In this document: piece after piece, positions 1 through 64,000 of the stretch
Numbering within the stretch: the first letter of the stretch is position 1
Layout: the number at the start of each line of letters is the position of its first letter
Source: a virus
Lineage: Duplodnaviria; Heunggongvirae; Uroviricota; Caudoviricetes
Strand: one strand, 5' to 3'
IMG/VR virus record: IMGVR_UViG_3300028601_000028
Coordinates: 17,878 to 81,877 of that record
DNA length: 64,000 nucleotides
The notes under the pieces: generated by a model
Told to the model about the DNA's origin: nothing
Database searches by the model: none
What the model saw: only the letters and a program-made list of their open reading frames with translations
Translations under genes and position numbers: made by a program

Positions 1-543
1 ATTAATCCATATCATACCATCATTCGTGTTATCTATATTAGTTGCGAATCCTAGTTCTGAATCAGTTGCTATTTTTTTTAAAACTTCAAAACTAGTATTT
101 GGATAAGACGAGAATGAATTAAAATATAAATTATTAACATTCAGTATACCAACAATAGAATAAATTAGATCATTCTTTTCATTTTCTTTATTCTTTATAA
201 TATTAAAATCTAATATTTTAAAATCCATTCTAATCGGCATTAATATTTCACTATTGGATTGTATAAATAAACTTAATATCTCATTGTCAACTGGAAAAAG
301 AACATCAAATAATCTATTAGTTGGATCTCTAAATTGTACTTCTATTTTAGGCAAAAATTGATTATTATACAGTATTGTTTGTATCATGTTATTAATTTCT
401 ATAACCGTATCTCCAATTTGTAGATATGGATATTTCCCAATTTGTTCAACATAATACTTAATATCATCATCATTTGTATCACCTTCATAATCAATAACTA
501 AATCTCTTAATATTATAGAAGGTCTTTGTATAACTTTAATCAT
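1..543 (-). CDS. hypothetical protein, 3' partial at window edge (start codon ATG at 543 on minus strand); last gene of a minus-strand late-gene block
   Basis: Open frame on the minus strand from 543 to the window edge (MIKVIQRPSIILRDLVIDYEGD...). Tightly packed after ORF 544..999. No recognisable motif. Confidence 0.3.
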   Translation of the reverse strand, partial: MIKVIQRPSIILRDLVIDYEGDTNDDDIKYYVEQIGKYPYLQIGDTVIEINNMIQTILYNNQFLPKIEVQFRDPTNRLFDVLFPVDNEILSLFIQSNSEILMPIRMDFKILDFNIIKNKENEKNDLIYSIVGILNVNNLYFNSFSSYPNTSFEVLKKIATDSELGFATNIDNTNDGMIWIN

Positions 544-999
544 TTATCTAAATTTATTTATTAATTTAATTTTTTTAGAATCAAAATTAACATCTATTTG
601 TTTTAAATTATCTGGTTTTATAGTAGGTGGTGATCCTAGTCTATTCGGATCTTTTTTAGTAGTTTTATTTTTATTCATATTAAGAATTCTATCTTTTTGT
701 TCATTTGTATCTGGATCTTTATCATATAAAAAATCAAAATCACTTTTATTAGGTGGATAATAAATTATATCACCTGACTTTATTGTAAATGGATTAATAA
801 TATTATTTATAACCATTAATTCTTCTATATAATTTGTACTACCATATAGGAACATAGATATGAGATCTAATCTACCTGAATATTCATCAGTGACTACAAA
901 ATAATTAATATTTACATCATCTGACATCTTTATTGTCTTTTGAAATATGTCATAAAAATTGTTATTCATTTTTAATTTATTTAAAGAATAAAATTCCAT
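544..999 (-). CDS. LysM-like domain protein (possible baseplate/tail-associated protein)
   Basis: Central segment YFVVTDEYSGRLDLISMFLYGSTNYIEELMVINNIINPFTIKSGDIIYYP fits the LysM pattern (Y.V..gD.L..Is......l..lN.i....i..Gd.i.iP). Sits in a minus-strand structural block. Confidence 0.4.
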   Translation of the reverse strand: MEFYSLNKLKMNNNFYDIFQKTIKMSDDVNINYFVVTDEYSGRLDLISMFLYGSTNYIEELMVINNIINPFTIKSGDIIYYPPNKSDFDFLYDKDPDTNEQKDRILNMNKNKTTKKDPNRLGSPPTIKPDNLKQIDVNFDSKKIKLINKFR

Positions 1000-1004
1000 A
1001 TTAA

Positions 1005-2438
1005 TTATTTTATTTTATTATAACTTCTTTTATATTGAATACCAAGTGAATCTAAAATTTCATTTTTTCCCATGTTTCTACCTTGTGATATATCAATACT
1101 AGCAGTTATATATTTTGGAATATCATTATATTGCATATCTCCATTTAATTTAACTGTAATGTTATCAACTTTTATATTATTTAAAGATAATAATGGGGCA
1201 TATGGGTTTCCTATTGTTAAATGCCATGGTGTTGCTGCTTCACCAGTTAACATTGCAATAGAACCTCTTAATGGCCATACATATTTACCAACAGTAGATG
1301 CCAATATATTTTTTACTAAACTACCATGTAACACTTTATTTAATATAGATGTTTGTTTTTCTACAGATTCTAATCTTTTTTTATCATCTCCTGTATATGA
1401 TTCACTTCTTTCTTTTTCATCTTCTTCTCTTTTTTTCTCTTCTGCTTCTATAACTTCTTTAGATTTAGGACTAGGTTTTAATTGTCTATTAACTGCACCA
1501 AGAAATGAATTAAAAACTTCTTTAATTAAATCAATCCAAGCAGATACATCTGTTGAATTATTATTAGCACTTCTTAATTTATTTAAAATACTTGAATTTA
1601 AATTTCCGATATATCTAATATCTGATGTACCCATAGTTAATAAATTTCTAATTATATTATATGTAGATGCAGTCATATCTACCCCACCAATATATTTTTG
1701 TTCATATACAGTTTCAAAACTAATGTTAAATTTAGATGTATGTCCTACATCTTCAGTTGATCTGGTTAATGATTCTCTTAATACATTAGGATCACCAAAT
1801 GGTACTTTTGTATCAGGACTTACTAAACCAATTGTTTTAAGTATTCCAAATAATGATCCAGCTAACCATCCTGGCACAGGTGCCATTGAATCTAACCCAA
1901 TTCCAAACTCTTTAGACATCATTTGATTTATTAATAAGTGTAACATTTCATCTTTATTTTGAGTTCTCCAATTTTCATTAAATGAAAAATTTAATATCTC
2001 ATCTGAATCTGATTTTACCCACCCTACAATAACTGATACAGGTTCTACATTCATTTTAGATAAATCCTTTCTAACAACTGCCCCTTCAGGAAATCTTCTA
2101 AGTATTATTAATCTATTTAATGGGTAAACACCAATATCTCTTAAATAAGAAAAATCAGTAGGTTTTAATTTTAAACTTTTTGACATATTGCTATCACTAC
2201 CTTCTCCGTTAAAATCCTTTAATAATTGAATATATGGATTTCTGCTAGTTGCATCATATGGAGCATTTACGCTAGAACTAATATAATTTTTAACATCACC
2301 TTGTGTTATAATATAATTATTTATACCGAATGTGTCATCTTCATTTTGGTTATATCTAACATCAGTGGATTGTATTTCTCCATATTCATTAGATATATAG
2401 TTTTCCATTTCAAATAAAAACTTCATTTCATCAAACAT
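1005..2438 (-). CDS. putative virion structural protein (baseplate/tail region), 477 aa, with internal K/E-rich low-complexity linker
   Basis: Long ORF, stop/start-coupled to its neighbours. Beta-rich composition with a charged linker (EAEEKKREEDEKERSE). No catalytic motif. The structural assignment is from context only. Confidence 0.25.
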   Translation of the reverse strand: MFDEMKFLFEMENYISNEYGEIQSTDVRYNQNEDDTFGINNYIITQGDVKNYISSSVNAPYDATSRNPYIQLLKDFNGEGSDSNMSKSLKLKPTDFSYLRDIGVYPLNRLIILRRFPEGAVVRKDLSKMNVEPVSVIVGWVKSDSDEILNFSFNENWRTQNKDEMLHLLINQMMSKEFGIGLDSMAPVPGWLAGSLFGILKTIGLVSPDTKVPFGDPNVLRESLTRSTEDVGHTSKFNISFETVYEQKYIGGVDMTASTYNIIRNLLTMGTSDIRYIGNLNSSILNKLRSANNNSTDVSAWIDLIKEVFNSFLGAVNRQLKPSPKSKEVIEAEEKKREEDEKERSESYTGDDKKRLESVEKQTSILNKVLHGSLVKNILASTVGKYVWPLRGSIAMLTGEAATPWHLTIGNPYAPLLSLNNIKVDNITVKLNGDMQYNDIPKYITASIDISQGRNMGKNEILDSLGIQYKRSYNKIK

Positions 2439-2497
2439 TATAAAAATGATTAATTTTTTAATAGTGTGTAAATATAAATGTATATATAAAAATAATT

Positions 2498-2899
2498 TTA
2501 ATAACTTTTTAATATTTGAGATGCGTCAAATATATTCATGTTTGATAGAATAGATTGATATATATCTTCATCATTTTTAAATTCATCAAAAAATATTAAT
2601 ATGTTAAATTTTATATTTGAATCTAATACTTTTTTTATTTTAAAAATATCATTAACATCTAATTTTTTATTACTAAAATTGGGTATGTAATAAATATCTC
2701 TATTTTTAGAAAAAGATTGCACTATTTTATTATATATTAATAAATTAAAATAGCTTTTATAAATATCATAATTATTATGGATGTCGTATTCTTCTAATTG
2801 TTGTTTTATATCAATGATAACCTTATTTCTAATCTTATTAACTTTAACATATTTATCAAACTTTTTTTTACTTTTTGTAAACACTAAATAAAAATTCAT
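2498..2899 (-). CDS. hypothetical protein (133 aa)
   Basis: ORF with an AT-rich divergent intergenic region upstream (2900..3052). Confidence 0.3.
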   Translation of the reverse strand: MNFYLVFTKSKKKFDKYVKVNKIRNKVIIDIKQQLEEYDIHNNYDIYKSYFNLLIYNKIVQSFSKNRDIYYIPNFSNKKLDVNDIFKIKKVLDSNIKFNILIFFDEFKNDEDIYQSILSNMNIFDASQILKSY

Positions 2900-3052
2900 A
2901 TTATTAAATTATATTTTTATTATATATTGAATAGTAATAGTTCAGAATATATATTTTAAAATAAATTTAACTATAAATTAAACTTTTTATAGTATTTATA
3001 ATAAAATTATAAAAATATAAAGATAATATCTTAAAAAATTAATAGATTATGC

Positions 3053-4249
3053 ATGGCAAAGAAAAAATCAAATTCAAAAACGTTCTCGATATCACAATTA
3101 TCAGGTTTAATAGATAAAATATCAGATGAAACAGAAATAATTGTACAAGGTAATGAAGATTCTGGTTTTATTGATACTGGTGTTTATATTTTAAATGCTC
3201 TTTTTTCAAAAAGTATTTTAAATGGTGGTATTCCAGATGACAGAATAACAATATTTGCAGGTGAACCAAATACAGGTAAATCATATTTATTGTATAATAT
3301 TGCTAGAAATGCTCAAAAAAGAGGAGACTTTATAGTATTTATTGACACTGAACATTCTGTTAGTAAATCTACATTACAATCATTCGGTATTGATTCAAGT
3401 CCTGAAAAATTAAAACTTATATCTTCTAATAAAGTTGAAGATTTAAAAATATTCCTAACCAAATTTCTAGATGGTCTTAAACAAGAGAAAAAATCAGGAT
3501 CAGAAATTCCTAAAATTATAATTTTATTAGATAGTATAGGTCAATTAGCATCAGAAAAAGAAATTGAAGATGCTAAAGAAGGTAAAAACAAAGCTGATAT
3601 GACAAGAGCTAAAGCTATTAAACAATTGTTCAGAATTATTAACTCTGATTTAGGATATTTAGGAATTCCAATGGTAGCAACAAACCATACTTATCAAGAT
3701 ACTAGTTCATTTTTCCCTGTTCCAGTTATGGCAGGTGGAAAAGGAGCAGAATATTCAGCATCTACTATTATATTTTTAAGTACTGCTAAATTAAAAACTG
3801 GCAGAGAAGATGACTTAGATTTAAGTTCAACTGGTGTATTGGTTACAGCACAAGCAAAGAAAAACAGACTAGCTAAACCTAAGAAAGTTAAATTTGAAAT
3901 TGATCATAGTTATGGTACAAATCCATATAAAGGATTAGAATTTTTCTTTACTCCACAAAATTTTGAAAATTTAGGTGTAGCAAAAGGAAAATTAAACGAT
4001 AAGGGTGAGTTTGAACCAGGTGGAACAAGATGGTATATTAAACATTTAAATAAATCGGTTTTTGAAAAACAATTATTTACATCAGAAGTTTTTACGAAAG
4101 AATTATTAGAAAAATTAGAACCAATAATTTATAAATATTTTGATTACTCATCATTTGAAGAACAAGAATTATTTTTATCTAAAATGGACGAGCATGGAGA
4201 AGATTTAGATGCAGATTTTGATGATATTGATAATGATGATTTATTTTAA
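3053..4249 (+). CDS. uvsX: UvsX-type RecA-like recombinase
   Basis: Walker A GEPNTGKS. The block IDSIGQLASEKEIEDAKEGKNKADMTRAKAIKQLFRII...GIPMVATNHTY aligns closely with T4 UvsX (IDSLGNLASKKETEDAL..SDMTRAKTMKSLFRIV...IPCIAINHTY). Acidic C-tail as in UvsX. Confidence 0.85.
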   Translation: MAKKKSNSKTFSISQLSGLIDKISDETEIIVQGNEDSGFIDTGVYILNALFSKSILNGGIPDDRITIFAGEPNTGKSYLLYNIARNAQKRGDFIVFIDTEHSVSKSTLQSFGIDSSPEKLKLISSNKVEDLKIFLTKFLDGLKQEKKSGSEIPKIIILLDSIGQLASEKEIEDAKEGKNKADMTRAKAIKQLFRIINSDLGYLGIPMVATNHTYQDTSSFFPVPVMAGGKGAEYSASTIIFLSTAKLKTGREDDLDLSSTGVLVTAQAKKNRLAKPKKVKFEIDHSYGTNPYKGLEFFFTPQNFENLGVAKGKLNDKGEFEPGGTRWYIKHLNKSVFEKQLFTSEVFTKELLEKLEPIIYKYFDYSSFEEQELFLSKMDEHGEDLDADFDDIDNDDLF

Positions 4250-4270
4250 TAAAATTTTAAAAATTAAAAA

Positions 4271-4984
4271 ATGGGAGCTAATACAAATTTAGAAAAATTA
4301 TTTTTTGCCAAGATCTTAGAAGAACCTAATCAATTTTATAAAGTAGAATCAAAATACTTTGAAAATGAATTGATTAGGTTTGTATATGATGTTATTAGAG
4401 AATATTATATAAATTCAAAAGATAAAATTGTACCTAGTCCAAAACAAGTTTGGTCTATGGTAAGTTTACAAGATGATAAAAAATTAGTTTCAAAAGAAGC
4501 TTTAAAATCATTGTTTACAGAAACAACACAAGATATAACTGATGAATGGTTAGATAGATCATTTAAAGCATGGAAATCATCAAAATATACAAGAGATAAA
4601 ATTTATGAATCCATTGATATTATAAAAAACATGGATGAAGTAAATTATGACAATGTTATGGATATTGTCGGTAGATTAAAAAAGAATTTTAGTGAGATAG
4701 ATATTATATCAAATGATGATGAAGATTTAGGGGGAGATTTTGATGATCCAGAAGAACATAAACAATTGATATCATTAAGAAAAATACCGACAGGATGGTC
4801 AAATTTAGATAAAATATTAGGTGGTGGATGGGATCATGCTACTTTTAACATAATAATGGGAGAAACTAATGTGGGTAAGTGTCTTATTTTCAACACTTTA
4901 ATAAAAATTAAAAACAAAAAAACTAATAAAATCGAAAAAATAAAAATTGGTGATTTTTTTAATATGATAAAAAAATCTTCCTAA
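4271..4984 (+). CDS. replicative DnaB-like helicase (T4 gp41-type), N-terminal fragment ending in a short split-intein N-piece
   Basis: DnaB/gp41 N-domain. Walker A GETNVGK is immediately followed by Cys204 and an intein block-A-like CLIFNTLIKIKNKKTNKIEKIKIGDF, then a stop. The rest of the helicase continues at 6543 in another frame. Confidence 0.8.
   Translation: MGANTNLEKLFFAKILEEPNQFYKVESKYFENELIRFVYDVIREYYINSKDKIVPSPKQVWSMVSLQDDKKLVSKEALKSLFTETTQDITDEWLDRSFKAWKSSKYTRDKIYESIDIIKNMDEVNYDNVMDIVGRLKKNFSEIDIISNDDEDLGGDFDDPEEHKQLISLRKIPTGWSNLDKILGGGWDHATFNIIMGETNVGKCLIFNTLIKIKNKKTNKIEKIKIGDFFNMIKKSS
4880..4984 (+). mobile_element. split intein N-fragment (34 aa, atypically short) inserted in the helicase P-loop
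   Basis: Starts with Cys directly after NVGK, where T4 gp41 has NVGKS. Block A-like sequence, followed by a stop codon. Confidence 0.6.
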
Positions 4985-5019
4985 ATTGGATTCACTTATT
5001 TTTATATATAAAAGTAAAA

Positions 5020-6138
5020 ATGATTATGAAATGTAAAATTTGTAATAATGAATCTAAAGATATTAGAGGATTATCTATTCATTTAGTAAAAAAACACCAT
5101 TTTAATAAAAATGATATTAAAAATTATTATGATAAATATTTAAAAAAAGATAATGAAGGTAAATGTTATTTTTGTGGAAAAAATTCAATTTTTAAAGATT
5201 TATCTAATGGATATCATAATATATGTGATTCTAAAGAATGTTTAGGTAAAACAAGAGCAACAGGTACATATGAATTTTTAATGTATAAATATAATTTATC
5301 AAAAGATGATGCTATAAAAATGATGAATGAAAGAGCATCTGAAAGAGGCAAAAAAATTAAAAAATCATTAAATGAAAAATTTGAAAATAATAAAAATTTT
5401 TTTAAAGAAAGATCACATCAATCAATTAACTACTGGCTGAAAAGAGGATATTCTGAAGATGATGCTAAAATAAAAGTTAAGAAAGTTACTGATATGATAC
5501 ATGAAAAAACATGGAAAAAGAGAAGAGAATATCCAGAATTATATGATGATGTTAGTCCAACACAATTAAAATATTGGTTAAAAAAAGGATATAATGAAGA
5601 AGAAGCAAAAGAAAAAGTAAAAGATAGACAAAGAACTTTTACATTAGAAAAATGTATTAAAAAATATGGTGAAGACGATGGTATAGATATTTGGATAAAA
5701 AGAAATAAAAGATGGTCTAAAAAAATGAAAGATATTTTATTAAAAAATGGAAATTATAAACAAGACTCATCAAATTTAGAAAAAATTTTTATAAATGATA
5801 TTTTAAATGAAACGAATATTAATGAATATAATTGTTATATAAATAAGCAATTTATAATATTTTGTAATAGTGATTTTTATTACACTTATGATTTCAAGTA
5901 TAATAATAAAATAATAGAATTCAATGGTGATTACTGGCATTGTAATCCTATTAAATATGATATGGATTATTTTAATATGAGAAAACAAATGTATGCTAAA
6001 GATATATGGATATATGATAAATTAAAAATTCAAAAAGCTAAAAAAGAAGGATATGATGTATTAGTTATATGGGAAAGTGATTATAAGAAAAATAAAGAAA
6101 AAATTATACAAGAATGTGTAAATTTTTTAAACAAATAA
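5020..6138 (+). CDS. free-standing homing-endonuclease-like protein (Zn-finger N-terminus, Vsr/DUF559-like PD-(D/E)xK C-domain) lying between the two helicase halves
   Basis: CxxC...CxxC motifs at the N-terminus. Repeated YWLKRGYSEDDAK-type helices. C-terminal FDFKYNNKIIEFNGDYWHCNP...GYDVLVIWESDY resembles Vsr (GCFWH...VWE). Paralogous to 8903..9883 and 25733..26791. Confidence 0.7.
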   Translation: MIMKCKICNNESKDIRGLSIHLVKKHHFNKNDIKNYYDKYLKKDNEGKCYFCGKNSIFKDLSNGYHNICDSKECLGKTRATGTYEFLMYKYNLSKDDAIKMMNERASERGKKIKKSLNEKFENNKNFFKERSHQSINYWLKRGYSEDDAKIKVKKVTDMIHEKTWKKRREYPELYDDVSPTQLKYWLKKGYNEEEAKEKVKDRQRTFTLEKCIKKYGEDDGIDIWIKRNKRWSKKMKDILLKNGNYKQDSSNLEKIFINDILNETNINEYNCYINKQFIIFCNSDFYYTYDFKYNNKIIEFNGDYWHCNPIKYDMDYFNMRKQMYAKDIWIYDKLKIQKAKKEGYDVLVIWESDYKKNKEKIIQECVNFLNK

Positions 6139-6176
6139 GAGATAATATTATAAAATATAAAAACAAAATTGTATAA

Positions 6177-6542
6177 ATGATAAGTGACAATACATATAAA
6201 AAATTTATAGAAACATTTGATGTATCAGATTGGCAAATAGAAACCGATACGGGATGGGAAGATATAAAAGAAGTTGGTAAAACAATTGAATATGATGAAT
6301 GGGTAGTAAAAACAGAAGATGGTTTAGAATTAATTTGTGCGGATGAACATATTTTATTTGATAAAAATTATAATGAAATATATGTAAAAAATTTAAAAAT
6401 AGGGGATTATATTTTATCAAAAAATGGTATTTCTAAAATAAAAGAAGTATATAAAACTGATAAAAAGTCAAATATGTATGACTTGTCTTTGTCTGATGAT
6501 TCAAATCGTAGATATTATACAAATGATATTTTATCTCACAAT
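6177..6542 (+). mobile_element. split intein C-fragment (IntC) of the helicase intein
   Basis: Ends ...TNDILSHN with +1 Ser at 6543. Block B and block F/G-like motifs present. Confidence 0.6.
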
Positions 6543-7271
6543 TCAATGTGGTTACAAAATATGGCTGCTAAAATGGCAGATAGTGGATATAATGTTGTTT
6601 ACATAACATTAGAGATGGCAAAATATAAATGTATTAAGCGTTTAGGTGCAATGAGATTAAAAATTGATATTGATGAATATGATACAATAAGTAAAGATAG
6701 TACATTTATTAAAAATAAAATAAACGAATTAAAAACAATGGCATCGTCAAATAAATTATTTGATGGTGGTAAGGTTGGTAAATTATATGTTAAAAAATTT
6801 CCAACTAGTGATTGTACAGTAACAGATTTAGAAAATTATGTTAAAAAATTTCAAGAAACAAAAAATATAAAATTAGATGCAATCGTAGTAGATTACATTA
6901 ATATTATGTCAATTGAGAAAGGTTATAATTTAGACACTATGTTATATCTTAAAGGTAAACATTTAGCAGAAGGATTAAGAAGATTAGCTGATAAGTGTGA
7001 TGTTGCTGTTATTACAGCTACACAAGTTGATAAATCAGTATGGGGAGCAAATGATATTAATTTAGATGATATACCAGAAAGTAAAGCAATAGCAGAAGCA
7101 GCGGATTCTGTTTGGGCAATAATTAGAAACCCTTCTATGAAAAAAGAAAATACATATAGATTAAAAATATTAAAATTAAGAGATGGTGAACATCATGAGG
7201 AACAAGTGAAATTTGATTTTAATACTAAATATTTAACAATGGATAATGATATATTATTTGGATCAAAATAA
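6177..7271 (+). CDS. split-intein C-fragment (122 aa) fused to the C-terminal part of the gp41/DnaB-like helicase
   Basis: Intein block B-like GLELICADEHILF and terminal ILSHN. This is followed by SMWLQNMAAKMADSGYNVVYITLEMAKYKCIKRLGAMRL, which aligns with T4 gp41 S-LGLCSLAADYLQLGHNVLYISMEMAEEVCAKRIDANML, the sequence directly after the Walker A motif. Confidence 0.8.
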   Translation: MISDNTYKKFIETFDVSDWQIETDTGWEDIKEVGKTIEYDEWVVKTEDGLELICADEHILFDKNYNEIYVKNLKIGDYILSKNGISKIKEVYKTDKKSNMYDLSLSDDSNRRYYTNDILSHNSMWLQNMAAKMADSGYNVVYITLEMAKYKCIKRLGAMRLKIDIDEYDTISKDSTFIKNKINELKTMASSNKLFDGGKVGKLYVKKFPTSDCTVTDLENYVKKFQETKNIKLDAIVVDYINIMSIEKGYNLDTMLYLKGKHLAEGLRRLADKCDVAVITATQVDKSVWGANDINLDDIPESKAIAEAADSVWAIIRNPSMKKENTYRLKILKLRDGEHHEEQVKFDFNTKYLTMDNDILFGSK

Positions 7272-7287
7272 AAAATAATAAATTGAA

Positions 7288-7974
7288 ATGAGTGATGATA
7301 AAAATTACATAAATTTTGATGACGATTTAAATCAATATGATATAGATGAAGAATCAAATATTAGTAATGATAATATAGAAGAAGATAATAATATTGATGT
7401 TGATGATGATATTATAAATAATGATGATGATAATGATTTTATTGACATTGATGATGTATCTGATATAGAGGATTGTGAAAATTTTGATCTAATTTATAAA
7501 TTTAATACTAATAAACATAGGCAAGAAGGTAAACATAGATTACAAAGAGATACTATTTTTAAAGGCAAATTAGATAAAAAAGAAAATGAAGATAATATAA
7601 GTAACAGTCATATAGATAATGATTATGATAATATTAATATATTTGATATTCATAATGATAGTGATGATTATTTAAGTACAAATGACTTAACTAAAGATGT
7701 CTATGATATACTAGATAAAAATACAGATTTAGATTTTAAACAAAATAGAAGAAAACCAAATAAAGAGGTTTTTAATAATTATTATAATTTATTAATAAGA
7801 GAATTAGGATACAGATATACAAGATCAGAGATATTTGTTGAATTATCATATTATTTTACAGATAACATATTTAATATGTTTAAACTTTTAGATAAAAAAC
7901 CAGCTACATATATAATTAAAGAATTAACACAAAAAGGATTTTTAAAAAACCTTAATGGTATTAATTTTTTATAA
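7288..7974 (+). CDS. highly acidic D/N/E-rich protein with a structured C-terminal domain
   Basis: The first ~150 aa are dominated by D, N, E and I (DDDLNQYDIDEESNISNDNIEEDNNIDVDDD). The C-terminal 80 aa are non-repetitive. Confidence 0.4.
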   Translation: MSDDKNYINFDDDLNQYDIDEESNISNDNIEEDNNIDVDDDIINNDDDNDFIDIDDVSDIEDCENFDLIYKFNTNKHRQEGKHRLQRDTIFKGKLDKKENEDNISNSHIDNDYDNINIFDIHNDSDDYLSTNDLTKDVYDILDKNTDLDFKQNRRKPNKEVFNNYYNLLIRELGYRYTRSEIFVELSYYFTDNIFNMFKLLDKKPATYIIKELTQKGFLKNLNGINFL

Positions 7975-7981
7975 AAATAAA

Positions 7982-7989
7982 TATAAATA
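7982..7989 (+). promoter_or_regulatory. T4 late-promoter-like TATAAATA box about 4 nt upstream of the nrdJ start
   Basis: Exact TATAAATA octamer at 7982..7989, ahead of the ATG at 7993. Matches are expected by chance in AT-rich DNA, so this is weak. Confidence 0.2.
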
Positions 7990-7992
7990 TAA

Positions 7993-8847
7993 ATGAATAA
8001 ATACAATAGAAAAGAAGTAGAAAAAAATACATTAGATTATTTTAAAGGTGATTCTTTAGCTACTGAAGTATGGATAAATAAATATGCATTAAAAGATTCA
8101 GATGGAAATATTTATGAATTAACACCAGATGATATGCACAAAAGATTATCTAAAGAACTAAATAGAATTGAAAATAAATATCCTAATCCATTATCAGAAG
8201 ATTTAATTTATAATCTATTAAAAGATTTTAAATATATTATCCCACAAGGAGGTCCGATGTCAGGTATAGGTAATGATTTACAAATTGTTAGTTTATCAAA
8301 TTGTTTTGTGACTGGAAATGAAAGTGATAGTTATGGTGGTATATGCAGAACTGATGAACAACAAGTACAATTAATGAAAAGAAGAGGTGGTGTAGGTCAT
8401 GATTTATCACATATTAGACCAAAAGGATCACCCGTTAAAAACTCTGCACTAACATCAACAGGAGTTGTTCCTTTTATGGAAAGATATTCTAATTCAACAA
8501 GAGAAGTAGCACAAGATGGTCGTAGAGGTGCACTCATGTTAAGTTGTTTTGCACCAGATACATTCGTATTAGTTGATTATGGTTGGGATAAAATTATTAA
8601 TGTTATTAATAAAATAAAAAACGGAGAAAAAATAAAAGCATGGACACATAATGGTTTTAAAAATATAACAGATATTCAGGAATTTATTAATAGAGATGTT
8701 TATGAAATTGAATGTGAAAATGGCAAAAAGATAGTTGTAACACCAGATCACGAATTTCAAGTTAGAAATAAAAATACAAAAAAAGAATATTTAAAAGCTA
8801 TTATTGATGTTGATATAGAAAACGAAGAATTAGTATTCTTTTTTTAA
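7993..8847 (+). CDS. nrdJ: class II (adenosylcobalamin-type) ribonucleotide reductase NrdJ, N-terminal fragment ending in a split-intein N-piece
   Basis: NrdJ-like N-terminus (KYALKDSDGN..E, GGVGHDLSHIRPKGS). The extein stops at GALMLS. Cys185 then begins an intein with block A CFAPDTFVLVDYGW and block B KKIVVTPDHEF, which runs into a stop. Confidence 0.75.
   Translation: MNKYNRKEVEKNTLDYFKGDSLATEVWINKYALKDSDGNIYELTPDDMHKRLSKELNRIENKYPNPLSEDLIYNLLKDFKYIIPQGGPMSGIGNDLQIVSLSNCFVTGNESDSYGGICRTDEQQVQLMKRRGGVGHDLSHIRPKGSPVKNSALTSTGVVPFMERYSNSTREVAQDGRRGALMLSCFAPDTFVLVDYGWDKIINVINKIKNGEKIKAWTHNGFKNITDIQEFINRDVYEIECENGKKIVVTPDHEFQVRNKNTKKEYLKAIIDVDIENEELVFFF
8545..8847 (+). mobile_element. split intein N-fragment (100 aa) in nrdJ
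   Basis: Intein blocks A and B with the T..H motif. Starts with Cys and ends at a stop codon, with no C-terminal splicing motifs in this ORF. Confidence 0.6.
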
Positions 8848-8862
8848 AAAAAACAAATTCGG

Positions 8863-8896
8863 GGTGTTTTATTTTTATATATAACAATAAAACACC
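8863..8896 (+). other. stem-loop (ggtgttttatt / aataaaacacc) between the nrdJ IntN stop and the endonuclease ORF
   Basis: Perfect 11-bp inverted repeat with a 12-nt loop. It is not followed by a T-tract, so it is not a classic terminator. Confidence 0.35.
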
Positions 8897-8902
8897 TTAA
8901 AA

Positions 8903-9883
8903 ATGAAAATAAAATTAAAGAAAATTAAAGAAGACAGAATTAGAATTATCTATAAAATAGATCAATATGATATTAATTTAGATAATAAAATATTTAAAAT
9001 TAATAAAAATACATCTAATTTGAGTGCATATTTAAATAATAAAGGGGATAATTTGATTAATTTTTTAAATAAATCAATTAATAATAAATGTATAAATTGT
9101 TCAAATACAGTAACGAAAAATAGATTTGAAAGAAATAAATTCATTACGTATAAATTTTGTGATAATTGTAATAATATTGAAAATTGGAATAAATATGATA
9201 AAGTAAATTGTATAATATGTAATACTGAACTTTTTAAAAAAGATATGATATTTTCAACATGTGGAAAAGAAGAATGTAAAAATACACATAGAAATAACAT
9301 TAATAAAATAATTAAAAATACACATTGGACTAAAAAAGAAAATGTTAATGAAATTTTAAAAAAAAGAAGTGAAAAAAGATTGTCTAATGATAAAAAATTA
9401 AATAGAAAATACAAAGCATGGAATAAAGGGAAAAAGGGCATATATACAAAAGAAACAATAGAAAAAATAAGAAATTCTACAATTAAACAAATGAAAGAAG
9501 GTAAAATTAAAAAAACTAAAATTGAAATAATATTTGAAAATTTTTTAATTGAAAATGATATAAAATATGTATATTCTTTTATTTATAAAAAAAGACAATT
9601 CGATTTTTATTTAAAAGATTATAATTTAATAATTGAAATAAATGGTGATTATTGGCACGCAAATCCTAAATTTTGGGATATTTATGGTAATGATAATAAT
9701 AAAAAAAAGTTATACGAAACACAAAAAATGAAGATTAAAGATGACATAATTAAAGAGAAAATGATAGAAGATTCTAATTATAAATTTATTAAATTTTGGG
9801 AAGATGATATACATAATAATTTTTCATTAATTATAGAAACTTTAATTAAAAAATTTAATATAAAAATAAAAAATAAAAAATAA
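8903..9883 (+). CDS. free-standing homing-endonuclease-like protein (Zn-finger + Vsr/DUF559-like), between the nrdJ halves
   Basis: Multiple Cx2C Zn-binding motifs. C-terminal QFDFYLKDYNLIIEINGDYWHANPKFWD...KFIKFWEDD motif shared with 5020..6138 and 25733..26791. Its stop is only 3 nt before the IntC start at 9887, in the same frame. Confidence 0.65.
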   Translation: MKIKLKKIKEDRIRIIYKIDQYDINLDNKIFKINKNTSNLSAYLNNKGDNLINFLNKSINNKCINCSNTVTKNRFERNKFITYKFCDNCNNIENWNKYDKVNCIICNTELFKKDMIFSTCGKEECKNTHRNNINKIIKNTHWTKKENVNEILKKRSEKRLSNDKKLNRKYKAWNKGKKGIYTKETIEKIRNSTIKQMKEGKIKKTKIEIIFENFLIENDIKYVYSFIYKKRQFDFYLKDYNLIIEINGDYWHANPKFWDIYGNDNNKKKLYETQKMKIKDDIIKEKMIEDSNYKFIKFWEDDIHNNFSLIIETLIKKFNIKIKNKK

Positions 9884-9886
9884 AAA

Positions 9887-10003
9887 ATGGATAAAACTTA
9901 TAGTAAAATATTTAAAATAACAAAAAAGGGTAAAAGTAATGTTTATGATTTTACTGTTGATGAAACACATAGAATACTCGCTAATAATTTTTATACTTCA
10001 AAT
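9887..10003 (+). mobile_element. split intein C-fragment (39 aa) of the first nrdJ intein
   Basis: Block F/G-like VYDFTVDETHRILANNFYTSN followed by +1 Cys (CHVKHPD...). Confidence 0.55.
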
Positions 10004-13000
10004 TGTCATGTCAAACATCCTGACGCAGAGGATTTTATAGATGCTAAAATGACACAGGGAAAAGTTACTGGTGCTAATGTTTCTGTTAAATTGGATGACG
10101 AATTTATGAAATGTGTTATCGAAGAAAAACCATATATACAAAAATATCCAATCGATTCTGATAATCCAATTTTCACAAAAGAAATAGATGCTAAAAAATT
10201 ATGGAAAAAAATTATTTATAATGCTTGGAAATCTGCTGAACCAGGTTTGCTATTTTGGGATACTGTTATTAAAGAATCAGTACCTGATTGTTATACTGAA
10301 CATGGGTTTAAAACGGTGAGCACTAACCCCTGTGTTGTGGGTGATACTAAAATATCCGTTGCTGATGGAAGAATGGGTGTAACAATTAAAGAATTAGCAG
10401 AAGAATCAAAAGATGTACCTGTTTATTGTTTAGATAATAATGGGGAATTAGCAATTCGTATAATGAGAAATCCACGTATAACAGGTTATAATAAACAAAT
10501 TTATAAAATTACATTAGACAATGGACAATATATTAGGGTTACTGGTAATCATAAATTTAGATTAAAAAACGGAACATATATAGAAGCTAAAGATTTAAAA
10601 AATGGTGATAGTCTTGATGTTTTTTCAAAGGTTATTATAAATAATAATAAAAGAAAAAACAATTACTATACATTAGTAAATAATTCTAATTCATATCTTG
10701 AACATAGAATGGTATCAGAATTTAATAACGGTAGAAAATTAAATGAAAATGAAGTAGTTCATCATATCGATTATAATGGATTAAATAATAATATTAACAA
10801 TTTAAAAATTATGACTATTGATGAACATAATTCATTACATAGAATTGATAAATTAGGTAATAAAAATCCATATCACAGGATGTCAGATGAATGGAAATTT
10901 AATTTTGCATCAAGAAAGGGTGACACAAATAATAAATTTTGTGGTATATATAATGATGAAATTAAAGAACATTTTATAAAACTAACAAAAAAATTAAATA
11001 GAAGAATATCTAAAAAAGATTGGGTTGAATATGCTAAAGAAAACAATTTACCTCAATATTTTTCTTCTTATAGAAGAAATTACGGAGGAGATATTGTATC
11101 ATTAGCTAAATTAGTATCATTAGAATTAAATATAGATAATAATTTTGTTGATGTAGATCCTAGAATTGTAAAAACTTATAAAAAATCTTTATCAGAAGGT
11201 TATAATTCTAAAATAGATAATAATTCAGTAATAGTAGAAAAACAATGTGAACATTGTGGTGAATTATTTTGGGTAGATTATCAAAAAAGAGAAATTAGTT
11301 TTTGTTCACAAAAATGTGCAAATGTTTATATAAATACCGATAAAAATATTAAATTAAAGAGAAAAATATCTATTAATGATACATATAAACAAAAGATGAT
11401 AAACATCAAAAATAAACAAATGGATATTTTCAAAAAATTAGAATTTAATTTAAAAAGGTGTCCTAAATTAAAAGAATGGGAAAAAGAATGTAAATTAAAT
11501 AATATTCCATATAGATTAAAAACTAAATATGGTTATCAAACATTTAGTGATATTAAAAAAGAATCAGAATATTATAACCATAGAGTAATATCTATTGAGT
11601 TAGATGGATTTGAAAATGTATATAATGGAACAGTTGATGATTTTCATAATTTTTTCAGTGGTGAATTTGAAGAAACTACAAAAACAAATAATAAAAAATA
11701 TGTTTATATTAATCAATTAAACTGTGGTGAGATCCCCTTAAATGTAGGTGACTCTTGTAGATTACTGGCATTAAATTTATATTCTTATGTAGAAAACCCA
11801 TTTACAAAAGATGCAAAATTTAACTATGATTTATTTAAAGAACATGTTATTTATGCACAAAGATTTATGGATGATATTGTTGATTTAGAAATAGAAAAAA
11901 TTGATCAAATTTTAAATAAAATTGATAATGATCCAGAGCCAGAACATATTAAAAGAGTTGAAAGAGAATTGTGGAAATTGATTAAAGACAATGCAGTAAA
12001 AGGTAGAAGAACAGGATTAGGAATTACATCAGAAGGTGATATGATTGCAGCGATGGGGTTAATTTATGGCACATCAGAAGCTACTGATTTTGCAGAAAAT
12101 ATACATAAAATATTGGCTACTTATGCTTATAAATCTTCTATAATAATGGCAGAAGAAAGAGGTTCATTTACAGTATTTAATAAGGATAATGAAAAAAATA
12201 ACCCATTTGTAAATAGAGTTCTTAATTCTTTGAAAGAATTTAAAGAAAATGATATTATAGAAAAGTATAATAAAACAGGACGAAGAAATATATCATTACT
12301 TACAATTGCACCAACTGGTTCTGTTAGTATAGTTACACAAACGACATCTGGAATAGAACCAGTATTTTTACCATCTTATACTAGAAGAAGAAAAATAAAC
12401 CCAAATGATAAAAATACTAAAACATCATTTATTGATGAAGTTGGTGATCATTGGGAAGAATATAATGTATTTCATCATAAGTTTAAAACATGGGCTGAAA
12501 TAAATGGTTATGATACATCTAAACTAGAAACAATGAAACAATCCGAACTAGATGATATAATCAAAAAATCCCCATATTTTAAAGCAACATCTAACGATGT
12601 TAATTGGGTAGAAAAGGTTAGAATGCAGGGTAAAATTCAAAAATGGGTAGATCATTCTATATCTGTTACTATTAATTTACCTTCAGATGTTACAGAAGAA
12701 TTAGTATCACAAGTATATCAAACAGGGTGGGAGTCTGGATGTAAAGGAATTACTGTATATAGAGATGGTTCTAGAAGTGGTGTATTGATAACAAAAACAG
12801 ATAATAAGAAAGCAAATATTTTTCAAGAAAATAATGCACCAAAAAGACCAGAATCATTACAGTGTGATGTTTATAGATTCCAAAATAAGGGAGATAAATG
12901 GATTGGGTTTATGGGATTATTAGATAATAAACCATATGAGATATTTACAGGTCTGCAAGAAAGTGTAAATATACCTAATAATATAACAAAAGGTGAGATT

Positions 13001-13381
13001 AAAAAAGTTAAATCAGCTGAATCTGATGGACATTCTAGATATGATTTTATTTATATAGATAAAGATGGATATAAACAAGAATTTAGAGGGTTATCTAGGG
13101 CATTTAATAGAGAATTTTGGAATACAGGTAGATTGATTTCCGCAGTTCTAAGACATGGTATGCCGTTACCAAATGTTTTACAAATAATGGATAAATTAAT
13201 ATTTGATAGTGATGATGTTATAACATCATGGAAACAAGGTATTAAAAGAATTATAAAAAAATATATAAAAGAAGGAACATTAGTAAAAGGACAAACATGT
13301 GATGTATGTGGTTCATCTAATATAGTTTTTAAAGAAGGTTGCATGACTTGTATGGATTGTGGTACATCTAAATGTGAATAG
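9887..13381 (+). CDS. nrdJ: NrdJ C-terminal portion: split-intein C-fragment (39 aa) + RNR extein, itself interrupted by a second, contiguous HNH-containing intein
   Basis: Starts with an IntC ending VYDFTVDETHRILANNFYTSN|C. The extein then runs to STNP. A Cys-initiated intein follows (aa 149-612) with an HNH motif. The extein resumes with CGEIPL, the class II RNR active-site motif TNPCGEIxL. The C-terminal zinc ribbon CDVCGSS..CMTCMDCG is typical of NrdJ. Confidence 0.8.
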   Translation: MDKTYSKIFKITKKGKSNVYDFTVDETHRILANNFYTSNCHVKHPDAEDFIDAKMTQGKVTGANVSVKLDDEFMKCVIEEKPYIQKYPIDSDNPIFTKEIDAKKLWKKIIYNAWKSAEPGLLFWDTVIKESVPDCYTEHGFKTVSTNPCVVGDTKISVADGRMGVTIKELAEESKDVPVYCLDNNGELAIRIMRNPRITGYNKQIYKITLDNGQYIRVTGNHKFRLKNGTYIEAKDLKNGDSLDVFSKVIINNNKRKNNYYTLVNNSNSYLEHRMVSEFNNGRKLNENEVVHHIDYNGLNNNINNLKIMTIDEHNSLHRIDKLGNKNPYHRMSDEWKFNFASRKGDTNNKFCGIYNDEIKEHFIKLTKKLNRRISKKDWVEYAKENNLPQYFSSYRRNYGGDIVSLAKLVSLELNIDNNFVDVDPRIVKTYKKSLSEGYNSKIDNNSVIVEKQCEHCGELFWVDYQKREISFCSQKCANVYINTDKNIKLKRKISINDTYKQKMINIKNKQMDIFKKLEFNLKRCPKLKEWEKECKLNNIPYRLKTKYGYQTFSDIKKESEYYNHRVISIELDGFENVYNGTVDDFHNFFSGEFEETTKTNNKKYVYINQLNCGEIPLNVGDSCRLLALNLYSYVENPFTKDAKFNYDLFKEHVIYAQRFMDDIVDLEIEKIDQILNKIDNDPEPEHIKRVERELWKLIKDNAVKGRRTGLGITSEGDMIAAMGLIYGTSEATDFAENIHKILATYAYKSSIIMAEERGSFTVFNKDNEKNNPFVNRVLNSLKEFKENDIIEKYNKTGRRNISLLTIAPTGSVSIVTQTTSGIEPVFLPSYTRRRKINPNDKNTKTSFIDEVGDHWEEYNVFHHKFKTWAEINGYDTSKLETMKQSELDDIIKKSPYFKATSNDVNWVEKVRMQGKIQKWVDHSISVTINLPSDVTEELVSQVYQTGWESGCKGITVYRDGSRSGVLITKTDNKKANIFQENNAPKRPESLQCDVYRFQNKGDKWIGFMGLLDNKPYEIFTGLQESVNIPNNITKGEIKKVKSAESDGHSRYDFIYIDKDGYKQEFRGLSRAFNREFWNTGRLISAVLRHGMPLPNVLQIMDKLIFDSDDVITSWKQGIKRIIKKYIKEGTLVKGQTCDVCGSSNIVFKEGCMTCMDCGTSKCE
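10331..11722 (+). mobile_element. contiguous intein (464 aa) with HNH homing-endonuclease domain inserted between TNP and CGEIPL of NrdJ
   Basis: Begins CVVGDTKISVADG (block A) directly after STNP. Internal HNH motif VVHHIDYNGLNNNINNLKIMTIDEHNSLH. Ends ...YINQLN, followed by extein CGEIPLNVGDSC. Confidence 0.7.
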
Positions 13382-13386
13382 ATAAA

Positions 13387-13418
13387 AAGACTCATTTAAA
13401 TGAGTCTTTTTTATTTTA
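13387..13418 (+). terminator. rho-independent terminator after nrdJ
   Basis: Perfect palindrome aagactcattt-aaatgagtctt followed by ttttttatttt. Confidence 0.7.
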
Positions 13419-13473
13419 AAATGATTTTAGAACCATTGTTATATTATATATAATAATAAAAACATATATTAAA

Positions 13474-13677
13474 ATGGAAGAACAAATTACAATAGAACAA
13501 TTAATAGAAATTTTAGAAGATGCTAAACAAGATTATGATAAATTTTATGGCAGAAATATTAAAGCAGCGTCAACTAGACTTAGAAAAAAAATACAAGATG
13601 TTTCTAAACTAACAAAAGTAATGAGAAAACAAATAATTGATTATAAAAAGACAATTAAGAAAAAAGGGGAAATTTAA
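13474..13677 (+). CDS. small lysine-rich protein (67 aa)
   Basis: ORF with its stop codon inside the loop of the downstream terminator hairpin. Confidence 0.35.
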   Translation: MEEQITIEQLIEILEDAKQDYDKFYGRNIKAASTRLRKKIQDVSKLTKVMRKQIIDYKKTIKKKGEI

Positions 13678-13692
13678 ATTTCCCCTTTTTTT
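13661..13692. terminator. bidirectional rho-independent terminator between convergent genes
   Basis: aaaaagggg-aaatttaaattt-cccctttttt: GGGG/CCCC stem with A-run and T-run flanks. Stops of both convergent ORFs abut it. Confidence 0.75.
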
Positions 13693-14038
13693 ACATATTA
13701 AAAATATCTTTTATTACTTCTTTAAATTTATCTTTGCTTACACCCCCAACCATCATTTGTGGCTTTTCATCAACAGGTATAAATAATAAACTAGGTACAC
13801 TTTTAATCCCGAACATAGCTGATAATTCTTGCTCTTCTTCTACATCTATTTTATAAAAATTGATATTATCATATTCATTATCTAATTCATCTAAAATTGG
13901 TTGAATTTGCTTGCAAGGCTGACACCATGAAGCTGTAAATTTTAAAATTGTAGGTTTATTTCCTAAATATTTCCAATCTTGATTATTTTCAAAATCAAAT
14001 ATTTCTGTTTTAAATGTTTCTAATGTTAAATTGTTCAT
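13691..14038 (-). CDS. trx: thioredoxin
   Basis: WCQPCK active-site motif (WCxPC). Size of 115 aa and the thioredoxin fold pattern (FYKIDVEE...VPSLLF). Adjacent to the RNR gene. Confidence 0.7.
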   Translation of the reverse strand: MNNLTLETFKTEIFDFENNQDWKYLGNKPTILKFTASWCQPCKQIQPILDELDNEYDNINFYKIDVEEEQELSAMFGIKSVPSLLFIPVDEKPQMMVGGVSKDKFKEVIKDIFNM

Positions 14039-14109
14039 AATTTTATTTTTTATTTATACATAGTAAAAAAAACAAATAAAGTTTATTTATATATACAATA
14101 AAAACCAAT

Positions 14110-14592
14110 ATGGATAATATACTTACATATCTAGAACAATCTATTGAAATCGAATTAAATATATCTGAATTATATAAGTTGTTTTTTCTTAATTTTGAAG
14201 AAGATTATGATTTTTGGTGGAGATTATATATAGAAGAAATAAATCATGCATCATTATTAAAATCAGGTAAAGATTTTATAAAAACGAATGATTTTCCAAA
14301 AGGTTTGTTATTAGATAATATAGAGGATATTGTTAGTATAAATAGTAGAATTCTATCATACATTGATTATTTCAAAAATAATTCATCAAGAGAACAATCA
14401 TTTAAAATCGCACTTGAAATTGAAGGTTCAGCAGCAGAATTACATTTTGAAAATTTCATGAATAGTATATCTAACAATAAAGTGGTTAATATTTTCCAAA
14501 AATTGAATGGTTTTGATATAGAACATTATAATAGAATAAAAAAATATATTGAAGATAATAATATTAATATTAATATTGATAATATTAAATAA
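14110..14592 (+). CDS. hypothetical helical protein (160 aa)
   Basis: ORF with no confident motif. A weak ExxH-like segment (IEEINHA) is noted but not relied on. Confidence 0.35.
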   Translation: MDNILTYLEQSIEIELNISELYKLFFLNFEEDYDFWWRLYIEEINHASLLKSGKDFIKTNDFPKGLLLDNIEDIVSINSRILSYIDYFKNNSSREQSFKIALEIEGSAAELHFENFMNSISNNKVVNIFQKLNGFDIEHYNRIKKYIEDNNININIDNIK

Positions 14593-14625
14593 ATTTATTA
14601 TTTTTGTAAATTAAAATTAAATAAT

Positions 14626-15183
14626 ATGACAAAAGAAATTAAAAAATTTAATGAATTTGAAACGGATTTAAATAAGTTAAAAAATGATATTATAGATATT
14701 CCAGATTTTCCAAAACCTGGAATTTTATTTAGAGATATATCTACACTATTATCACAACCTAGTAAGATTAGATTAATGGTAAATAGTTTTTATAATTATT
14801 TAAAGAATAAAGATATAGATATTGTTGTTGGTTTAGATGCTCGTGGTTTCATTTTAGGTTCAATGATTGCAGATAAATTAGATGTAGGATTTGCTATGGC
14901 TAGAAAAAAAGGTAAAGCACCTGACCATTATGTATATAAAAAATATGATTTAGAATATGGTAGTAATGAAATGGGATTATCACCATTAATTATTAAAGAA
15001 GGTATGAGAGTTCATATTCATGATGATTTATTAGCAACCGGTGGTTCATCTAAAAATATTATAAATATAATTGAAAGCTTTGGTGCCATTGTAGATTCTA
15101 TTTCATTTATAATTGAATTAGAAAATTTAAACGGTAAAGAAATATTAAAAGGATATGATATATATTCATTAATAAAATACTAA
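14626..15183 (+). CDS. apt: adenine phosphoribosyltransferase (type I PRTase)
   Basis: DARGFILGSMIADKLDVGFAMARKKGK...YDLEYGSNEM...GMRVHIHDDLLATGGS matches the APRT consensus (DARGF..G...A..LG.G...iRK.GKLP...Y.LEYG...VvvvDDLLATGGT). Confidence 0.7.
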   Translation: MTKEIKKFNEFETDLNKLKNDIIDIPDFPKPGILFRDISTLLSQPSKIRLMVNSFYNYLKNKDIDIVVGLDARGFILGSMIADKLDVGFAMARKKGKAPDHYVYKKYDLEYGSNEMGLSPLIIKEGMRVHIHDDLLATGGSSKNIINIIESFGAIVDSISFIIELENLNGKEILKGYDIYSLIKY

Positions 15184-15200
15184 AAAATAATATAATAAAA

Positions 15201-15392
15201 ATGATTAAAAAATTTAGCCAAATGAATGAATCAATTAGTATGAATTATACTAATACATTAATATCATTTTCAGGTGATGATTGGGTAGGTATTTATAAAG
15301 ATGGTATTCTTTATCAACAAGGACATAGTATATATTGGAAAAATTTACTAAAAGATCTAATTAATGATAAAGTTGATTTATATTCGTCTTGA
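15201..15392 (+). CDS. small hypothetical protein (63 aa)
   Basis: Short ORF. A hairpin lies immediately downstream. Confidence 0.25.
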   Translation: MIKKFSQMNESISMNYTNTLISFSGDDWVGIYKDGILYQQGHSIYWKNLLKDLINDKVDLYSS

Positions 15393-15399
15393 AAGAAAA

Positions 15400-15422
15400 C
15401 CAATAAATCTTTAGTTTATTGG
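15400..15422 (+). other. perfect 8-bp stem-loop ccaataaa-tctttag-tttattgg upstream of tnpB; possible terminator or IS200/605 left-end-like hairpin
   Basis: Inverted repeat read directly from the sequence. No T-tract follows. Confidence 0.3.
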
Positions 15423-15572
15423 ATGAATTTCAATTAAATTTTTTAAAATATTTTTAAACTATAAATAACTATAAATCAATATTTTAACCATTTAATTTTT
15501 AAAAATGGAAAAAATGATATTTTTCATTTAATATATAATTATACAGATAAATCAAAAAAAGGTTGTATAAAA

Positions 15573-16808
15573 ATGAAAACATATCAAATAAGATTATATC
15601 CTACTAAAAATCAAATAGATGAATTGAATGAATTATCATTCACCAGAAGTGAAATATGGAATGAATTATTGGATATACAACAAAAATCATATGAAAATAA
15701 TAAATCTATATACAACAAGTTTGATCTTAACAATATGTTACCTAAATTAAAAGAAAAATACCCAACATGGAAAAAATTAAACTCTAAATCAATTCAAACA
15801 ATATCAACAGAATTATTTGGTTCTTATAGATCATTTTTCAATTTAATTAAAAAAGATAAAAATACTAGACCTCCGAAAAAGATAGAATTTAATGATTACC
15901 ATACGATTACATGGAATCAATCTGGTTGGATAATAAAAGAAAATAATATTATAATAATAAATAAAATATCTTTTAGATATAAATCTAATTTGGATATTAA
16001 AAACTTAAATATTAAAGAAATTAGAGTTAAACATGTAAGAAATAAATGGTTATGTGATTTAATTGTTAATGATGAAATTAAATATAAAAATGATTTAAAT
16101 ATTAAAACAAATGTTTTAGCCTTTGATTTGGGTTTGAGTAAATTAGCAACAGGAATAGATAACAAAGGAAATCAAATAGTAGTAGAGAACAAAAGTAAAA
16201 AAATAAATAAATATTTTCAAAAACAAATAGGCAAAGTACAAGAAAAAAGAAGTAAAACTAAAAAAGGTTCAAAAAGAAATAAAAAGTTAAGAAAAGATTT
16301 AAATAAATTATATCATAGAAAGAACGAACAAATAAAACAAACTCTCCATATTCAGAGTAAAAAATTAGCGAATATGAACTATAATACAATTATAGTTGGT
16401 GATCTATCAGTTAAAAAATTAATGGAAAAAGAAGGAACAAATAAAAAGAAAAAAGGTATTAGAAAGTCATTTCATCAATCTAATATCAATATGTTTTTAC
16501 AATTTCTTTCTTATAAGTGCCAGAGTAAAAATATTAATTTAACAAAAATTGATGAAAAATGGACAAGTCAATTAAATTGTTTAACCGGTAAATTATTTGA
16601 TAAAAAAATAGAATTGAATAACAGAAAAGTTAAATTATCAAATGAAATAACAATAGATCGAGATTTAAATTCAGCCATAAATATAATAAAAAGATGGTTT
16701 GAAAATCATTTTGCTTCCATGAACGAGCCATTGGATTTAACCAATGTACTTGAAAAGTATAATCTTTCCAATGAAACACACAAATCTTTACCATTCATGG
16801 TTATTTAG
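15573..16808 (+). CDS. tnpB: IS200/IS605-family TnpB (OrfB)-like protein; RuvC-II glutamate replaced by Gly and zinc-finger cysteines lost
   Basis: Typical TnpB N-terminus (MKTYQIRLYPTKNQIDELNEL). RuvC-I AFDLGLSKLATG and RuvC-III IDRDLNSAINI are present. At the RuvC-II position, where TnpB normally has I-V-x-E-D-L, the sequence is NTIIVGDLSVKKL. The Zn finger TSQxCxxCG reads TSQLNCLTG, and the second CxxC is absent. Confidence 0.8.
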   Translation: MKTYQIRLYPTKNQIDELNELSFTRSEIWNELLDIQQKSYENNKSIYNKFDLNNMLPKLKEKYPTWKKLNSKSIQTISTELFGSYRSFFNLIKKDKNTRPPKKIEFNDYHTITWNQSGWIIKENNIIIINKISFRYKSNLDIKNLNIKEIRVKHVRNKWLCDLIVNDEIKYKNDLNIKTNVLAFDLGLSKLATGIDNKGNQIVVENKSKKINKYFQKQIGKVQEKRSKTKKGSKRNKKLRKDLNKLYHRKNEQIKQTLHIQSKKLANMNYNTIIVGDLSVKKLMEKEGTNKKKKGIRKSFHQSNINMFLQFLSYKCQSKNINLTKIDEKWTSQLNCLTGKLFDKKIELNNRKVKLSNEITIDRDLNSAINIIKRWFENHFASMNEPLDLTNVLEKYNLSNETHKSLPFMVI

Positions 16809-16944
16809 TTTGTGTGTAGTTCATCAATAAATGATATATATGATGAAGAATTCTGGAACAAATCAGGATATAATTGTCCAAATACAATAAATGAGTTAGT
16901 TAATATTTGTAAAGAATTAAATATAAAAATAAAAATAAAATAGT

Positions 16945-17352
16945 ATGTATAAAAATATCATTAAAAAAACATGTGAAGAATGTGGATATTATGGTGATTT
17001 TGAAGAAATTTTAACGGAACAGGATGAATATTTTATAAATTGTAATAGATGTGGATATTTTAAACAAAAAATGATAAAAAATGTTATTAATGATATTAAT
17101 AAGATAAAAGAAACATTTCCTAAATATACAGAAGATGAAAGGTTTATAACAGTAATAAAAGGTGGTTTTGGGACTTGGAAAATTATACAGAATAATGTTA
17201 AAAATGAAGGTTCATTTGTAGATCAAAATCATATAAATGATTTTCTATCTAATATAGAAAAAATTATTGATATTGAAGGTGTAACTGAAATTTCATATAA
17301 TATAAAAGTTAATAATAATTGGGAATATAAAGAAATAAAAAAACCTTCTTAA
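16945..17352 (+). CDS. zinc-ribbon protein (CEECGYYG...CNRCGYF)
   Basis: Two CxxCGY pairs at the N-terminus, 135 aa. Terminator directly downstream. Confidence 0.4.
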   Translation: MYKNIIKKTCEECGYYGDFEEILTEQDEYFINCNRCGYFKQKMIKNVINDINKIKETFPKYTEDERFITVIKGGFGTWKIIQNNVKNEGSFVDQNHINDFLSNIEKIIDIEGVTEISYNIKVNNNWEYKEIKKPS

Positions 17353-17367
17353 AGAAGGTTTTTTTAT
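17342..17367. terminator. bidirectional rho-independent terminator (stop codon in loop)
   Basis: aaaccttctt-aaagaaggtttttttatt hairpin with a T-run. Lies between convergent ORFs 16945..17352 and 17368..18024. Confidence 0.7.
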
Positions 17368-18024
17368 TTATAAATCATTAAATCTTCGTATAATTTTCTT
17401 ATTATTATCTGATATTGTTTCTATTGGTTTATACTGTTTAGTTTTAGTTAATGTATCTTTTTTATTATCTCTGCTCTCATTTTTTGGCTTATTATCTACA
17501 TTTTCTTCGATTTTTGATTCTTCTTCTAATTTTTTCATTTGTTGAACCAATTCTATTTCTTTTTGTTTTTCTCTTTCTAAGATATCATCTATGTTATTAA
17601 CATGTTTAACAGTTGGTATTACTTTTTCTTCAACTTTTTTTGGTTTTTCTTCAACTAATGGTTTATCTTTTTCTAAAATAGCGTCAACCATTACTTTAGG
17701 TTTAGATGGTTTTTCTATTTCTTGATAAAGTTCTTCTATTTTTACATTGGCTCTTGTTTTAATTTCAAATTCATCTGACCAAACAGGAAAATATAATTCT
17801 TCTGATATTATTTCGAATTTTATTTTTCCGGTCTCACCTTTATTATAATTTGATAATTGTGGAATATTAAATGTACAAATATTATCTGTAACATTACCAA
17901 AAAATAAATAATTATTATTTTCATTAGTTATAATTAATCTAGGTTCAATATTATTAATATCGATTCCTTCTATATTAATTTTAAATTTTAATTTATCGTT
18001 CTTTTCATTATTGTAGAATTCCAT
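17368..18024 (-). CDS. hypothetical protein with N-terminal beta domain and K/E-rich coiled-coil C-half
   Basis: ORF. Long charged helical segment (KPKKVEEKVIPTVKHV...EKQKEIELVQQMKKLEEESK). Confidence 0.4.
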   Translation of the reverse strand: MEFYNNEKNDKLKFKINIEGIDINNIEPRLIITNENNNYLFFGNVTDNICTFNIPQLSNYNKGETGKIKFEIISEELYFPVWSDEFEIKTRANVKIEELYQEIEKPSKPKVMVDAILEKDKPLVEEKPKKVEEKVIPTVKHVNNIDDILEREKQKEIELVQQMKKLEEESKIEENVDNKPKNESRDNKKDTLTKTKQYKPIETISDNNKKIIRRFNDL

Positions 18025-18142
18025 AATTGTTAAAATTCTTTTTTATTATATATAAAAAAATAAAAATCATTTTTATTAAAAATAATAAAATACATATTTT
18101 TTATTTAATATATATATTAAAATATACAATTAATATATTTCT

Positions 18143-18400
18143 ATGATGAATAGATTAAGATTACATAATATTTTAATAAATAGTGGGTATGAATTAAATA
18201 GTGATAAAGTCATAATTTATAGCAATCCATCTAAATTTTACTATAAAGATGGTATAATTATAAAGTTTTTTGATGATAGAAGTGTTATAATAGATGATAC
18301 TTTTTATAATAGAAAGTATAAATTTAATAAAAATGATAGTAATTATATAATATCTAATTTTATAAAAATGTTAGAAAAAAATCCAGATAAAGTTTTTTAG
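18143..18400 (+). CDS. hypothetical protein (85 aa)
   Basis: ORF after an AT-rich divergent intergenic region. Confidence 0.3.
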   Translation: MMNRLRLHNILINSGYELNSDKVIIYSNPSKFYYKDGIIIKFFDDRSVIIDDTFYNRKYKFNKNDSNYIISNFIKMLEKNPDKVF

Positions 18401-18450
18401 ATTAAAAATTATTTTATATATTTGCATCTAATTTGTTAATTTAGATAAAA

Positions 18451-19485
18451 ATGAATAAAATAAACAACAGATTTAATATTCTATACAAAACAATAAACGA
18501 CTTCAATTTAAATATAATAAATAAACAGAATATTTATAGTAAATATTCTGACATTCATGGTATTAGAATATCAAATGATTTATTGTCGTTTTTTACAAAT
18601 CTCAATGATACTAATAATAAAGCAGAATACATATTACAGTTATTATTTAGTAATACAATGAATTATGATTATTGCAATCATATTAAAAATAATTTTTTAG
18701 TAGATTTAATTAGTTTATCATTTGGTGATAATGGTTATATAAATACACATAATGATAAACAAAAAATAAAACTTGGTAAATTTATAAATAAAATAGTATT
18801 ATTAGTAAATCAATATGGTTATAATGAATGTATAACTGATGATCAAATTGAAAAAATTGTTGATAAATATAAATCATTTAATACACCTAATGATAACATA
18901 TATTTTAATATACTAGAAGGTGATGATATTTTAAAGGGGTATCAGATAGATAATTACGAAAAAAGAAACTCTAGTGCACTACATGGATCTTGTATGAATA
19001 ATAAATCTGATCTATTAAAATTGTATACACAAAATAAAAATAAAGTAAAATTATTAACATTAAATCGAAATGATAAGATAATCGGAAGATCGTTAATATG
19101 GGATTTAGATAAACCTAAATACATATTTATGGATAGAATATATGCAGTTGATAATTATTTATATAAAATATTTGAAGATTTCGCAATATCTAATAATTGG
19201 ATATATAGGGAAAATTATGCTAGAAATGTTTTTAAAGTAAATTGTTATTTTAAAAGTAAAAATTCACATATTGAAAAACTATCAAATAAAATACGTTTAA
19301 CAGTAAAATTAAATACTGATAATATTAAACTATATCCATATATGGATTCATTTGTATATAGAAGTCATTTAACTAACAAATTTTATATAAATAGTAAAAA
19401 TATGATAAATTACACATATTATCAATCTACTAATGGTGGTAAAACAACCATTAAAAATATACCAATGTTATCATTATTTAGTTAA
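18451..19485 (+). CDS. member of a three-copy paralogous family in this window (with 62050..63582 and 63583..64000)
   Basis: Shared block HGSCMNNKSDLLKLYTQNKNKVKLLTLNRNDKIIGRSLIWDLD...IFMDRIYAVDNY versus RGSCMRYEECGDYLKFYAINPDKVKLIILMDEDHDDKIKGRALLWKID...YFMDRIYFIDNE in 62050..63582. Confidence 0.45.
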   Translation: MNKINNRFNILYKTINDFNLNIINKQNIYSKYSDIHGIRISNDLLSFFTNLNDTNNKAEYILQLLFSNTMNYDYCNHIKNNFLVDLISLSFGDNGYINTHNDKQKIKLGKFINKIVLLVNQYGYNECITDDQIEKIVDKYKSFNTPNDNIYFNILEGDDILKGYQIDNYEKRNSSALHGSCMNNKSDLLKLYTQNKNKVKLLTLNRNDKIIGRSLIWDLDKPKYIFMDRIYAVDNYLYKIFEDFAISNNWIYRENYARNVFKVNCYFKSKNSHIEKLSNKIRLTVKLNTDNIKLYPYMDSFVYRSHLTNKFYINSKNMINYTYYQSTNGGKTTIKNIPMLSLFS

Positions 19486-20082
19486 TTTTAATTGAATTGA
19501 TTGTATTATTTGTAAATATTTATTTTGTATATACTTTATAATATCATTTTTTTTACTAATATCTGATGTAGTTAATAATTTATTTACTATGTCTTGTATC
19601 AATTCATCTCTGTTATATTCAGATATAAAATGAGATAATTTTATATTATTATGGTATATTTTATTTAATATTATTATATCATTATCGAAATTAGTATTTA
19701 CTATTTCTACAATTTTTTCGTATATAAGTGATTTTTTAGGAATAAACATTGTTTTTTCGTTATTAAATAAAATATTATCTATAATATCATTTACAGAATT
19801 TGTTACATCTACTAATGATGTTTTTAATGTTAAAGATATCATATTTATACTGGATTGATCATCTAATATATTTTTATGTTCTCTTAGTTGTTCTATTTTA
19901 TCTATTATTTTATTATTTTGTTCTTCAAAACTATTAACAATTTCTTTAATTTTTTTTCTATCATTTCTCTTATTATAAATAATAGTAAATACATATGCTA
20001 ATGTTATTATTATTAAAGCAGATAACTTGTAAATACTATCAATAGAATCTATCACACTAGGATCAATTTGAAGCAATAACAT
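19474..20082 (-). CDS. membrane-anchored coiled-coil protein
   Basis: N-terminal hydrophobic segment LSALIIITLAYVFTIIY followed by heptad-like helical sequence. Confidence 0.4.
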   Translation of the reverse strand: MLLLQIDPSVIDSIDSIYKLSALIIITLAYVFTIIYNKRNDRKKIKEIVNSFEEQNNKIIDKIEQLREHKNILDDQSSINMISLTLKTSLVDVTNSVNDIIDNILFNNEKTMFIPKKSLIYEKIVEIVNTNFDNDIIILNKIYHNNIKLSHFISEYNRDELIQDIVNKLLTTSDISKKNDIIKYIQNKYLQIIQSIQLKLTK

Positions 20083-20157
20083 AAATATTTATTTTTATTT
20101 TATATATAAAATTAAGAATATTAAATTTTAATATATAGATAAAAATATGTGAATTAG

Positions 20158-22605
20158 ATGTATTATTTACTAGATAAAAAATCAGATGAAACTTTTACAA
20201 TAAATTTTATAGGTTCAGAAAAATTTGATATTGGTAATAAACTAATATTAAAGATGCCTGAATGTGTAAAGGGAATAACTAAAATAACATCATTTAATGA
20301 TATAATTATAGGAGAAACAAAGACATCATTTTTAAAAAAATCATTCAGATATAAAAATGGAAAAACATATGAATGGTCTAATATTTTATCAATAGATGAA
20401 ATAACAAATATAGAAATATGTCCATCTAGATGTTTAGAATTAGAAATAATATATTTTAGAGTAGATGATAATAGAGATAATAATACTGAGATTTTCTTAA
20501 ACGGTGTAACTATAAATGGGGAATATAATATAATGAAATCTGATAGTTTTGTAACTTTAACTATTGATAATCCTTTACAAATATTAGAAGTAGGTGATTT
20601 ATTAAAAATATTCTCAATTGATGCTTTTGAAATAATATCTACATCTAAACTAGATGATCATTTTACAATAAAATATAGATATTCACAAAATGATAAAAGA
20701 TCATGGACAAAATGGGAACCATTAACAAAAGAAAATATATCTACTGCAAAATGGGATAAATTAAGATTTGTTGAATTACAATATCTATTTGAACTATCAC
20801 CAAATGTTATAAAACCAGTTAAAATATATGACGTTATATTATATGGCGATTTCCAAAATGTAACAGCTAACTATAAAAAAATCAATAAATTCGGATTAAA
20901 AGAAAACTGTGTGAATTTAGCATTTAAACCTTCTGATATAAAAGAACAAACAAGTGGTATAGATGAAACTATACCAGCTAAATCTTTAGATTCTAATACA
21001 TTATCATTGATAAAGGAAACATCAGAATACCAATTAAGAATGAATTGGTTAACACAAGGTATAAATTGTTATTCTAATGTATTATCATCTGAAGGTATGA
21101 CACAATTAGATGTGTTAAATGCTGAAAATAAAGCTAACTCTGCTAATTTTTGGAATCCTTATGAATTTGATAAGATAACAAATTTTCATGATATGTTAGC
21201 TAAACAAATATCAGATATGTTGGGTATGACAGTGGAATACCATCTGACCGATCCTGATGGAAATGGTATAGATAGAGTAATTCATGAGTATCAATTACAT
21301 AACATAATAGATTATAAAAATATTAAAGTATTAGTACCTGATAATCAATTCCCAGAAAATCAAATTATAATAAATCAGTTTAATCTTGATTTATTTGATA
21401 CATTTAAGGTACATATATTAAAAAGTGATTTTAAAGAAGTATTTGGTATAGGTAAAAGACCTGGACAAGAAGATGTTTTATATTTTTGTCAAGTTAATAG
21501 AATGTATATTGTAAAACATGCTCAAATTCATAAGAATATTATGAATGCTGGTATTTATTATGATGTTGTTCTTGAGAAATATGAAAAAAGATCTAATGTT
21601 ATTAATAGGGTTGAAGAATCTAAATCAAGAATTGAACAACTTACAAGAAATACAACAATTGATGAATTATTTGGTTTTGAAGAAGAACAAGACTTTAAAA
21701 AGGTTGCAAATAAAATTCAGTTAAAACCAAAATCATTCGATTTTATAAGATCAAATATAAATAAAGATACTAAAATTGTTAAAAATGATATTTATAATGG
21801 AAGTATTAAAGTAATGGAAAATTATTATGATATTTCAAGAGTTCAATCATCAGATAACGCTGTAACTTATAAAAAAGCAGATAATAAATTATTAAAATCT
21901 GATAACAGGTCATTTATATTTTGGTTTAAATTTCCTAATGAATATGATGTTAACAAAGCAATAACTAAAAGAGTGATAAATGGTTATGATATAGATGATA
22001 ATAGATATTATTTTTTAGTAAATTATGATGATGATAGTGGATTAGGCTATTCTATATTTTATCAAAGTGGATATATATATCTTCAAATAAATGATAATTT
22101 ATATAAGATGGAATCAGATATTATGACAAATGTTTGGTTTAGTTTAATTATTAATTTAGAACAAAGACAGAATAGTATTACAATGAAACTATATAGAAGA
22201 AATACATCAGTTAATGTTTTACTATTCAATCCATTATCATATGATAGAATTCAATTAAATATTGAAGATATTGAAGACATTGATTATGAAATGAGAGTTA
22301 ATGGATTTAGAGCAGTAGATAATATTGAGATAAATTCAGAAGAAGTTAAATCTAAATATTTATTAATAAACTCATTAGAACAACAAATAAACCCAATTGA
22401 TTTTGAACATGTGAAAGATATGTATATACCTGGTTCTAAGATGAGTATATCTAATATAAGAATATTTAATGATATTATTCCTAATGATTATGATAATATA
22501 ATATTAAACCAGTTAATTATAAAAGATGAGCAGAATTTGATATTATCAGATAATGCAAATAAAAAATTAATAACTACAAATTATCCAAATAAACAATGGA
22601 GATAA
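20158..22605 (+). CDS. large hypothetical (structural?) protein, 815 aa, with a LamG/ConA-like beta-sandwich signature
   Basis: Segment FIFWFKFPNEYDV...YYFLVNYDDDSGLGYSIFYQSGYIYLQINDNLYK...NVWFSLIINL resembles laminin-G/concanavalin-like jelly-roll patterns. Confidence 0.4.
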   Translation: MYYLLDKKSDETFTINFIGSEKFDIGNKLILKMPECVKGITKITSFNDIIIGETKTSFLKKSFRYKNGKTYEWSNILSIDEITNIEICPSRCLELEIIYFRVDDNRDNNTEIFLNGVTINGEYNIMKSDSFVTLTIDNPLQILEVGDLLKIFSIDAFEIISTSKLDDHFTIKYRYSQNDKRSWTKWEPLTKENISTAKWDKLRFVELQYLFELSPNVIKPVKIYDVILYGDFQNVTANYKKINKFGLKENCVNLAFKPSDIKEQTSGIDETIPAKSLDSNTLSLIKETSEYQLRMNWLTQGINCYSNVLSSEGMTQLDVLNAENKANSANFWNPYEFDKITNFHDMLAKQISDMLGMTVEYHLTDPDGNGIDRVIHEYQLHNIIDYKNIKVLVPDNQFPENQIIINQFNLDLFDTFKVHILKSDFKEVFGIGKRPGQEDVLYFCQVNRMYIVKHAQIHKNIMNAGIYYDVVLEKYEKRSNVINRVEESKSRIEQLTRNTTIDELFGFEEEQDFKKVANKIQLKPKSFDFIRSNINKDTKIVKNDIYNGSIKVMENYYDISRVQSSDNAVTYKKADNKLLKSDNRSFIFWFKFPNEYDVNKAITKRVINGYDIDDNRYYFLVNYDDDSGLGYSIFYQSGYIYLQINDNLYKMESDIMTNVWFSLIINLEQRQNSITMKLYRRNTSVNVLLFNPLSYDRIQLNIEDIEDIDYEMRVNGFRAVDNIEINSEEVKSKYLLINSLEQQINPIDFEHVKDMYIPGSKMSISNIRIFNDIIPNDYDNIILNQLIIKDEQNLILSDNANKKLITTNYPNKQWR

Positions 22606-22656
22606 TTTTTTTATTCAAAAAAAATTATTATATTTGCAAATAATTTCATAATAAAA

Positions 22657-23235
22657 ATGGATAAATTATATACAAGAGTTAATTTAATAATCGAAGTTAA
22701 AGACTATCCTGTTGGTGGTATAGTAAAAATGCATTTTTGGTTAAATTATATATTAGACGTTGAAGATGTTGATAAATTTATCAAAGATAATATAGAATTT
22801 AATCAAGATTTTAAAAATAAATATACTATAAATAAGGTATCAGTGGGAGGAATTCATTATTGTTCAAGTATGTCTAATAAAGAAGGATTTGGTAATTTAA
22901 TATTTGATTCTTATATTAGACACACACCAATATTTAATAAAGATAATAAAAATGAAAATAATACTGAATATAAAAAGAAAAAAAACATAACATTAGATGA
23001 TATTGATCTTTTTAATATAGATAATGAAGAATTAAAAAATTATATAAAAAAGATAAATAATGAATTATTTAAAAGAGAATATTTTTTAAGTGATGATGAA
23101 TTTAATTTTTATGATAAATCTAATGGATCAATTGATATAAAAGATGTTAAAAATATTTATAAGAAATATAATGGTGATTTAATAAAGTACAAAAAAGATA
23201 TAATAAGAAATAAATTAAAATGTCTAACTATATAG
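22657..23235 (+). CDS. hypothetical protein (192 aa)
   Basis: ORF. Confidence 0.35.
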   Translation: MDKLYTRVNLIIEVKDYPVGGIVKMHFWLNYILDVEDVDKFIKDNIEFNQDFKNKYTINKVSVGGIHYCSSMSNKEGFGNLIFDSYIRHTPIFNKDNKNENNTEYKKKKNITLDDIDLFNIDNEELKNYIKKINNELFKREYFLSDDEFNFYDKSNGSIDIKDVKNIYKKYNGDLIKYKKDIIRNKLKCLTI

Positions 23236-23713
23236 TTAGACATTTTCTTATATCTTTTGAGTTATAGTATACAAATATCTTATCTCTTTGTTTAACATTT
23301 ATAATATCTAAGTTTTTAACTTTATCTGATATTTCATTTATATAATCTTTTAATTCTTTTAATGATTGAGTATAATTAAATGGTGGGTTATAATAATCAG
23401 GAAATTTATCTAAATATGTTGATATTTCTTTAGTTATAGTATTTTTATTTATATATAACTCGTCTTTTATAATATTACTTTTTATTTGTAATATATCTAA
23501 TATATTTTCATTGAATCGATGTATTAGGTTATTGGTTTCTATTATTTTTAATAATCCAATTGCATAAGCATCATTTTCACTTAACGATATTGGTTTATTA
23601 TCATTTACTATTTTTTTTATTTGATCTTCATCTTTATCATGTAAACAAAACTTTTTATATTTATCCCATAAACATCTTTGTATTATATCATTTGGTGTAA
23701 CTATTATTTGCAT
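23228..23713 (-). CDS. hypothetical protein (161 aa)
   Basis: ORF. Confidence 0.35.
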   Translation of the reverse strand: MQIIVTPNDIIQRCLWDKYKKFCLHDKDEDQIKKIVNDNKPISLSENDAYAIGLLKIIETNNLIHRFNENILDILQIKSNIIKDELYINKNTITKEISTYLDKFPDYYNPPFNYTQSLKELKDYINEISDKVKNLDIINVKQRDKIFVYYNSKDIRKCLTI

Positions 23714-23722
23714 ATATTATAT

Positions 23723-24037
23723 TTATTTTTTAATATTATTTTCATTTAAATAGATATTAATAGTTTCATACTTTTTACAATTATTTATAAAATTTACTTC
23801 ATCATAAATGTCTAATTTAAACCATTCTCCATTAACTTTTTTATGTCTATAAATATTATGTAATGTTTTTTCTATTATTTTACTATAATCTGATTGATAT
23901 TCATCAACTATAATAATTTTATTAGGACAACCTGTTTGTAAATTTTTTAATCTTGAATTTACTGTACTTTTTGTATATCCTATTTTATATATTGGAGAAT
24001 TATCATCAATCATTTTTAATAAGTATACTTTTGGCAT
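23723..24037 (-). CDS. small GIY-YIG-like (T5orf172/MUG113-type) domain protein
   Basis: VYLLKMIDDNSPIYKIGYTKSTVNSRLKNLQTGCP...EKTLHNIYRHKKVNGEWFKL matches the T5orf172 pattern (YiY...g.iKIG.T.....Rl..l......E..lH..f...r..gEWF). Confidence 0.5.
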   Translation of the reverse strand: MPKVYLLKMIDDNSPIYKIGYTKSTVNSRLKNLQTGCPNKIIIVDEYQSDYSKIIEKTLHNIYRHKKVNGEWFKLDIYDEVNFINNCKKYETINIYLNENNIKK

Positions 24038-24090
24038 ATATAATATTCTTTTTGGTTATATATTATAATATATATGTCCAAAAAGAATAT

Positions 24091-24354
24091 TTATTTACTT
24101 ATATCTTCGGTATTAATATCTACATTAAGATCAACATCAACATCGATATCTAAATCTACATCTACATCTACATTAGTATTTTCATTTTCTACCACATTAG
24201 ATATTTGCTGCTGATTTTTTAATTGAAATTCTTTAACCTTTTCAAAATAATCTTTTATTTTTTGTTCTTTTAATCTCTTATTGGTTACTTGAATTTGTCT
24301 TTTATATTCCGCTACTTTCTTTTTGTGTTTTTTCCCATGTTTTGATTTTGGCAT
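24091..24354 (-). CDS. small protein with lysine-rich N-terminus and (D-V/I/L)n acidic dipeptide-repeat C-terminus
   Basis: MPKSKHGKKHKKK... followed by NVDVDVDLDIDVDVDLNVDIN. The DNA shows the corresponding hexamer periodicity at 24120..24180. Confidence 0.35.
   Translation of the reverse strand: MPKSKHGKKHKKKVAEYKRQIQVTNKRLKEQKIKDYFEKVKEFQLKNQQQISNVVENENTNVDVDVDLDIDVDVDLNVDINTEDISK
24120..24180. repeat. short tandem hexanucleotide-period repeat (gatgtt/gatatc/tagatg variants)
   Basis: Directly visible periodicity, acatcaacatcgatatctaaatctacatctacatctaca, encoding the DV repeats. Confidence 0.5.
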
Positions 24355-24410
24355 AATTAATTTGTTATTTTTTAAAATTATTTAATTATTTATTATATTT
24401 TATTAATGTT

Positions 24411-24713
24411 TTAAAGTTTATTTTCATTTAAAAAATTATTTAGTATTTCTTCTGTATTTGGTATGCTATTATGTATAAAATAGATTAATTCGTTTATTTT
24501 ATCATAGTCATAAATATTATCAATGTTTAATTTTATTAATAATTTGTCTTCTGGTACTATTCTAATATTTCCATTTCTATCATACCAATATCCTATTTCA
24601 TATATATCTTCACCTGCAATCATATTTAATAATAACGCTACACCATTATCTATTTTACCAATATAATCAATTATACTTATGGATATTGGTAAATCTTTAA
24701 TAATATCATTCAT
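24411..24713 (-). CDS. hypothetical protein (100 aa)
   Basis: ORF. Confidence 0.35.
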   Translation of the reverse strand: MNDIIKDLPISISIIDYIGKIDNGVALLLNMIAGEDIYEIGYWYDRNGNIRIVPEDKLLIKLNIDNIYDYDKINELIYFIHNSIPNTEEILNNFLNENKL

Positions 24714-24764
24714 ATAAATAGAAACATTTTATTTTTATATATAATAGAAAATAATATTTGTTTT

Positions 24765-25136
24765 ATGCCAAACGCGGATATTAAAGATTTTAATATTAGA
24801 TATAAAGGACATCCAAAATTTAAAGATTTAAAATTAATAGAGGATAGAACATTAGAAGTAATAATACAGAAATTAGAAATGATGCTTTTTACAAATAAAG
24901 GCGAAGTTCTAAATGATTATAATTTTGGTGCCAATTTAGAGTATTATTTATGGTCAACTAAAGTACCTGTAAATAGAATAAAAGATGAAATACAAGAACA
25001 AATAAATCAATATATACCAGAATTAAATAATTATGAATATACAATTGATACAAAATTATATAATGGTACAAAAAGAGATATTTTATTTATAAATATAAAT
25101 ATAAAAGATATTGAAGTTACATTTCTCTTAAAATAA
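24765..25136 (+). CDS. gp25/GPW-like baseplate wedge protein
   Basis: LEVIIQKLEMMLFTNKGEVLNDYNFGANLEYYLW...IKDEIQEQINQYIPEL follows the T4 gp25 pattern LRSIKNSLLGIITTRKGSRPFDPEFGCDLSDQLFE...VERNIESAVRNYEPRI. Confidence 0.5.
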   Translation: MPNADIKDFNIRYKGHPKFKDLKLIEDRTLEVIIQKLEMMLFTNKGEVLNDYNFGANLEYYLWSTKVPVNRIKDEIQEQINQYIPELNNYEYTIDTKLYNGTKRDILFININIKDIEVTFLLK

Positions 25137-25145
25137 AAATGTATT

Positions 25146-25670
25146 ATGAAATTAAATAAAAATGAGTTAGATGAAAAGTATATTAATATATTAACAACCA
25201 ATAGAGTTAATGATATTATAGAAAAACAAAATTTAAATTTAAAATTAACCAAAGATGAACATATATGGTTTGATAGGCAATTTGGTGTTCGTAGAGCAAA
25301 TCTAAAATTTGCACATACAAAAAAAGAATTAGAGGAATATACCAAATGTAAGATGGATATTCATTATTTTGCTGATAATTATTGTCAAATAAAAAGAGAA
25401 GATGGTACAATAGGACCAATGAAATTAAGAGATTACCAAAAAGATATTTTAGATTTATATGCAAATAACAGGTACTCAATATTAATGGCTAGCCGGCAAA
25501 TGGGAAAATGCAACTCTTTGATTTCTAAAGTGTTAGTAAAAGATAATAATGGAAAAGAGTTTAATATAACAATCGGTGAATTATATTATACTTATATTCA
25601 ACAAGAAAGAAAATTAACACTAATAGAAATATTAAAATTATTTTTATATAAAATATTGTCATTTTTATAA
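25146..25670 (+). CDS. terL: large terminase subunit (T4 gp17-type), N-terminal fragment ending in a split-intein N-piece
   Basis: Walker A SRQMGK (T4: SRQLGKT). The threonine position is taken by Cys122, which starts the intein block A CNSLISKVLVKDNNGKEFNITIGEL. A stop follows after 53 aa. Confidence 0.8.
   Translation: MKLNKNELDEKYINILTTNRVNDIIEKQNLNLKLTKDEHIWFDRQFGVRRANLKFAHTKKELEEYTKCKMDIHYFADNYCQIKREDGTIGPMKLRDYQKDILDLYANNRYSILMASRQMGKCNSLISKVLVKDNNGKEFNITIGELYYTYIQQERKLTLIEILKLFLYKILSFL
25509..25670 (+). mobile_element. split intein N-fragment (53 aa) in terL Walker A
   Basis: Cys-initiated block A. No block B within this piece; block B is in the downstream ORF. Confidence 0.6.
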
Positions 25671-25732
25671 ATTACTTTACCAAATTATCTTTTAGCCATA
25701 AAATTTTTATATATAAAAGAAAAAATAAAAAT

Positions 25733-26791
25733 ATGAAAATTAAAATATTAAGTAAATTAAAAGAAAAAAATATTGTTATTAAAGAAAATATAATAATTAA
25801 TGATAATGATGAATCTGTTACATCTAGAATTGATGGAACTCAAAGAAAAAGGATATATGGTAAATATTTAAAAAGTATTGGTTTAACAAGCGAAGAATAT
25901 AAAATATTATTTCCTGATGCACCATTGATGGCAAAATCTGATTATAAAAATACTACTAAAAATTCAGGTCAACATATGAAACAAGAAAAATATAAACGAC
26001 TTTTTTCAGAAAAAATTAAAGGATGTAAAAATCCAAATCATAAATCAAAAACTACAGAAAAAGAAAGAAAAGAACGAAGTCCTTTTAGTAAAGATTTTTA
26101 TAAAAATAAATATAAAAATATAACAGATAAAGATATTGATTATATTAGAAAAAATTTTATAAAAGACTTTATTAAAGATAGAGTCACAACAACTCAAATC
26201 GAATATTATTTAAATAAAGGTTATGATGAAAAAACATCAAAAAAAATGTTGTCTGAAAGACAAAAAACATTTAGTTTAGATTTATGTATTAAAAAATATG
26301 GCAACGATAAAGGAAAAGAAATTTGGAATAATAGGCAAATAAAATGGCAAAAATCGTTATTACAAAATGGTAATTTAAAATGTGGATATTCCAAAATATC
26401 ACAAAAATTATTTTATGATATTTTAAATAAATATAATATTAATGATAAATCTTATATTTATTTTGCTACAAAAAATCAAGAATATTATTTATCTGGTGGA
26501 AAAGAATTATTTTATCAATATGATTTTGTTGATTTAAAAAATAAAAAGATAATAGAATATAATGGAGATCAATATCACGCTAATCCAAAAATATATGAAT
26601 CAAATGATAATCCACACCCGTTTAGAAAAAACATAACAGCTCAAGAAATTTGGGATAAAGATAATAATAAAATACAATTAGCTCACGATAATGGATTTGA
26701 AGTATTAATAGTATGGGATTCAGAATATAAAGAAAATAAAGAAATAATATTAAAAAAATGTTTAAATTTTTTAAATATTAATAAAAAATAA
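25733..26791 (+). CDS. free-standing homing-endonuclease-like protein (same family as 5020..6138), between the terL halves
   Basis: YYLNKGYDEKTSKKM / RQKTFSLDLCIKKYGNDKGKEIW repeats, then QYDFVDLKNKKIIEYNGDQYHANPKIYE...GFEVLIVWDSEYKENKEIILKKCLNFL. Closely parallels 5020..6138. Confidence 0.7.
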   Translation: MKIKILSKLKEKNIVIKENIIINDNDESVTSRIDGTQRKRIYGKYLKSIGLTSEEYKILFPDAPLMAKSDYKNTTKNSGQHMKQEKYKRLFSEKIKGCKNPNHKSKTTEKERKERSPFSKDFYKNKYKNITDKDIDYIRKNFIKDFIKDRVTTTQIEYYLNKGYDEKTSKKMLSERQKTFSLDLCIKKYGNDKGKEIWNNRQIKWQKSLLQNGNLKCGYSKISQKLFYDILNKYNINDKSYIYFATKNQEYYLSGGKELFYQYDFVDLKNKKIIEYNGDQYHANPKIYESNDNPHPFRKNITAQEIWDKDNNKIQLAHDNGFEVLIVWDSEYKENKEIILKKCLNFLNINKK

Positions 26792-26798
26792 ATGGTTT

Positions 26799-27248
26799 AT
26801 GTTTAAACTTATATTAAGATTTATTATTTATAAAATAATAGAATTTATTGAAAAAATAGAATACCGAAACTATAAATTTGATAATGATAATCCATTTAAT
26901 AAAATAATCAATATTATAAATAATAATGATTTATTAATTAAAACTGATTATGGATTTGTACCATTTAGTGAAATAAATTTAACATCGCCTTTGCCACTTT
27001 ATAGATTAGAATTAGAAAACGGTGATTGGTTAGAATGTGCTGATTATCATATAGTTTTTATAAAAGGACATCATCAAAAATTCGTTAAAGATTTAACTAT
27101 TGATGATTATGTTTTATGTAAAGGTGATTATATAAATGGTGTGAAGGTAAAACGAATAACAAATTTAAAATCTAAAGTTAGTATGGTTGATATTACTGTG
27201 GATACCAATGAACGAAGTTATTATTCCAATAATATATTGTCACACAAC
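26799..27248 (+). mobile_element. split intein C-fragment (IntC) of the terL intein
   Basis: Ends SYYSNNILSHN with +1 Thr at 27249, which is the Thr of the GKT P-loop. Confidence 0.6.
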
Positions 27249-29048
27249 ACGATAAGTGCTGCCATTTTAATTCTCCATTTTTGTCTATTTAATAAAGATA
27301 AAGGGGTTATGATTGTTGCTAATAAAGGAGCAACAGTTGTTGAAATCATAGAAAAAATCAAGAGTATATACAAATTATTACCTTTCTTTTTAAAGGTTGG
27401 AATTGTTAACTGGAACCAATCTAGTATAACATTTGATAATGGGTGTAGAATAAAAACAGATAAAAGAACAAAAGAACCAGCAATCGGTTTTACGATTGAT
27501 CTACTTTATTTAGATGAATTTGCACATATACCTAATAATATTGTAGAACCATATTATACATCAGTTGTTCCAGTAGTATCATCTGTAAATAATTCAAAAA
27601 TAATAATAACATCAACCCCAAAAGGTTTAAACTTGTTTCATAAATTATTAACAGAATCAGAATTACCAGAAGATGATCCAAACTGGAATGGATATAGATC
27701 ATTAAGAATATATTGGTGGCAAATGAAATCTAGAAGAAATACAAAAATATTTTTTAATGATAAAAAATTAAGAAAATTTAAAATTAGAAAAGATGATATT
27801 AAAAAATTTTTAATAAATAAAGGTTATGATATATATTCAGAAAAAGAAAATGGTATGGATGGGATATTTATTGAACATGATAAAAAGAATGAAGAAACAA
27901 ATATAGAATTTATAAGAATGTTGAGAATGAATGATTTACCATTAGCTGAATTAGGAATCATTACCAACTGGCAAGAACAACAAACAAAATTAATTGGTGG
28001 TGAAGATGCATTTAAACAAGAATTTGATCTACACTTTATTACAGGTAATAAGATGTTATTTGATAATATTACAATTGAAAAAATAATAGAAGATAGATTA
28101 AAATTTGAATATGTTGATATAGATAAGTTTAACAAAAGATTAAAAATACCATATAATGGATTACAATTTGTAAAGGATAAAAATTTATTTAATTTAGATG
28201 AATGTAAAAATTATCATATTGGTATATCCATAGATTTAGGAGAAGGCTTAGGAAATGATTATAGTATAATAAATATATTTAGATTATTGCCAAAAACTAA
28301 AGAAGAAATAGATATACATAAGAAAAAATTTACAGATAAATATGACTATTTTAAATTAGAACAAATTGGAATATTTAAATCTAATATTTATTCAGTAAAA
28401 GAAATATCTGATATCTTATATATGATAGTATTTGAATTATTTGATGAAAACAAAGTTAAAATTGCATTAGAAAGAAATACATATGGTGATGAACTTTTAG
28501 CACACATACCACACGTGTTTAATGATAATAATAATTATTCAAATCATGTTTTCTTAAGATATAAACATAGAATTGAAGATAAAAATACTAAATTAGGTAT
28601 CAAAATAACACAAAATAAAAAAATATTAATAAAAGATTATCAGATAAATACCAAAAAAGGAAATATTATCATACATGATCAATATACAATAAATGAAATA
28701 AGTACATTTACTAGACATGATTTAGCATCAGGTGATATAACATTCAGAAGTGAATCTGGTCATGATGATGCTATTATGTCAACAATAGTTATGTCAACAA
28801 TATTTTCAATGATTAGTTATAGGGATATGATAGATGAGTATATGGAAAATAATTCATTGAATATTACAGAAGATATAAACACATTTATAGACGAATATGC
28901 AGACGATTCTCCTGATCTCATAACAATAGTAGGTGGGTATAAAAAAGTCTATAATAACCCACATAAAACACCAAATAATGGAAATTTTAATAAAAGATTC
29001 ACTCCGGTTAATCCATTATCTAAATTTCCTAGTAAAAATAGATTTTAA
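26799..29048 (+). CDS. terL: split-intein C-fragment (150 aa) fused to the remainder of the large terminase (ATPase core + nuclease domain)
   Basis: Intein block B WLECADYHIVF and terminal ILSHN. This is followed by TISAAILILHFCLFNKDKGVMIVANKGATVVEIIEKIKSIYKLLPFF, which aligns with T4 gp17 [48 protein letters not shown]. Downstream LYLDEFAHIP corresponds to gp17 IYIEDCAFIP, and IIITSTPKG to IIITTTPNG. Confidence 0.85.
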   Translation: MFKLILRFIIYKIIEFIEKIEYRNYKFDNDNPFNKIINIINNNDLLIKTDYGFVPFSEINLTSPLPLYRLELENGDWLECADYHIVFIKGHHQKFVKDLTIDDYVLCKGDYINGVKVKRITNLKSKVSMVDITVDTNERSYYSNNILSHNTISAAILILHFCLFNKDKGVMIVANKGATVVEIIEKIKSIYKLLPFFLKVGIVNWNQSSITFDNGCRIKTDKRTKEPAIGFTIDLLYLDEFAHIPNNIVEPYYTSVVPVVSSVNNSKIIITSTPKGLNLFHKLLTESELPEDDPNWNGYRSLRIYWWQMKSRRNTKIFFNDKKLRKFKIRKDDIKKFLINKGYDIYSEKENGMDGIFIEHDKKNEETNIEFIRMLRMNDLPLAELGIITNWQEQQTKLIGGEDAFKQEFDLHFITGNKMLFDNITIEKIIEDRLKFEYVDIDKFNKRLKIPYNGLQFVKDKNLFNLDECKNYHIGISIDLGEGLGNDYSIINIFRLLPKTKEEIDIHKKKFTDKYDYFKLEQIGIFKSNIYSVKEISDILYMIVFELFDENKVKIALERNTYGDELLAHIPHVFNDNNNYSNHVFLRYKHRIEDKNTKLGIKITQNKKILIKDYQINTKKGNIIIHDQYTINEISTFTRHDLASGDITFRSESGHDDAIMSTIVMSTIFSMISYRDMIDEYMENNSLNITEDINTFIDEYADDSPDLITIVGGYKKVYNNPHKTPNNGNFNKRFTPVNPLSKFPSKNRF

Positions 29049-29049
29049 T

Positions 29050-29766
29050 ATGAAATATAGTAATAAAAAATCAAATACATTAGAATTTATAAAGAGGTCT
29101 AATAATGTACATAATGATAAATATGATTATTCAATTGTGGATTATAAAAACAATTCAACTAAAGTTAAAATTATATGCAAACAACATGGTGTTTTTGAAC
29201 AATTACCTGTTGCACATATTAATTTTAAACAAGGATGTCCTAAATGTAAAGGTGGTGTATCTATAACAAAAGAAGATTTTATTAAAAATTCAACAAAAAT
29301 ACATTATGACAATTATGATTATACTCTAGTAGAATATAAAAATATGAAAACTAAGGTTAAAATTATATGTAAAAAACATGGTGTTTTCGAACAGATACCA
29401 GATAATCATATTCGTAAAAAATATGGTTGTCCAAAATGTAAAAAATCTAAAAATGAAATATTAATCGAAAAAATATTTATTGATAATAATATTAAATTTG
29501 AAACACAAAAAACATTTGATGGGTGTAAATATAAACAAAAACTAAAATTTGATTTTTATTTAACAGATTTTAATACTTGTATTGAGTATGATGGGGAACA
29601 ACATTTTAAAAAATATAGATTCGAAAAGGATGATAGTAATTTAAATATTAGAAAATTAAGAGATCAAATAAAAACAGATTATTGTAAAAATAATAATATT
29701 CAGTTAATTAGAATAAAATACAATGAAAATATTGAAAAAAAATTAAACTTTTTAATTAATATATAA
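29050..29766 (+). CDS. homing-endonuclease-like protein with duplicated Zn-finger module and DUF559/Vsr-like C-domain
   Basis: Two copies of YDYSIVDYKNNSTKVKIICKQHGVFEQLPVAHI..GCPKCK. C-terminal FDFYLTDFNTCIEYDGEQHF...NNIQLIRIKY (restriction-endonuclease-like D..EvDG..H). The six-frame ORF starts at 28933 inside terL; the ATG at 29050, just after the terL stop, is the likely start. Confidence 0.6.
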   Translation: MKYSNKKSNTLEFIKRSNNVHNDKYDYSIVDYKNNSTKVKIICKQHGVFEQLPVAHINFKQGCPKCKGGVSITKEDFIKNSTKIHYDNYDYTLVEYKNMKTKVKIICKKHGVFEQIPDNHIRKKYGCPKCKKSKNEILIEKIFIDNNIKFETQKTFDGCKYKQKLKFDFYLTDFNTCIEYDGEQHFKKYRFEKDDSNLNIRKLRDQIKTDYCKNNNIQLIRIKYNENIEKKLNFLINI

Positions 29767-29783
29767 TAAATATTTGTACAAAT

Positions 29784-29855
29784 GCAAGAATAGTGTAGTG
29801 GTAGCATGATTTACTTCCAGTAAATAGGGTTCGGTTCGATTCCGGTGTCTTTGCT
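29784..29855 (+). tRNA. tRNA, probably tRNA-Gly (anticodon UCC)
   Basis: Cloverleaf read by hand: acceptor GCAAGAA/TCTTTGC (one mismatch, one G-U), D-arm GTGT-AGTGGTA-GCAT, anticodon stem ATTTA/TAAAT with loop CTTCCAG (U33, anticodon TCC, A37), and T-arm with GGTTCGATTCC. No encoded CCA. Followed by a terminator. Confidence 0.6.
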
Positions 29856-29860
29856 CAAAA

Positions 29861-29891
29861 AGGAATAAATTATTTAATTTATTCCTTTTTA
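29861..29891 (+). terminator. rho-independent terminator after the tRNA
   Basis: aggaataaatta-ttt-aatttattcct perfect hairpin followed by ttttat. Confidence 0.65.
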
Positions 29892-29944
29892 TATTTAAAA
29901 CAAAAATATTTTTTTAATATAAAATATAAAAACATAAAAATAAT

Positions 29945-30736
29945 ATGGCAAAAACATTAGAAATCCCATTTAAAATAACCAGCGAAAATCTATTAAAAAT
30001 TATAAACATACTTAAAGATTTAAGTGTTATACATGATAAATCATTATTTAAATTTGATAAGAATAATCTTTTAATATATTCTATGGTTGGTGAAGGTAAT
30101 GGTATAAATGCTTTTAAAAGTTATACATTTAGTATAAAAGATATAATTGATATTAATGTTGATGAATTGGATGTAAGTGTAGATTTTATAGCAAAAGATA
30201 TTAAAAGTATTTATAGAAATCTACAAATAATGGTTGATATGAATAAAGATATAACTGGTAAATTATACTATGATCAAATTGGTGATAAATATTTTTCAGA
30301 TAGACTATTTTTTAAAGTTGATAGTAAATTAAAATTAAATTTTTATGGCAGTGATCCAATGTCATTTAATACAAATATCACTATTAATCATATTAATAAA
30401 CTAACAAATATAGATAATTCAGAATTTAGTTTTGAACTAAAAATAGATGACTTTAATAATATTAAAAAATTATCACTTACAAATAAGGAATCTGATGTTT
30501 TTTATTTGAATACATTTGAAAAGGATGGTAAGTATTTAATATCAATAGGAGAAAGCAGTTGGGATTTAATATTGGGTGATATAGATAAGGATATTATAAA
30601 AACTTTATCATTTCCAAAGAAATATTTAAAAATAATAAATGTGGATGATATATCTAAAATATATGTATTTGATAGGTTTTTAATGATTAAATCAGATAAT
30701 TCTAATTTATTAATTAGTACAGAAATAACAGTATAA
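29945..30736 (+). CDS. possible sliding clamp (gp45-like) or other beta-rich protein, 263 aa
   Basis: Size and alternating beta pattern only. No direct motif match could be confirmed by eye. Confidence 0.25.
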   Translation: MAKTLEIPFKITSENLLKIINILKDLSVIHDKSLFKFDKNNLLIYSMVGEGNGINAFKSYTFSIKDIIDINVDELDVSVDFIAKDIKSIYRNLQIMVDMNKDITGKLYYDQIGDKYFSDRLFFKVDSKLKLNFYGSDPMSFNTNITINHINKLTNIDNSEFSFELKIDDFNNIKKLSLTNKESDVFYLNTFEKDGKYLISIGESSWDLILGDIDKDIIKTLSFPKKYLKIINVDDISKIYVFDRFLMIKSDNSNLLISTEITV

Positions 30737-30966
30737 TGGAAATAACGAGAATAATTAAAGAAGCAATAAACTTCTATAAAAATGATCCAGTAAAAAATTG
30801 CACATTATATAAATCGGTTGGTTGTTCTCATATAGATTCATTTTTATGTGATTTTCCAGAATGTATTATGTATAAAGAACATTGGAGTAGTATAGAAAGA
30901 TATTTTAAAATTAAGAATATAATTAAAAAGGGGTTAAAAAATAATTCCCCTTTTAATATTATTTAA
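30736..30966 (+). CDS. small Cys/His-containing protein (76 aa)
   Basis: ORF coupled (ATGG overlap) to the upstream gene. Contains C..C...H..C residues and a GC hairpin near its 3' end. Confidence 0.3.
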   Translation: MEITRIIKEAINFYKNDPVKNCTLYKSVGCSHIDSFLCDFPECIMYKEHWSSIERYFKIKNIIKKGLKNNSPFNII

Positions 30967-30975
30967 CTTTTAATA

Positions 30976-31599
30976 TTATTTAACGAATTTTACTTCATTT
31001 CCGAATTCCCATGTTTTTATATAAACATATCTATTTTTTTCATCAATTTGATCAGATAAGTCATTTTTTTCAAATTCTTCACCCCAATCATCAGAACATT
31101 CATTATCTATAAATTTTCTAACATGTTCAATTTCATCATCTGTTAATTCTTCATCAGATATAACATCAATAATAAATAGACTTTCATCGATATTAAAATC
31201 AGTCATTTTAATTTTAATATCCTTATTAATATTTAATTTTTTAGATTCATTATAGTTATTAAAATCAGATGATACAATTTCAAATATTTTGGTTATTAAT
31301 TTTTCATCAATATCATTAAGTGTGTATTCATTATTTAATTCATTTATAATATCATTCCAAAACTCATCTACAATATCATTAAATATTTCACTTTTCGACA
31401 TAGATATATAATCATCATACTCTTCTTCATTATCGCTATTAACATCTAATCTATATTCATATTCATCAATAATAAAATTTAAATCTATATCATATTCTTT
31501 TTCTAATTTTTTAATATCTTTTATTGATTCTATGTCAAATTTTGTATCATCTACCTGATATAATACTTTGACTGGTGATGTAAATTTGTAATTATACAT
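30976..31599 (-). CDS. acidic hypothetical protein (207 aa)
   Basis: ORF rich in D and E. Confidence 0.4.
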   Translation of the reverse strand: MYNYKFTSPVKVLYQVDDTKFDIESIKDIKKLEKEYDIDLNFIIDEYEYRLDVNSDNEEEYDDYISMSKSEIFNDIVDEFWNDIINELNNEYTLNDIDEKLITKIFEIVSSDFNNYNESKKLNINKDIKIKMTDFNIDESLFIIDVISDEELTDDEIEHVRKFIDNECSDDWGEEFEKNDLSDQIDEKNRYVYIKTWEFGNEVKFVK

Positions 31600-31620
31600 A
31601 ATACATTATTATTTTTCTGT

Positions 31621-32007
31621 TTATATATGTAGTTTCTTTAAAAGTTTAGAAATTATATTATTTAATTTATAATTTCTTTTAATATCAATTGGTGTTAAAC
31701 AATCAATTATCCAATTTTTTAAATTATGATAATCATCATTGTCTAATACTATTTCATATCTTAAAGATTCATGATTAAATATTATTGTACTATTTTCTAT
31801 TAATATATTAGAAACATTATTTAAATCATCCCCATAATTATAATATTCAGATTTAAATATTTGTAGTACTCTATCTCTTCCTTGATAACTCACAAATACA
31901 ATTAATCCATTTATTGTTATTGCTATATAATTTGTAATATATAAATTATAAATATTATTTAATGAATCTTTATATGTATATATTTCATTATTCATAATTA
32001 TATTCAA
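31621..32007 (-). CDS. hypothetical protein (128 aa)
   Basis: ORF overlapping the upstream gene start by 20 nt. Confidence 0.35.
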   Translation of the reverse strand: MNIIMNNEIYTYKDSLNNIYNLYITNYIAITINGLIVFVSYQGRDRVLQIFKSEYYNYGDDLNNVSNILIENSTIIFNHESLRYEIVLDNDDYHNLKNWIIDCLTPIDIKRNYKLNNIISKLLKKLHI

Positions 32008-33871
32008 ATTTTAAGTTTCCTGAATTATATATTCTATATATTTTTCTTTCTAACATTATATCATGTTCTGATTTGGTTGGATCAAATCCTTCTTTAATTA
32101 AAATGTCTTTTCTAAATCCAAATCTATATTTTTTAATACCATTAACTACATAATAGTAGTTAGGTTTTGTTATATGTCGTAATTTAAATTTAAGTTTTTT
32201 ATATAAATCACCATTACTATAATTTCTATCTGCATATGATATAATTTTCTTAGGATTATAATTTTTAATAAAATAATTAAATAGTTTAGATCCACCTCCA
32301 ATGACAATGGTGTTGAGTTTATTACAAAATCTTAACATCTCATATTCATCATTTTTAGATATATTATTCATAGATTTCCTCAATTTACCAAATGTCATTA
32401 AACTAACTAGTTCATCATTATAAAATAAACCTATTTTATGTTTTGAACCAACAAAACCTTGAATATGGTTTTCATCTAAAAACTTTTTAATCAATTCGTT
32501 ATTATTTACTTCTTTAATTTTACATTTTCTTGCAAATATTTTATTAGATATTCTATTTAATTTATTCAATATCATTGATTTGATTATTTCTTGTTTATAA
32601 ACCCAATCGTCTTCATAAATATGTATTAACTGAATTCCATTTCTTGTACATAAATCGGTTTTCATTTTATGATAATTATTATCACAATATAACTCGTTAT
32701 GCCAATATACACCATTAAATTCAAATGCTAATTTTAAGTCAGGTAAATAAATATCTAATTCATACGGGTTTATTATTTTTCTATCATTTTCTATAATATC
32801 ACCATTATAATTTTCTTTAATAAAATTTAACAATTTAATTTCTAATCCTGATGTATGTAACCCAATAGGGTTACAAATTATACACGGTATGGTATTTGAA
32901 TGTAATCTTTGGTTAAGAAGAACGTAATTAATTATATATTCATTGTTACACAATGGACATTTAACTAAATATTTTTTATCATAATAATTTAATAAATCTA
33001 TATTATATTTTTCTTTATATAATTTTTTATTTTTAATAAATAAAGTTGATAATATATTATTTTTAATTTTATTAGATATATGTAAATTACATGATGGTAC
33101 ATGTGATCCATATTTTTCTAAATTTGTATTAATTGTATTATTTCTAATAATATTGTTTTGTTGTGGATGTTTAAATCCATATTTTTTTAAATTAGTTTTT
33201 ATTATTTTTTCTTTTATAAATTCATTCTGAAAAACATTTTCAACTCCATATTTTTCTAAATTTGTATTAATTAATTTTTGTTTTATTTCTTCCGAATACA
33301 TAGGATGTTCAACACCATACTTATCAGTTAATGTTTTCTTAATTTTATCTTTAATATTGTCATTTAAAAGAGGTGTTATATTTCCATATTTTTGTAAATT
33401 AGTATTATCTTTCTTTTTTTTAATATCAGGTGATGACAATCCATAATCATATCCATATTTTTCTAAATTAGTACTAATTAACTTTTGTTTTATTTCTTCC
33501 GAATGCATTGGATGATCAACACCATACTTATCAATTAATGTTTTTTTAGATTTTTCTTTTATTTCTTCTAATTGAAAAACATTATCAACACCATATTTAT
33601 TTTGTAATCTCTTTTTACATTTATTGTTTGCGCATTTCTTACTACAACAATAATCTTCTTTTAAACCATTAGTATTCTTGTAATAATTATGATATTGGGT
33701 TTTTTTGGTTTTTCCACATATATCACATTTAACATCTATTTTATAATGACTACTATGTGGTAAATCTGTTATTTTAACAATAGAATTATCAGTTGAAACA
33801 TCATATCCAATTGATTTATAATAATTCTTTAATTTTCTATTGTTTACAGTTATATATTCATCTATTATCAT
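31988..33871 (-). CDS. large free-standing homing-endonuclease-like protein: Zn-finger, six tandem KYG(V/Y)-helix repeats, Vsr-like nuclease motif and an extra C-terminal domain
   Basis: KCDICGKTKKTQYHNYYKN...CCSKKCANNKC. Repeats such as KYGVDNVFQLEEIKEKSKKTLIDKYGVDHPMHSEEIKQKLISTNLEKYG. Nuclease motif DIYLPDLKLAFEFNGVYWHNE...GIQLIHIYEDDW. Confidence 0.55.
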   Translation of the reverse strand: MIIDEYITVNNRKLKNYYKSIGYDVSTDNSIVKITDLPHSSHYKIDVKCDICGKTKKTQYHNYYKNTNGLKEDYCCSKKCANNKCKKRLQNKYGVDNVFQLEEIKEKSKKTLIDKYGVDHPMHSEEIKQKLISTNLEKYGYDYGLSSPDIKKKKDNTNLQKYGNITPLLNDNIKDKIKKTLTDKYGVEHPMYSEEIKQKLINTNLEKYGVENVFQNEFIKEKIIKTNLKKYGFKHPQQNNIIRNNTINTNLEKYGSHVPSCNLHISNKIKNNILSTLFIKNKKLYKEKYNIDLLNYYDKKYLVKCPLCNNEYIINYVLLNQRLHSNTIPCIICNPIGLHTSGLEIKLLNFIKENYNGDIIENDRKIINPYELDIYLPDLKLAFEFNGVYWHNELYCDNNYHKMKTDLCTRNGIQLIHIYEDDWVYKQEIIKSMILNKLNRISNKIFARKCKIKEVNNNELIKKFLDENHIQGFVGSKHKIGLFYNDELVSLMTFGKLRKSMNNISKNDEYEMLRFCNKLNTIVIGGGSKLFNYFIKNYNPKKIISYADRNYSNGDLYKKLKFKLRHITKPNYYYVVNGIKKYRFGFRKDILIKEGFDPTKSEHDIMLERKIYRIYNSGNLKFEYNYE

Positions 33872-35436
33872 AATTTAACTTTCATCTCGTTAACAGGAAA
33901 TCCTTGTTTTTGATAGATTTTATCTCTTCTACTTATATATTGATTATATAATATGTTATTATACTTTTTTGATAATTTATCTGTAATATCAAATACTACT
34001 AATTTACTCTTTTCTTTATGCAACCTTAATCCCCTACCAATGGACTGTCTAATTAATTTATCAGATTTAAAACTATCCGCAAAAACAATATTAAATATCG
34101 ATTTTATGTTTATTCCTGTTGAAAAAGTACCAAAAGATGCAACCAATATTTTTGGTTTATCTTCTGTTATTTCCATTAATTTTTTAATAGTTTCTCTTTT
34201 TTCTTTTATTGTTGTACCGTCAACATAATATAAATGTTTATTTATACAATTATCTCTTAAATATTCATATAACATTTTACCATACTCTATATTATGGAAT
34301 AATATTAATGAGTTATTATTAAATCTGTCACATAATTTTTTAAAAAATAATTTTCTTCTTAGTGATTTCTGAACAAATTCTTTTTCAAGTAAATAGGCTC
34401 TTTTCCCATCCCCTCTTTTTTTAATCATAAAAACATTTTCAGCAAACTCATTTTCATTGTGATCTAATATTATTGAATTAATTTTTACTTTTGATACTAA
34501 ACCTTTGTCCATTAATTCTTTTGCTTTAACAGTAATTAATTTTGGACCCATTAAGGATTGTATGGTAAGATATTCAGCAGAATCATTATTGGGATATGTA
34601 CCAGATAAACCAATACGATATTTGGCAAATCCAAAAGTTTTTGATAGTATGGTATCTAAACTCTTACTTTTTGCAGTATGTGATTCATCACATACTACAA
34701 CATCAAATTGTTCAAAAAATTCTTTTGGATAATTAATTAAACTTTGATATGTTCCGATAAAAACATTTGGTTTAATTCCATCTCTTACTTTTCTTGGTTT
34801 ATCAGAAAATATCTCTTCTACTCTTAAATCAAATGGTTCTTTTTGTTCCTTATTATAACCTAAATTATAATCAATAATATCGTCATAAAACTGAGTTACC
34901 AAACTCATTTGAGGAACTATAAGTAAGAATTTATAATCAGGATTAATATATTTAAGAATATAGAACATAAATACTGCAAAAATTAGAGATTTACCACCTG
35001 CGGTTGCCACTTCAACTATACCAAACTTATATTTTAACATATTAAAAACTGCATCAGTTTGGTGTTCATATGGTATAAAATATCCTTCTGGATTATTTTC
35101 AGTTGGTTTTACTCTATAATCTTTAAAATATTCTGTGCAAAAATTTACAATATCTTCTTTTTTTATATCTAAATCAAATGGAAATTGTGATTTATCTATT
35201 TCAAATTTATAACCATGATCTTTACAACATTTATATATCTCCTTCCAAAGACCATATCTCATTATACCGTTTTTAAAATGATCTATACTACCATCCCATA
35301 ATCCCATCTTATGTCTTTTTTTAAAAAAATAGTTATCTACTTTTCTGGTAAGATGTAATTTAAGTTGATGATATTCTTCTCGTGTTGATTCTTTTAAAAC
35401 GATTTTACTTTTATCTTCTGTTATATTTAATTTCAT
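33868..35436 (-). CDS. uvsW: UvsW-type SF2 DNA helicase
   Basis: YEHQTDAVFNML, ATAGGKSLIFAVF, LLIVPQMSLVTQFYDDIIDYN, VVVCDESHTAKSKSL, IGLSGTYPN, KVKINSIIL, ILVASFGTFSTGINIK, QSIGRGLRLHKEK. Each aligns with the corresponding T4 UvsW block (HWYQKDAVFEGL, PTSAGRSLIQAL, ILIIVPTTALTTQMADDFVDY, MMMNDECHLATGKSI, FGLSGSL, ELKINSIFL, IIVASYGVFSTGISVK, QTIGRVLRKHGSK). Confidence 0.85.
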   Translation of the reverse strand: MKLNITEDKSKIVLKESTREEYHQLKLHLTRKVDNYFFKKRHKMGLWDGSIDHFKNGIMRYGLWKEIYKCCKDHGYKFEIDKSQFPFDLDIKKEDIVNFCTEYFKDYRVKPTENNPEGYFIPYEHQTDAVFNMLKYKFGIVEVATAGGKSLIFAVFMFYILKYINPDYKFLLIVPQMSLVTQFYDDIIDYNLGYNKEQKEPFDLRVEEIFSDKPRKVRDGIKPNVFIGTYQSLINYPKEFFEQFDVVVCDESHTAKSKSLDTILSKTFGFAKYRIGLSGTYPNNDSAEYLTIQSLMGPKLITVKAKELMDKGLVSKVKINSIILDHNENEFAENVFMIKKRGDGKRAYLLEKEFVQKSLRRKLFFKKLCDRFNNNSLILFHNIEYGKMLYEYLRDNCINKHLYYVDGTTIKEKRETIKKLMEITEDKPKILVASFGTFSTGINIKSIFNIVFADSFKSDKLIRQSIGRGLRLHKEKSKLVVFDITDKLSKKYNNILYNQYISRRDKIYQKQGFPVNEMKVKL

Positions 35437-35585
35437 TTTCTTAATTTTCTTATAAATTTATTATTAAACAAATAACAATAAATTATCCATTTTTGTAATT
35501 TATACCATCTATATATTTTTATATAAAATGGTTCATTATCCATTTCTTTTAATAAATCATCTATTATTTCGATATTATAACTCAT
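35433..35585 (-). CDS. small ORF (50 aa) between uvsY-like and uvsW genes, ATGA-coupled to uvsW (uvsY.-1/.-2-like position)
   Basis: Hand-translated: MSYNIEIIDDLLKEMDNEPFYIKIYRWYKLQKWIIYCYLFNNKFIRKLRK. Its stop overlaps the uvsW ATG. It is absent from the supplied ORF track, presumably because of a length cutoff. Confidence 0.3.
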   Translation of the reverse strand: MSYNIEIIDDLLKEMDNEPFYIKIYRWYKLQKWIIYCYLFNNKFIRKLRK

Positions 35586-35586
35586 A

Positions 35587-36054
35587 TTATAACCCTAATG
35601 CGTTCATTAATTCAATTCTATTCTTCACTGCATAATTGAGTGATTCTAAATTAGATGCAGTATCTCTTAAAAATTGAATATGTATTTCTAGTAATTCACT
35701 TCTTTGTCTAATTCTTGCAATATCAGCTTCAACTAATGATTTTTTAGCAGTATCATTTTTAACATTTAATTGATATTTAGTAGAATAAAATTCATATCTT
35801 TGTTTTATTAATTCTTTTATTTGTGTATTATTTTTAGATAACATTAAAGCATAAGTTTTTATTTCTTCTGATGCTATTTGACTATAACTAATTATTTCTG
35901 CTTGATACTCTATTAATTTTTTAATATCAGCATATATATTTCTAGTTTGTTGTTTTACTATTTTTGACCAATTTTTAGATTCGATATCCATTTTATTTTC
36001 TAATGATTTAGTATCTTCAATAAAAATATTTAATTTATCATCATTATTTGCCAT
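35587..36054 (-). CDS. uvsY: UvsY-like recombination mediator (tentative)
   Basis: Length 155 aa. Position immediately upstream of uvsW, as in T4. Weak pattern similarity to T4 UvsY (…YYSG…/…FYSTKY…; C-terminal amphipathic helix LNYAVKNRIELMNA vs RGFAIKHIQDMRA). Confidence 0.4.
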   Translation of the reverse strand: MANNDDKLNIFIEDTKSLENKMDIESKNWSKIVKQQTRNIYADIKKLIEYQAEIISYSQIASEEIKTYALMLSKNNTQIKELIKQRYEFYSTKYQLNVKNDTAKKSLVEADIARIRQRSELLEIHIQFLRDTASNLESLNYAVKNRIELMNALGL

Positions 36055-36084
36055 TTTAATAATTTATTTTTAAATGATATAGGT

Positions 36085-36795
36085 TTATATTCTAATAAAG
36101 TTTAGAACAAAATAGTAATCAAATTTATATAATTTTGATGTTTTTGTTTGTTTATAATTTAATTCTACATTATTTTCAAAAATAATTGAATTTGCATTTT
36201 TTATTAAATTATCTTGATTTTTAATATTTACATCAAATTTTGGATTATATTGTAAATTTGATTTTTTATTAAAATCCCCATCATCTAATGTTTTATATTC
36301 AACATAGAAATTAATTGTATTTAATTCATATCTATTTAATATATTTTTATCAATATAATTTTTAATATAAAGGTTTATATTGTTACCTAAAACATCATTA
36401 TATTTTATTCCTTTAAATACTCTTTTTTCTTTTATTTTATAAAATAAATATTCTTTTAATATATTTCTCCATTGTATATTTATAGTCCAATTTGTATTTG
36501 TTATTTTATCCATATCAGATTGAGGTGATAATACAATTGTATGATTATTATTTTTTATATCAATTAAATCTATTAAATATATTTTCTCATTCTCATATAT
36601 ATCATTATAGTATTGATAACCATTGTTATTTGTATTATCATTTATTTCACTATATTGTATCGTCTTTTCATCAATTATTATAGTATTCTCAACATTTATC
36701 ATTTTTGAACCAAAAAATGTCCTTGGTTCATAATATGATTTTGTTCCTATTATTGGTTCACTTTTAAATCTTGTTATTATTAAATCGTTTTTCAT
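36085..36795 (-). CDS. hypothetical protein (236 aa), possibly baseplate-associated by position
   Basis: ORF directly downstream, in the transcription sense, of the giant structural genes. Confidence 0.35.
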   Translation of the reverse strand: MKNDLIITRFKSEPIIGTKSYYEPRTFFGSKMINVENTIIIDEKTIQYSEINDNTNNNGYQYYNDIYENEKIYLIDLIDIKNNNHTIVLSPQSDMDKITNTNWTINIQWRNILKEYLFYKIKEKRVFKGIKYNDVLGNNINLYIKNYIDKNILNRYELNTINFYVEYKTLDDGDFNKKSNLQYNPKFDVNIKNQDNLIKNANSIIFENNVELNYKQTKTSKLYKFDYYFVLNFIRI

Positions 36796-36815
36796 AATAT
36801 ATTATATGTTTTTAT

Positions 36816-39800
36816 TTATACTGCAATTCCACCTGAAAAGTATATATTCCTAACATTAACTGATATTACTCCATGATCAGGATTTGTTAATATAGTAAAT
36901 GGTTTATTACTCCAATCTTCGTTATCTCTAACACATTGAACTGTTATTGAACTAATTCCACTACTGCCACTTGATGGATAAACATTAAAATAGGTACCAT
37001 ATGTATTATTTATTGTCCAATTAGAACTAGATGTTATTTCAATTATAACTTGATATACAATTGAATATCCACCATGTTGAAATATTACTGATATTGGACT
37101 AATATATATACCATTTAACGTAGTTACTGATTTAGTTTCACCTAAAAATAATTGTTCACCAACTTTTACATATGATCTATAATAATATGTTGTACCTGGT
37201 AATAAATTACTAATTAAAGAATTATAACTATTTGTTGATAATGAACTATTGTGATTAATAGATTGAAGTGGTATAAATGTATTAGATAATGAGTATTGTA
37301 TACCATATTCAGTAATAAAATAAATATCACCATCTGTTATAATACCGCCAGCTCTAAAGGATTTCATTGTTAAATCAGTATAATTTGTTGTTGATAATGT
37401 TATATCCAATATATGTTCAAATTCCCATATATAAGTATCAGCAAATTCAATATTTGATATATCTGTAGTACCTGGATTCATAGATTGATTATTATTAATA
37501 ATTTTACCCCCTCCTATAATATATCCTTTGTTATTTGATGTAGCAAATGCACAATATGTTCTATTTATACCTGTAAATGATAAATTATCGTATTCTTGAA
37601 CGACTATAGAATTTATTCTATTAACATACATCTTATTATCTATATCTGATGAAAATTTATTTGATAGTGTCATATATATTTTATTACCATTTAAAAGAAA
37701 TGATGATCCACTTCCTCCTAATTGTTCAATATCAGTAAGACTAAAATTATATATTGTTATATTATCATTACTACTAGATGATGATATACTATTATATTTA
37801 TAAATATTAGTACCTGTATTAGTTGTGTTATCTATATTTATATAACCACCAATTTTATAATATTTATCATCGTAAATGACACTTGAACTATCATATGTTC
37901 TTTGTGAACTTATAGCACTATTATCCATTTGTTCATTGATTCCACCATAGGCATTAATAGTGTATTTTTTATCAGATAATCCAGATGATGTTCTACCTCC
38001 TCTTATACATAAAAAATCACCTTTTACAAATGAATCAGCATAAGCTAATCCCGCTGATAATGTAAAATGATAAGAATCGAATGTATTTAAATTTATATTA
38101 TATCTAGATATTGATGTAATATATCCTGTAGAATTTATACCACCTGTTATATATATGTGTGTTCCATCTGTACATATTGATGAAAATGCTCTAGGTATAT
38201 TATTATCTAATTCTGTTATAATTTTAGTATTTACATTATATTTATAAAAATCACTCTTATAACCAACTGATGATCTACCCATACCATAATAAATATAATC
38301 ACCGATTCCTATTGCTACCATACCAATTCTACCATTTGATCCAAAAATAGGTTCTTGTTCCTTTACTACTTTCCAATATTGCTCAACTTCAATTGTTTCT
38401 TCTACAAATACTCTATTATTTGTATCTTCTTGATTTAAATCAAATATATTAACCGGATATTCTACTGCAAATACAATTTTCTTCTCTGTAAATCCACCAA
38501 CCAAAGGAAATGTTATATTATCGAATGATACATCGACTTCTAATGTACCTACTGATACTGTTTGTTCACTCATTATATGATAATCTAACATAGAATCATC
38601 TATTATCATCAATTTAACAGTAGCATTATGAGTTGGTTTAATATTATTTCTACCATTATTTCTAAATTTCATACTAAAATCATATGATTGATTTGGTATG
38701 TATGTTATACCAGTTTGCAATTCATATTCTAATATTTCGTAATTAATATCATCATTATATAGATCAAATCTTATATCATTATTACTATATAATATTTCAC
38801 TTGGTTCTTCTAAACTATAAAATTCAAATCTACAAACAGTTGTAGTTTTTATTTGATTATCATCATATTCTATTGGTCTATTAAATTCTATATTTTTTTG
38901 TATTGTAACATCTTTTCCTATTGTACCCAATGATTCATCAGATATTAATGTACTAGATTGTTGATTTAACTTATCATAATATAATTTAACACCATATGTT
39001 TTAGAAACAATTGATAAATTAGTTACATTAAATCTAAATGTTATTTTATCGCTAGGGTTATTCTTATTAAATCCATATATCATATTATAAGTTGTTACTG
39101 CTGCACCACTTCTTCTAGATGCTTCTCCTCCCACTTGTTCTTCACCGGTTGTATAAAATTCTAATCCTAATGGATCAGATACTGAAATACTATTAACAGA
39201 TAGTATTGCTTGATATGATATAATATAAGTTGGAGACTTAACAAAATCTGAATATAATGTATGTTCATTTAATGTTTTTAAATAAAAATTACTATCCCAC
39301 GAAGATAAAAATATATTTCTACTTGTTTGTGATAATCCAATTTCATCAACCATTGGATATATACTTCTATCAGTAGATATATTATTTAATTTTAGAAAAT
39401 TACCATCATCACTAACTTTCGAATATACCATTTCTCTTATTGTTCCAAAATCAGATACATCATTATCAAAACAATAATTTTTATCTAATCCATAATACCT
39501 ATTTTCATCTGACCAATAATATAAAGGTTTAAATACATTAATATCATGAAATACTGGATCATAATACCCGATAAATCTTTTAATTAATTTATCATTCTCT
39601 ATTCTTTCGCCATGCCTTACTATATTTATAGTTTCATCTTTTTTATTAATAACTATTTTTCTAGATAATGGTTGATCTATTATAGATTGAGTAACAGGCA
39701 TATCATCTAGATATATCATATACTTATCATAGATATTATAAGATGGTCCTTTTATTGGATAAATATTATAAGAATTTTTCTTTAATAAAATATCATCAGG

Positions 39801-42800
39801 TAAAGATACTTCAACATAAAAACTAGGTATCTTATTATTTAATTGATTTAATTTAAATTTACTAACATTATTACCATTTATTTCATAATATATTATATGT
39901 TGATCAAATATACCCTTTTCATTTAAATTATTCATCGATTGAATAAAATAATAAGCTGTTAATTTATTTGGATCATATGTATTGATAGATAATCCATCTA
40001 CAGATGGCATAGTATTATAATCATCTTTAGTTTTAGAATAATATATACCATTTGATTCTCCAAATACTTTAGTATTATTAAATGATATCCATTCTTTATT
40101 TATTGGTATATTTTGATTTATTATTATAATAATATTTTTAAAATTATAATTGACAATAACATGTATACCATTCTTATCGGGTGAGTCTAATGTAGCATTT
40201 AAATCGTCAATTGGTGATGATACACTATTTATAAAAATAGGATTACTATATACTCCTGAATTTTCATCAAAATCATAATAATGATATCTATCATTTAATA
40301 TAACAGATAGTTTATATTCATTAAAAATATTACCACCTCCTGGTATTATACTTCTAATTGATCCGTCATTATTAAATACAATATCTTCAATTGAATTTAT
40401 TTTATATTCAATTCCTCTAAATAATGATGATGCTGGTAATTCATTATCACCTCCATTAAAATATGAATATTTTTTATAATATTTTTTATATAAATTTCCA
40501 TTATCTTCTATATACATTTTATTATTAAAGAAATACTTAAAATAATCAAAGTAATTGGCTTCATATAGTGATAAGTCAAATTTATCATTATCTAATAATG
40601 ATGTTTGAATATTAGTGCTTTGGTTTAAATAGTAATTAAATTCTATTTCTGTTACTATAATTTCTTTAAATGTACAATTTACATATCCACTATATAATGT
40701 TATATAACCATTTTTACATTTACCCATGAATGATATAATCACATCATTTCCGGTTGTAAATTGATTTGATTTACCATTATCAAAAGAACTATCATATATA
40801 CCAACAGACCAATTATTATTGGGTATTGCATCATCAATTGTTATCCTTAAATATACATAATAGTAATTATCTGTACCTAAATATGTAGTATAAATAGATT
40901 TATTTTCTGATGTGTTATTTGAACATATTAATGTATTATTTAAGTACGTCCAATATGTGCCTGTGTCCCATTCACCTGCATTAAATTGTTCAACAACATT
41001 ATCATCTTTTTTACTAAAAAAATTACCAATTCTATAAAAATAGTCATGTGTTTTTTCTTTAACACTAGATACTGATGTATCACAATTTGTAGTTCTATTA
41101 TAAACACCGCCGTGTTTTTTAGAGTTATTTAATTTATAGATATAATCAGAATGACTTATAGAACCAATATATCCCCATTTACATATATTTTGGTTCTTTT
41201 CCCATATATAACTTATACTATTATCCAATAATTCAAATGTTTCGTCACCTGCTGAATATTCTGATGATATATTTAATGGTTTGTATTGTCCATTGCTTCC
41301 TTTATCATGTGTTTTAACTCTTTTTGGTACACTAAAATCTCTATATTCAATTGCATTTAATTTATCTTCTTCTGTTTCTACATAAACATTTTTTTCATAT
41401 TCAAAATCAGAATATCTTGTATTTATTCTATCAAAGTCAAAATCTTTTATATCAGAAAATTTTAATCTATAAATATTATATTGTAATGGTATATCATCAT
41501 TTACTATTTTCTTTGTTATAGTATTATTAACACCACCTTTCCAATATTTTAAATATTTATTATCAGATGTAATTGCATAATCTCCGCCTATATAAAAATT
41601 ATTAATATATTTATTAGTTGTGTTATCAAAATATTTATCATTTTTTAAAACATGATATATACCATCAATTTCAATTAAATATAAATCAGCTGGTAATTCA
41701 TCAACGTGTCCTTCATTATTAATAAATTTATCTATTGTTAATTCAAGTTGATCATTTAAATTTTTTATATTTGTTCTGTTATTTACATATTCTATTTTAA
41801 TTTTATTAGAATTAAATATAGTCATATCATTTGATGATATATCAAAATCTGATATTAATTTATAATAACCATTGTTCAGTTTTTTTATTTCGTAAAGTTT
41901 GTTATTATACATTATCCATCCATTTTCTTTTATTTTATTAGTAAATGGGTTTACTGCATTATCATTATTATCAACAAATATATTATTTTCTATTCTTATA
42001 TTTACATTATCATCAAGATCATCAAGATCATAAGTTGTTAAAGATTTTATATGTTCAAATTTATCGATATAAAATCCAAAATATCTATTAATAGAATATT
42101 CATTGTATTTATCTGGATCTCCTGGTTTATCATCAAATAAATATTTAATATTAAGTATATATGGATATATTAATCCGTTATTTTCAAATCCTTTTGTTAT
42201 AAAATCTTCTAATACAAAATGGGGATTTTCATAATATAATTTATCATCTAGTATTGTTTCGCTAGTTGTATAAATACCATTTTTATAATTTAATCCAGAC
42301 CATTTTGAAAAGTTAAACTTTTTAGTATCAAAAAAGAATGAAAATTCAGGAAATCTATTATTATCATTTATATTTCTTTTTAAGAAATTACCAAAATTAG
42401 AGTTTTCACTTAGATCTATAACTTTTACACATTTCCATTTATCAATTATTTCACTTCTAAAATTATCTTTATTTAAACCAATTAATCTATAATCAGTATC
42501 ATAAATATCATAAATACCTGGATCATCTACTCTTAATATTATAAATTTCTCTGGTATATTACCCTTCTTAATATATAATGGTGCAAAATATTCAAATTCT
42601 TCGTTATACCATTGATCTTCAGCATTTTTAGCACCCGCAAAATATGTATCATCAAATTGATTGTTGAATGAATCATACATTATATTTACATCAAAATCAG
42701 TTTTAGGTGAAAATGCTAAGTTTTTTGGCAAAGAGTCATAGTATTTTGGTAATTCATCTTCTAATAATGCCTCTTTATTTAATAATTTATGTTTATACTT

Positions 42801-42926
42801 ATCATCACTTAACTCTTTACAAGAATCAAAACTTTCAAAATATAAATTATATTTACTATCAACAACTAATTTAATATTAGTTGTTAATCTTGGATTAGTT
42901 CGTATTAGTTGAAAACTTTTTTCCAT
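36816..42926 (-). CDS. giant virion structural protein (2036 aa) with kelch-like beta-propeller repeats and a fibronectin-III-like domain near the C-terminus; tail fibre/baseplate-like
   Basis: Uninterrupted 6.1 kb ORF. Kelch-like repeats (GDYIYYGMGRSS...IYITGGINSTGY...GDFLCIRGGRTSSG...YKIGGYIN...IYMTL...GYIIGGGKI). FN3-like LPGTTYYYRSYVKVGEQLFLGETKSVTT. Confidence 0.55.
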   Translation of the reverse strand: MEKSFQLIRTNPRLTTNIKLVVDSKYNLYFESFDSCKELSDDKYKHKLLNKEALLEDELPKYYDSLPKNLAFSPKTDFDVNIMYDSFNNQFDDTYFAGAKNAEDQWYNEEFEYFAPLYIKKGNIPEKFIILRVDDPGIYDIYDTDYRLIGLNKDNFRSEIIDKWKCVKVIDLSENSNFGNFLKRNINDNNRFPEFSFFFDTKKFNFSKWSGLNYKNGIYTTSETILDDKLYYENPHFVLEDFITKGFENNGLIYPYILNIKYLFDDKPGDPDKYNEYSINRYFGFYIDKFEHIKSLTTYDLDDLDDNVNIRIENNIFVDNNDNAVNPFTNKIKENGWIMYNNKLYEIKKLNNGYYKLISDFDISSNDMTIFNSNKIKIEYVNNRTNIKNLNDQLELTIDKFINNEGHVDELPADLYLIEIDGIYHVLKNDKYFDNTTNKYINNFYIGGDYAITSDNKYLKYWKGGVNNTITKKIVNDDIPLQYNIYRLKFSDIKDFDFDRINTRYSDFEYEKNVYVETEEDKLNAIEYRDFSVPKRVKTHDKGSNGQYKPLNISSEYSAGDETFELLDNSISYIWEKNQNICKWGYIGSISHSDYIYKLNNSKKHGGVYNRTTNCDTSVSSVKEKTHDYFYRIGNFFSKKDDNVVEQFNAGEWDTGTYWTYLNNTLICSNNTSENKSIYTTYLGTDNYYYVYLRITIDDAIPNNNWSVGIYDSSFDNGKSNQFTTGNDVIISFMGKCKNGYITLYSGYVNCTFKEIIVTEIEFNYYLNQSTNIQTSLLDNDKFDLSLYEANYFDYFKYFFNNKMYIEDNGNLYKKYYKKYSYFNGGDNELPASSLFRGIEYKINSIEDIVFNNDGSIRSIIPGGGNIFNEYKLSVILNDRYHYYDFDENSGVYSNPIFINSVSSPIDDLNATLDSPDKNGIHVIVNYNFKNIIIIINQNIPINKEWISFNNTKVFGESNGIYYSKTKDDYNTMPSVDGLSINTYDPNKLTAYYFIQSMNNLNEKGIFDQHIIYYEINGNNVSKFKLNQLNNKIPSFYVEVSLPDDILLKKNSYNIYPIKGPSYNIYDKYMIYLDDMPVTQSIIDQPLSRKIVINKKDETINIVRHGERIENDKLIKRFIGYYDPVFHDINVFKPLYYWSDENRYYGLDKNYCFDNDVSDFGTIREMVYSKVSDDGNFLKLNNISTDRSIYPMVDEIGLSQTSRNIFLSSWDSNFYLKTLNEHTLYSDFVKSPTYIISYQAILSVNSISVSDPLGLEFYTTGEEQVGGEASRRSGAAVTTYNMIYGFNKNNPSDKITFRFNVTNLSIVSKTYGVKLYYDKLNQQSSTLISDESLGTIGKDVTIQKNIEFNRPIEYDDNQIKTTTVCRFEFYSLEEPSEILYSNNDIRFDLYNDDINYEILEYELQTGITYIPNQSYDFSMKFRNNGRNNIKPTHNATVKLMIIDDSMLDYHIMSEQTVSVGTLEVDVSFDNITFPLVGGFTEKKIVFAVEYPVNIFDLNQEDTNNRVFVEETIEVEQYWKVVKEQEPIFGSNGRIGMVAIGIGDYIYYGMGRSSVGYKSDFYKYNVNTKIITELDNNIPRAFSSICTDGTHIYITGGINSTGYITSISRYNINLNTFDSYHFTLSAGLAYADSFVKGDFLCIRGGRTSSGLSDKKYTINAYGGINEQMDNSAISSQRTYDSSSVIYDDKYYKIGGYINIDNTTNTGTNIYKYNSISSSSSNDNITIYNFSLTDIEQLGGSGSSFLLNGNKIYMTLSNKFSSDIDNKMYVNRINSIVVQEYDNLSFTGINRTYCAFATSNNKGYIIGGGKIINNNQSMNPGTTDISNIEFADTYIWEFEHILDITLSTTNYTDLTMKSFRAGGIITDGDIYFITEYGIQYSLSNTFIPLQSINHNSSLSTNSYNSLISNLLPGTTYYYRSYVKVGEQLFLGETKSVTTLNGIYISPISVIFQHGGYSIVYQVIIEITSSSNWTINNTYGTYFNVYPSSGSSGISSITVQCVRDNEDWSNKPFTILTNPDHGVISVNVRNIYFSGGIAV

Positions 42927-42929
42927 TTA

Positions 42930-45900
42930 TTAGTTATTTTTTCTTTTAATATTAAATTTAACACTAAATTCAAAACTAGAATTTAATGATGATGGATTTA
43001 ATCTAATTCTTATGGATTTATTATGCTCTACTTGTGATAATGTATTTAAATTTACAATTGTGTCAATTGCCGTTTTAAATCTCCAATATATATTAAATGG
43101 AATAATAATATAATTAGATGGATTAACTGATTTAAAGTTAGTTCCAATATTTTCTATTGATATTAAATCATTTATCGAATTAACAGATGGACATATTAAA
43201 GTTGCTAAAGTATCACCAATATACCAATCATTATTAGTAAGTGGCGTTCCTTCTCCTAATGCGTTATAACCATTTCCTTCTAGATTACCATCTTTACCTT
43301 TATTTATATAATCTCCACTAAGACCTGGTAATTTATCTGTGCTAATTATAGCACTATTTATCTTAGAGTATCCTGGTATTGATGGATCATGAAAAGTATT
43401 ACCACTATATAATAAATCACCGCCTGATTTATCACAGAAATAGATAAATTGATTTGGTTCTTGTACAACAAATTGATTATCTTTATCAACCAAACATGGT
43501 AAATTATCATAACCTGTTCTTATTGTAGTTCCGCTATTATAATTATCTCTAACTAAAAATGATAATTGTGTATTTGATATATTTTCTAGTTTTATATAAT
43601 AATCTGTATTAACATATATATTATTTTTGTACTGTGATCCAATTGTTCTTATTGCGTTCTTTTCACATATAAAATCTAAATTAACTGTTGAATTATTATC
43701 TACATTTATTTCATCTATACCATTAAAAATAGATACTTTTAATTTACCTTTAGCAGAATATACAATATCTTCTAAACTTTTTATTTTATTTGTAAGATAT
43801 TCAAGATATTCTTTTAATGTAAAGGATTCACCTGTATCATCCTTATATCCTGTTTGTATATTATCATCATAGTGAGCAATAAATTGATCATTTAATGTAA
43901 AAGAATCTCTAACATGTCTATTTATTCCTTTTGATTCTAATGTTTGTTCAAATTGAATAACCATGTTATCTTGTGATGCTTCTTCTAATATATATTGATT
44001 AGAATCTAATATATCATTTAGATCATCTGGGAATTCAACTGTTATAATATCTGACCAATCACTTTCTATTATTGAATCTGGATATCCAACTTCTGATATT
44101 GATGATACTCTAATTTCAACTTTTTCCCCTTGTTGTATTGGTATATCTAATTGATTAATATTAGGAGTATCTGCTTCTGATATATCTTCTATTTTCCATA
44201 CCCACTCTCTTTTCATGTCATCGTATACTCTCTTTCTTAAATCTGATTTTATTGATACCCAGTTTGAAAAATAACCAGTTTTTCTAACCTCTTCATTTGA
44301 TGTAATTACACTATATCCTTCTGTTTGATTTTCTAATCCACTTTTAGATGAATATCTATATTGTATATTAAATTGTACTACCTCTTGTGGTCTATATCCA
44401 GCTTGTGTCTTTGGTTCTGGCATATTCCAAAATCCCCTTACTCTAAATTTAGGTTCACTTTTTGTTAATGTATTACTTTGACTCTTTATCTGTGTAGTTA
44501 TAGATTGCATCAATTTAGATAATGATTCTTGTTCTTGTACCAATTTAGTTAATTCATTTTGAGATTTATCTTTTTCTGCAATTGTTTGGTATTTTTTTAC
44601 AGATAACTCTTTATTTTTTTGTGATATTGAATTATTTACCTGATCTAATTTTGTTTTTATCTTATTCTTTTCTGAATTTAGATCTTTTAATTTTTTAGTA
44701 TCAGACGTATTAGTTAAATGTTTATTTATTTGAACAACTTTAAAATTTTCATTATTTAATACTGGTGAATCTGGTTTTATTGCATATTGACTTGGTATGG
44801 TTTTATTTATTAAATCTCTTAATAATTCACCATAATCATAAACAGTGTCTAAGTAATATTTTGCCATAGATACACTATTATCAGTACTTAATACTAAATC
44901 GTTTGTGTATAATCCAGTACCTTTAGACCAAACACTTCCTTTAATTCTATTTTTACTATTTGTTGGTTTCATAAAAACAACAAGGTATTCATCAAAACCA
45001 ACTGATATATTAACAGTTTTTTTAATACTTACATTACCATAAAATTTTAAAATATTTGTTCCTGTTGGAAGCGGATCAAAACCTTCAATTCGTTCTACCC
45101 TTATTCTAAAATCAGATTCTGCTACACTAGTTTCTATAATCTTCCATCTAGTAACAGACTCTTGTTTATTTAAAACTAATTCATCACCTGATTTAAGTGT
45201 TTTTTCTTCTCCGTTTAATGTTGCATAATTAAATGGGTAAATATGATACCACATTTTATTATTTATTGTATCTATATCTTGTTTTAAAATTGAAAATATA
45301 CCATGTTCTGTTATTTCTTGATAATCAAATGTAAAATGTTGTTCATCATAATTCATTGTTCTATTATTTATAACACCTAAATTTGTAGGATTAGTATACC
45401 AATTAATAAAGTCATTATAATTTATATTATCATTATTAACAAATTTATCAATAAAATCATTTCTAGATTTTAATCCATTAGTTGTATATTCACCATCAGA
45501 ATCTCTTTCAAATGATACTATATATCTTCTTGATATAACACCATCTACTGTTCTATCAACTTTATCAGTCATATCAAACTGTAAAGAAATTAAAGGATTC
45601 ATTAATGATTCAAAAAACCAATTATTTTTTGAATTAAATTGAGTAACTTTACCTAGTAAATTAATATTATTTGGTTCTCTATTTAAATCTGATAAATATA
45701 CTTTTTTAGTTGATTTTCCATCTATTATATGTACATTATTATCATTTAAACCTGATAATCTCATAATATTATTATTTATAGTATTAATATCACTTTGTAA
45801 TTTACCCACTGTTGGTAATGAATAATTTGTTTCATTTCCTTGTTCATCTAATTGGGTTACATTTACAACAGAATCACTACTTGATACAATATCACTGATT

Positions 45901-45983
45901 CTACTTAAAACTTCAACAGAATTTTTATTTAGTAAACTAATTTGTTCTGCAATACTTACAAAACTATTCTTTTTTGATGGCAT
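42930..45983 (-). CDS. large virion structural protein (1017 aa) with central coiled-coil segment; tail/baseplate-like
   Basis: 3 kb ORF immediately upstream of, and 4 nt from, the 2036-aa gene. Coiled-coil stretch KKLKDLNSEKNKIKTKLDQVNNSISQKNKELSVKKYQTIAEKDKSQNELTKLVQEQESLSKLMQSITTQIKSQ. Confidence 0.5.
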   Translation of the reverse strand: MPSKKNSFVSIAEQISLLNKNSVEVLSRISDIVSSSDSVVNVTQLDEQGNETNYSLPTVGKLQSDINTINNNIMRLSGLNDNNVHIIDGKSTKKVYLSDLNREPNNINLLGKVTQFNSKNNWFFESLMNPLISLQFDMTDKVDRTVDGVISRRYIVSFERDSDGEYTTNGLKSRNDFIDKFVNNDNINYNDFINWYTNPTNLGVINNRTMNYDEQHFTFDYQEITEHGIFSILKQDIDTINNKMWYHIYPFNYATLNGEEKTLKSGDELVLNKQESVTRWKIIETSVAESDFRIRVERIEGFDPLPTGTNILKFYGNVSIKKTVNISVGFDEYLVVFMKPTNSKNRIKGSVWSKGTGLYTNDLVLSTDNSVSMAKYYLDTVYDYGELLRDLINKTIPSQYAIKPDSPVLNNENFKVVQINKHLTNTSDTKKLKDLNSEKNKIKTKLDQVNNSISQKNKELSVKKYQTIAEKDKSQNELTKLVQEQESLSKLMQSITTQIKSQSNTLTKSEPKFRVRGFWNMPEPKTQAGYRPQEVVQFNIQYRYSSKSGLENQTEGYSVITSNEEVRKTGYFSNWVSIKSDLRKRVYDDMKREWVWKIEDISEADTPNINQLDIPIQQGEKVEIRVSSISEVGYPDSIIESDWSDIITVEFPDDLNDILDSNQYILEEASQDNMVIQFEQTLESKGINRHVRDSFTLNDQFIAHYDDNIQTGYKDDTGESFTLKEYLEYLTNKIKSLEDIVYSAKGKLKVSIFNGIDEINVDNNSTVNLDFICEKNAIRTIGSQYKNNIYVNTDYYIKLENISNTQLSFLVRDNYNSGTTIRTGYDNLPCLVDKDNQFVVQEPNQFIYFCDKSGGDLLYSGNTFHDPSIPGYSKINSAIISTDKLPGLSGDYINKGKDGNLEGNGYNALGEGTPLTNNDWYIGDTLATLICPSVNSINDLISIENIGTNFKSVNPSNYIIIPFNIYWRFKTAIDTIVNLNTLSQVEHNKSIRIRLNPSSLNSSFEFSVKFNIKRKNN

Positions 45984-46024
45984 ATTGTTGTTATTAATTT
46001 TTATTATATATAAATATAATATGG

Positions 46025-47098
46025 TTAATCAATAGTAAAATAATAATAAACCTTATTATATATATTTGTATTTATTGACCATTTATATTTAAATGGCATT
46101 TTTTTAAAAATATTATCATTTATTATATTATATAAATATTTTTTATTTATAACATCATTATTACTTGATTCTATAATCACACAAAATTTATTATTATTTA
46201 TTGATATATAAACATCAATATCATCATATAAATGCAAAACATTTATAAATACTTTTTTATAATGATTTATTAATTTTAAAGTAGATAAAAATTTATTAGA
46301 TAATATATCAATATTTATATCGGTATCATTTGATATTATAATATCTGATATTTTTTTAATATCAATAGTTTTATACTTAAATTTACCTATATTTATTCTT
46401 TTGTTATTTATAATATACCCAAAATTTAAATACGAATAATGATCAATACCAATATAAAATTTTATCTGAATATTATTATCAGTATATAAATCAATAGATG
46501 TAACAACAGTAGATAATATTTTACTATATTTAAATTCTCTTTTTACATCTGTACTATTAATACTATTAGTTTCAAAATAAATATCATAATTATCGTGATT
46601 TAAAGAGTTATTAATACCTTTAATATATTGATTATTTAAAATAAATTTAAGTTTTAAATTTTTTAACCTATTAATAAAATTATAAAATAAACTATTTGAT
46701 ACAATTTTTAATGATTCTAATATAACATCATCTTTAACATCTAATTCATTATCATTATTAATAACAGTTATTTTATAATATTTATCTATTAAATTTTTTG
46801 CAGATTCTAATGATGATAATCCATCATTATAATATTTCTCTATCTCTTTATTTATATCTATATGTTTTTTATAATTTGGTGATAATAAATTATCAGTAAA
46901 TATGGTAGCCTTATCTTCTGACATATCTTTATTCTTTATTAATTCATTAACAATATTTTTCCTGATTTTTTCTTTAAATCCTTTAAAAAGAATAGAATAA
47001 GCATCATCACCTGTATTTAATTTATAATCTTTAAATGATACTTTAAATTGTGTATTTCTATATGGTCTATAAAAAAAATTATTAAAATAATCTGACAT
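46025..47098 (-). CDS. hypothetical protein (357 aa)
   Basis: ORF at the head of the minus-strand structural block. Confidence 0.4.
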   Translation of the reverse strand: MSDYFNNFFYRPYRNTQFKVSFKDYKLNTGDDAYSILFKGFKEKIRKNIVNELIKNKDMSEDKATIFTDNLLSPNYKKHIDINKEIEKYYNDGLSSLESAKNLIDKYYKITVINNDNELDVKDDVILESLKIVSNSLFYNFINRLKNLKLKFILNNQYIKGINNSLNHDNYDIYFETNSINSTDVKREFKYSKILSTVVTSIDLYTDNNIQIKFYIGIDHYSYLNFGYIINNKRINIGKFKYKTIDIKKISDIIISNDTDINIDILSNKFLSTLKLINHYKKVFINVLHLYDDIDVYISINNNKFCVIIESSNNDVINKKYLYNIINDNIFKKMPFKYKWSINTNIYNKVYYYFTID

Positions 47099-47127
47099 TT
47101 AAATATGAGTTTTTATGTATATATAAA

Positions 47128-47158
47128 ATAAAAAAGGTGAATTTTTAGATTCACCTTT
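47128..47158 (-). terminator. rho-independent terminator for the minus-strand gene 47174..47578
   Basis: aaaggtgaat-ttttag-attcaccttt hairpin. The A-run on the plus strand at 47128..47132 is the T-run for the minus-strand transcript. Confidence 0.65.
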
Positions 47159-47173
47159 TAAATAAAAAAATTA

Positions 47174-47578
47174 TTATTTTACAAAATCTCTTGCTTTTTC
47201 AGGACCTATATATTTTTTATATTCATCAATTAAAAATTGAGCAAATCTTTTTGTTTTATAATAATCTGTATCCATTTTTACACCACCAATCAAAAAAACA
47301 GCTGATGATAATTCTTCATCAAGAGACCATTGTACTTCAATTGTAATTTTTTCGTCACCTGTATTATAATGATATTGACCAGGTAGGTAATAAGGCGTTC
47401 TAATACCTATGTTTTTTGATACTGTGATCTTTGATGGATCAAAATTATTTTTAATTTTTGATACTATTTTATCAAATATCCAATCATCTTTTCTTTCTTC
47501 TGATTTTAATTTTGATTTTTTACCGAAAAAATCTATTTCTTCATTTACAAAATTTTCAAAATTTTTAATATTTTTCAT
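47174..47578 (-). CDS. hypothetical protein (134 aa)
   Basis: ORF. Confidence 0.4.
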   Translation of the reverse strand: MKNIKNFENFVNEEIDFFGKKSKLKSEERKDDWIFDKIVSKIKNNFDPSKITVSKNIGIRTPYYLPGQYHYNTGDEKITIEVQWSLDEELSSAVFLIGGVKMDTDYYKTKRFAQFLIDEYKKYIGPEKARDFVK

Positions 47579-47640
47579 AATCGTTTTTTTTTGGTTCTAC
47601 CATATTTTAATATTATATATTTAATTTAAAAACTCGATTT

Positions 47641-47982
47641 TTAATTAAATTCTTCAAATTTTAAGATTGTTCTATCAGAAAACATTTCTATTTCATAATT
47701 TTTATTTTCTTTTACTGGTACCATCTTAAATAATTGATCTTTTGTTATTTCTACCCCCTTTTCGTCAACTGGTACAACATTCCATACATATTCTTCTATT
47801 TCTCCTTTTTCTGTATTAATAGTTAATTTAGCAGTAATTGGTTTTCCTGTTACTTTTAATACTTCTCCCCACAAATCAATATTTTCTGGTTTACCATATT
47901 TTTCGTTTTTAATAATTTTAACGAAATCACCTTTCTCGTAAAAAATATTAAATGTTTTATCATTATAAATTTTAATTTTCAT
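47641..47982 (-). CDS. hypothetical protein (113 aa)
   Basis: ORF. Confidence 0.4.
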   Translation of the reverse strand: MKIKIYNDKTFNIFYEKGDFVKIIKNEKYGKPENIDLWGEVLKVTGKPITAKLTINTEKGEIEEYVWNVVPVDEKGVEITKDQLFKMVPVKENKNYEIEMFSDRTILKFEEFN

Positions 47983-48009
47983 ATCACCATTTTTATTTTT
48001 AACTATATA

Positions 48010-48297
48010 TTAAATCTTATCTTTCAATTTCCATTCTTTATCTTTTATAGACCAATATGCTGACCATGTTTCATTGTTATAATTAATAACAACTTGCATC
48101 CAATCCTCATTATCATTCCAATATGGAGATATAACAATTTCTGAATTAATATATCTATCTGTATCAAATAAATTGACTTTTATTATATCACCAATCTTAT
48201 ATTTCTTAAACTTATTTAAAGTTTTATCTATACTATTTTGTTTAGTTTTTATAAGACTATTTACACTTTCACTAACAAATTGTTTAAACGTTTTCAT
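48010..48297 (-). CDS. hypothetical protein (95 aa)
   Basis: ORF. Confidence 0.35.
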   Translation of the reverse strand: MKTFKQFVSESVNSLIKTKQNSIDKTLNKFKKYKIGDIIKVNLFDTDRYINSEIVISPYWNDNEDWMQVVINYNNETWSAYWSIKDKEWKLKDKI

Positions 48298-48412
48298 ATT
48301 TTTAATTTTTTCTCATTTTTTTTATAAAACTATATATTAATTTAAAAAACTAACTTTTTAAAAACATTTTATCATATTCAATCTATATTTTAAAAAACTA
48401 TTTTATATTTAA

Positions 48413-50041
48413 ATGTACGAAAACAAAATTTATCACCCCCTAAAATATAACCCAAGGGATATACAAATAGATGCATTAAACTTTACCAAAACAAATATAA
48501 ACAGAGGCAAAAAATATATACTTATTAATGCTCCAACAGGAATAGGTAAATCATTTTTTTCTGTTATGTTCATGAATTGGTATTTAAACTATATAAACGA
48601 TGATGCAAGATTCGATATACTAACTAATAGTAAAATACTTCAAAATCAATATGTTAAAGAATTCCCTTTTATGAAAAGTTTAAAGGGTAGAAATAGTTAT
48701 ACATGTGATACTTATAATTGTTCTTGTGCAGAAGGTAAAGAATTTAATAAGGCATTAAAGAAAAAATGTACAGATTGTCCTTATGATAGAGCCTTTTCTG
48801 AATGGAAATCAACAAATACAGCGATGACCAATTTTCACTTGTTTAATACAATTCATTTATTTTTACCTAAATTAATAGAAGAAAAAAAATCTAATGTATT
48901 AATAATAGATGAAGCAGACTCATTTGAATCAGTATTATGTGATTACATATCAATGAAAATATCACACAGAAGTTTAAAATTAATGGGGTTTAATGACACT
49001 AATATTAATCATGTATATCGTGAAATATCAAAAGTTAAGAACATATTTCATTATATTGATTTTGTTAAAAATTACTTTTTAAATATATTGGATGAAATAT
49101 CAGAATCATTATTACAGAAATTGGGAAATCCTTCTATTATACAGTCTGAAAAAATTAAAATTAGTAAATATATAACAAATATAAATGGAGCAAAAGAATC
49201 ATATACTGCATTTATAAATGATATAGATGGAGAAGAAGGTAATATTAATAATTGGGTTATTGATATAGATAAAGATGAATCTAAAATATTTCCAACTAAC
49301 TATTCAATTCAACCAGTATGGTCAAATAAATATTTATATGATGTTATTTGGAAACATTATGATCATGTTATATTTATGTCTGGTACTATATTAGACAAAG
49401 ATATGTTTGCATATATGAATGGATTAGATACTAAATTATGCTGCTATTACAGTGTACCATCACCATTTAAAGTTAGAAATAGACCAATTTATTATATAAA
49501 AGTTGGTAAAATGACATATACAGAAAAAGAAAAAACATGGGAAAAACAAAAACTAATTATAGATAAAATAATAAAGAAGAATAAAAATAATAAAGGTATA
49601 ATTCATACAACAAATTATGAACTATCAAATTGGTTACAAGAATATTATAAAAATGATGATAGATTTATATTCCATAAATCAGATGATAGAGATCAAGCAT
49701 TATATAAACATATAACATCCACTAAACCAACAATATTGGTAAGTCCTTCGATGATGTCCGGTGTAGACCTTAAAGATGAATTATCTAGATTTCAAATAAT
49801 CATGAAGATACCATATCCAAATATTTCAAGTAATAAAATTAAAAAAAGACAAAAAGATAATAAAGATTGGTATTCATGGAGGACTGTTGCTGATATTATA
49901 CAAAGTTATGGTCGCTCTATTAGATCAGATGATGATTTTGCAGAAACTTATATAATTGATGAATCTTTTTCTAATATATTAAGATATAATTATAAATTTT
50001 TACCCGATTGGTTTACTGATGCTATTAAGACACTCAAATAA
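48413..50041 (+). CDS. DinG/XPD(Rad3)-like SF2 helicase with Fe-S cluster cysteines
   Basis: Motif I INAPTGIGKS. Four-Cys cluster CDTYNCSCAEG...CTDCPYD between motifs I and II. Motif II IIDEADSFE (DEAD). Motif V SPSMMSGVDL. Motif VI QSYGRSIRSDDD. Confidence 0.6.
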   Translation: MYENKIYHPLKYNPRDIQIDALNFTKTNINRGKKYILINAPTGIGKSFFSVMFMNWYLNYINDDARFDILTNSKILQNQYVKEFPFMKSLKGRNSYTCDTYNCSCAEGKEFNKALKKKCTDCPYDRAFSEWKSTNTAMTNFHLFNTIHLFLPKLIEEKKSNVLIIDEADSFESVLCDYISMKISHRSLKLMGFNDTNINHVYREISKVKNIFHYIDFVKNYFLNILDEISESLLQKLGNPSIIQSEKIKISKYITNINGAKESYTAFINDIDGEEGNINNWVIDIDKDESKIFPTNYSIQPVWSNKYLYDVIWKHYDHVIFMSGTILDKDMFAYMNGLDTKLCCYYSVPSPFKVRNRPIYYIKVGKMTYTEKEKTWEKQKLIIDKIIKKNKNNKGIIHTTNYELSNWLQEYYKNDDRFIFHKSDDRDQALYKHITSTKPTILVSPSMMSGVDLKDELSRFQIIMKIPYPNISSNKIKKRQKDNKDWYSWRTVADIIQSYGRSIRSDDDFAETYIIDESFSNILRYNYKFLPDWFTDAIKTLK

Positions 50042-50520
50042 TTTTTCTTCTATATTTTCATCATATTTTATCCTTAATAAATTAATATTGTTATTTTTAC
50101 AGTATTCGTTTTTTATTTGATCTCTTTTTTTAATTATTTTTAATTGGGTTTTTCCTCCCCAAATTTCTTTAGTTTTAAAATGTTGTTCTCCGTCATATTC
50201 TATACATAAATTATATTTTGATAAATATAAATCAAATGGTAATGGGTATTTATATCTACAATCTTTAAATCTTTTTTTGTGACTCAAATTTTATATTATT
50301 TTTGTTTAAATATTTTTTTATTTCTTTTTCTCATCTAGATTCATTACACATATAACACCCATTATTTTGAATATGTGCATCTGGTTTTTGTTCAAAAATA
50401 CCATGTTTAGGGCATATTATTTTAACTTTAGTCGAGTTATTTTTATATTCAACTAAAGAATAATCATACTTATTACCATGAATTTTTTAGCTTCTTCTAT
50501 AAATTGTTCAGTTGTTTTTC
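50000..50520 (-). pseudogene. decayed homing-endonuclease gene (same Zn-finger/DUF559 family as 29050..29766) with one in-frame stop and two frameshifts
   Basis: Hand-translated minus strand. MTRKTTEQFIEEAKKF is followed, after a shift of frame, by HGNKYDYSLVEYKNNSTKVKIICPKHGIFEQKPDAHIQNNGCYMCNESR, then a TGA stop. After another shift at an A-run comes the listed ORF MSHKKRFKDCRYKYPLPFDLYLSKYNLCIEYDGEQHF...NNINLLRIKYDEN, ending at 50000. The segments are collinear with the intact paralog 29050..29766. Confidence 0.55.
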
Positions 50521-50755
50521 TTGTCATTTAAACAATTTATTATTTTTTCTAATTGTTTTTCTATCCAATTATTCATTTTGTAACTATTTTTATTACAGTA
50601 TTCTTTAATATCATTATGCAATTTTGGTGATATTTTAATTGTTTTAAACTGGCTCATTTCTATTTTTTTATCCATAAACATTTTTATTTTTTAACTATAT
50701 ATAAAAAACAAAAGTGTAAAAATGTGTAATTAAAATAAAAAATAATAAAATAATC

Positions 50756-51031
50756 ATGAATGAATCTAATTTAACAAACGGAGAAATTAAAGAGTTAAGA
50801 GATAAACTTAATAATGAACATATTAAGTTTGAACCCAATTTATTAAACAATAATAGATTTGAAATATATTCAGTCTTAAAAGATAAAAGTACAATTAAAA
50901 TAGGTGATATAGAAGATCGTGGTATTATATCTGATTTTTTTATAGATGATAATATGATATATGTTAGATACGCAAATATATTAAGAGGACATGACAAAAT
51001 AAAGATTAAGAAAAACGTATGTAAATTATAA
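50756..51031 (+). CDS. small hypothetical protein (91 aa)
   Basis: First of five tightly coupled small plus-strand ORFs. Preferred over the overlapping minus-strand shadow ORFs. Confidence 0.3.
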   Translation: MNESNLTNGEIKELRDKLNNEHIKFEPNLLNNNRFEIYSVLKDKSTIKIGDIEDRGIISDFFIDDNMIYVRYANILRGHDKIKIKKNVCKL

Positions 51032-51309
51032 TGAAAAAAGATATAAAAATAAATTCCATATATGATGACGTAATATCAGAATACAAAGAATTTGGTATGG
51101 ATATGATATGGGTTATGAAGGACGGGAAAGAAATTAAAATAAAAAATATGGAAACATCACATGTTAAAAATTGTATTAATATGTTAAATAGAAAAAGAGA
51201 AAATGAAACTAGAATAGCATGGATTGATATTTTCACAGATGTATTAATGAAAAGAAGAGAAAACAAATTAAATAAAATATTAGATAACATAAATGAGAAC
51301 AGAATATGA
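51031..51309 (+). CDS. small hypothetical protein (92 aa)
   Basis: Start overlaps the previous stop (TAATG). Confidence 0.3.
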   Translation: MKKDIKINSIYDDVISEYKEFGMDMIWVMKDGKEIKIKNMETSHVKNCINMLNRKRENETRIAWIDIFTDVLMKRRENKLNKILDNINENRI

Positions 51310-51625
51310 ATATGGTGAAAAAAATGTTTTTTATGTTAAAAAAACAAAAGATCTAAAATTATTTAATAATAGTATAATTAAAATTTATAATTGTACTAAT
51401 TCAGAAGACTTTTATGAAGTAAAAATAAATTATGATTTATATAAAAGATTAGTTAAATTAAATAAAATATCAAAATCAGAAAAAATAGACAATATTATTA
51501 AAATGGTCGATTATATTGAGAAAAATATGACATCATTTAATAATATATTTGAACATGAATTGGTTAAAGAATTAACAAAAGAAATTGATAAACAGATACT
51601 TAAAAATTTATTAGATTTAAAATGA
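51293..51625 (+). CDS. small hypothetical protein (110 aa)
   Basis: Overlapping coupling with neighbours. Confidence 0.3.
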   Translation: MRTEYEYGEKNVFYVKKTKDLKLFNNSIIKIYNCTNSEDFYEVKINYDLYKRLVKLNKISKSEKIDNIIKMVDYIEKNMTSFNNIFEHELVKELTKEIDKQILKNLLDLK

Positions 51626-51909
51626 TAAACGAAATAATAATATTTAAAGTAAATATTGATGATTATTATGATAGACAATTAATAGAACAACAAATGTTAA
51701 AATATCCATTTATTGAATCTATGGGAGTTAGTAGAATTGATGCTAAAATGTTAATAAAAATAAAAACTGATATATTAACTGAAAGAAAAAATAAATTAAA
51801 TAAATTACTTAATAAACCATCAGATATTGATATATTCTTAGAAAAGTATAAAAATAAAATTCAATATGTTGATCTTTTTAAAAATATCAACAAAAACGAC
51901 TTAAATTAA
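51622..51909 (+). CDS. small hypothetical protein (95 aa)
   Basis: ATGA overlap with the upstream ORF. Confidence 0.3.
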   Translation: MINEIIIFKVNIDDYYDRQLIEQQMLKYPFIESMGVSRIDAKMLIKIKTDILTERKNKLNKLLNKPSDIDIFLEKYKNKIQYVDLFKNINKNDLN

Positions 51910-51925
51910 AAAATAAAAATATGAT

Positions 51926-52201
51926 GTGATATTAAAATTTTGGTATTATGGTGATTGTAACTTACAAATTGTAAAAAAGTTTAAGAAAGTAAACGATTAT
52001 GGTACAACAATTTGGCCATATTTCCAAGTTCAATTATCTAAAAATACAATAGATATAATTTTTAATGAAAAATATGAAATATTGCAACAACTATTTCGTA
52101 GAATTAAGATAGAAAAAATGAATACTAATAGTATTAAATTTGATAATGAATTTTTAATATTTTATATAGAAAATATTGATAATATAAACATAACAAAATA
52201 A
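51926..52201 (+). CDS. small hypothetical protein (91 aa)
   Basis: ORF directly upstream of the clamp loader gene. Confidence 0.3.
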   Translation: MILKFWYYGDCNLQIVKKFKKVNDYGTTIWPYFQVQLSKNTIDIIFNEKYEILQQLFRRIKIEKMNTNSIKFDNEFLIFYIENIDNINITK

Positions 52202-52206
52202 AGAAT

Positions 52207-53163
52207 ATGGCAAACTTAAAAGAATTGTTGTTTTGGGAAAAGTATAGACCAAAAACATTAAAACAGATGATATTAATACCTAGAATAGAATCCATTATTA
52301 ATAATGGTGTCTTTGATAATAAGATTTTATATGGTACACCAGGCACAGGAAAAAGCACATTAGCGAATATATTATCAGAACAAAACAGTTTTATTAAAAT
52401 AAATGCATCAATGGAGAATGGAATTGATGTATTAAGAAATACAATTGATAATTATATAGATACATTGGATTTTAGTTCTATAGATGGATATAAAGTTATA
52501 TATTTAGATGAATTTGATAGAGCGAGTGTTCAATTACAAGATGCATTAAAAGGATATGTTGAGACTCATCATGATAGGGTTAGATTTATATTTACTACGA
52601 ATCATATTCATAAAATAACACCAGAATTAAGATCCAGATTTACTGAAATTTGTTTTAATCCAATTGGTTCAAATGAAAGAAAATTTTTATATGAAAAACA
52701 AGTTAATTATTTAAGGGCAATTTGTAAAAAAGAGAATTGTGATTTATATAATGATAAAGAACCATTTAAAAAAATTGTTAATAAATATTTTCCAGATTTA
52801 AGAAAATCTATACAATTATTAGGACATATTATAAAATCAGGTGATTTATCTATAATAGAATCCGATATAAATACAGAAGTTGTTGATGTATATAAATTTA
52901 TAATTGATGGTGATTTAAATCCTATTATAAACTATGATTATGTCATGAATAATTTTTATACAAATTATGAAGAAGTATTTGAACAATTAGGAAGACCTTT
53001 TTTTGAATATCTAAAAGAATACCATATCGAAAAAATATTAGAAAAGGGTTCATTAATATTAAATATTCAAAATGAATATAATAATAATATATCAATTTCA
53101 CCAGATCCATTAATACTTTTAATAAATTACATTTTATCACTAAAAAAGGCATTAATAAATTAA
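52207..53163 (+). CDS. clamp loader large subunit (T4 gp44 / RFC-like AAA+ ATPase)
   Basis: Walker A GTPGTGKST. VIYLDEFDRAS compared with T4 VIVIDEFDRSG. TPELRSRFTEICF (SRC motif) compared with LQSRCRVITF. KYFPDLRKSIQLL compared with KNFPDFRKTIGEL. Confidence 0.8.
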   Translation: MANLKELLFWEKYRPKTLKQMILIPRIESIINNGVFDNKILYGTPGTGKSTLANILSEQNSFIKINASMENGIDVLRNTIDNYIDTLDFSSIDGYKVIYLDEFDRASVQLQDALKGYVETHHDRVRFIFTTNHIHKITPELRSRFTEICFNPIGSNERKFLYEKQVNYLRAICKKENCDLYNDKEPFKKIVNKYFPDLRKSIQLLGHIIKSGDLSIIESDINTEVVDVYKFIIDGDLNPIINYDYVMNNFYTNYEEVFEQLGRPFFEYLKEYHIEKILEKGSLILNIQNEYNNNISISPDPLILLINYILSLKKALIN

Positions 53164-53174
53164 TATATATCTTC

Positions 53175-53570
53175 ATGATATATGATTACTTAAAAGATAA
53201 TAATATTTCCAATCTAGGTTGTGTTGCTATTATAAATGATAGCTATTATCTTTTTATTATAACCGAAAAAGAAATTATGAAGGGTATACCAATAGATGAT
53301 AATGAAGGTATATATGATGGTTTACAATATAATGATATAGCATTAGTTGGTGTAAATATTATAGGAGAAGATGATTTTATTGATGCTTCACAAATAACAG
53401 ATGATAATATGGTTTCATTATTATATGCTATTAGTATATTATATATTTATACTTTAAAAACAGATGGATTAATAATAGAAGATATTGTAGATCTAAGTCT
53501 ATTTGAATATTTAATAGATAAAGTAATTGATGATTTTGAAACTAATAATTATTTAAAAAATTTATCATAG
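53175..53570 (+). CDS. hypothetical acidic protein in the clamp-loader small-subunit (gp62) position
   Basis: Position only. No sequence similarity to gp62 could be confirmed by eye. Confidence 0.25.
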   Translation: MIYDYLKDNNISNLGCVAIINDSYYLFIITEKEIMKGIPIDDNEGIYDGLQYNDIALVGVNIIGEDDFIDASQITDDNMVSLLYAISILYIYTLKTDGLIIEDIVDLSLFEYLIDKVIDDFETNNYLKNLS

Positions 53571-53839
53571 ATTATTTCTGCACTATATTTTTTCCTATAA
53601 CCTAGTTTTTCATGTTCTTCTATATTTTTTAAAATATCTTGATTATTATGAACAGATAATTTAGTTGATTCTATTATATCATCATATCTTTTAAAATCTT
53701 TTTCAGATACTCTATTTTCTTCTCTTACTATTTCTATTATATTAGAAATAACATCTTTTAAATATGATGGTTTATAATTAAATATAGAATCTATACTTTC
53801 ATTTAATTCATTGAACTTTTTTATTTTCATATTATTCAT
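53549..53839 (-). CDS. hypothetical protein (96 aa)
   Basis: ORF. Confidence 0.3.
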   Translation of the reverse strand: MNNMKIKKFNELNESIDSIFNYKPSYLKDVISNIIEIVREENRVSEKDFKRYDDIIESTKLSVHNNQDILKNIEEHEKLGYRKKYSAEIIYDKFFK

Positions 53840-54308
53840 TATTTTTTAATACAGACAACGCCTTTTTGGTATTTTTAATTCTTATATTCATTGGTACACT
53901 TATATCATAACTATTTAAGCTATCGTTATAAATTTTATCATAATTTTCTTTTTTAAACCATAATGGTATATTTTTATTATAGAATACATTATACCAGTTT
54001 ATATAATCAGGAAATTTTTTTATAATATTAATTAATTCTTCTTCGTTATAATTTGGATTGTCTAAAACATTATCAATAAAAGACGGAAATAATTTTAAAT
54101 CTTTATATTTATCTATAAAATCAATACTCAATTTAATATTTCTTAATGCATTTTCAAATTTATATCTAAAATCAGAAAATCTAATATTATTTAATTTTCT
54201 CATAACAATATTCCAATTATTATGACCTATAAAATCTAAAATTTGTTTTCTTTCATCTTTTAAGGAATCATTACCTTCTAATACGTATTCATTAAAGTTT
54301 TTAATCAT
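53832..54308 (-). CDS. hypothetical protein (158 aa)
   Basis: ORF. Confidence 0.35.
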   Translation of the reverse strand: MIKNFNEYVLEGNDSLKDERKQILDFIGHNNWNIVMRKLNNIRFSDFRYKFENALRNIKLSIDFIDKYKDLKLFPSFIDNVLDNPNYNEEELINIIKKFPDYINWYNVFYNKNIPLWFKKENYDKIYNDSLNSYDISVPMNIRIKNTKKALSVLKNNE

Positions 54309-54721
54309 TATATTTCAATAATATTTTGAGATAATTCACAATCAACAAATTCTCTTTTAGTTTGTGTACCATCTTGATTTTTAGTTCTTAATTTAGCTCT
54401 TAAAAATTGACCTTGATAAAAAGTACCATTGAATATTATTCCATCTTTAAAAAGTCCATCTTTCCAAACACCATTAAACCAAACACCATCTTCCCATGTA
54501 CCAAATTTCCATTCTCCCCCTCTAAATGCACCAAATTTCCATACACCATTATACCATGTACCAGCATTAAAAACTAGTGTATCATTTAAAATTTCTAATC
54601 TGGTTTTAAATGTTTCGGCATCAATAAACCATGACATTTTTTCTTTAACTAAAATTTCTTCTATCTGATATGGTTCAGTATATATCTTTCCTTTATATTT
54701 TAATTCTATATATTTACTCAT
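54308..54721 (-). CDS. MORN-like repeat protein
   Basis: Tandem G(T/A)W.NGVWKFGAFRGGEWKFGTWEDGVWFNGVWKDGLFKDGIIFNGTFYQGQF glycine/tryptophan repeats with about 11-aa periodicity. Confidence 0.4.
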   Translation of the reverse strand: MSKYIELKYKGKIYTEPYQIEEILVKEKMSWFIDAETFKTRLEILNDTLVFNAGTWYNGVWKFGAFRGGEWKFGTWEDGVWFNGVWKDGLFKDGIIFNGTFYQGQFLRAKLRTKNQDGTQTKREFVDCELSQNIIEI

Positions 54722-54750
54722 ACTTAAAATATATTTTTTAGTATATATTA

Positions 54751-54780
54751 AAAAATAAAAACCATCTTTTTAAGATGGTT
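54751..54780 (-). terminator. rho-independent terminator for minus-strand gene 54780..55457
   Basis: accatctt-ttt-aagatggt hairpin. A plus-strand A-run at 54751..54760 precedes it and gives the T-tract on the minus strand. Confidence 0.6.
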
Positions 54781-55457
54781 TAAATTGTTCTTTCTATTTT
54801 TTTAGATTTATAATATGGTATTAGTTTTAGTTCTGTTAATGTATTAATATCATCAGAATCTATTTTAGATAACACTTTTTTGTTTTTTAATAATATATTA
54901 ATATATGAATAATTTTTAATTTCAATTGAAAGTTTAAGTGCTTTATTATTTGCATAAGAAGGATCAAATCTATTATCACATAATAACATATTTAATATTT
55001 CATATCTATAATCATTCATATTATATTCAATAAAATCAGTAAATAGGTTATTAATATGGTCGGTTATTTTTATATCTGGTAATGATAAGAAATATGATAA
55101 TATCTCTAATTTATTAGAATGTAGACAATTATAAATTATTGTTTTTAATAGATTATCTATTTTATTTTTTACTCTTTTATCATTTATTAAAATTTTAAAA
55201 ACTTCTAAATTAGATTTTTCTATACAAAGTTCGAATGCATGATAATTAAAATCTAATGGATTTACACTATTAAATTTAAGTAATTCCTTTAATATTTCTA
55301 TTTCATTGTAGTATGATGCCCATCTTAATGCATAATTTTGATCAGAATCAACATTTACATTTTTCTTTGTTTTTAATATGTGAATAATATAATTGGGGTT
55401 AACAGTACCAACTGTATTATACAATATTTCTTTAATATTATATACTTCTTTACTCAT
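54780..55457 (-). CDS. ankyrin-repeat-like protein
   Basis: ALRWASYYNEIEILKELLKFNSVNP and further about 33-aa repeats with the ..L..A...g..eil..LL motif. Confidence 0.4.
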   Translation of the reverse strand: MSKEVYNIKEILYNTVGTVNPNYIIHILKTKKNVNVDSDQNYALRWASYYNEIEILKELLKFNSVNPLDFNYHAFELCIEKSNLEVFKILINDKRVKNKIDNLLKTIIYNCLHSNKLEILSYFLSLPDIKITDHINNLFTDFIEYNMNDYRYEILNMLLCDNRFDPSYANNKALKLSIEIKNYSYINILLKNKKVLSKIDSDDINTLTELKLIPYYKSKKIERTI

Positions 55458-55492
55458 AATATAAAAAATTTATGATGCAAAGGTAATAAAAA

Positions 55493-56032
55493 TTATTTGA
55501 TTTTCGTGCTTAAAAATATAAAAAATTCTCTAACTTCAGTAACATTTATTTTAAACATTTTTCCGTTATATTCAAAAAACCCTTTTCTTGCTTCGTTTTC
55601 TGGTTTGAATATTCTTATTCTGCCTAAATTATCACTTTCATATTCTATATGAATTGATGATTTTTTTGAACCGTCTATTTCTTCAATTGTATTACCAATT
55701 GATATTTTATGATAAATATTATTATCTATTTCAAATTTTATTTCTTTTTTAATAAAATCAAATGAAATATCATTATCATCATTCATTCTTTTTATTTTTC
55801 GATAATTTAATTCTCTTTCCATTTGATCTCTTTCATTATTATCCATAAAATTTTTATCAAATTGATTAAATTTTTTTATAATAGGCATTATTAAGTATTT
55901 ATTTTTTAAACAATAATTAAACTTTTTACTATATATAAAAAAAATTAGACAAAAATGAGCCAATTTTATAAAAAAGATGATGCACAAAGAAAGATTGTAA
56001 CAATTGTTGATGAACAAGATATATTTTATCAA
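55493..56032 (-). CDS. hypothetical protein with N-terminal hydrophobic segment
   Basis: ORF. The N-terminus ILFINNCYNLSLCIIFFIKLAHFCLIFFIY is hydrophobic. The true start may be a downstream Met. Confidence 0.3.
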   Translation of the reverse strand: MIKYILFINNCYNLSLCIIFFIKLAHFCLIFFIYSKKFNYCLKNKYLIMPIIKKFNQFDKNFMDNNERDQMERELNYRKIKRMNDDNDISFDFIKKEIKFEIDNNIYHKISIGNTIEEIDGSKKSSIHIEYESDNLGRIRIFKPENEARKGFFEYNGKMFKINVTEVREFFIFLSTKIK

Positions 56033-56983
56033 TTATCAGATGGACAAATGATTAAAAAAGATATCTTTAATAAATATTATTTACCATTTGTATCAAAACA
56101 AAATACAAATATAAATAATCCACCATTAAATGAATCAAGTGAAATTGATCCTGTATCTTTTTTTAATACACCATCAGTAAAACAAGATGTAATTCAAAAA
56201 ATAAAGAATACAGATACATCAAATATACCAGACGTTAAAATGCCACCACAAGTTGTAAATAAACCAATTGATAATTTACCAAATCAACAAATGGTTAATG
56301 AAAGTATAGTTAAACAAGTTGAAGATTTACCTATACCTAATAATACAAATACTGATGTATCACAATATAAAGTATATGATAATGACGATGATGCATATCA
56401 AGATTTTATTAAAAAAAATCAGCACCCACCAGTTCAACAACCACCAACACCTGCTCCTAAACCTTTAAGTGAAATAGATCAATTATTTGAAGACGAAAAG
56501 ATGGCATTTGGTGAAGAAGAAGCTATAAAAAGAAGAGATATTAGATTAAAAAAGAATCCTGTTGTTCAAAGACAAACAATAGAACAAACACAATCTACTC
56601 ATCAATTTGATCCATCTGAAATGATGTTTAAATCATTTAAGAGAAATCACCCTATTAGTGTAACAATTAAATTTGAAGATAAAATAGGAAATCCTGATTT
56701 TGTTAAAATGATGATGGAAAATATGGATGGTGATATTGTAGGATATTATAAAAAAATAATAATGAATAATATTATTAATAATATTAAACATGTTGAAGAC
56801 GAAGTAGAAAGATGTATAAAATTAGAAATTTTTGGAGAAGAACCAGAAGATGAATTAATTCCAGGTGGAAAAACAAAAGCAGGTAAACAATTATATAAAT
56901 ACATTGACGAAAATGGTAAAATAATTGAAATGTTACCAACCACCGCTAAAAAGAAAAACTTAAAACCTTATAAAACAGAATAA
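55955..56983 (+). CDS. Pro/Gln-rich hypothetical protein (342 aa)
   Basis: ORF with PPVQQPPTPAPKP-type low-complexity segments and a structured C-terminal domain. Confidence 0.4.
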   Translation: MSQFYKKDDAQRKIVTIVDEQDIFYQLSDGQMIKKDIFNKYYLPFVSKQNTNINNPPLNESSEIDPVSFFNTPSVKQDVIQKIKNTDTSNIPDVKMPPQVVNKPIDNLPNQQMVNESIVKQVEDLPIPNNTNTDVSQYKVYDNDDDAYQDFIKKNQHPPVQQPPTPAPKPLSEIDQLFEDEKMAFGEEEAIKRRDIRLKKNPVVQRQTIEQTQSTHQFDPSEMMFKSFKRNHPISVTIKFEDKIGNPDFVKMMMENMDGDIVGYYKKIIMNNIINNIKHVEDEVERCIKLEIFGEEPEDELIPGGKTKAGKQLYKYIDENGKIIEMLPTTAKKKNLKPYKTE

Positions 56984-57402
56984 TGAATATTGTATTAGAT
57001 TTTGATGGAACTTGTGTATCACATGAGTTTCCATCTATTGGAAAAGATATTGGTGCAATACCAGTATTAAAGGAACTTGTAGATAATGGACATAATATAA
57101 TATTATTTACAATGAGAAGTGATAGATTGGAAAATAATGATACTGGTGATGATAATATAGATGATATCACTGGTAATTTTTTAACGGATGCTGTAAATTG
57201 GTTTAATGAAAATGATATACCTTTATATGGTATACAAACAAATCCTACACAAAAAAATTGGACAACATCTCCTAAGGCATATGGAGATATTTATATAGAT
57301 GATGCTGCACTTGGTTGTCCTTTAGTTTATGAACATGGACATCGACCATATGTTGATTGGATAAAAGTTAAAGAAATGTTAAAATTGATGGGATTAATTT
57401 AA
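56983..57402 (+). CDS. small HAD-superfamily phosphatase-like protein
   Basis: N-terminal LDFDGTCV (DxDGT motif I). ILFTMRS (motif II Thr/Ser). IYIDDAA (motif IV acidic pair). 139 aa. Confidence 0.45.
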   Translation: MNIVLDFDGTCVSHEFPSIGKDIGAIPVLKELVDNGHNIILFTMRSDRLENNDTGDDNIDDITGNFLTDAVNWFNENDIPLYGIQTNPTQKNWTTSPKAYGDIYIDDAALGCPLVYEHGHRPYVDWIKVKEMLKLMGLI

Positions 57403-57420
57403 AATCCCATTTTTTATTTT
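57390..57420 (+). terminator. rho-independent terminator (stop codon in loop)
   Basis: gggatt-aatttaaa-aatccc followed by attttttatttt. Confidence 0.65.
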
Positions 57421-57447
57421 TAATATGTACTAAAAAAATATAAAAAT

Positions 57448-57726
57448 ATGATTAAAAAATTTAAACATTATATAAATGATTCTGATAAAATATCAGAAGA
57501 TGATTATAGATATTTTAAAAGAAACTTCTTAGATGATAAAGGTAAATATGTAAAAGATATTAAGGATAATAGAAATAAATGGGAAAAGATGATGTTAGCA
57601 ACATGTAAAAATCATTGGGGTATTGGTGATGGCGGAAAAGATTTCCCAAAAGAAGAAATGAAAAAAGTTATATCTGAATTTTTAGATGATTACATTAAAA
57701 AATTTGATAAGATAGATTCTATTTAA
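57448..57726 (+). CDS. hypothetical protein (92 aa)
   Basis: ORF. Confidence 0.3.
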   Translation: MIKKFKHYINDSDKISEDDYRYFKRNFLDDKGKYVKDIKDNRNKWEKMMLATCKNHWGIGDGGKDFPKEEMKKVISEFLDDYIKKFDKIDSI

Positions 57727-57773
57727 ATTCTTAGATTCATTTAAACAAAAATAATAAAAACAAAATACAAAAT

Positions 57774-57806
57774 TATCCCTATATATATATTATATGGGGA
57801 TTTTTT
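57774..57806 (+). terminator. hairpin + T-run (atccc-(ta)n-ggggat tttttt) immediately upstream of the next ATG
   Basis: Inverted repeat atccctatatatatattatatggggat followed by tttttt and then the ATG at 57807. Confidence 0.4.
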
Positions 57807-58004
57807 ATGACAATGTATTTAACTAAACCACCATCAAATCCTAAAGATGGTGATTCTTTTTATGATAAAACAAACAATCAATTTTATATTTACCATTTTA
57901 ATAAGTGGTATTTGTTTTCTATTGTAAAAAATCAAACAAATATATTATTTGAACGAAAACAAAAAATAAATAAACTTTTATATAATATTAATAATATAAA
58001 CTAA
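57807..58004 (+). CDS. small hypothetical protein (65 aa)
   Basis: ORF. Confidence 0.25.
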   Translation: MTMYLTKPPSNPKDGDSFYDKTNNQFYIYHFNKWYLFSIVKNQTNILFERKQKINKLLYNINNIN

Positions 58005-58029
58005 AATTAAAAATTAAAAACTAAAAATT

Positions 58030-58287
58030 ATGAAAGCAAAAATCGTTAAAAAAGAGTATTATGTAGCTGTTACAAAAGATGGTAAAGAATACTATGTAGA
58101 TATTGAAGATAAATTAATTAAGGATGCTTACAAAAATAAAAAATCCATTAAAGGTAATATTATAGAAGATACAATTGTTAATGTTTATGATGATGGTACA
58201 ATGTCTAGAAGTTATTCTGTTTATGAGAAATTTATACCTATTGAAGATAATTGTAAATGCAATAAAAAATGTGATTGTGAAAAATAA
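58030..58287 (+). CDS. small hypothetical protein with C-terminal Cys cluster (CKCNKKCDCEK)
   Basis: ORF. Confidence 0.3.
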   Translation: MKAKIVKKEYYVAVTKDGKEYYVDIEDKLIKDAYKNKKSIKGNIIEDTIVNVYDDGTMSRSYSVYEKFIPIEDNCKCNKKCDCEK

Positions 58288-58298
58288 TGTAAATAATA

Positions 58299-58691
58299 AT
58301 GAAAATAGATTTACTATATCTAAATGAAGCAAAAAGAATAAGATTAGATTATTTAAATAACCTAAAGTATATATCTGATAAAGAAGAAGATATTAAAAGT
58401 TATTTAAGTAAATTAGATGATATAAAGAAGTATATAACAGAAAATGAAATAGAAGATAGAGGAGAATATAATGATATACTATTAAATATAAATAAAAATA
58501 TCGATATTTTAAAGGATTATATAAGTGTATATAATGATAATATTAAACAATTAGATATAGATCAAAAGAAATTATATTTCAATATTAAAGATAAATATAA
58601 AGATATATCTGATGATGATATAAGAAAACAAATAATAGAGTATATTAAACCATTCGATGAAGAATTTAAAAAAAAATTAAACAATGAATAA
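58299..58691 (+). CDS. hypothetical helical protein (130 aa)
   Basis: ORF overlapping the start of the peptidase gene by 8 nt. Confidence 0.3.
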   Translation: MKIDLLYLNEAKRIRLDYLNNLKYISDKEEDIKSYLSKLDDIKKYITENEIEDRGEYNDILLNINKNIDILKDYISVYNDNIKQLDIDQKKLYFNIKDKYKDISDDDIRKQIIEYIKPFDEEFKKKLNNE

Positions 58692-59751
58692 AGAATTTTT
58701 AATAGATTATTTAAGTACAAACTCTCCTTCTACATATGAATTAGAAGGACAACTATTATGGAAAAATTATTTATCAAAATATGTTGATAATTTTCATGTT
58801 GATAATTATGGTTCAATTGCAGCTATAATTCATAACAATGACATAATGGCTGAAAAATTTAAAGTTGTAATTGAAGCACATGCTGATGAAATTGGTTTTA
58901 TTGTAAATAATATTACAGATGATGGTTATATTAATGTAATCGGTAATGGTGGAATTGATTATAATATTGTACCAGGTACACATGTTAACATAATGGGAAA
59001 TAATGGATTAATTAAAGGTGTATTTGGATGGGTACCTGTTCATCTTATTGAAAAAGAAGATAAATTATCACCTAAACAAGATAATGTTTTTATTGATATT
59101 GGAGCTTCTTCGAAAGAAGAAGTTACTGAAATGGGAATAGAATTAGGACAATTTATTGTATTTAATAGAAAACCAGAAATAATTAATAATAAGATATTTA
59201 GTAAATCTTTAGATAATAAAATAGGTGGATATATTATAGCAGAAGTAGCTAGAAAATTAAAAGAAGAAAACATTAAATTGCCTTATGATTTATACATTAT
59301 AAATGCTGTTCAAGAAGAAGTTGGATTAAGAGGAGCTAGAATGATAACCGAACAAATAAAACCAGATATTGCTATATGTATAGATGTATGTCATGATACC
59401 AATATACCATTAATAGATAAAAAGAAACACGGTGATTATAAAATAGGTGAAGGTATTGTAATAACACAATCCCCTGCTATACAAAGAAACTTTTTAAAAT
59501 TGATGAAAGATACAGCAAAAGAAAATGATATTAAATTTAAATTAGAAATTAATAAATATAATACTGGAACAGATACAGATGCATATAACTTATCTAATGG
59601 TGGTGTAATATCAGGTTTAATTTCTGTGCCAGTTAAATACATGCATACACCAAATGAAGTAGCATCATTAGATGATGTACAAAATGCAATAGACTTCTAT
59701 TTTAATTTATTACAAAATATACAACATCAACATGATTTTAAATACTTCTAA
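58684..59751 (+). CDS. M42-family metallo-aminopeptidase (FrvX/PepA/TET-like)
   Basis: HADEIGF (M42 H.DEIGF metal site). LDNKIGG (Dd..G). QEEVGLRGA, a near-exact match to the M42 signature. Length 355 aa. Confidence 0.7.
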   Translation: MNKEFLIDYLSTNSPSTYELEGQLLWKNYLSKYVDNFHVDNYGSIAAIIHNNDIMAEKFKVVIEAHADEIGFIVNNITDDGYINVIGNGGIDYNIVPGTHVNIMGNNGLIKGVFGWVPVHLIEKEDKLSPKQDNVFIDIGASSKEEVTEMGIELGQFIVFNRKPEIINNKIFSKSLDNKIGGYIIAEVARKLKEENIKLPYDLYIINAVQEEVGLRGARMITEQIKPDIAICIDVCHDTNIPLIDKKKHGDYKIGEGIVITQSPAIQRNFLKLMKDTAKENDIKFKLEINKYNTGTDTDAYNLSNGGVISGLISVPVKYMHTPNEVASLDDVQNAIDFYFNLLQNIQHQHDFKYF

Positions 59752-59762
59752 TCAAATGATTA

Positions 59763-59796
59763 ATAACCACTTAAAAATAAGTGGTTATTTTTTTAT
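59763..59796 (+). terminator. rho-independent terminator after the peptidase gene
   Basis: ataaccactta-aaaa-taagtggttat followed by ttttttt. Confidence 0.7.
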
Positions 59797-59856
59797 AAAA
59801 AATTTGTATAATTAAAAAAAGTTATATACTTTTGTAATCTCATTTGAATTAAAAGA

Positions 59857-60309
59857 ATGCACACTAAATTAGACATTGAGATTACAATAAGTGATTTGAA
59901 ATTATCTGGTAATGGTATATTGAAAGATGATACCATTAAATCTATTTACATTAAATTTAATGATGTTGATGATAGATTTCAAATATTTAATTGTATAAAA
60001 AGACACCAATTATATATTGATACCAATGATATGAGAGTGTTGTGTTCTGATGAAGCACCTACGGGCAGATTAACACATAAAGCTATAATAGTACCATCTT
60101 TATCTAATATAGGTAATGAAGTATCATTAAGTTTTTTTGATGATGAATGTAGAAAAGATTACCTTAAAAAATTATATACTACATTATTAAACTGGGCAAA
60201 TAATTGGCATGGTTTTGATAAAGATTCACCTAGTAATATATCAGTTGTTGATAATAGATGGGTAGTTTATTGTGATAAAAAAAATATGGATGAATATGAT
60301 GAATGTTAA
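59857..60309 (+). CDS. hypothetical protein (150 aa)
   Basis: ORF. Confidence 0.35.
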   Translation: MHTKLDIEITISDLKLSGNGILKDDTIKSIYIKFNDVDDRFQIFNCIKRHQLYIDTNDMRVLCSDEAPTGRLTHKAIIVPSLSNIGNEVSLSFFDDECRKDYLKKLYTTLLNWANNWHGFDKDSPSNISVVDNRWVVYCDKKNMDEYDEC

Positions 60310-60320
60310 AAATAAATAAT

Positions 60321-60425
60321 ATGAAAAAAATTAATTTTGATGATTTAAAATTTATGGTAGGTATAACCATTGGTATTGTGGTATTTGCAGTAATTATGTA
60401 TTCAATTTTTAAAATATTAATTTAA
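60321..60425 (+). CDS. possible 34-aa single-pass membrane peptide (MKKINFDDLKFMVGITIGIVVFAVIMYSIFKILI)
   Basis: Hand-translated short ORF, absent from the supplied track. Hydrophobic core consistent with a TM helix. Confidence 0.2.
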   Translation: MKKINFDDLKFMVGITIGIVVFAVIMYSIFKILI

Positions 60426-60571
60426 TTAAAAATGAAAAAACTAAAAGATTTTCTTTGACAGTATTTAACTATAATTGATAAAGTATCAAATATAGTTCGG
60501 TTGTATCAATCGTTAAAAAGGTAAATAAAACAAAACAATTAAATTATTATTAACTTAAAACAAATTAAATT

Positions 60572-61963
60572 ATGTTAACTTTTTTTGGAGTATTAGCTGT
60601 AATTTTAGGAATTGCACTATTTATTATTAAACCATTTTTATCATTATCTGATGAATACCAAGTAAAAACAGATAGACTTGGAAATCAAGTTAAAGTATTA
60701 GTTAAGAAAAAGTCACACCCATTTTTAATTCAACTAACTAAAAAATGGAATGCATTATCGATCCTATTAGTTGGTTTATTTCTAATTATGATACCGTATT
60801 TATTTTTCTATGCAGAAAGAGGCTATAATTATCTATTAGTATACCCAAATGGTAAAATGGATGCTGTAATGACACAAGGTATTAAATTTAGATGGTTTGC
60901 AAAAATTGATCAATGGCAAAAATATATTGATGTAAAAGTTGTGAATGAAACTAATCAAAAAGAAACAGATGTCAGTGAATTGGAGGGTGTAATGAGACCT
61001 GTTCCTATTAGATTTATTGATCAGGTAACAGCAGATGGTTATGTTTCTCTTAGGTTTCAAATACCAGAAGTTAAAGAACTATTTATTGAATTAGCCGTAA
61101 AATATAGAACAATGAGTAATTTGGTTTATAATACAATTATACCAACCGCACGTGAACAACTTATTAATACTGGTTATATGTTTGCTGCGCAAGATTATAT
61201 TTCAGGAGATGCTCAAAGTTTTAGACAAACATTTGAAGAACAATTAAAAAATGGCACATATGCTGTTAATAAAATTGAAAAAATTGATACAGTATATGCA
61301 GATATAGAAATGAAAGATAATTCAAGAAGAATTAAAGAAATAAAAACTAGATATGAAGTAAAACGTATTGAAGTAGATGGTATAGTTAAACGTATCCCAC
61401 ATGAATTATCAGAGAATAATATTATTGTATCACAGGTTATTGTAGATGATATTGATCTTGAAAAAGCATTTAAAACAAGATTGGAAAAACAGAGGGATGA
61501 ATCAGCAAAAAGACAACTTGAACAACAAATGATTGAAACTGCTAAAGCAGAACAACAACGTATCATTGCTCAAGGTGAACGTGATAAAGCACAAGAAAGA
61601 GTAAATCAAGAAAAAGAACAAGTATCTAAACTTATTGCAATTGAAACTAAACTTAAACAAGAGTCAACAGAACGAGATTTAGCAAAAATTGCACTCGAAA
61701 CTGAAAAATTAAAATCACAAGCAGTTAAAGTAAAAGCAGATGCAGAATCATATCAAAATAGACAACTTGTTAATGCTGGTCTTACTCCACAGGAAAGAGC
61801 TAAAATTGATAAAGAGACCGCTATTGGTGTAGCAGCTGAGTTAGCTAAAATGAAATTTCCTACCTATATGGTTATTGGTGGAGAAAATGGTGAAAGTAAT
61901 CCTATTGAAGCATTAATAGGATCAGCAATGGCAAAACAACTCTTAGAACCAACAAAAAAATAA
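60572..61963 (+). CDS. SPFH/band-7 (HflK/C-, flotillin-like) membrane protein
   Basis: N-terminal TM (LTFFGVLAVILGIALFII). Central SPFH-like region ending IVSQVIVDDIDLEKAFKTRLEKQR. Long Ala/Glu/Gln-rich coiled coil (QQRIIAQGERDKAQERVNQEKEQ...), as in HflK/flotillin. Confidence 0.5.
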   Translation: MLTFFGVLAVILGIALFIIKPFLSLSDEYQVKTDRLGNQVKVLVKKKSHPFLIQLTKKWNALSILLVGLFLIMIPYLFFYAERGYNYLLVYPNGKMDAVMTQGIKFRWFAKIDQWQKYIDVKVVNETNQKETDVSELEGVMRPVPIRFIDQVTADGYVSLRFQIPEVKELFIELAVKYRTMSNLVYNTIIPTAREQLINTGYMFAAQDYISGDAQSFRQTFEEQLKNGTYAVNKIEKIDTVYADIEMKDNSRRIKEIKTRYEVKRIEVDGIVKRIPHELSENNIIVSQVIVDDIDLEKAFKTRLEKQRDESAKRQLEQQMIETAKAEQQRIIAQGERDKAQERVNQEKEQVSKLIAIETKLKQESTERDLAKIALETEKLKSQAVKVKADAESYQNRQLVNAGLTPQERAKIDKETAIGVAAELAKMKFPTYMVIGGENGESNPIEALIGSAMAKQLLEPTKK

Positions 61964-61982
61964 TTAAATTATAATTATTTTT

Positions 61983-62016
61983 AAACCCTGTCTCAAAAAG
62001 ATAGGGTTTTTTATTT
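61983..62016 (+). terminator. rho-independent terminator after the SPFH gene
   Basis: aaaccctgtct-caaaa-agatagggtttttt with a T-run. Confidence 0.7.
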
Positions 62017-62049
62017 TATATATATGGGTATAAAAAATATTCTTAATAT

Positions 62050-63582
62050 ATGAAATTGATAAAAACACATCAAGATTACTTAGAATATCTAATAATTGAA
62101 TCTATTAATAATGATGAATTTCTTTTTATTATTTCTTCTGAATTATATAATTTATTAAAAACAATTAATCATCCCATTGCAGAAGAATTAGTAACACAAT
62201 ACTTAGGTATTTATGATAATTTAAAAAAACAAACATTTTTAGATATTGTTTATGATGAACATGATAAATTTTATTTTGTTAATAGTAATAAATTGATATC
62301 CGTTATTAATAAAGATTATCCAGAATCATGGAAAAAATATAATCCAAATAGATATATAATTGATTTAGTTAGAGAAAATCCATCAATTATAAATAAAATA
62401 AGAACTAAAATCAGAATAGGTAGATTAATAAAAAAATTATTTGGTGATAAATTTCCAGAAAGCGGAAAACCAGGAGAAGATATACAATCATTCATGGATG
62501 AATACGCAAGACAATTTGAAGTAAAAGGGGATTTTAGAGTAGTAGAAGGTGAAGATATTATAAAATATTATAATGTAAATAAATATTCTCAATCTACTAA
62601 ATCAAATCCATTAAGAGGGTCATGTATGAGATATGAAGAATGTGGGGATTATTTAAAATTTTATGCAATTAATCCAGATAAAGTTAAACTTATTATATTA
62701 ATGGATGAAGATCATGATGATAAAATAAAAGGCAGAGCATTATTATGGAAGATAGATGAAATAAATGAAGAAAAAGTAGACGATGTTTATTTTATGGATC
62801 GAATATATTTTATTGATAATGAAACACTTAATAATTTTGTTGCTTATGCTATACAAAATGGTTATCTTTATAAAATGAATCAAACATCACAAAATGATGA
62901 GAAAATTGTTAATCCTAAATTACAAATATCTGATAAATTAATATTAAAAGTTAAAGATATAAATTATGATAAGAATTTATTATTCCCATATTTAGATACA
63001 TTATATATGTATAATCCATATGAAAAGATATTAACTAATGATGATCAAAAATATGGAGCAAAACAAAATTATGTGACATTAGATGCATTAGAAGGTAAAA
63101 CTAAAATAATTTGGTCAGATAGATATAATGATATTTTATTAAAAAAAATCAATTCATACTATTCTGAATATTTAAAAGAATATATTAAAAAAGAAGATAG
63201 TGAAACAGTTGTAATTAATGGTGTATATGATAATATAACAAAAGAAGATTTAAAAAAACTTAAATTTAGTAAAGAGTATCAAACATATTATGATGAAAAA
63301 AATGTTATATACCTAGAAGAATATGACGATTATATACCTTTAAATAAATTAGATTTATATTTCGTATATTCAGACTTTTTTAATAGATATTATAGAGATA
63401 CAGATGCAATATATTCTAAATATATGAATGATTATATACCGATTGAACATGCAATAAGAGTTTATACTGATAAAAATCGTAATAATTACTATATTACATT
63501 GATAGATGATCCAAATGAAAATTTTTACAAATATAACGGAGAATATTATTCAAATGATGTTAAAAAAGAAGATTTAAAATAA
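62050..63582 (+). CDS. paralogous-family protein (510 aa), tandem with the next gene
   Basis: Shares KIRIGRLIKKLFGDKFPESG and the GSCM...KVKL...GRAL.W...FMDRIY core with 18451..19485 and 63583..64000. Confidence 0.45.
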   Translation: MKLIKTHQDYLEYLIIESINNDEFLFIISSELYNLLKTINHPIAEELVTQYLGIYDNLKKQTFLDIVYDEHDKFYFVNSNKLISVINKDYPESWKKYNPNRYIIDLVRENPSIINKIRTKIRIGRLIKKLFGDKFPESGKPGEDIQSFMDEYARQFEVKGDFRVVEGEDIIKYYNVNKYSQSTKSNPLRGSCMRYEECGDYLKFYAINPDKVKLIILMDEDHDDKIKGRALLWKIDEINEEKVDDVYFMDRIYFIDNETLNNFVAYAIQNGYLYKMNQTSQNDEKIVNPKLQISDKLILKVKDINYDKNLLFPYLDTLYMYNPYEKILTNDDQKYGAKQNYVTLDALEGKTKIIWSDRYNDILLKKINSYYSEYLKEYIKKEDSETVVINGVYDNITKEDLKKLKFSKEYQTYYDEKNVIYLEEYDDYIPLNKLDLYFVYSDFFNRYYRDTDAIYSKYMNDYIPIEHAIRVYTDKNRNNYYITLIDDPNENFYKYNGEYYSNDVKKEDLK

Positions 63583-64000
63583 ATGAAAATACTATTAGAT
63601 TTTAATGATTATATAATAGATTTAGTTTTAGAGAACATTAGTAAAGATTTACCATTTATTTTATCAGGAAGATTAGTGGATATATTAGAAAACATAGACC
63701 ATGATATTGTAGATGAACTTTTATCAAAACATAACCAATATGAAAAAATATCATTAATTGATATATCAGATGAATTTGATAAATTCACTGTATCAAATTC
63801 ACCAAAAATAATTGAACTTTTATCAAAACATTATAACAAAGATAATATAACAGATATAGATTTTTATAATTATATTGATACAAATAAAGATATATGGGAT
63901 AAATTTAGAAATAAGGTAAAGATAGGTAGATTAATAAAAAAATTATTCGGTGATAAATTCCCTGACAGTGGTAGTGATGATAGTATAGAATCATTTATCA
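63583..64000 (+). CDS. paralogous-family protein, 5' part only (runs off the window end)
   Basis: Starts in the same frame immediately after the stop of 62050..63582. KVKIGRLIKKLFGDKFPDSG is conserved. The DNA at 63925..63965 nearly repeats 62416..62462. Confidence 0.4.
   Translation, partial: MKILLDFNDYIIDLVLENISKDLPFILSGRLVDILENIDHDIVDELLSKHNQYEKISLIDISDEFDKFTVSNSPKIIELLSKHYNKDNITDIDFYNYIDTNKDIWDKFRNKVKIGRLIKKLFGDKFPDSGSDDSIESFI

Follow-up and report, generated by a model that had tools for sequence, protein, structure and literature searches.

A fractured phage helicase gene with an atypically split intein in its P-loop and an intervening Vsr-like endonuclease gene: a candidate for protein trans-splicing

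Introduction

'Fractured genes' were described by Dassa et al. in 2009 at GOS metagenome loci encoding gp41-1 to gp41-9, NrdA/NrdJ, IMPDH, DnaE and terminase (PMC2677866). The locus analysed here, from a tailed phage (Caudoviricetes), resembles them in having an N-extein with its IntN, a free-standing endonuclease and an IntC with its C-extein, all on the same strand; in its host, a phage gp41 helicase with UvsX upstream; and in an endonuclease of the Vsr-like family with which control elements are carried in (PMC2677866). Even the endonuclease-less variant of that work, gp41-7, has its likeness here, in the relative L021 (PMC2677866). The gp41 split inteins of Dassa et al. are canonical, however, with IntNs of 88-105 aa and IntCs of 33-54 aa, as opposed to 34 and 122 aa here, and gp41-1 to 7 lie at position 356 of P-SSM2 gp41, gp41-8 and gp41-9 at further, differing points (PMC2677866). 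The present intein, in contrast, sits in the Walker A loop and is split after block A.

Split inteins with such a short N-piece form a known small class, termed 'atypical', as an earlier note on this DNA had rightly said (PMC13014065, PMC11766414, PMC2677866). Their IntNs range from 15 to 37 aa, and the S2 split, after the first helix, where the present intein is also divided in our model, is reported for AceL and GOS TerL (PMC13014065). AceL-TerL, GOS-TerL, the consensus 'Cat', VidaL and PolB16 OarG all share the short IntN and long IntC, VidaL and PolB16 being split earlier, after strand b2, with IntNs of 16 and 15 aa. VidaL is presumably T4Lh-1 in full, from a T4-like helicase.

Two other systems are also close. 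Bacterial DnaB inteins at insertion point b occupy the ATP-binding P-loop of the same kind of host (PMC4760082), but they are contiguous, belong to cellular genomes and come without a free-standing endonuclease, whereas ours is split and phage-borne. I-Bth0305I, the EDxHD / Vsr-like prototype, is like our enzyme multidomain, with a DNA-binding region N-terminal to the nuclease; its gene lies in a group I intron of recA, whereas ours stands free within an intein and its product begins with C2H2-type zinc fingers. Below, 'the window' is the whole stretch of DNA analysed, 64,000 nucleotides of the virus record IMGVR_UViG_3300028601_000028, and a slash within a motif marks the predicted splice junction.

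Results

Anatomy of the locus

In this phage, whose DNA is very AT-rich, the helicase locus consists of three ORFs on the + strand, each in its own frame (Table 1). The coordinates and sequences of the three ORFs, the Walker A motif GETNVGK, the Cys-initiated piece of 34 aa and the stop that closes it were all found as the earlier note had given them. The gene is indeed fractured inside Walker A, with the split between intein blocks A and B: the N-piece holds block A alone, and the C-piece carries the remaining blocks, B, F and G. The split is thus atypical, in a 34-aa IntN and a 122-aa IntC.

Table 1. Features of the fractured helicase locus (window coordinates)
Feature	Position	Strand	Description
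ORF1	4271-4984	+	237 aa; N-extein and IntN
N-extein	4271..4879	+	first 203 aa of gp41/DnaB-like helicase, ending ...IIMGETNVGK (phrog_19 and T4 gp41 alignment)
IntN	4880..4984	+	34 aa (4880-4981) and stop (4982-4984); CLIFNTLIKIKNKKTNKIEKIKIGDFFNMIKKSS; block A only
Cys1 codon TGT	4880-4882	+	directly after GETNVGK
Spacer before endonuclease gene	4985..5025	+	promoter-like TTTTTATATATAAA at 4999-5012
ORF2, free-standing putative homing endonuclease gene	5026..6138	+	370 aa from ATG 5026; 372 aa from ATG 5020
Spacer, endonuclease stop to IntC start codon	6139..6176	+	from the sequence
ORF3	6177-7271	+	364 aa; IntC and C-extein
IntC	6177..6542	+	122 aa; block B LICADEHILF, block F MYDLSL...NRRYYTN, block G ILSHN
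IntC terminal Asn codon	6540-6542	+	terminal SHN
C-extein	6543..7271	+	last 242 aa of the helicase, from Ser+1 on (SMWLQNMAAK...), and stop
Ser+1 codon	6543-6545	+	followed by SMWLQNMAAKMADSGYNVVYITLEMA

Peptides predicted to tell the states of the protein apart are ...ILSHNSMWLQNMAAK for the unspliced form and SMWLQNMAAK as the fully tryptic one.

The two helicase pieces are continuous

Residues 4-204 of ORF1 align to positions 160-367 of phrog_19, a DnaB-like PHROG profile, and residues 123-350 of ORF3 to positions 367-575, so that one piece leaves off in the profile exactly where the other takes up, at position 367. Once joined, the exteins cover positions 2-251 of the 255 of Pfam DnaB_C (E 3.7e-26; ORF3 alone matches from profile position 36, E 1.1e-18) and align to T4 gp41 (PDB 8dtp) in one stretch, 25-421, gapless at GK/S, so that the helicase resumes where T4 gp41 does, as had been claimed. 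An uninterrupted homologue, LR756501, reads GETNVGKSMWL; its helicase is 54% identical to the window N-extein and 85% identical to the exteins of an intein-carrying relative (L018). The closest extein matches of the window phage are uncultured phages of 400-735 kb. The alignment of concatenated exteins that the earlier note had proposed as a check therefore comes out colinear with DnaB_C, phrog_19, T4 gp41 and LR756501 alike, and the joined exteins rebuild a conserved enzyme. The intein site, Lys/Ser of GETNVGK/S, is equivalent to DnaB insertion point b.

The intein

The Cys directly after the N-extein is invariant in 19 relatives, which also conserve the IntN family motif CxxxxTxIxIRNKKTGEIxxIxIGDFY. 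At the other end, the Asp of block F and the His-Asn of block G are invariant in the family, and Ser+1 is present and conserved (MYD...ILSHN/S). Block B (TxxH) keeps its invariant His, the Thr position being Ala family-wide (CADxH; gp41-1 has Ser there), and the block F His is replaced by Arg in the window (NRRYY, versus NHRFY in most relatives), as it is in L021, L039, L068 and P0195. Aligned IntCs start at the same Met. IntC finds gp41-1 by phmmer with an E of 3.9e-8, and the Pfam intein model scores 18.7-23.3 bits, under its cut-off of 35.8.

A model of the fused IntN-IntC, whose IntN half was built on a single sequence, adopts the HINT fold (pLDDT 79.7, pTM 0.72). It has 60 PDB matches with E ≤ 0.001, the top-ranked being inteins or HINT-type BIL domains and the best VidaL 6vgv (TM 0.70/0.79) and gp41-1. 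Strands b1-b3 and helix a1 are assigned to IntN, and the junction falls in a disordered stretch (41-51) that comes after a helix at 27-39; the split would thus fall at the S2 position, after helix a1. Fold and residues together argue for a class-1 (Cys1 / Ser+1) HINT intein. The net charge of IntN is +7 and that of IntC -10, a complementarity conserved in six pairs.

Characterised atypically split inteins are only about 21-26% identical to this one in sequence. Cat IntC is 26% identical to the window IntC over 111 columns, and CatN aligns colinearly to the IntN profile, not significantly (E 0.53). AceL and Cat are Cys1/Cys+1 and GOS is Ser1/Cys+1 (PMC11766414), as opposed to Cys1/Ser+1 here. 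Since the TerL inteins (AceL, GOS) use Cys+1, they do not sit at the GK/S or GK/T site. We considered whether AceL/GOS-TerL (Cat) might be the same intein family or allele as that of the window, and rejected it given Cys+1 versus Ser+1 in a helicase P-loop and the 26% identity.

The two substitutions, His to Arg in block F of the window and Thr to Ala in block B of the whole family, could be taken to mean that the intein pieces no longer splice and are docking domains only, holding the helicase halves together non-covalently. A precedent is reported, that of a fragmented phage NrdA, for phage enzymes in pieces that assemble via domains derived from mobile elements (PMC3045599). Docking alone, however, would need neither the strictly conserved nucleophiles nor the terminal His-Asn and Ser+1, and with the break between the Lys and Ser of Walker A a complex left unspliced would have 156 extra residues within its ATP-binding loop. 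We find assembly without splicing quite unlikely. The earlier reading of trans-splicing by an atypically split intein draws support from the extein continuity and the conserved intein residues, and stands as a prediction from sequence.

The endonuclease gene and its flanks

ATG 5026 is likely the true start of the endonuclease, being preferred because its homologues begin M-x-C-x-I-C and gene callers picked it. The protein starts with C2H2-type zinc fingers, continues through a helical middle and ends in a Vsr-like / EDxHD nuclease domain (YDF...IIEFNGDYWH...VIWESD), with D291, E300, H307 and E352 conserved. Its AF2 model (pLDDT 88) has as top two PDB fold matches I-Bth0305I 3r3p and Vsr 1vsr, at marginal E-values (0.056 and 0.37), 3r3p matching the C-terminal domain with a probability of 1.0 and a TMt of 0.67. 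The protein itself has no match in a Pfam scan and none by phmmer against PDB. It has 888 homologues; Pfam finds PF18741 (MTES_1575) in 17 of 41 homologues and DUF559 in nine of 41, and a homologue profile aligns weakly to Vsr at positions 292-357 (E about 1.4). The enzyme also matches phrog_3339, 'homing endonuclease'. Fold and conserved residues thus point to an EDxHD / Vsr-like homing endonuclease, with cleavage and homing putative; the intervening ORF in another frame had been described earlier as a zinc-finger and Vsr-like endonuclease, and that description holds.

The spacer at 4985..5025 is conserved in three relatives (L011, L013, L021). Copies of its promoter-like motif TTTTTATATATAAA, where the Dassa loci have TATAAATA, number 17 in the window, compared with an expectation of 5.3; most lie 20-60 nt ahead of a start codon, as before a second endonuclease gene, at 8872. 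The counterparts of the second spacer (6139..6176) in relatives are stop-to-start gaps of 4-13 nt. A sigma-70 promoter scan was uninformative (50 sites versus 53 expected) and a terminator search found none. Hairpins in both spacers are not significant (z = -1.3), so that an RBS-sequestering hairpin of the Dassa/Edgell type is unsupported at the window locus, a further difference from the Dassa loci.

Could the pieces be joined before or during translation instead? The endonuclease gene would then lie in a self-splicing intron, or ribosomes would bypass it, either way yielding a contiguous intein. Vsr-like endonucleases are known in group I introns too (PMC2677866, PMC3239194). However, positions 4700-6500 match no Rfam family even at E up to 1, known bypass gaps span tens of bases versus about 1.2 kb here (PMC2677866), and endonuclease-less alleles, with spacers of only 84-146 nt, still have the coding split. 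This makes such joining next to impossible.

Persistence of the split

A megablast search with the locus gave no match in the phage collection, relatives surfacing only in a protein-level search; loci were sorted by an HMM-based classification of the intein pieces. Several samples, from ENA and JGI, have contigs with identical ORF1 and ORF3, and two contigs (L002, L003) are 3-5 SNPs away from the window. The sequence around IntN is of low complexity, with 15.7% GC, and two assemblies break nearby (L002 ends at window position 5000 and L003 at 4986; L005 and L007 begin near 4910), which could reflect mixed alleles or the low complexity. Two contigs breaking in such AT-rich sequence might suggest that assembly or sequencing had gone wrong there, and that the true gene encodes an unbroken 'maxi-intein' whose endonuclease domain is internal, the outcome by which the earlier note would have been overturned. 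That is hardly credible, as the same stop, spacer and start codons are found in at least three independent assemblies, relatives at 50-80% identity likewise carry three ORFs that differ in frame and vary in their spacers or overlaps, relatives lacking the endonuclease keep the split, and 130 of the 150 top family representatives begin with IntC. In all, the three-ORF layout recurs in about 20 distinct diverged loci, each with stops and starts of its own.

In close relatives, loss of the endonuclease gene has left the split in place. In L021, a close relative with an identical IntN (100%) and exteins 92% identical, deletion has spared just 5' and 3' remnants of the gene, in a spacer of 145 nt, with both ORFs intact, and in L026 it has decayed independently. 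The window and L021 share every nucleotide over 4853-4981 and differ by 8.4% upstream. This zero-divergence tract flanking the insertion, together with the presence/absence polymorphism, indirectly suggests homing of the endonuclease. Helicase hosts with a contiguous intein exist as well (P0255, P0195, P0167); the idea that helicase hosts have no contiguous version at all was entertained and proved wrong.

All parts of the locus are under purifying selection, with dN/dS of 0.06-0.49 across both exteins, IntN, IntC and endonuclease. This bears on whether the endonuclease invasion simply killed the gene, leaving a decaying pseudogene for which another helicase substitutes, from the host or an unseen part of the genome. 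Our view is limited to 64 kb of a probably much larger genome, where a second intact helicase is possible, and the window does encode UvsW-like and other SF2 helicases, though not of the replicative DnaB type. Against this, the comparison with L021 gives dN/dS values of 0.06-0.09 in the exteins and 0.16 in IntC, both pieces keep full-length profile coverage, and the split layout is intact in the diverged lineages and after endonuclease gene loss. A dead gene is therefore very unlikely.

A wider family

A word-indexed protein search with IntC returns 11 proteins only and badly understates the family, since an exhaustive profile search returns 1,320; its close members fall into roughly 160 clusters. 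The window intein is thus part of a large phage family whose members follow the Walker A lysine of many unrelated ATPases, most being divided where the window intein is. Among prokaryotes (one genome per species) there are just two loci, both on contigs binned into MAGs. We tentatively suggest, at somewhat less than even odds for the statement as a whole, that these proteins may form one large phage-borne intein lineage, a Walker A specialist predominantly split atypically after helix a1; that it would occupy Lys/Ser or Lys/Thr of GK[ST] in at least six P-loop ATPase families unrelated to one another (DnaB-like helicase, TerL, ClpB/ClpX-type AAA, ABC ATPase, PIF1-like helicase and SbcC-like); that its splits would have been made by one zinc-finger/Vsr-like endonuclease gene family; and that the split would mostly outlive endonuclease loss, with occasional in-frame healing.

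Discussion

The anatomy of the locus, its conservation, the purifying selection on it and the presence/absence polymorphism among relatives are direct observations. The reading we favour, with a probability of about 0.85, is that of a helicase gene fractured at a class-1 intein in its P-loop, which an inserted Vsr-like endonuclease gene split and whose product is trans-spliced. According to this, a free-standing Vsr-like (EDxHD) homing endonuclease gene would have invaded the part of the intein gene that encodes the linker behind the first helix. With it would have come a stop codon, a promoter-like motif of its own and a new start from which the downstream piece is translated. Three proteins would then be made: a 237-aa N-fragment, the endonuclease and a 364-aa C-fragment. 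The basic IntN may dock on the acidic, nearly complete IntC and so finish the HINT fold, whereupon trans-splicing would release a helicase of 445 aa with its P-loop restored. The endonuclease, in turn, would cut endonuclease-free alleles in co-infecting relatives and be copied into them by repair. The suggestion that reassembly of the helicase is a potential 'regulatory checkpoint' we regard as pure speculation, the sequence offering no evidence on the matter.

The whole arrangement of three ORFs, gp41 hosts and Vsr-like endonucleases included, has been on record since 2009; the window is a well-supported new example, and current understanding of inteins and homing endonucleases is unchanged by it. 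Protein engineers look for naturally split inteins whose N-piece is short, and only a handful have been characterised. The window intein, with its 34-aa IntN and Cys1/Ser+1, and its many relatives are candidate engineering tools. If the broader lineage is real, it would offer many ready-made, possibly orthogonal, short-N split inteins of the Cys1/Ser+1 kind.

For the phage itself, the replicative helicase and the adjoining ribonucleotide reductase are apparently obtainable only via protein trans-splicing. Its relatives, placed side by side, show the life cycle of a selfish element: an empty site, a split intein with its endonuclease, an intein still split after the endonuclease has decayed, and one re-joined in frame. 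Should the lineage hold true and be as yet undocumented, atypically split inteins would be common in nature and not rare curiosities.

Results

The helicase locus occupies three open reading frames, exactly where the earlier note had placed them (table below), in a window whose G+C content is 22%: ORF1 carries the helicase N-extein and the 34-aa intein piece IntN, ORF2 a free-standing endonuclease, and ORF3 the 122-aa piece IntC followed by the C-extein. In the phage DnaB-like profile phrog_19, residues 4-204 of ORF1 correspond to positions 160-367 and residues 123-350 of ORF3 to positions 367-575, so that the second piece begins at the very profile position where the first ends. Once the intein is removed, the joined exteins cover 2-251 of the 255 positions of Pfam DnaB_C (E 3.7e-26), whereas the match of ORF3 alone begins only at position 36 (E 1.1e-18). 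T4 gp41 (PDB 8dtp) aligns with the joined exteins over one stretch (25-421), in which TFNIIMGETNVGKSMWLQNMAA pairs gaplessly with TLNVLMAGVNVGKSLGLCSLAA, and the uninterrupted homologue of LR756501, a 735-kb uncultured phage, is 54% identical over 443 residues and reads GETNVGKSMWL at the junction. The objection that the exteins might not be colinear, raised in the earlier note itself, fails because the profile, gp41 and LR756501 alignments all run through the junction, and the two ORFs are thus read as the halves of a single helicase.

Features of the helicase locus and of other parts of the window
Feature	Window position	Length or frame	Remarks
ORF1	4271-4984	237 aa	...WDHATFNIIMGETNVGK, then CLIFNTLIKIKNKKTNKIEKIKIGDFFNMIKKSS, then stop
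Cys1 codon	4880-4882		
ORF2	5020-6138	second frame	probable true start ATG 5026 (homologues and gene callers)
ORF3	6177-7271	364 aa, third frame	first 122 residues end ...NDILSHN, then SMWLQNMAAKMADSGYNVVYITLEMA
Intein terminal Asn codon	6540-6542		
Ser+1 codon	6543-6545		
Contig ends near IntN	5000; 4986		related loci L002; L003
Contig starts near IntN	~4910		related loci L005, L007
Reductase N-extein and canonical IntN	7993-8847	IntN ~100 aa	CFAPDTFVLV..., block B VVTPDHEF
Second Vsr-like endonuclease	8903-9883		IIEINGDYWHANP
Reductase IntC and remaining reductase	9887-13381	IntC 39 aa	...FYTSN/CHVKHPDAEDF
TTTTTATATATAAA copies	4999, 8872, 2479(-), 20097, 24732, 25704, 29886, 46001 and others		
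TnpB / OrfB_IS605-type gene	15573-16808		HTH_OrfB_IS605, OrfB_IS605 and Cas12f1-like TNB domains
tRNA gene	29784-29855		the only one; window's only Rfam match at gathering threshold

Joining of the halves at the RNA level, by splicing, or by ribosomal bypassing, is very unlikely, because Rfam, with its group I and II intron families, gives no hit within 4700-6500 at a threshold as loose as E 1, and because loci lacking the endonuclease, with spacers of 84-146 nt, are still split. The two small pieces would instead together make an intein. Joined in silico, they are modelled as a HINT domain (AlphaFold2, pLDDT 79.7, pTM 0.72), in which IntN, modelled without alignment depth, forms three strands and a helix (27-39, model numbering), and the IntN/IntC junction falls inside a disordered stretch (41-51). 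The top PDB structure match of this model is VidaL (6vgv; E 2.3e-10, TM 0.70/0.79), which presumably comes from a T4-like helicase, and further matches are also inteins (gp41-1, Mtu RecA, Npu and Ssp DnaB, and others). By sequence the closest solved intein is gp41-1 (E 3.9e-8), with ICSEEHLF opposite LICADEHILF and NDILTHN opposite NDILSHN; the window's intein scores under the cut-off of the Pfam Intein_splicing model.

Across the family Cys1, the block B His, the block F Asp, the terminal His-Asn and Ser+1 are invariant or nearly so, while the block B Thr position is Ala in all members and the block F His position is Arg in the window, as it is in related loci L021, L039 and L068 and in related protein P0195. 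Docking of the pieces without splicing is possible in principle, yet it leaves unexplained why the nucleophiles and the terminal Asn are so strictly conserved, and it would keep 156 residues in the ATP-binding loop. In all six complete pairs examined IntN is positively charged (+4 to +8) and IntC negatively (-6 to -12), a complementarity that Dassa et al. invoked for the association of split inteins (PMC2677866). Pairwise dN/dS (Nei-Gojobori) is 0.06-0.49 in every part, IntN, IntC and the endonuclease included, and no part looks like a pseudogene. Anatomy, conservation and selection thus back the predicted trans-splicing; the accompanying idea of a regulatory checkpoint in the earlier note found no evidence behind it.

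The strongest evidence that the split layout is not an assembly artefact is its recurrence in relatives. Some 20 distinct helicase loci among the viral contigs fetched have the three-ORF arrangement, and it recurs even where the intein is only 58-79% identical to the window's: the N-fragment (~240 aa) ends in GK-Cys plus 32-47 residues, the endonuclease has ~360-375 aa, the C-fragment (~360 aa) starts with Met at a common alignment column, and the spacers or overlaps between ORFs are individual to each relative. An identical ORF1 is also present on five contigs, from ENA samples including ERZ27247324, ERZ27247376 and ERZ27247346; ORF3 and the endonuclease ORF were likewise recovered on contigs from two JGI samples. 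Two of all these contigs represent independent strains, since 3-5 SNPs separate them from the window. Several independent short-read assemblies break inside or right after IntN, in a stretch of 15.7% G+C; the breaks could be due to this low-complexity, A-rich sequence or to endonuclease-plus and -minus alleles coexisting in the samples.

The middle ORF is predicted to encode an EDxHD (Vsr-like) homing endonuclease. Searched directly by sequence, Pfam and PDB gave no match for it; its homologues nevertheless number 888, the best 120 of which are mostly near full length (38-91% identity). Among 41 sampled homologues, 17 match PF18741 (REase_MTES_1575), nine DUF559 and several C2H2 zinc-finger models. 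The homologue profile aligns weakly with Vsr (1vsr, 1cw0) at positions 292-357, and the best two PDB matches of the AlphaFold2 model (pLDDT 88.3) are I-Bth0305I (3r3p) and Vsr (1vsr). In the motif ...YDF...IIEFNGDYWH...IWE... the Glu falls at the Vsr Phe62 position, where Dassa et al. described a family-specific Glu (PMC2677866), and YWH at Phe67-Trp68-His69; D291, E300, H307 and E352 are conserved.

An exhaustive IntC profile search returned 1,320 cluster representatives with E values no higher than 1e-3; at E <= 1e-30 there were 161 clusters (50% identity). The protein starts with IntC, and is thus split at the same place, in 130 of the 150 best representatives. TerL makes up about half of the C-exteins; the others are DnaB-like helicases, ClpB/ClpX-type AAA proteins, ABC ATPases, a PIF1-like helicase and SbcC-like proteins, and in each host family their Pfam profile begins just past Walker A. 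In all these hosts it is this one intein family, with its common short-N split point, that follows the Walker A Lys (loci L021-L100; proteins P0132-P0279). In a prokaryotic scan with one genome per species (genome_contigs) only two loci were found, both on contigs binned into bacterial MAGs: L102 (JBBAEW010000007.1) and L103 (DYLM01000025.1), labelled Saccharofermentanales and Chloroherpeton. L102 equals the IMG/VR viral contig of L021 in length (51,205 nt) and in match span; probably, then, it is a phage contig placed in the wrong bin rather than a clue to the host.

Directly downstream of the helicase lies a second fractured gene, a ribonucleotide reductase (7993-13381), whose C-part holds a third intein, contiguous and HNH-containing, just before the NPC/GEI active-site Cys; the L021 reductase is without the first intein, its sequence there being GALMLSISVKHPDAEDF, and its second site is occupied by a different one. 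With one mismatch allowed, 17 copies of the palindrome TTTTTATATATAAA are present in the window against 5.3 expected, a count reached in 0 of 100 shuffles. They lie mostly 20-60 nt upstream of start codons, those of both endonuclease genes included, and probably represent one type of phage promoter.

Discussion

The locus is a further example of what is already known: the layout, the atypical split class and the P-loop insertion site have all been described. Fractured genes were reported by Dassa et al. in 2009, in gp41 hosts with UvsX upstream, together with Vsr-like endonucleases, endonuclease-borne control elements and one endonuclease-less variant (PMC2677866). Their gp41 inteins, however, are canonically split (IntN 88-105 aa), and in their set only the terminase intein has a long C-part, of 122 residues (PMC2677866). 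A small class of natural, atypically split inteins, in which IntN has 15-37 aa, is already established (PMC13014065); its members are split after helix a1 in AceL-TerL and GOS-TerL and after strand b2 in VidaL and PolB16 (PMC13014065, PMC11766414), and the DnaB P-loop is a known insertion point, site b (PMC4760082). The window's intein has the a1 split position in common with AceL- and GOS-TerL; it was considered as an allele of these and rejected, TerL inteins being Cys+1 (PMC11766414) whereas the site here is GK/S. Its identity to Cat (the consensus of atypically split TerL inteins), VidaL and gp41-1 is 21-26%.

Among the more distant relatives, intein and endonuclease resemble their counterparts in the window more closely than the exteins do (L016: IntC 69% identical, the two exteins 42% and 55%), a pattern consistent with the element passing from phage to phage. 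In L021, a close endonuclease-less relative, positions 3986-4114 show no difference from window 4853-4981 over 129 nt (IntN and nine extein codons), whereas the remainder of ORF1, upstream, has diverged by 8.4%; identity is also raised for ~200 nt beyond the endonuclease site. This tract could be the product of co-conversion or of very recent exchange, and a nucleotide-level constraint might also account for it.

Taken together, all stages in the life cycle of the element can be seen among the relatives. The empty site is seen in LR756501, whose exteins are 85% identical to those of the intein-bearing L018, and the split intein with endonuclease in the window and ~20 further loci. The endonuclease is lost in L021 (IntN 100%, exteins 92% identical to the window's), where both helicase ORFs are intact and all that is left of its gene, in a 145-nt spacer, is ~45 nt at the 5' end and ~25 nt at the 3' end; it has decayed independently in L026, and L028, L030, L079 and L084 have lost it and have short spacers. 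Contiguous inteins, finally, are found in TerL (L043, L065) and in DnaB-like helicases (P0255, P0195, P0167). The linker of P0167 (residues ~235-255, ...EHELNKCINFIKENLHKFIDS...) is similar to the endonuclease C-terminal tail (NKEKIIQECVNFLNK), which suggests that a split intein may there have been re-joined when the endonuclease gene was deleted in frame.

Follow-up and report, generated by a model that had tools for sequence, protein, structure and literature searches.

Three genes in the 64-kb stretch of phage DNA analysed here (the window) are best explained, we judge with good confidence, as separate "fractured genes" sensu Dassa et al. 2009 (PMC2677866), each belonging to a lineage of its own locus. 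The helicase (4271-7271), the class II-like ribonucleotide reductase (RNR; 7993-13381) and TerL (25146-29048), all on the + strand, have a common ORF layout: an N-extein with IntN, a free-standing endonuclease ORF (HE), and IntC with the C-extein. The three cassettes are locus-specific lineages with orthologues in relatives and not recent copies of one unit; a sequence-only reading of this DNA had argued from their recurrence for one composite mobile unit. The comparison set comprised near-identical strains as well as some 50 related contigs; the loci denoted L001, L008, and L017 all come from one metagenomic contig.

Anatomy of the split genes

The N-extein of the replicative helicase (gp41/DnaB-like; 4271..4879) ends in Walker A GETNVGK and is followed by an IntN of 34 aa with its stop (CLIFNT...MIKKSS; 4880..4984), a spacer (4985..5019), and helHE (372 aa; 5020..6138), which has a C2H2-like zinc-finger N-terminus, helical repeats, and a Vsr-like/EDxHD core. 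The IntC of 122 aa (6177..6542; block B CADEH, C-terminus ...YYTNDILSHN) precedes the C-extein with the DnaB_C domain (6543..7271; +1 Ser, beginning SMWLQN). In TerL, the N-extein (25146..25508) ends in Walker A SRQMGK; then come a short IntN of 53 aa with the helical tail RKLTLIEILKLFLYKIL (25509..25670), terHE (352 aa; 25733..26791; Vsr-like core YDF...IIEYNGDQYHANP), an IntC of 150 aa (26799..27248; helical head FKLILRFIIYKIIEFIEKIEYRN, block B CADYH, C-terminus ...YYSNNILSHN), and the C-extein with Terminase_6N (27249..29048; +1 Thr, beginning TISAAIL). IntN tail and IntC head helices of TerL are both conserved, the tail in LR756501 and L033-L037.

The RNR carries two inteins. Its N-extein (7993..8544; C-terminal ...RRGALMLS) continues into an IntN of 100 aa (CFAPDT..., block B TPDH; 8545..8847); rnrHE (326 aa; 8903..9883) has a CxxC-rich N-terminus and the Vsr-like core FDF...IIEINGDYWHANP, and the IntC of 39 aa (9887..10003; C-terminus ...NFYTSN) leads into extein segment 2 (10004..10330; +1 Cys, from CHVKHPD to STNP). 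A contiguous HNH intein (10331..11722; Pfam Intein_splicing 6.5e-16, HNH_3 1.1e-6), inserted at TNP|CGE, separates this from extein segment 3 (11723..13381); at 464 aa it is of full size, not the mini-intein first proposed. Its +1 Cys we take to be the RNR thiyl-radical Cys, from general knowledge of RNRs and from Dassa's description of the site. Insertion in P-loop or active-site motifs, claimed from the letters for all three splits, applies to helicase and TerL (GK|S/T). The RNR is split at a conserved barrel motif (GALMLS|C), some 110 residues upstream of the thiyl-radical Cys, at which the HNH intein sits.

DnaB_C, Ribonuc_red_lgC, Terminase_6N, Hint/Intein_splicing, and HNH_3 are each matched by Pfam in the expected pieces, and on inspection the HINT blocks, terminal residues, and catalytic residues of the inteins are intact. 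All three split inteins begin with Cys1 and end with Asn, followed by +1 Ser (helicase), Cys (RNR), or Thr (TerL). Splicing is predicted to give products that match, exactly across the junctions, the intein-free alleles that relatives have for all three genes: GETNVGK|SMWLQN is uninterrupted in L044, L047, and L065; the RNR junctions RRGALMLS|CHIKH and |ISVEH occur in L044 and L047, and the split site is also empty in L049 and L025; L032 has SRQMGK|TISAAIL. Apart from one tRNA, no Rfam family was detected in the window, group I introns included.

Intein and endonuclease lineages

The helicase and TerL inteins have a short IntN, a long IntC, and an atypical split position; that of the RNR intein is canonical. 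The former two are old paralogues within one intein family, being 37% identical and each nearer to orthologues elsewhere (58-76%), and the RNR intein is of a different, unrelated type. Members of the helicase/TerL family fall into at least 1162 representative clusters and occupy P-loop GK|S/T sites in ATPases of several families; contiguous members make up 22/122 representatives (e.g., P0153, P0158), with P0163/P0183 in the TerL subtype. The best PDB sequence match of TerL IntC is 6DSL_B (E 0.006), the consensus atypical TerL intein CatC; CatC is a consensus of AceL/GOS-TerL inteins, which are reported to trans-splice (PMC11766414). PDB matches of RNR IntC, to DnaE and gp41-1 inteins, are weak; RNR IntN has orthologues in L045 (80% identity) and L080 (76%), where rnrHE is 67% and 60% identical, respectively.

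The three gap ORFs are members of one Vsr-like/EDxHD endonuclease family, which agrees with the original description of three genes split around one such family. In BLASTP, helHE and terHE are 43% identical over 204 aa (E 4e-47), and rnrHE matches both at about 30% over a catalytic core of about 90 aa (E about 1e-6); all three match phrog_22677 (terHE at 1.7e-27), and rnrHE also matches Pfam Vsr (E 3.7e-4), with a score short of the gathering threshold. The pattern D...E..GD..H...D is legible in all three; 888 homologues of helHE were found, and its D291, E300, and H307 do not vary across the 26 homologues aligned. For the AF2 model of helHE (pLDDT 86.7), the highest-ranked PDB fold match is the catalytic domain of I-Bth0305I (3R3P_B; prob 0.98), whose E of 0.15 is weak owing to the multidomain query; Vsr (1VSR) ranks fourth. 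The zinc finger said to be shared by all three is limited to helHE and rnrHE, whose N-termini are zinc-finger-like in their Cys/His; the ligands present in terHE orthologues of L034, L035, and L037 (N-terminus MENLITCKICGK...RHLKKH) are lost from the window's terHE, which may already be inactive.

HE types follow their loci: helHE-type ORFs occur in helicase inteins only (49-61% identity), rnrHE-type ORFs in the RNR split intein only (60-67%), and terHE-type ORFs in TerL (43-55%). Outside the core, rnrHE is unrelated to helHE and terHE.

Alleles among relatives and rival explanations

Of 41 helicase loci, 27 are empty, nine are split with an HE, two are split with a frameshifted HE (L058/L059), and three are split with an HE deletion remnant (L042, L052, L055); a contiguous intein was found in none of the 41. 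Among close relatives L043/L044 (86% identical) are empty, L042 (90%) is split, and L032 (92%) is empty. The helHE ORF is missing from L008, L009, L011, L013, L015, and L016, and in L008 the gap is a spacer of 23 nt only. Metagenome assemblies may be chimeric, but six contigs, from five samples or more, share this HE-less allele, which speaks against that. The helicase IntN of the window is 100% identical to those of L042 and L008. Synonymous divergence between window and L008 is 0.18-0.31 within the helicase gene, versus 0.012 and 0 in flanking genes; in the IntN adjoining the HE, only 1/102 nt distinguishes HE+ from HE- strains, so divergence does not simply fall off with distance from the HE. 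The HNH intein is missing from L008/L009, which have a LAGLIDADG intein at AWK|S instead.

In relatives the TerL gap is occupied by a terHE type, by a tandem of terHE and a DUF7487-like HE, by a DUF7487-type HE encoded on the other strand, or, in LR756501 (a 735-kb phage), by 12.5 kb of other genes with no HE; there the halves lie in different gene neighbourhoods. A free-standing HE directly downstream (238 aa; 29050..29766, + strand; DUF723 repeats and a Vsr-like core) is present or absent among strains and is shared with L032 at 98-100% DNA identity, L032 being otherwise 75-95% identical. At 33868..35436 (- strand) the window has an intact UvsW-like helicase, empty at its site DE|SH (between nt 34684 and 34683), which in the sister contig L001 is a fourth fractured gene with IntN, a 571-aa HE, and IntC, an allele known from that single metagenomic contig. 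Mismatches between the two uvsW alleles are limited to 34063-35062, a local divergence patch at the site. Abutting uvsW in the window is a free-standing HE (627 aa, DUF7487; 31988..33871, - strand; Vsr-like core FEFNGVYWH), 49% identical to the HE within the UvsW intein of L001.

That IntN, HE, and IntC form one obligate mobile unit, of which the three inserts are copies, the HE cleaving the intein-free allele and repair copying the three ORFs together, is a possibility we entertain only tentatively. It draws on the whole-cassette present/absent pairs of UvsW, with its divergence patch, and of TerL (window full, L032 empty, no divergence gradient at the intein site); on helicase loci that are either empty or split in various HE states; on the locus-specific HE subfamilies; on HE decay beside a persisting intein, which fits a target in the intein-free allele; and on the likeness of the helicase and TerL cassettes in intein type, split position, and HE subfamily. 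Against it, the helicase HE alone is gained or lost between near-identical strains that retain both intein halves, and it decays where it stands; the TerL gap is occupied by differing HE types or none; HE identity tracks intein identity poorly (r 0.38), against a Mantel r of 0.76 (p 4e-4) for helicase IntC and its exteins; the helicase and TerL inteins are each closer to their orthologues than to one another; and the RNR intein and the non-core rnrHE are unrelated to the other two. Intein-free alleles, HE remnants, varied TerL gap HEs, and separated halves thus leave the earlier claim of homing as a cassette only partly supported. Rather unlikely, too, is a purely modular history, corresponding to step II of Dassa et al. 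2009 (PMC2677866), with contiguous inteins resident first, HEs that recognise intein DNA (re)invading the gap independently, and the intein now immobile. The occurrence of contiguous inteins within the family, the different HE families found in the TerL gap, and the HE-only polymorphism at the helicase would suit it, but the remnants in HE-less helicase alleles indicate that these arose by HE loss and are not never-invaded ancestors, and the alternation of intein-free and cassette-bearing alleles in close relatives (L043/L044, L032 vs L042) means that the intein too must be gained or lost.

Domesticated regulation, in which trans-splicing or separate expression of the halves times replication or packaging, is improbable. 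In keeping with it would be the promoter-like motif, common to structural genes, that precedes each HE and hence each C-half, as well as the conserved TerL helices and the distant TerL halves of LR756501. The window's own halves, however, lie next to each other in one direction, with no terminator between them at any of the loci, close relatives lack the inteins, and a sporadic distribution such as theirs is typical of selfish elements; splicing as a timing device, also raised at the outset, found no support. It is hardly credible that decay into pseudogenes or faulty assembly accounts for the fragments, with the function supplied elsewhere, although terHE shows some degeneration and the search for second extein copies, which found none, spans a 64-kb window of a larger genome. 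Assemblies made independently from at least six samples show the identical architecture, catalytic residues are intact, conservation of orthologous cassettes extends to about 50% identity, and purifying selection acts on inteins and exteins (pN/pS 0.07 for helicase IntC versus the L008 allele, 0.03-0.10 for the exteins). The earlier placing of these split inteins in essential genes is supported.

Proposed cycle and known systems

For separate fractured genes we propose that each gene yields two polypeptides, N-extein with IntN and IntC with C-extein, whose intein halves would associate for class-1 protein trans-splicing and restore precisely the protein that intein-free alleles encode, the Walker A GK[S/T] of helicase and TerL included; the RNR would also require cis-splicing of the HNH intein at the thiyl-radical Cys. 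Each gap ORF is predicted to be a free-standing EDxHD/Vsr-like homing endonuclease, and the elements would be selfish and locus-specific, each host gene having its own intein and HE lineage, and would be seen at different stages of a homing cycle. Rare HE invasion of an intein probably made each cassette long ago; cassettes would then spread by double-strand-break repair, with co-conversion of flanks, to co-infecting relatives whose allele of that gene is intein-free. Once the intein is fixed, the HE may decay or be replaced, and the host gene would remain dependent on trans-splicing.

Each of the three HEs, like structural genes, is preceded by the promoter-like motif TTTTTATATATAA (29 matches vs 12.4 expected). 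At 4999-5011, before helHE, it lies inside a hairpin extending to the start codon (dG -8.9 kcal/mol, z -2.05); at 8872-8884 it is enclosed by a hairpin in the rnrHE 5' leader (8861..8898; dG -13.5 kcal/mol, z -3.6; 0/200 shuffles fold as well); folding of the terHE leader, with the motif at 25704..25716, gave no significant hairpin. The two hairpins may confine HE translation to late transcripts, and a motif inside a hairpin before helHE and rnrHE resembles the arrangement of T4 I-TevI or Aeh1 mobE. The fractured-gene arrangement is itself already known: it was described from marine-metagenome data (Dassa et al. 2009, PMC2677866), as the sequence-only reading correctly stated, and the three loci of the window add further cases.

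Gene halves, junctions and inteins

Between 4271 and 29048 of the window (G+C ~22%), three genes each lie in two plus-strand pieces, with an additional plus-strand ORF in the gap. Helicase (gp41/DnaB-like): the N-terminal piece ends ...GETNVGK and is followed by a 34-aa N-terminal intein half (IntN; CLIFNT...) with a stop at 4984; the gap holds a homing endonuclease (HE) ORF of 372 aa, helHE (5020-6138); the C-terminal piece (6177-7271) opens with a 122-aa C-terminal intein half (IntC) ending ...YYTNDILSHN and continues as SMWLQN... (DnaB_C). RNR: the N-terminal piece ends ...RRGALMLS, followed by a 100-aa IntN; rnrHE (326 aa) occupies 8903-9883; a 39-aa IntC ending ...FYTSN precedes CHVKHPD..., and this C-terminal piece also carries a contiguous HNH-domain intein of 464 aa (10331-11722, plus strand) between TNP and CGE. 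TerL: the N-terminal piece ends SRQMGK, followed by a 53-aa IntN; terHE (352 aa) occupies 25733-26791; a 150-aa IntC ending ...YYSNNILSHN precedes TISAAIL... (Terminase_6N). At all three loci IntN closes the first ORF in frame, IntC opens a second ORF on the same strand, and a free-standing endonuclease ORF lies between the halves; identical architecture was found in assemblies made independently from six samples or more. Pfam supported the host domains as well as Hint/Intein_splicing and HNH_3.

The predicted junctions are no guesses, because intein-free alleles of relatives run straight across them: GETNVGK|SMWLQN in helicase (contigs L044, L047, L065), SRQMGK|TISAAIL in TerL (L032), and RRGALMLS|CHIKH and |ISVEH in RNR (L044, L047). 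No second copy of any extein was found within the 64-kb window. The sequence-only reading of three genes fractured by split inteins around endonucleases is thus borne out by ORFs, Pfam matches and intein-free junctions, with minor corrections, and the intein-free alleles that it had suggested seeking were found in relatives for helicase, TerL and RNR. Its placement of the inserts in P-loop or active-site motifs holds for helicase (GK|S) and TerL (GK|T), not for the RNR split intein, which lies outside a P-loop. Kelley et al. (2016, PMC5050341) term "classic" those P-loop inteins that come after the invariant Lys of Walker A and before its nucleophilic Ser/Thr; this is the position of both the helicase and the TerL intein, and the class is not applicable to the split intein of RNR. 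The alternative that the inserts are group I introns or RNA elements of another kind was rejected: Rfam shows just a tRNA in the window and no other RNA family. This tRNA-Gly(TCC), at 29784-29856 (plus strand), is the sole RNA gene detected there.

All four window inteins carry Cys1, a block B His, a terminal Asn and a nucleophilic +1 residue (helicase: C1, CADEH, SHN|S; TerL: C1, CADYH, SHN|T; RNR split intein: C1, TPDH, SN|C; RNR HNH intein: C1, TGNH, LN|C), which together with the Pfam Hint/Intein_splicing matches places them among class 1 inteins (HINT domain). Block B Thr is replaced by Ala in both P-loop inteins, as is usual for their family. The inteins of helicase and TerL share 37% identity (E 2e-24) and are atypically split, each being broken after a short N-terminal piece (34/122 and 53/150 aa, respectively); the RNR split intein is distant kin of both (23–28% identity) and has a canonical split position. 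The best PDB sequence match of the TerL intein is CatC (6DSL; E 0.006). In comparison with the helicase allele of sister contig L008, pN/pS is 0.07 for IntC and 0.03–0.10 for the exteins; trans-splicing of the window inteins is predicted from this purifying selection and from homology to Cat-TerL.

A profile was built from the two long IntCs and used for an exhaustive search of representatives. It matched 1162 representative clusters, 633 of them at E<=1e-10, with the hallmark ...YYTNGILSHN|[ST]. IntC stood at the very N-terminus of the protein, and the intein is therefore split, in 100 of the 122 representatives with a recognisable junction; in the other 22 IntC was internal and the intein therefore contiguous. 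On visual inspection of the residues that follow the junction, the exteins resemble P-loops of TerL, DnaB/gp41, AAA+ and SMC/RecF type. A homologue search with the 122-aa helicase IntC returned just nine matches, mostly helicase fragments, and was uninformative on other hosts.

The tail of the TerL IntN, RKLTLIEILKLFLYKIL (25620-25670), and the head of the IntC, LRFIIYKIIEFIEKIEYRN (26799-26870), are mutually similar and kept to ~50% identity. Both are kept throughout the TerL series, and in P0163 and P0183, homologues in which the intein is contiguous, they form consecutive similar segments with a short linker; they may be a docking element for the split halves. A single-sequence AF2 model of fused TerL IntN and IntC (pLDDT 51; confident helix solely at residues 44–84) was uninformative on docking.

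Interposed endonucleases and their leaders

One endonuclease family fills all three gaps, as had been proposed from the sequence: over 204 aa helHE has 43% identity to terHE (E 4e-47), rnrHE has just a ~90-aa catalytic core in common with each of them (E ~1e-6), and all three match phrog_22677. Residues D...E..GD..H...D are present in each (helHE, YDF...IIEFNGDYWH...IYD; terHE, YDF...IIEYNGDQYH...DKD; rnrHE, FDF...IIEINGDYWH...IKDD), by comparison the EDxHD catalytic motif of the I-Bth0305I family; D291, E300, G303 and H307 do not vary across 26 aligned helHE homologues. At E<=1e-3 the helHE family comprises 888 members, some of them annotated at source as Vsr or C2H2 zinc finger, and members match DUF559/MTES_1575; rnrHE matches Pfam Vsr below threshold. 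The AF2 model of helHE (pLDDT 86.7) has a Vsr-like nuclease fold: the top Foldseek PDB match is 3R3P_B, the I-Bth0305I catalytic domain (prob 0.98, target TM 0.66), and E. coli Vsr (1VSR) is at rank 4, with weak E-values of 0.15 and 0.46, respectively. Searches of PDB sequences with single HEs and with the 26-sequence profile gave nothing meaningful, and the link to I-Bth0305I and Vsr comes from the fold search only.

A zinc finger next to a Vsr-like core had been ascribed to all three HEs; the core stands in all three, and Cys/His-rich, finger-like N-termini were found in helHE and rnrHE, not in terHE. To judge from its orthologues in L034, L035 and L037, which still begin MENLITCKICGK...RHLKKH, the window terHE has lost its zinc finger.

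The motif TTTTTATATATAA lies 9–29 nt upstream of all three HE start codons and also upstream of structural genes, including a gp25-like gene and those for 815-aa and 1017-aa proteins (examples at 4999-5011, 8872-8884, 24732-24744 and 25704-25716, and on the minus strand at 18046-18058 and 46004-46016). With at most one mismatch it occurs 29 times, 12.4 being expected, and it is probably a phage promoter, perhaps a late one. A sigma-70 promoter scan showed no enrichment over shuffles. In the rnrHE leader a strong, significant hairpin encloses the motif (-13.5 kcal/mol, z -3.6); the helHE leader hairpin is weaker and marginal (z -2.05), and the same folding analysis found no significant hairpin in the terHE leader. 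No terminator-like site was found between gene halves, the first (13384-13411) lying past RNR, which argues for co-transcription of the halves; the idea that splicing or expression serves as a timing device gains no support from this.

Alleles in sister strains and relatives

The helicase cassette (IntN, HE and IntC) contains an HE in the window and in L007, a contig whose sequence equals that of the window across 3053-13700. In six contigs of this phage (L008, L009, L011, L013, L015, L016) both intein halves are present, with just a 23-nt spacer and no HE between them. Divergence between strains with and without the HE is restricted to the helicase gene: synonymous divergence between the window and L008 is 0.31 in the N-extein, 0.18 in IntC and 0.20 in the C-extein, 0.012 in UvsX and 0 in the next gene. 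Among 41 related helicase loci, 27 are intein-free, 9 have a split intein with a full HE (49–61% identical), 2 a frameshifted HE and 3 deletion remnants, and none has a contiguous version of the intein; in L042 the HE leader and about the first 12 codons are joined to the last 8. From such remnants in split alleles it follows that HE-less split alleles arise through HE decay, which is step III of Dassa's model (PMC2677866). The order UvsX, helicase-N, HE, helicase-C, 249-aa gene, RNR is kept in a 678-kb JGI contig (L025).

The TerL cassette is present in all close strains and has orthologues in L034 and L037. L032 has an uninterrupted TerL of 720 aa, its exteins 89–92% identical to those of the window; the TerL gap holds two tandem HEs in L035 and L036, and a DUF7487-type HE on the opposite strand in L033. 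The nearest relatives by TerL (42–48% identity) are "uncultured phage" records of 634–735 kb, LR745206 and LR756501-4; megablast of a 25-kb segment against 50,697 phage records gave no nucleotide match. TerL is intein-free in LR745206 (634 kb). In the 735-kb phage LR756501 its halves, one made up of the N-half with IntN and the other of IntC with the C-half, lie 12.5 kb apart, with unrelated genes and no HE between them; the two loci (L027 and L029 in our comparison) are 609265-611352 and 623871-624356 of LR756501.1. These halves adjoin radical-SAM, glycosyltransferase-like and methyltransferase-like genes, assigned from the sequences alone as the record is unannotated.

The RNR split intein with rnrHE is also found in L045 and L080, and RNR is intein-free in most relatives, including L025. 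In sister strains L008 and L009 (L008, 11082-14636) the HNH intein at TNP|C is missing, and RNR has instead a LAGLIDADG intein at AWK|S; three different RNR intein sites therefore occur across strains of this phage.

A fourth gene, for a UvsW-like helicase (33868-35436, minus strand), is uninterrupted in the window, which has the empty allele with the junction between nt 34684 and 34683. In sister contig L001 (17443-21059) it is fractured in the DExH box at DE|(S->C)H, with a 96-aa IntN, a 571-aa DUF7487-type HE and a 39-aa IntC; this cassette allele was seen in one contig only. Mismatches between the two UvsW alleles are restricted to 34063-35062, within ~600 bp of the site. A free-standing DUF723/Vsr-core endonuclease gene (29050-29766, plus strand) between TerL and tRNA-Gly is absent from L001, L002, L003 and L005 and present in L004, L031 and L032; this gene and the last ~350 bp of TerL are 98–100% identical in DNA to L032, the rest of which is 75–95% identical. 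Several polymorphic inserts are bordered by such local patches of divergence or identity, and the divergence patches are indirect evidence for the predicted cleavage by HEs, beside the insertion point, of the allele that lacks the HE or insert.

Other elements were observed in the window and its relatives. A 627-aa free-standing endonuclease (DUF7487, phrog_3339; 31988-33871, minus strand) has repeated KYG...SEEIK motifs and an additional C-terminal domain. It shares a 4-nt overlap with the uvsW stop and has 49% identity to the HE in the UvsW intein of L001. A 95-aa ORF (50000-50287, minus strand) directly after a 542-aa helicase-like gene has the C-terminal core only of the endonuclease type at 29050 and is probably a decayed copy. 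A TnpB/IS605 OrfB-like gene of 411 aa (15573-16808, plus strand) stands before a 135-aa ORF, and in L001–L003 a 392-aa version stands after that ORF; it has therefore been moved or exchanged between strains. A T5orf172/MUG113-domain protein of 104 aa is encoded at 23723-24037 (minus strand). Just upstream of the window start (L007, 1-2994), a family B DNA polymerase ORF of just 503 aa has the exonuclease domain and motif A and ends without an intein. Two opposite-strand genes for DUF723 endonucleases adjoin it, and this polymerase may be a split one with no intein involved. UvsX/RecA, intact in the window (3053-4249), is broken at residue 214/215 in L053, L063, L076, L080 and L081, with a DUF7487-like endonuclease in the gap in L053, L080 and L081 and an intein-like segment in L076.

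The recurrence of the arrangement had been read as one composite mobile unit, not three independent events. That claim is not supported: each of the three window cassettes belongs to an old, independent lineage specific to its locus. A recent copying of the helicase cassette to TerL within the genome was rejected, since the inteins share 37% identity and the HEs 43% across part of their length, and each has orthologues at 50–76% elsewhere. Homing as a cassette, which was also claimed, fares better. If the HE target is the intein-free allele, homing would bring both intein halves along, and what would then be expected is what was found: empty and full alleles alternating among close relatives, HE subfamilies specific to loci, and HEs decaying where the intein stays. 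Against movement as a cassette only stand the polymorphism of the HE alone and the HE replacement in the TerL gap. Among eight helicase cassettes, IntC identity tracks extein identity (Mantel r 0.76, p 4e-4) and HE identity tracks the others poorly (r 0.38 with IntC, 0.47–0.52 with exteins); these weak correlations, together with the HE-only polymorphism and the HE replacement, show HE turnover independent of the intein. Cassette homing and independent HE turnover probably both operate.

A further reading, which we consider improbable, is that the atypically split P-loop inteins have outlived their HEs and become fixed in essential genes, that the IntN-tail and IntC-head helices of the TerL intein dock distant halves, and that trans-splicing of the packaging ATPase is obligatory and potentially regulated. 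It would apply to this clade of large to huge AT-rich phages, with TerL relatives including the "uncultured phage" genomes of 634–735 kb. TerL halves could then be encoded far apart and in different transcription units, as at 12.5 kb in LR756501, and the inteins would be more than mere parasites.

Comparison with known systems

The arrangement is that of the fractured genes of Dassa et al. (2009, NAR, PMC2677866) and is of an already known kind; the mention of such genes in marine metagenome contigs in the sequence-only reading was correct. Fractured loci of the Global Ocean Sampling (GOS) metagenome comprise gp41, NrdA/NrdJ, IMPDH, DnaE, ligase and terminase (PMC2677866). Common to both are three ORFs on one strand, gp41-type helicase, RNR and large terminase as hosts, and Vsr-like HEs. 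In GOS, a short non-coding leader with a hairpin and/or late-promoter-like element precedes the HE in 15/16 cases (PMC2677866), and the HE leaders of the window resemble these in part, with the promoter-like motif before all three HEs and a hairpin that is significant for rnrHE, marginal for helHE and absent for terHE; pre-HE spacers are 35, 55 and 62 nt in the window and 27–51 nt in GOS. One GOS terminase has a 122-aa IntC and an unusual break point, like the long terminase IntC of the window, and locus gp41-7 has no HE, as in L008 (PMC2677866). The non-terminase GOS inteins are all canonical (IntN 88–105 aa), whereas the helicase intein of the window is atypical (34/122 aa) and in the P-loop; RNR is broken at GALMLS|C in the window and at or beside the thiyl-radical Cys at two GOS points. 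Unlike in GOS, HE and IntC do not overlap in the window, three fractured genes stand on one contig (four on a sister contig), an allelic series is at hand, and the phage is tied to a clade that includes huge phages.

The atypically split AceL-TerL, GOS-TerL and consensus Cat-TerL (PDB 6DSL) are reported to trans-splice in vitro (PMC11766414). They share with the TerL intein of the window a short IntN, a long IntC, the large terminase as host and the C-terminal ...YYxNxI(L/V)SH(N). Their halves are 25–37 and ~104 aa, against 53 and 150 aa in the window, where the additional residues are the IntN tail and IntC head; the window has Cys1/Thr+1 and GOS-TerL Ser1/Cys+1.

It was from fractured genes that the EDxHD family was first predicted, and its characterised prototype is I-Bth0305I (Taylor et al. 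2011, PMC3239194). Like it, the window HEs are predicted to have the core D, E, D, H, D and a multidomain build in which the N-terminal part binds DNA; I-Bth0305I is encoded by an intron of recA and has NUMOD-type motifs, whereas helHE and rnrHE have zinc-finger-like N-termini and are predicted HEs between intein halves. In Aeromonas phage Aeh1, nrdA is interrupted by mobE, a free-standing HNH endonuclease (PMC2677866; Crona et al., PMC3045599). Here too an essential phage gene of nucleotide metabolism is split by a free-standing HE, and a late promoter lies within the pre-HE hairpin of Aeh1, as the putative promoter motif does in the rnrHE and, marginally, the helHE leader; the Aeh1 fragments have no intein and assemble non-covalently, whereas those of the window are predicted to be ligated. 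The cyanobacterial DnaE split intein, with halves at separate loci, resembles TerL of LR756501 (12.5 kb apart, no HE); in the window, unlike DnaE, the halves are still adjacent and bracket an HE. Otherwise contiguous actinobacteriophage inteins have antisense Vsr-like endonucleases (Gosselin, Arsenault and Gogarten, bioRxiv 10.1101/2025.01.02.630785), and this 2025 preprint still regards Vsr-like HEs in inteins as rare. L033 likewise has a Vsr-like HE on the opposite strand, but in a split TerL intein of an AT-rich large phage. A literature search on split inteins in huge phages found nothing relevant, and among the papers searched none names both "Mahaphage" and inteins.

These loci neither overturn current understanding nor add a new mechanism; they are of value as a good natural system in which to follow the homing cycle and as a source of atypically split inteins. 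Such inteins are sought after for protein labelling, and those of helicase (34/122 aa) and TerL (53/150 aa), with Cys1 and Ser/Thr at +1, are new natural examples. With the allele pairs, the recognition target of such an HE and the joint or separate movement of intein and HE can be addressed directly. The 2009 description of the arrangement rested on short, mostly truncated marine reads (Dassa et al., PMC2677866). Added here are long contigs with neighbours and alleles, a density of three fractured essential genes and a fourth intein in one phage, with four fractured genes in a sister strain, and near-isogenic strains and ~50 relatives that display most of the intermediates proposed by Dassa et al.: empty site, full cassette, frameshifted HE, HE deletion remnant, bare split intein and unlinked halves.

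Follow-up and report, generated by a model that had tools for sequence, protein, structure and literature searches.

A phage nrdJ gene predicted to carry a split intein around an endonuclease gene and a second, contiguous HNH intein

The nrdJ locus and its reconstructed product

The locus considered here lies in a window of 64,000 nucleotides, the whole stretch of DNA analysed, from an AT-rich (22% GC) uncultured phage, and consists of three successive open reading frames on one strand (Table 1). We read it, with a probability of about 0.88, as a phage class II ribonucleotide reductase (RNR) gene, nrdJ, that harbours two independent selfish elements. An earlier note had reached the same outline from the sequence, and all of its ORF, intein and extein coordinates and lengths held on recheck. 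The break at the end of ORF1 is not an assembly artefact, because the exact protein including its stop is present on 15 contigs from several samples, the six places shown being six different metagenome samples.

Table 1. Features of the nrdJ locus (positions in the window)
Feature	Position	Strand	Remarks
ORF1	7993..8847	+	NrdJ residues 1-184, 100-aa IntN and stop; 284-aa polypeptide
NrdJ N-extein, aa 1-184	7993..8544	+	ends GALMLS; Pfam Ribonuc_red_lgC, gapless 1xjk alignment
IntN, 100 aa	8545..8844	+	followed by TAA stop, 8845-8847
RNA hairpin	8861..8898	+	just 5' of the endonuclease start codon
Homing endonuclease ORF, 326 aa	8903..9883	+	free-standing, between the intein halves
ORF3	9887..13381	+	IntC, then the rest of NrdJ with the HNH intein; 1164-aa polypeptide
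IntC, 39 aa	9887..10003	+	ends ...NNFYTSN before C
NrdJ extein segment 2, spliced aa 185-293	10004..10330	+	CHVKHPDAEDF to KTVSTNP; gapless 1xjk alignment
Contiguous intein with HNH endonuclease domain, 464 aa	10331..11722	+	CVVGDTK... to ...YINQLN, between STNP and CGEIPL
NrdJ extein segment 3	11723..13381	+	from the thiyl-radical Cys, CGEIPL; aligned to 1xjk/1xje
Intrinsic-terminator-like hairpin and T run	13384..13419	+	directly 3' of the NrdJ stop

In-silico removal of both inteins leaves an 845-aa product, which aligns with the Thermotoga maritima NrdJ (1xjk, 1.4e-63) without gaps across both junctions, pairing RRGALMLSCHVKHPD with RRGALMGILNINHPD and STNPCGEI with STNPCGEI. This extein alignment, proposed in the earlier note as a check, thus yields a colinear NrdJ: the Pfam ribonucleotide-reductase barrel profile matches ORF1 over its positions 1-81 (Ribonuc_red_lgC, E 2.8e-15) and resumes in ORF3 at 85, continuing to 523. 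Since the barrel profile spans ORF1 and ORF3, while in ORF3 both Intein_splicing (58.9 bits, cut-off 35.8; 6.5e-16) and HNH_3 (28.6 bits, cut-off 24.8; 1.1e-6) pass their curated Pfam thresholds, a chance pattern is excluded. The N-extein contains Cys104 (SLSNCF, nt 8302-8304), the equivalent of the active-site C134 of T. maritima; around the second junction STNPCGEI matches 1xjk and 1xje residue by residue, the Cys of CGEIPL being the C322 equivalent, and segment 3 also holds the equivalent of C333 (GDSCRL) together with a Cys-rich C-terminal tail. With the C134, C322 and C333 equivalents thus spread across the three extein segments, an active enzyme would need both splicing reactions, for which the predicted splice-junction peptides are GALMLSCHVK and TVSTNPCGEIPLNVGDSCR.

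The split intein and the endonuclease between its halves

The first insertion, GALMLS|C, corresponds to T. maritima I214|L215 (numbering from the 1xjk alignment), a position which we take to be just past specificity loop 2. IntN contains block A (CFAPDTF, with Cys1) and block B (VTPDH, with the T..H motif) and ends in an acidic tail, DVDIENEELVFFF; IntC begins with a basic stretch, MDKTYSKIFKITKKGKS, and contains block F (VYDFTVDETH) and block G (RILANNFYTSN), its terminal residue Asn139 being followed by the +1 Cys at 10004-10006. As single sequences the halves score weakly, the Pfam Hint and Intein_splicing matches to IntN being sub-threshold (Hint 27.3 bits, cut-off 29.7) and phmmer against the PDB giving E 0.018. 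A profile of six split and five contiguous alleles of the GALMLS-site intein retrieves only inteins from the PDB, the best being DnaE inteins (1.9e-9 to 7e-9). The strong scores for this intein come only from the family profile. Among solved structures the Npu and Ssp DnaE split inteins (4kl5, 2keq, 1zd7) match best, and they share Cys1, Cys+1, an acidic IntN with a basic IntC, and a C-terminal ...SN lacking the penultimate His. They also share the split position: in the alignment to fused Npu DnaE the break falls at the canonical DnaE split point, as the earlier note had asserted in calling it conventional. The DnaE halves, by contrast, are encoded at widely separated places in the genome, lack an intervening endonuclease, and interrupt another host protein in another lineage.

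Whether the two halves still function as an intein has to be weighed against decay, in which case the NrdJ fragments would either assemble non-covalently via the former intein halves or represent a pseudogene. Aeromonas phage Aeh1, whose NrdA is split by an endonuclease, offers a precedent, PMC3045599 describing how a fragmented nrdA is assembled by interaction domains that came from a mobile element, and the sub-threshold single-sequence Hint score points the same way. Against this, 11 alleles with only 31-81% identity to one another all have the same C1, T66 and H69 (the T..H motif), block F residues D121 and H128, terminal N139 and C+1. Moreover, the +1 Cys is confined to intein-bearing alleles, empty ones having Ile or Leu, a restriction that is sensible only if the Cys acts as a nucleophile. 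Conservation of the intein halves at least equals that of the exteins (identity across loci 57-66% for IntN and 64-85% for IntC, 42-80% for the exteins), and the same intein also has contiguous alleles, in which the host enzyme can work only after splicing. We therefore regard decay as improbable. Rough dN/dS values are 0.10-0.40 for IntN, 0.12-0.67 for IntC and 0.32-0.67 for the endonuclease, with synonymous sites near saturation at 22% GC; the whole cassette is 100% identical between two strain haplotypes, so a within-population selection signal is absent.

The preferred reading is that of a HINT-type intein split, at the linker where endonucleases are usually inserted, by an EDxHD/Vsr-like homing endonuclease gene. 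IntN, through its acidic tail, would pair with the basic head of IntC, the two halves would fold as a HINT domain and trans-splice, and the reaction would leave a Cys in place of the Ile or Leu of uninterrupted homologues.

The 326-aa ORF between the halves has an N-terminal half of Cys-rich CxxC modules, which probably bind DNA, and a C-terminal Vsr-like/EDxHD nuclease domain (about aa 195-320; D234, E245, H252, D281). A family profile matches I-Bth0305I (3r3p, 1.1e-7) and Vsr (1cw0, 8e-7) in the PDB, and with the AF2 model (pLDDT 93) Foldseek ranks 3r3p first (TM 0.76), followed by 1cw0 and 1vsr, all of which agrees with the Vsr-like assignment made earlier. I-Bth0305I, the prototype of the EDxHD homing endonuclease family (PMC3239194), shares the nuclease fold and the catalytic residues and is likewise multidomain with an N-terminal DNA-binding part (here predicted), but nuclease-domain identity is only about 19-20%, the N-terminal modules here are of the CxxC type, and I-Bth0305I is encoded inside a group I intron of a phage recA gene.

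That intron location raises the alternative that the endonuclease ORF is part of an intron removed from the RNA, or that recoding skips it, with IntN and IntC being translated as one intein; IntN, endonuclease and IntC do probably share one transcript. Yet an Rfam search of 7000-14000 (E <= 1) detects neither group I nor group II introns, the only matches being four sub-threshold chance ones near 13345-13694. In relatives, 3 to 64 nt separate the IntN stop from the endonuclease start, and the overlap between endonuclease and IntC reaches up to 20 nt, so that a conserved intron core would not fit. In every allele IntN is closed by a stop of its own and IntC opens with its own ATG. An intron or recoding is accordingly extremely unlikely, and we retain the free-standing gene between two separately translated halves.

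Expression of the cassette

The hairpin preceding the endonuclease has a stem, GGGGUGUUUUAUU/AAUAAAACACCUU, of 13 pairs (two G-U) and 3 further inner pairs, with a loop containing TATATATAAC; its folding energy is -13.5 kcal/mol (z -3.6), equalled in 0 of 200 shuffles. Similar hairpins with a ATATATAA loop lie 5' of the endonuclease in L009, L012, L002 and L015b. A hairpin before the endonuclease start was also described for the 'fractured genes' of Dassa et al. 2009 (PMC2677866), who cite a T4/Aeh1 precedent in which such a hairpin represses endonuclease translation. By analogy it is likely a translational repressor here, and would hold the free-standing endonuclease translationally quiet on read-through mRNA. 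It may possibly also include an internal promoter, an idea left to analogy since the loop motif TATATATAA shows no enrichment across the window (28 copies, 23 expected). The terminator-like site after NrdJ is the sole one on the + strand from 7700 up to that point, which points to a single transcript for ORF1, the endonuclease gene and ORF3. The hairpin before the endonuclease and the terminator after ORF3 fit the description of Dassa et al. 2009.

The endonuclease and IntC share a frame and are joined as TAA (9881-9883), AAA, ATG (9887), from which the earlier note proposed that IntC-NrdJ synthesis is translationally coupled to the endonuclease. The 3-nt distance would suit coupling, as would the corresponding junctions in relatives (overlaps of 4-20 nt, or 15 nt apart) and the overlaps of 6-69 bp in 15 loci (PMC2677866). 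However, a Shine-Dalgarno-like motif precedes 0 of the 43 long ORFs of the window, which have A-rich leaders, as has IntC, so that independent initiation of IntC is the default; the hairpin masks the endonuclease start, and coupling would tie an enzyme presumably needed during phage DNA replication to a repressed gene. The neighbouring helicase retains its split intein in strain variants that have precisely lost the endonuclease gene, and IntC-type ORFs can therefore be expressed without one. Translational coupling is neither needed nor supported, and we consider it unlikely.

The second intein, mobility and related systems

The contiguous intein contains block A (CVVGDTK), block B (VTGNH), block F (VYNGTVDDFHNFF) and an HNH motif (VVHHIDYNGLNNNINNLKIMTIDEHNSLH, at about nt 10700-10831), and is also matched by PHROG HNH families; its homologues are located at NP|C in many RNRs. 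Its penultimate residue is Leu rather than the usual His (...QLN|C) and the loop between blocks F and G is extended, but both traits are common to the whole family, which argues for function, short of proof. The thiyl-radical Cys doubles as its +1 residue and would serve as the nucleophile in cis-splicing. This site has been called the most frequent RNR intein site (PMC2677866); as in other contiguous thiyl-Cys RNR inteins, the element lies directly N-terminal of the radical Cys, although those are more commonly LAGLIDADG. Several inteins of different kinds per gene are likewise found in the Trichodesmium RNR, with four, and in dnaE, with split and contiguous ones (Liu et al. 2003, as relayed in PMC2874743), in hosts unlike this phage.

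Natural empty alleles, which the earlier note suggested seeking in relatives, exist for both inteins. At the split-intein site L023, 90% identical in amino acids, has GALMLS|ISVKHPD, the surrounding DNA being identical to the window for 42 nt 5' and 37 nt 3' of the junction, with the differences confined to 9 nt at the junction itself, and four further relatives (L001, L019, L020, L021) have an NrdJ without any interruption. The strain variants L004-L008, about 98% identical in nucleotide sequence overall, retain an intact STNPCGEIPL and have a LAGLIDADG intein 98 nt upstream instead, so that the HNH intein, claimed at exactly TNP|CGE, is absent from them at precisely that point. Differences between the two haplotypes cluster near these two alternative sites: extein nt 200-450 contain 21, every one synonymous, compared with 1 in nt 0-200 and none in nt 450-700. 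L007 is a recombinant, the same as the window up to 10232. We read this clustering as recent intein mobility at the NP|C and LAGLIDADG sites. Profiles, structure prediction, colinearity with the solved NrdJ and empty alleles agree on a class II RNR split by an intein with an endonuclease gene between the halves and interrupted again by the contiguous HNH intein, and the intein blocks that the note described were identified in both elements, all splicing residues of the split intein being invariant.

The rarity that the note implied was overstated, as the layout is that of a fractured gene. IntN and IntC fall within the published ranges (88-105 and 33-54 aa; PMC2677866), and the Vsr-like endonuclease (as in the GOS NrdJ-1, NrdJ-2 and NrdA loci), the hairpin 5' of its start and its 3' end adjoining IntC are all shared. 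What differs is the insertion point, which precedes the thiyl Cys by about 110 residues, whereas the break falls one residue past that Cys in the GOS NrdJ loci and directly before it in the NrdA loci (PMC2677866); the +1 nucleophile, Cys rather than the Ser of NrdJ-1; the 3-nt gap in place of an overlap; and the second, contiguous intein in the same gene. The same split intein with an orthologous endonuclease occupies this NrdJ site in at least five diverged phage loci (L009, L012, L015, L017, L025), and L025 and L015 carry the same or richer intein combinations. Scanning 1.84 billion representative proteins with HMMER gave about 24 protein clusters (50%-identity level) split at the GALMLS site, and five further clusters with contiguous mini-intein alleles there.

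The reading of the locus is supported, and the arrangement, known since 2009 and common in related phages, is found here at a different NrdJ insertion point. Observed here are the layout, the colinear exteins, the protein families, the empty sites, the sequence conservation and the polymorphism between strains; splicing, endonuclease activity and regulation are inferred. In co-infection, each of the predicted endonucleases would cleave alleles in which its own site is empty, and the corresponding intein would spread by gene conversion.

NrdJ spread over two reading frames with a third between them

The nrdJ gene of the window is carried by two open reading frames with a third between them (table), and the positions and lengths in the earlier note were reproduced in every case. 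ORF1 closes with IntN, the N-terminal half of an intein (...ENEELVFFF, then TAA at 8845-8847), and is followed after a 55-nt spacer by a free-standing, Vsr-like homing endonuclease (HE) gene on the same strand, whereas ORF3 opens with Met and IntC, the C-terminal half, directly followed by a Cys nucleophile. The HE and IntC frames are the same, and their junction reads TAA(9881) AAA ATG(9887). Cuts at GALMLS/C, FYTSN/C and STNP/C...QLN/CGE (slashes mark splice junctions) yield the 184-aa N-extein, the 100-aa IntN, a 39-aa IntC, a 109-aa middle extein, a 464-aa intein and a 552-aa C-extein. We denote the first interruption (GALMLS/C) as site a and the second (TNP/C) as site c; a further site found in relatives, NAWK/S, is site b. 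The ORF1 protein, stop included, recurs unchanged on 15 contigs, and the six locations listed belong to six separate metagenome samples; source samples include JGI 3300029822 and 3300015214 and ENA ERZ27247324. Contig L003 is 100% identical to the window across 18.8 kb, so the stop is not an assembly error.

The exteins proved to be colinear with NrdJ, as the earlier note had claimed. The Pfam RNR barrel profile is covered from positions 1-81 by ORF1 and from 85-523 by ORF3, and the 845-aa protein spliced in silico matches the B12-dependent RNR of Thermotoga maritima (1xjk) at 1.4e-63, with neither junction opening a gap in the alignment (RRGALMLSCHVKHPDAEDFIDAK against RRGALMGILNINHPDIEEFIDAK of 1xjk at the first, STNPCGEIPL against STNPCGEIGL at the second). 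The predicted junction peptides of the spliced product are GALMLSCHVK and TVSTNPCGEIPLNVGDSCR. In the chain numbering of this alignment site a falls between I214 and L215, and the second intein has as its +1 Cys the equivalent of C322, the thiyl-radical cysteine of that enzyme, in which C134 and C333 make up the redox pair. Each of the three cysteines has its counterpart (SNCF, NPCGE, DSCRL) on an extein segment of its own, and therefore both splicing reactions are needed to assemble the active site. With an RNR barrel, three catalytic cysteines, best matches to 1xjk/1xje at 1e-63 and related phage genes annotated as B12-dependent RNR, assignment to the class II enzymes nearest the B12-dependent ones is supported, and dependence on adenosylcobalamin is predicted.

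The only terminator-like hairpin on the + strand between 7700 and 13419 follows ORF3, so that ORF1, the HE ORF and ORF3 probably form one transcript. Directly beyond lie genes for an Hc1 histone-like protein and a thioredoxin, the latter plausibly the reductant for the RNR. About 4 kb downstream of nrdJ there is a TnpB/IS605 OrfB-type gene, the location of which varies among strain variants.

Features of the nrdJ region in the window and occupied sites in related phage loci (L-numbers)
Feature	Location	Strand	Description
Helicase ORF	window 4271..4984		ends GETNVGK/CLIFNT..., IntN about 34 aa right after Walker A
Helicase middle ORF	window 5020..6138		372 aa, EFNGDYWH motif, appears Vsr-like, no Pfam match
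Helicase downstream ORF	window 6177..7271		IntC about 121 aa with block B (ICADEH), ends ILSHN/S
ORF1	window 7993..8847	+	284 aa; N-extein + IntN
RNA hairpin	window 8861-8898	+	dG -13.5 kcal/mol, z -3.6; ends five bases before HE ATG
HE ORF	window 8903..9883	+	326 aa
ORF3	window 9887..13381	+	1164 aa; begins with IntC
Terminator-like hairpin	window 13384-13419	+	after ORF3
Hc1 histone-like and thioredoxin genes	window 13474..13677 and 13691..14038 (-)		directly after nrdJ
TnpB/IS605 OrfB-type gene	window about 17.5-18.8 kb (L003 17581..18816)		
LAGLIDADG-bearing nrdJ region	L004 11082..14636 (also L005-L008)		matches window 10232/10233
Split intein at site c	L023 6001..9779		STNP/CLTADT... and ...LLVHN/CGEIPL, directly before thiyl Cys
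nrdJ with three interruptions	L015 4107..10960 (and L016)		site-a split + HE, HNH intein at NP/C, second split at APTG/C...HN/S
nrdJ	L012, L017		site a only
nrdJ	L009		site a + mini-intein at site c
nrdJ	L025		site a + HNH intein, same as window
nrdJ	L002 (LR756500, 462-kb phage)		APTG split only

Two inteins and a free-standing endonuclease

The reading of the upstream break as a split intein divided at the canonical position stands, since the break aligns with the split point of Npu DnaE. Fused IntN and IntC contain blocks A, B, F and G together with Cys1, T-x-x-H, the terminal Asn and the +1 nucleophile. Pfam Hint gave a sub-threshold match to IntN, and the fused single sequence retrieved weak matches, every one of them an intein; a profile (A2) built from six split and five contiguous site-a alleles matched 29 PDB sequences, again all inteins, with DnaE inteins best at 1.9e-9. 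C1, T66, H69, D121, H128, N139 and C140 (the +1 Cys) are invariant in these alleles. With IntN and the preceding 115 aa of extein as query, a word-indexed protein search returned three matches and was uninformative; an exhaustive HMMER scan of representative proteins found more alleles, among them contiguous mini-inteins of 146-153 aa at site a. The split alleles break within the variable linker of the contiguous ones. The linker at this point is the usual location of nested endonucleases in inteins. The tail of IntN is acidic, the head of IntC basic.

Orthologous split cassettes with an HE are present in five related loci (L009, L012, L015, L017, L025). Between phages the exteins are 42-80% identical, IntN 57-66% and IntC 64-85%, and rough Nei-Gojobori estimates of dN/dS are 0.10-0.40 for IntN, 0.12-0.67 for IntC and 0.13-0.30 for the exteins. 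Likewise, the +1 residue is Cys in every intein-bearing allele and Ile or Leu in empty ones. This conservation argues for intein function, and from it, together with the invariant catalytic residues, we infer trans-splicing to an intact enzyme. A stretch of L011 (1295..1460) was considered as a decayed IntC allele and rejected, its loss of frame deriving from a lone A difference in an A8 run relative to L009 and thus probably reflecting faulty sequencing or assembly instead of decay. Some metagenomic RNRs, such as P0103 and P0113, bear two inteins merely 10-11 residues apart, a LAGLIDADG-type intein ending ...HN/S at G/SRRGA and, immediately after it, the site-a IntN (...SGRRGALMMVIS/CFEG...).

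The second intein is contiguous, carries an HNH motif and lies exactly at TNP/CGE, just as the earlier note had it, with Pfam Intein_splicing (58.9 bits) and HNH_3 (28.6 bits) both over cut-off. It is an in-frame insertion with a nested HNH domain that is precisely missing in the near-identical strain variants L004-L008, and displays block A (CVVGDTK), block B (VTGNH) and block F (VYNGTVDDFHNFF). The F-G loop is extended at the C-terminus, ...YINQLN, where Leu replaces the usual penultimate His (QLN/C), a residue that is common but not obligatory. Since homologues at ...NP/C in many RNR genes end in LN, RN, MN, KN, AN or EN, and the L015 copy in INQLN/C, the unusual C-terminus is a family trait. 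Contiguous inteins of RNRs are found most often immediately before the thiyl Cys (Dassa et al. 2009, PMC2677866).

Kinship of the HE ORF to Vsr, also proposed earlier, was borne out by both a family profile and a fold search, and by these alone: the Pfam Vsr match was sub-threshold and single-sequence phmmer against PDB sequences gave no relevant match. A word-indexed search yielded 97 homologues, and a profile from 42 of them found I-Bth0305I (3r3p, 'mobile intron protein') at 1.1e-7 and E. coli Vsr at 8e-7. Similarly, Foldseek with the AlphaFold model (mean pLDDT 93) placed 3r3p first (TM 0.76 on target), followed by Vsr 1cw0 and 1vsr. W173, E208, D234, G248, W251, H252 and D281 are invariant in the 42-sequence alignment, and E245 is conserved in at least 90%; D234, H252 and D281 align with Vsr D51, H69 and D97, and E245 with Vsr F62, matching the composite EDxHD motif (PMC3239194). 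Homologues at the same NrdJ site diverge to about 46% identity, and the more remote P0073 interrupts an IMPDH gene, itself one host type of fractured genes (PMC2677866). The HE is thus classed by its sequence and modelled fold as a member of the EDxHD/Vsr-like family, predicted to cut alleles that lack the insert, at the insertion point or close to it.

The 5' untranslated region of the HE contains an RNA hairpin, its loop at about 8876-8884, comparable to those in relatives, and hairpins with a ATATATAA loop precede the HE in L009, L012, L002 and the second cassette of L015, where the start codon lies inside the stem. Such hairpins were reported at 15 of 16 loci and tied to the repression that acts on HE translation in T4-like phages, as well as to a late-promoter element inside the loop (PMC2677866). 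By analogy, the loop motif TATATATAA might likewise constitute a promoter within the hairpin. It recurs upstream of the helicase HE (5002-5011), with a weaker fold (z -2.1), and as a genome-wide promoter signal it is not enriched in the window (28 matches against 23 expected); a scan for sigma-70-like promoters, which says little in a genome of 22% GC, gave 47 against 55 in shuffles. A group I/II intron or known RNA was sought with Rfam (E <= 1) across 7000-14000 and rejected, the four sub-threshold hits near 13345-13694 being chance matches.

The one interpretation not upheld is that IntC synthesis is translationally coupled to the HE. The 43 ORFs of at least 150 aa in the window, 36 of which end in TAA, have essentially no Shine-Dalgarno sequence upstream, only A-rich leaders. 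Coupling would be unnecessary because the genome dispenses with Shine-Dalgarno sequences and the IntC leader is A-rich like that of every gene, and counter-productive because the hairpin precedes the HE start. In the window HE and IntC are separated by 3 nt; overlaps of 4-20 nt occur in L012, L015 and L017, and overlap, found at 15 of 27 loci by Dassa et al. 2009 (PMC2677866), is frequent but not defining. We therefore consider coupling improbable.

Just upstream, a DnaB/gp41-like helicase gene (window 4271..7271) is also fractured, with an atypical split. In L004-L006 its 1168-bp endonuclease segment (window 4985..6152) is precisely missing, with both intein parts kept.

Empty sites and haplotypes among related phages

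The nearest DNA relatives in databases are huge phages, uncultured and 462-735 kb in size (LR745206, LR756500-3). Relatives with 'empty' sites, a comparison advocated in the earlier note, were found for both insertions. Site a is empty in L023 (90% aa identity), which reads GALMLS/ISVKHPD and whose DNA (...CTCATGTTATCGATAAGTGTCAAACAT...) equals the joined exteins of the window over the 42 nt before and the 37 nt after the junction, the differences being confined to nine junction nucleotides. Here the sequence is TTATCGATAA, perfectly palindromic about the insertion point and as such suggestive of a target for a dimeric EDxHD enzyme, although other empty alleles are without the palindrome. At site c the L023 split intein encloses a 252-aa ORF without a Pfam match, possibly another type of endonuclease. 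The second split intein of L015 encloses a 356-aa endonuclease, so that the enzyme is encoded as three polypeptides. The nrdJ genes of L001, L019, L020 and L021 are uninterrupted throughout.

Site c is empty in L004-L008, whose long aligned blocks share about 97.5-98.7% identity with the window: STNPCGEIPL is intact, and a LAGLIDADG intein of 484-486 aa occupies NAWK/SAEPG, 98 nt upstream. The extein differences between the two haplotypes are clustered, with 21 in nt 200-450, all synonymous, one in nt 0-200 and none in nt 450-700, and L007 is recombinant, matching the window exactly as far as 10232 and then changing over to the other haplotype; the pattern resembles co-conversion brought about by recent homing or recombination. 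Within the IntN-HE-IntC cassette the haplotypes do not differ at all (100% identity), which makes a within-population test of selection on it impossible. In each haplotype one of the two inteins is present and the site of the other is empty, and none of the six contigs examined had both the site-b and site-c inteins or neither. Mutual exclusion of the HNH and LAGLIDADG inteins within one phage population is a tentative reading of this pattern, and on balance a doubtful one. If true, it would represent a natural competition of intein versus intein, the homing of one co-converting away the other, above a fixed split-intein cassette.

Relation to fractured genes and significance

The observation is thus confirmed and its interpretation, apart from coupling, is supported. 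The kind of arrangement is already known: the fractured genes of Dassa et al. 2009 (PMC2677866), in which a free-standing homing endonuclease gene separates the halves of a split intein, are organised in the same way and include NrdJ and NrdA among their hosts. The split site is new. Whereas the GOS NrdJ loci of that study are split one residue after the thiyl Cys, the window is split at GALMLS/C; the +1 nucleophile is Cys rather than Ser, HE and IntC are separated by a gap rather than overlapping, and the window nrdJ, unlike those fractured loci, bears a contiguous intein as well. Searches of published papers returned nothing on this NrdJ split site besides the 2009 study. For Trichodesmium, RNR genes bearing several inteins and a gene that combines a split with contiguous inteins have been reported (work cited in PMC2874743).

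The locus leaves the understanding of inteins unchanged and holds little surprise for the specialist. Its site-a split intein is widespread, and the family (about 24 clusters; 100 + 39 aa, Cys/Cys) constitutes a pool of uncharacterised natural split inteins and a candidate orthogonal trans-splicing tool. As a worked natural example, it illustrates how an essential enzyme is colonised by selfish elements yet retained, its three catalytic cysteines being united only after one trans-splicing and one cis-splicing reaction. The relatives, from uninterrupted genes through a contiguous mini-intein at the same site and a split intein with endonuclease up to three interruptions, provide successive snapshots for the 'gene-breaking' model of how split inteins arise, and the strain-level polymorphism offers material on intein homing and competition in uncultured phages.
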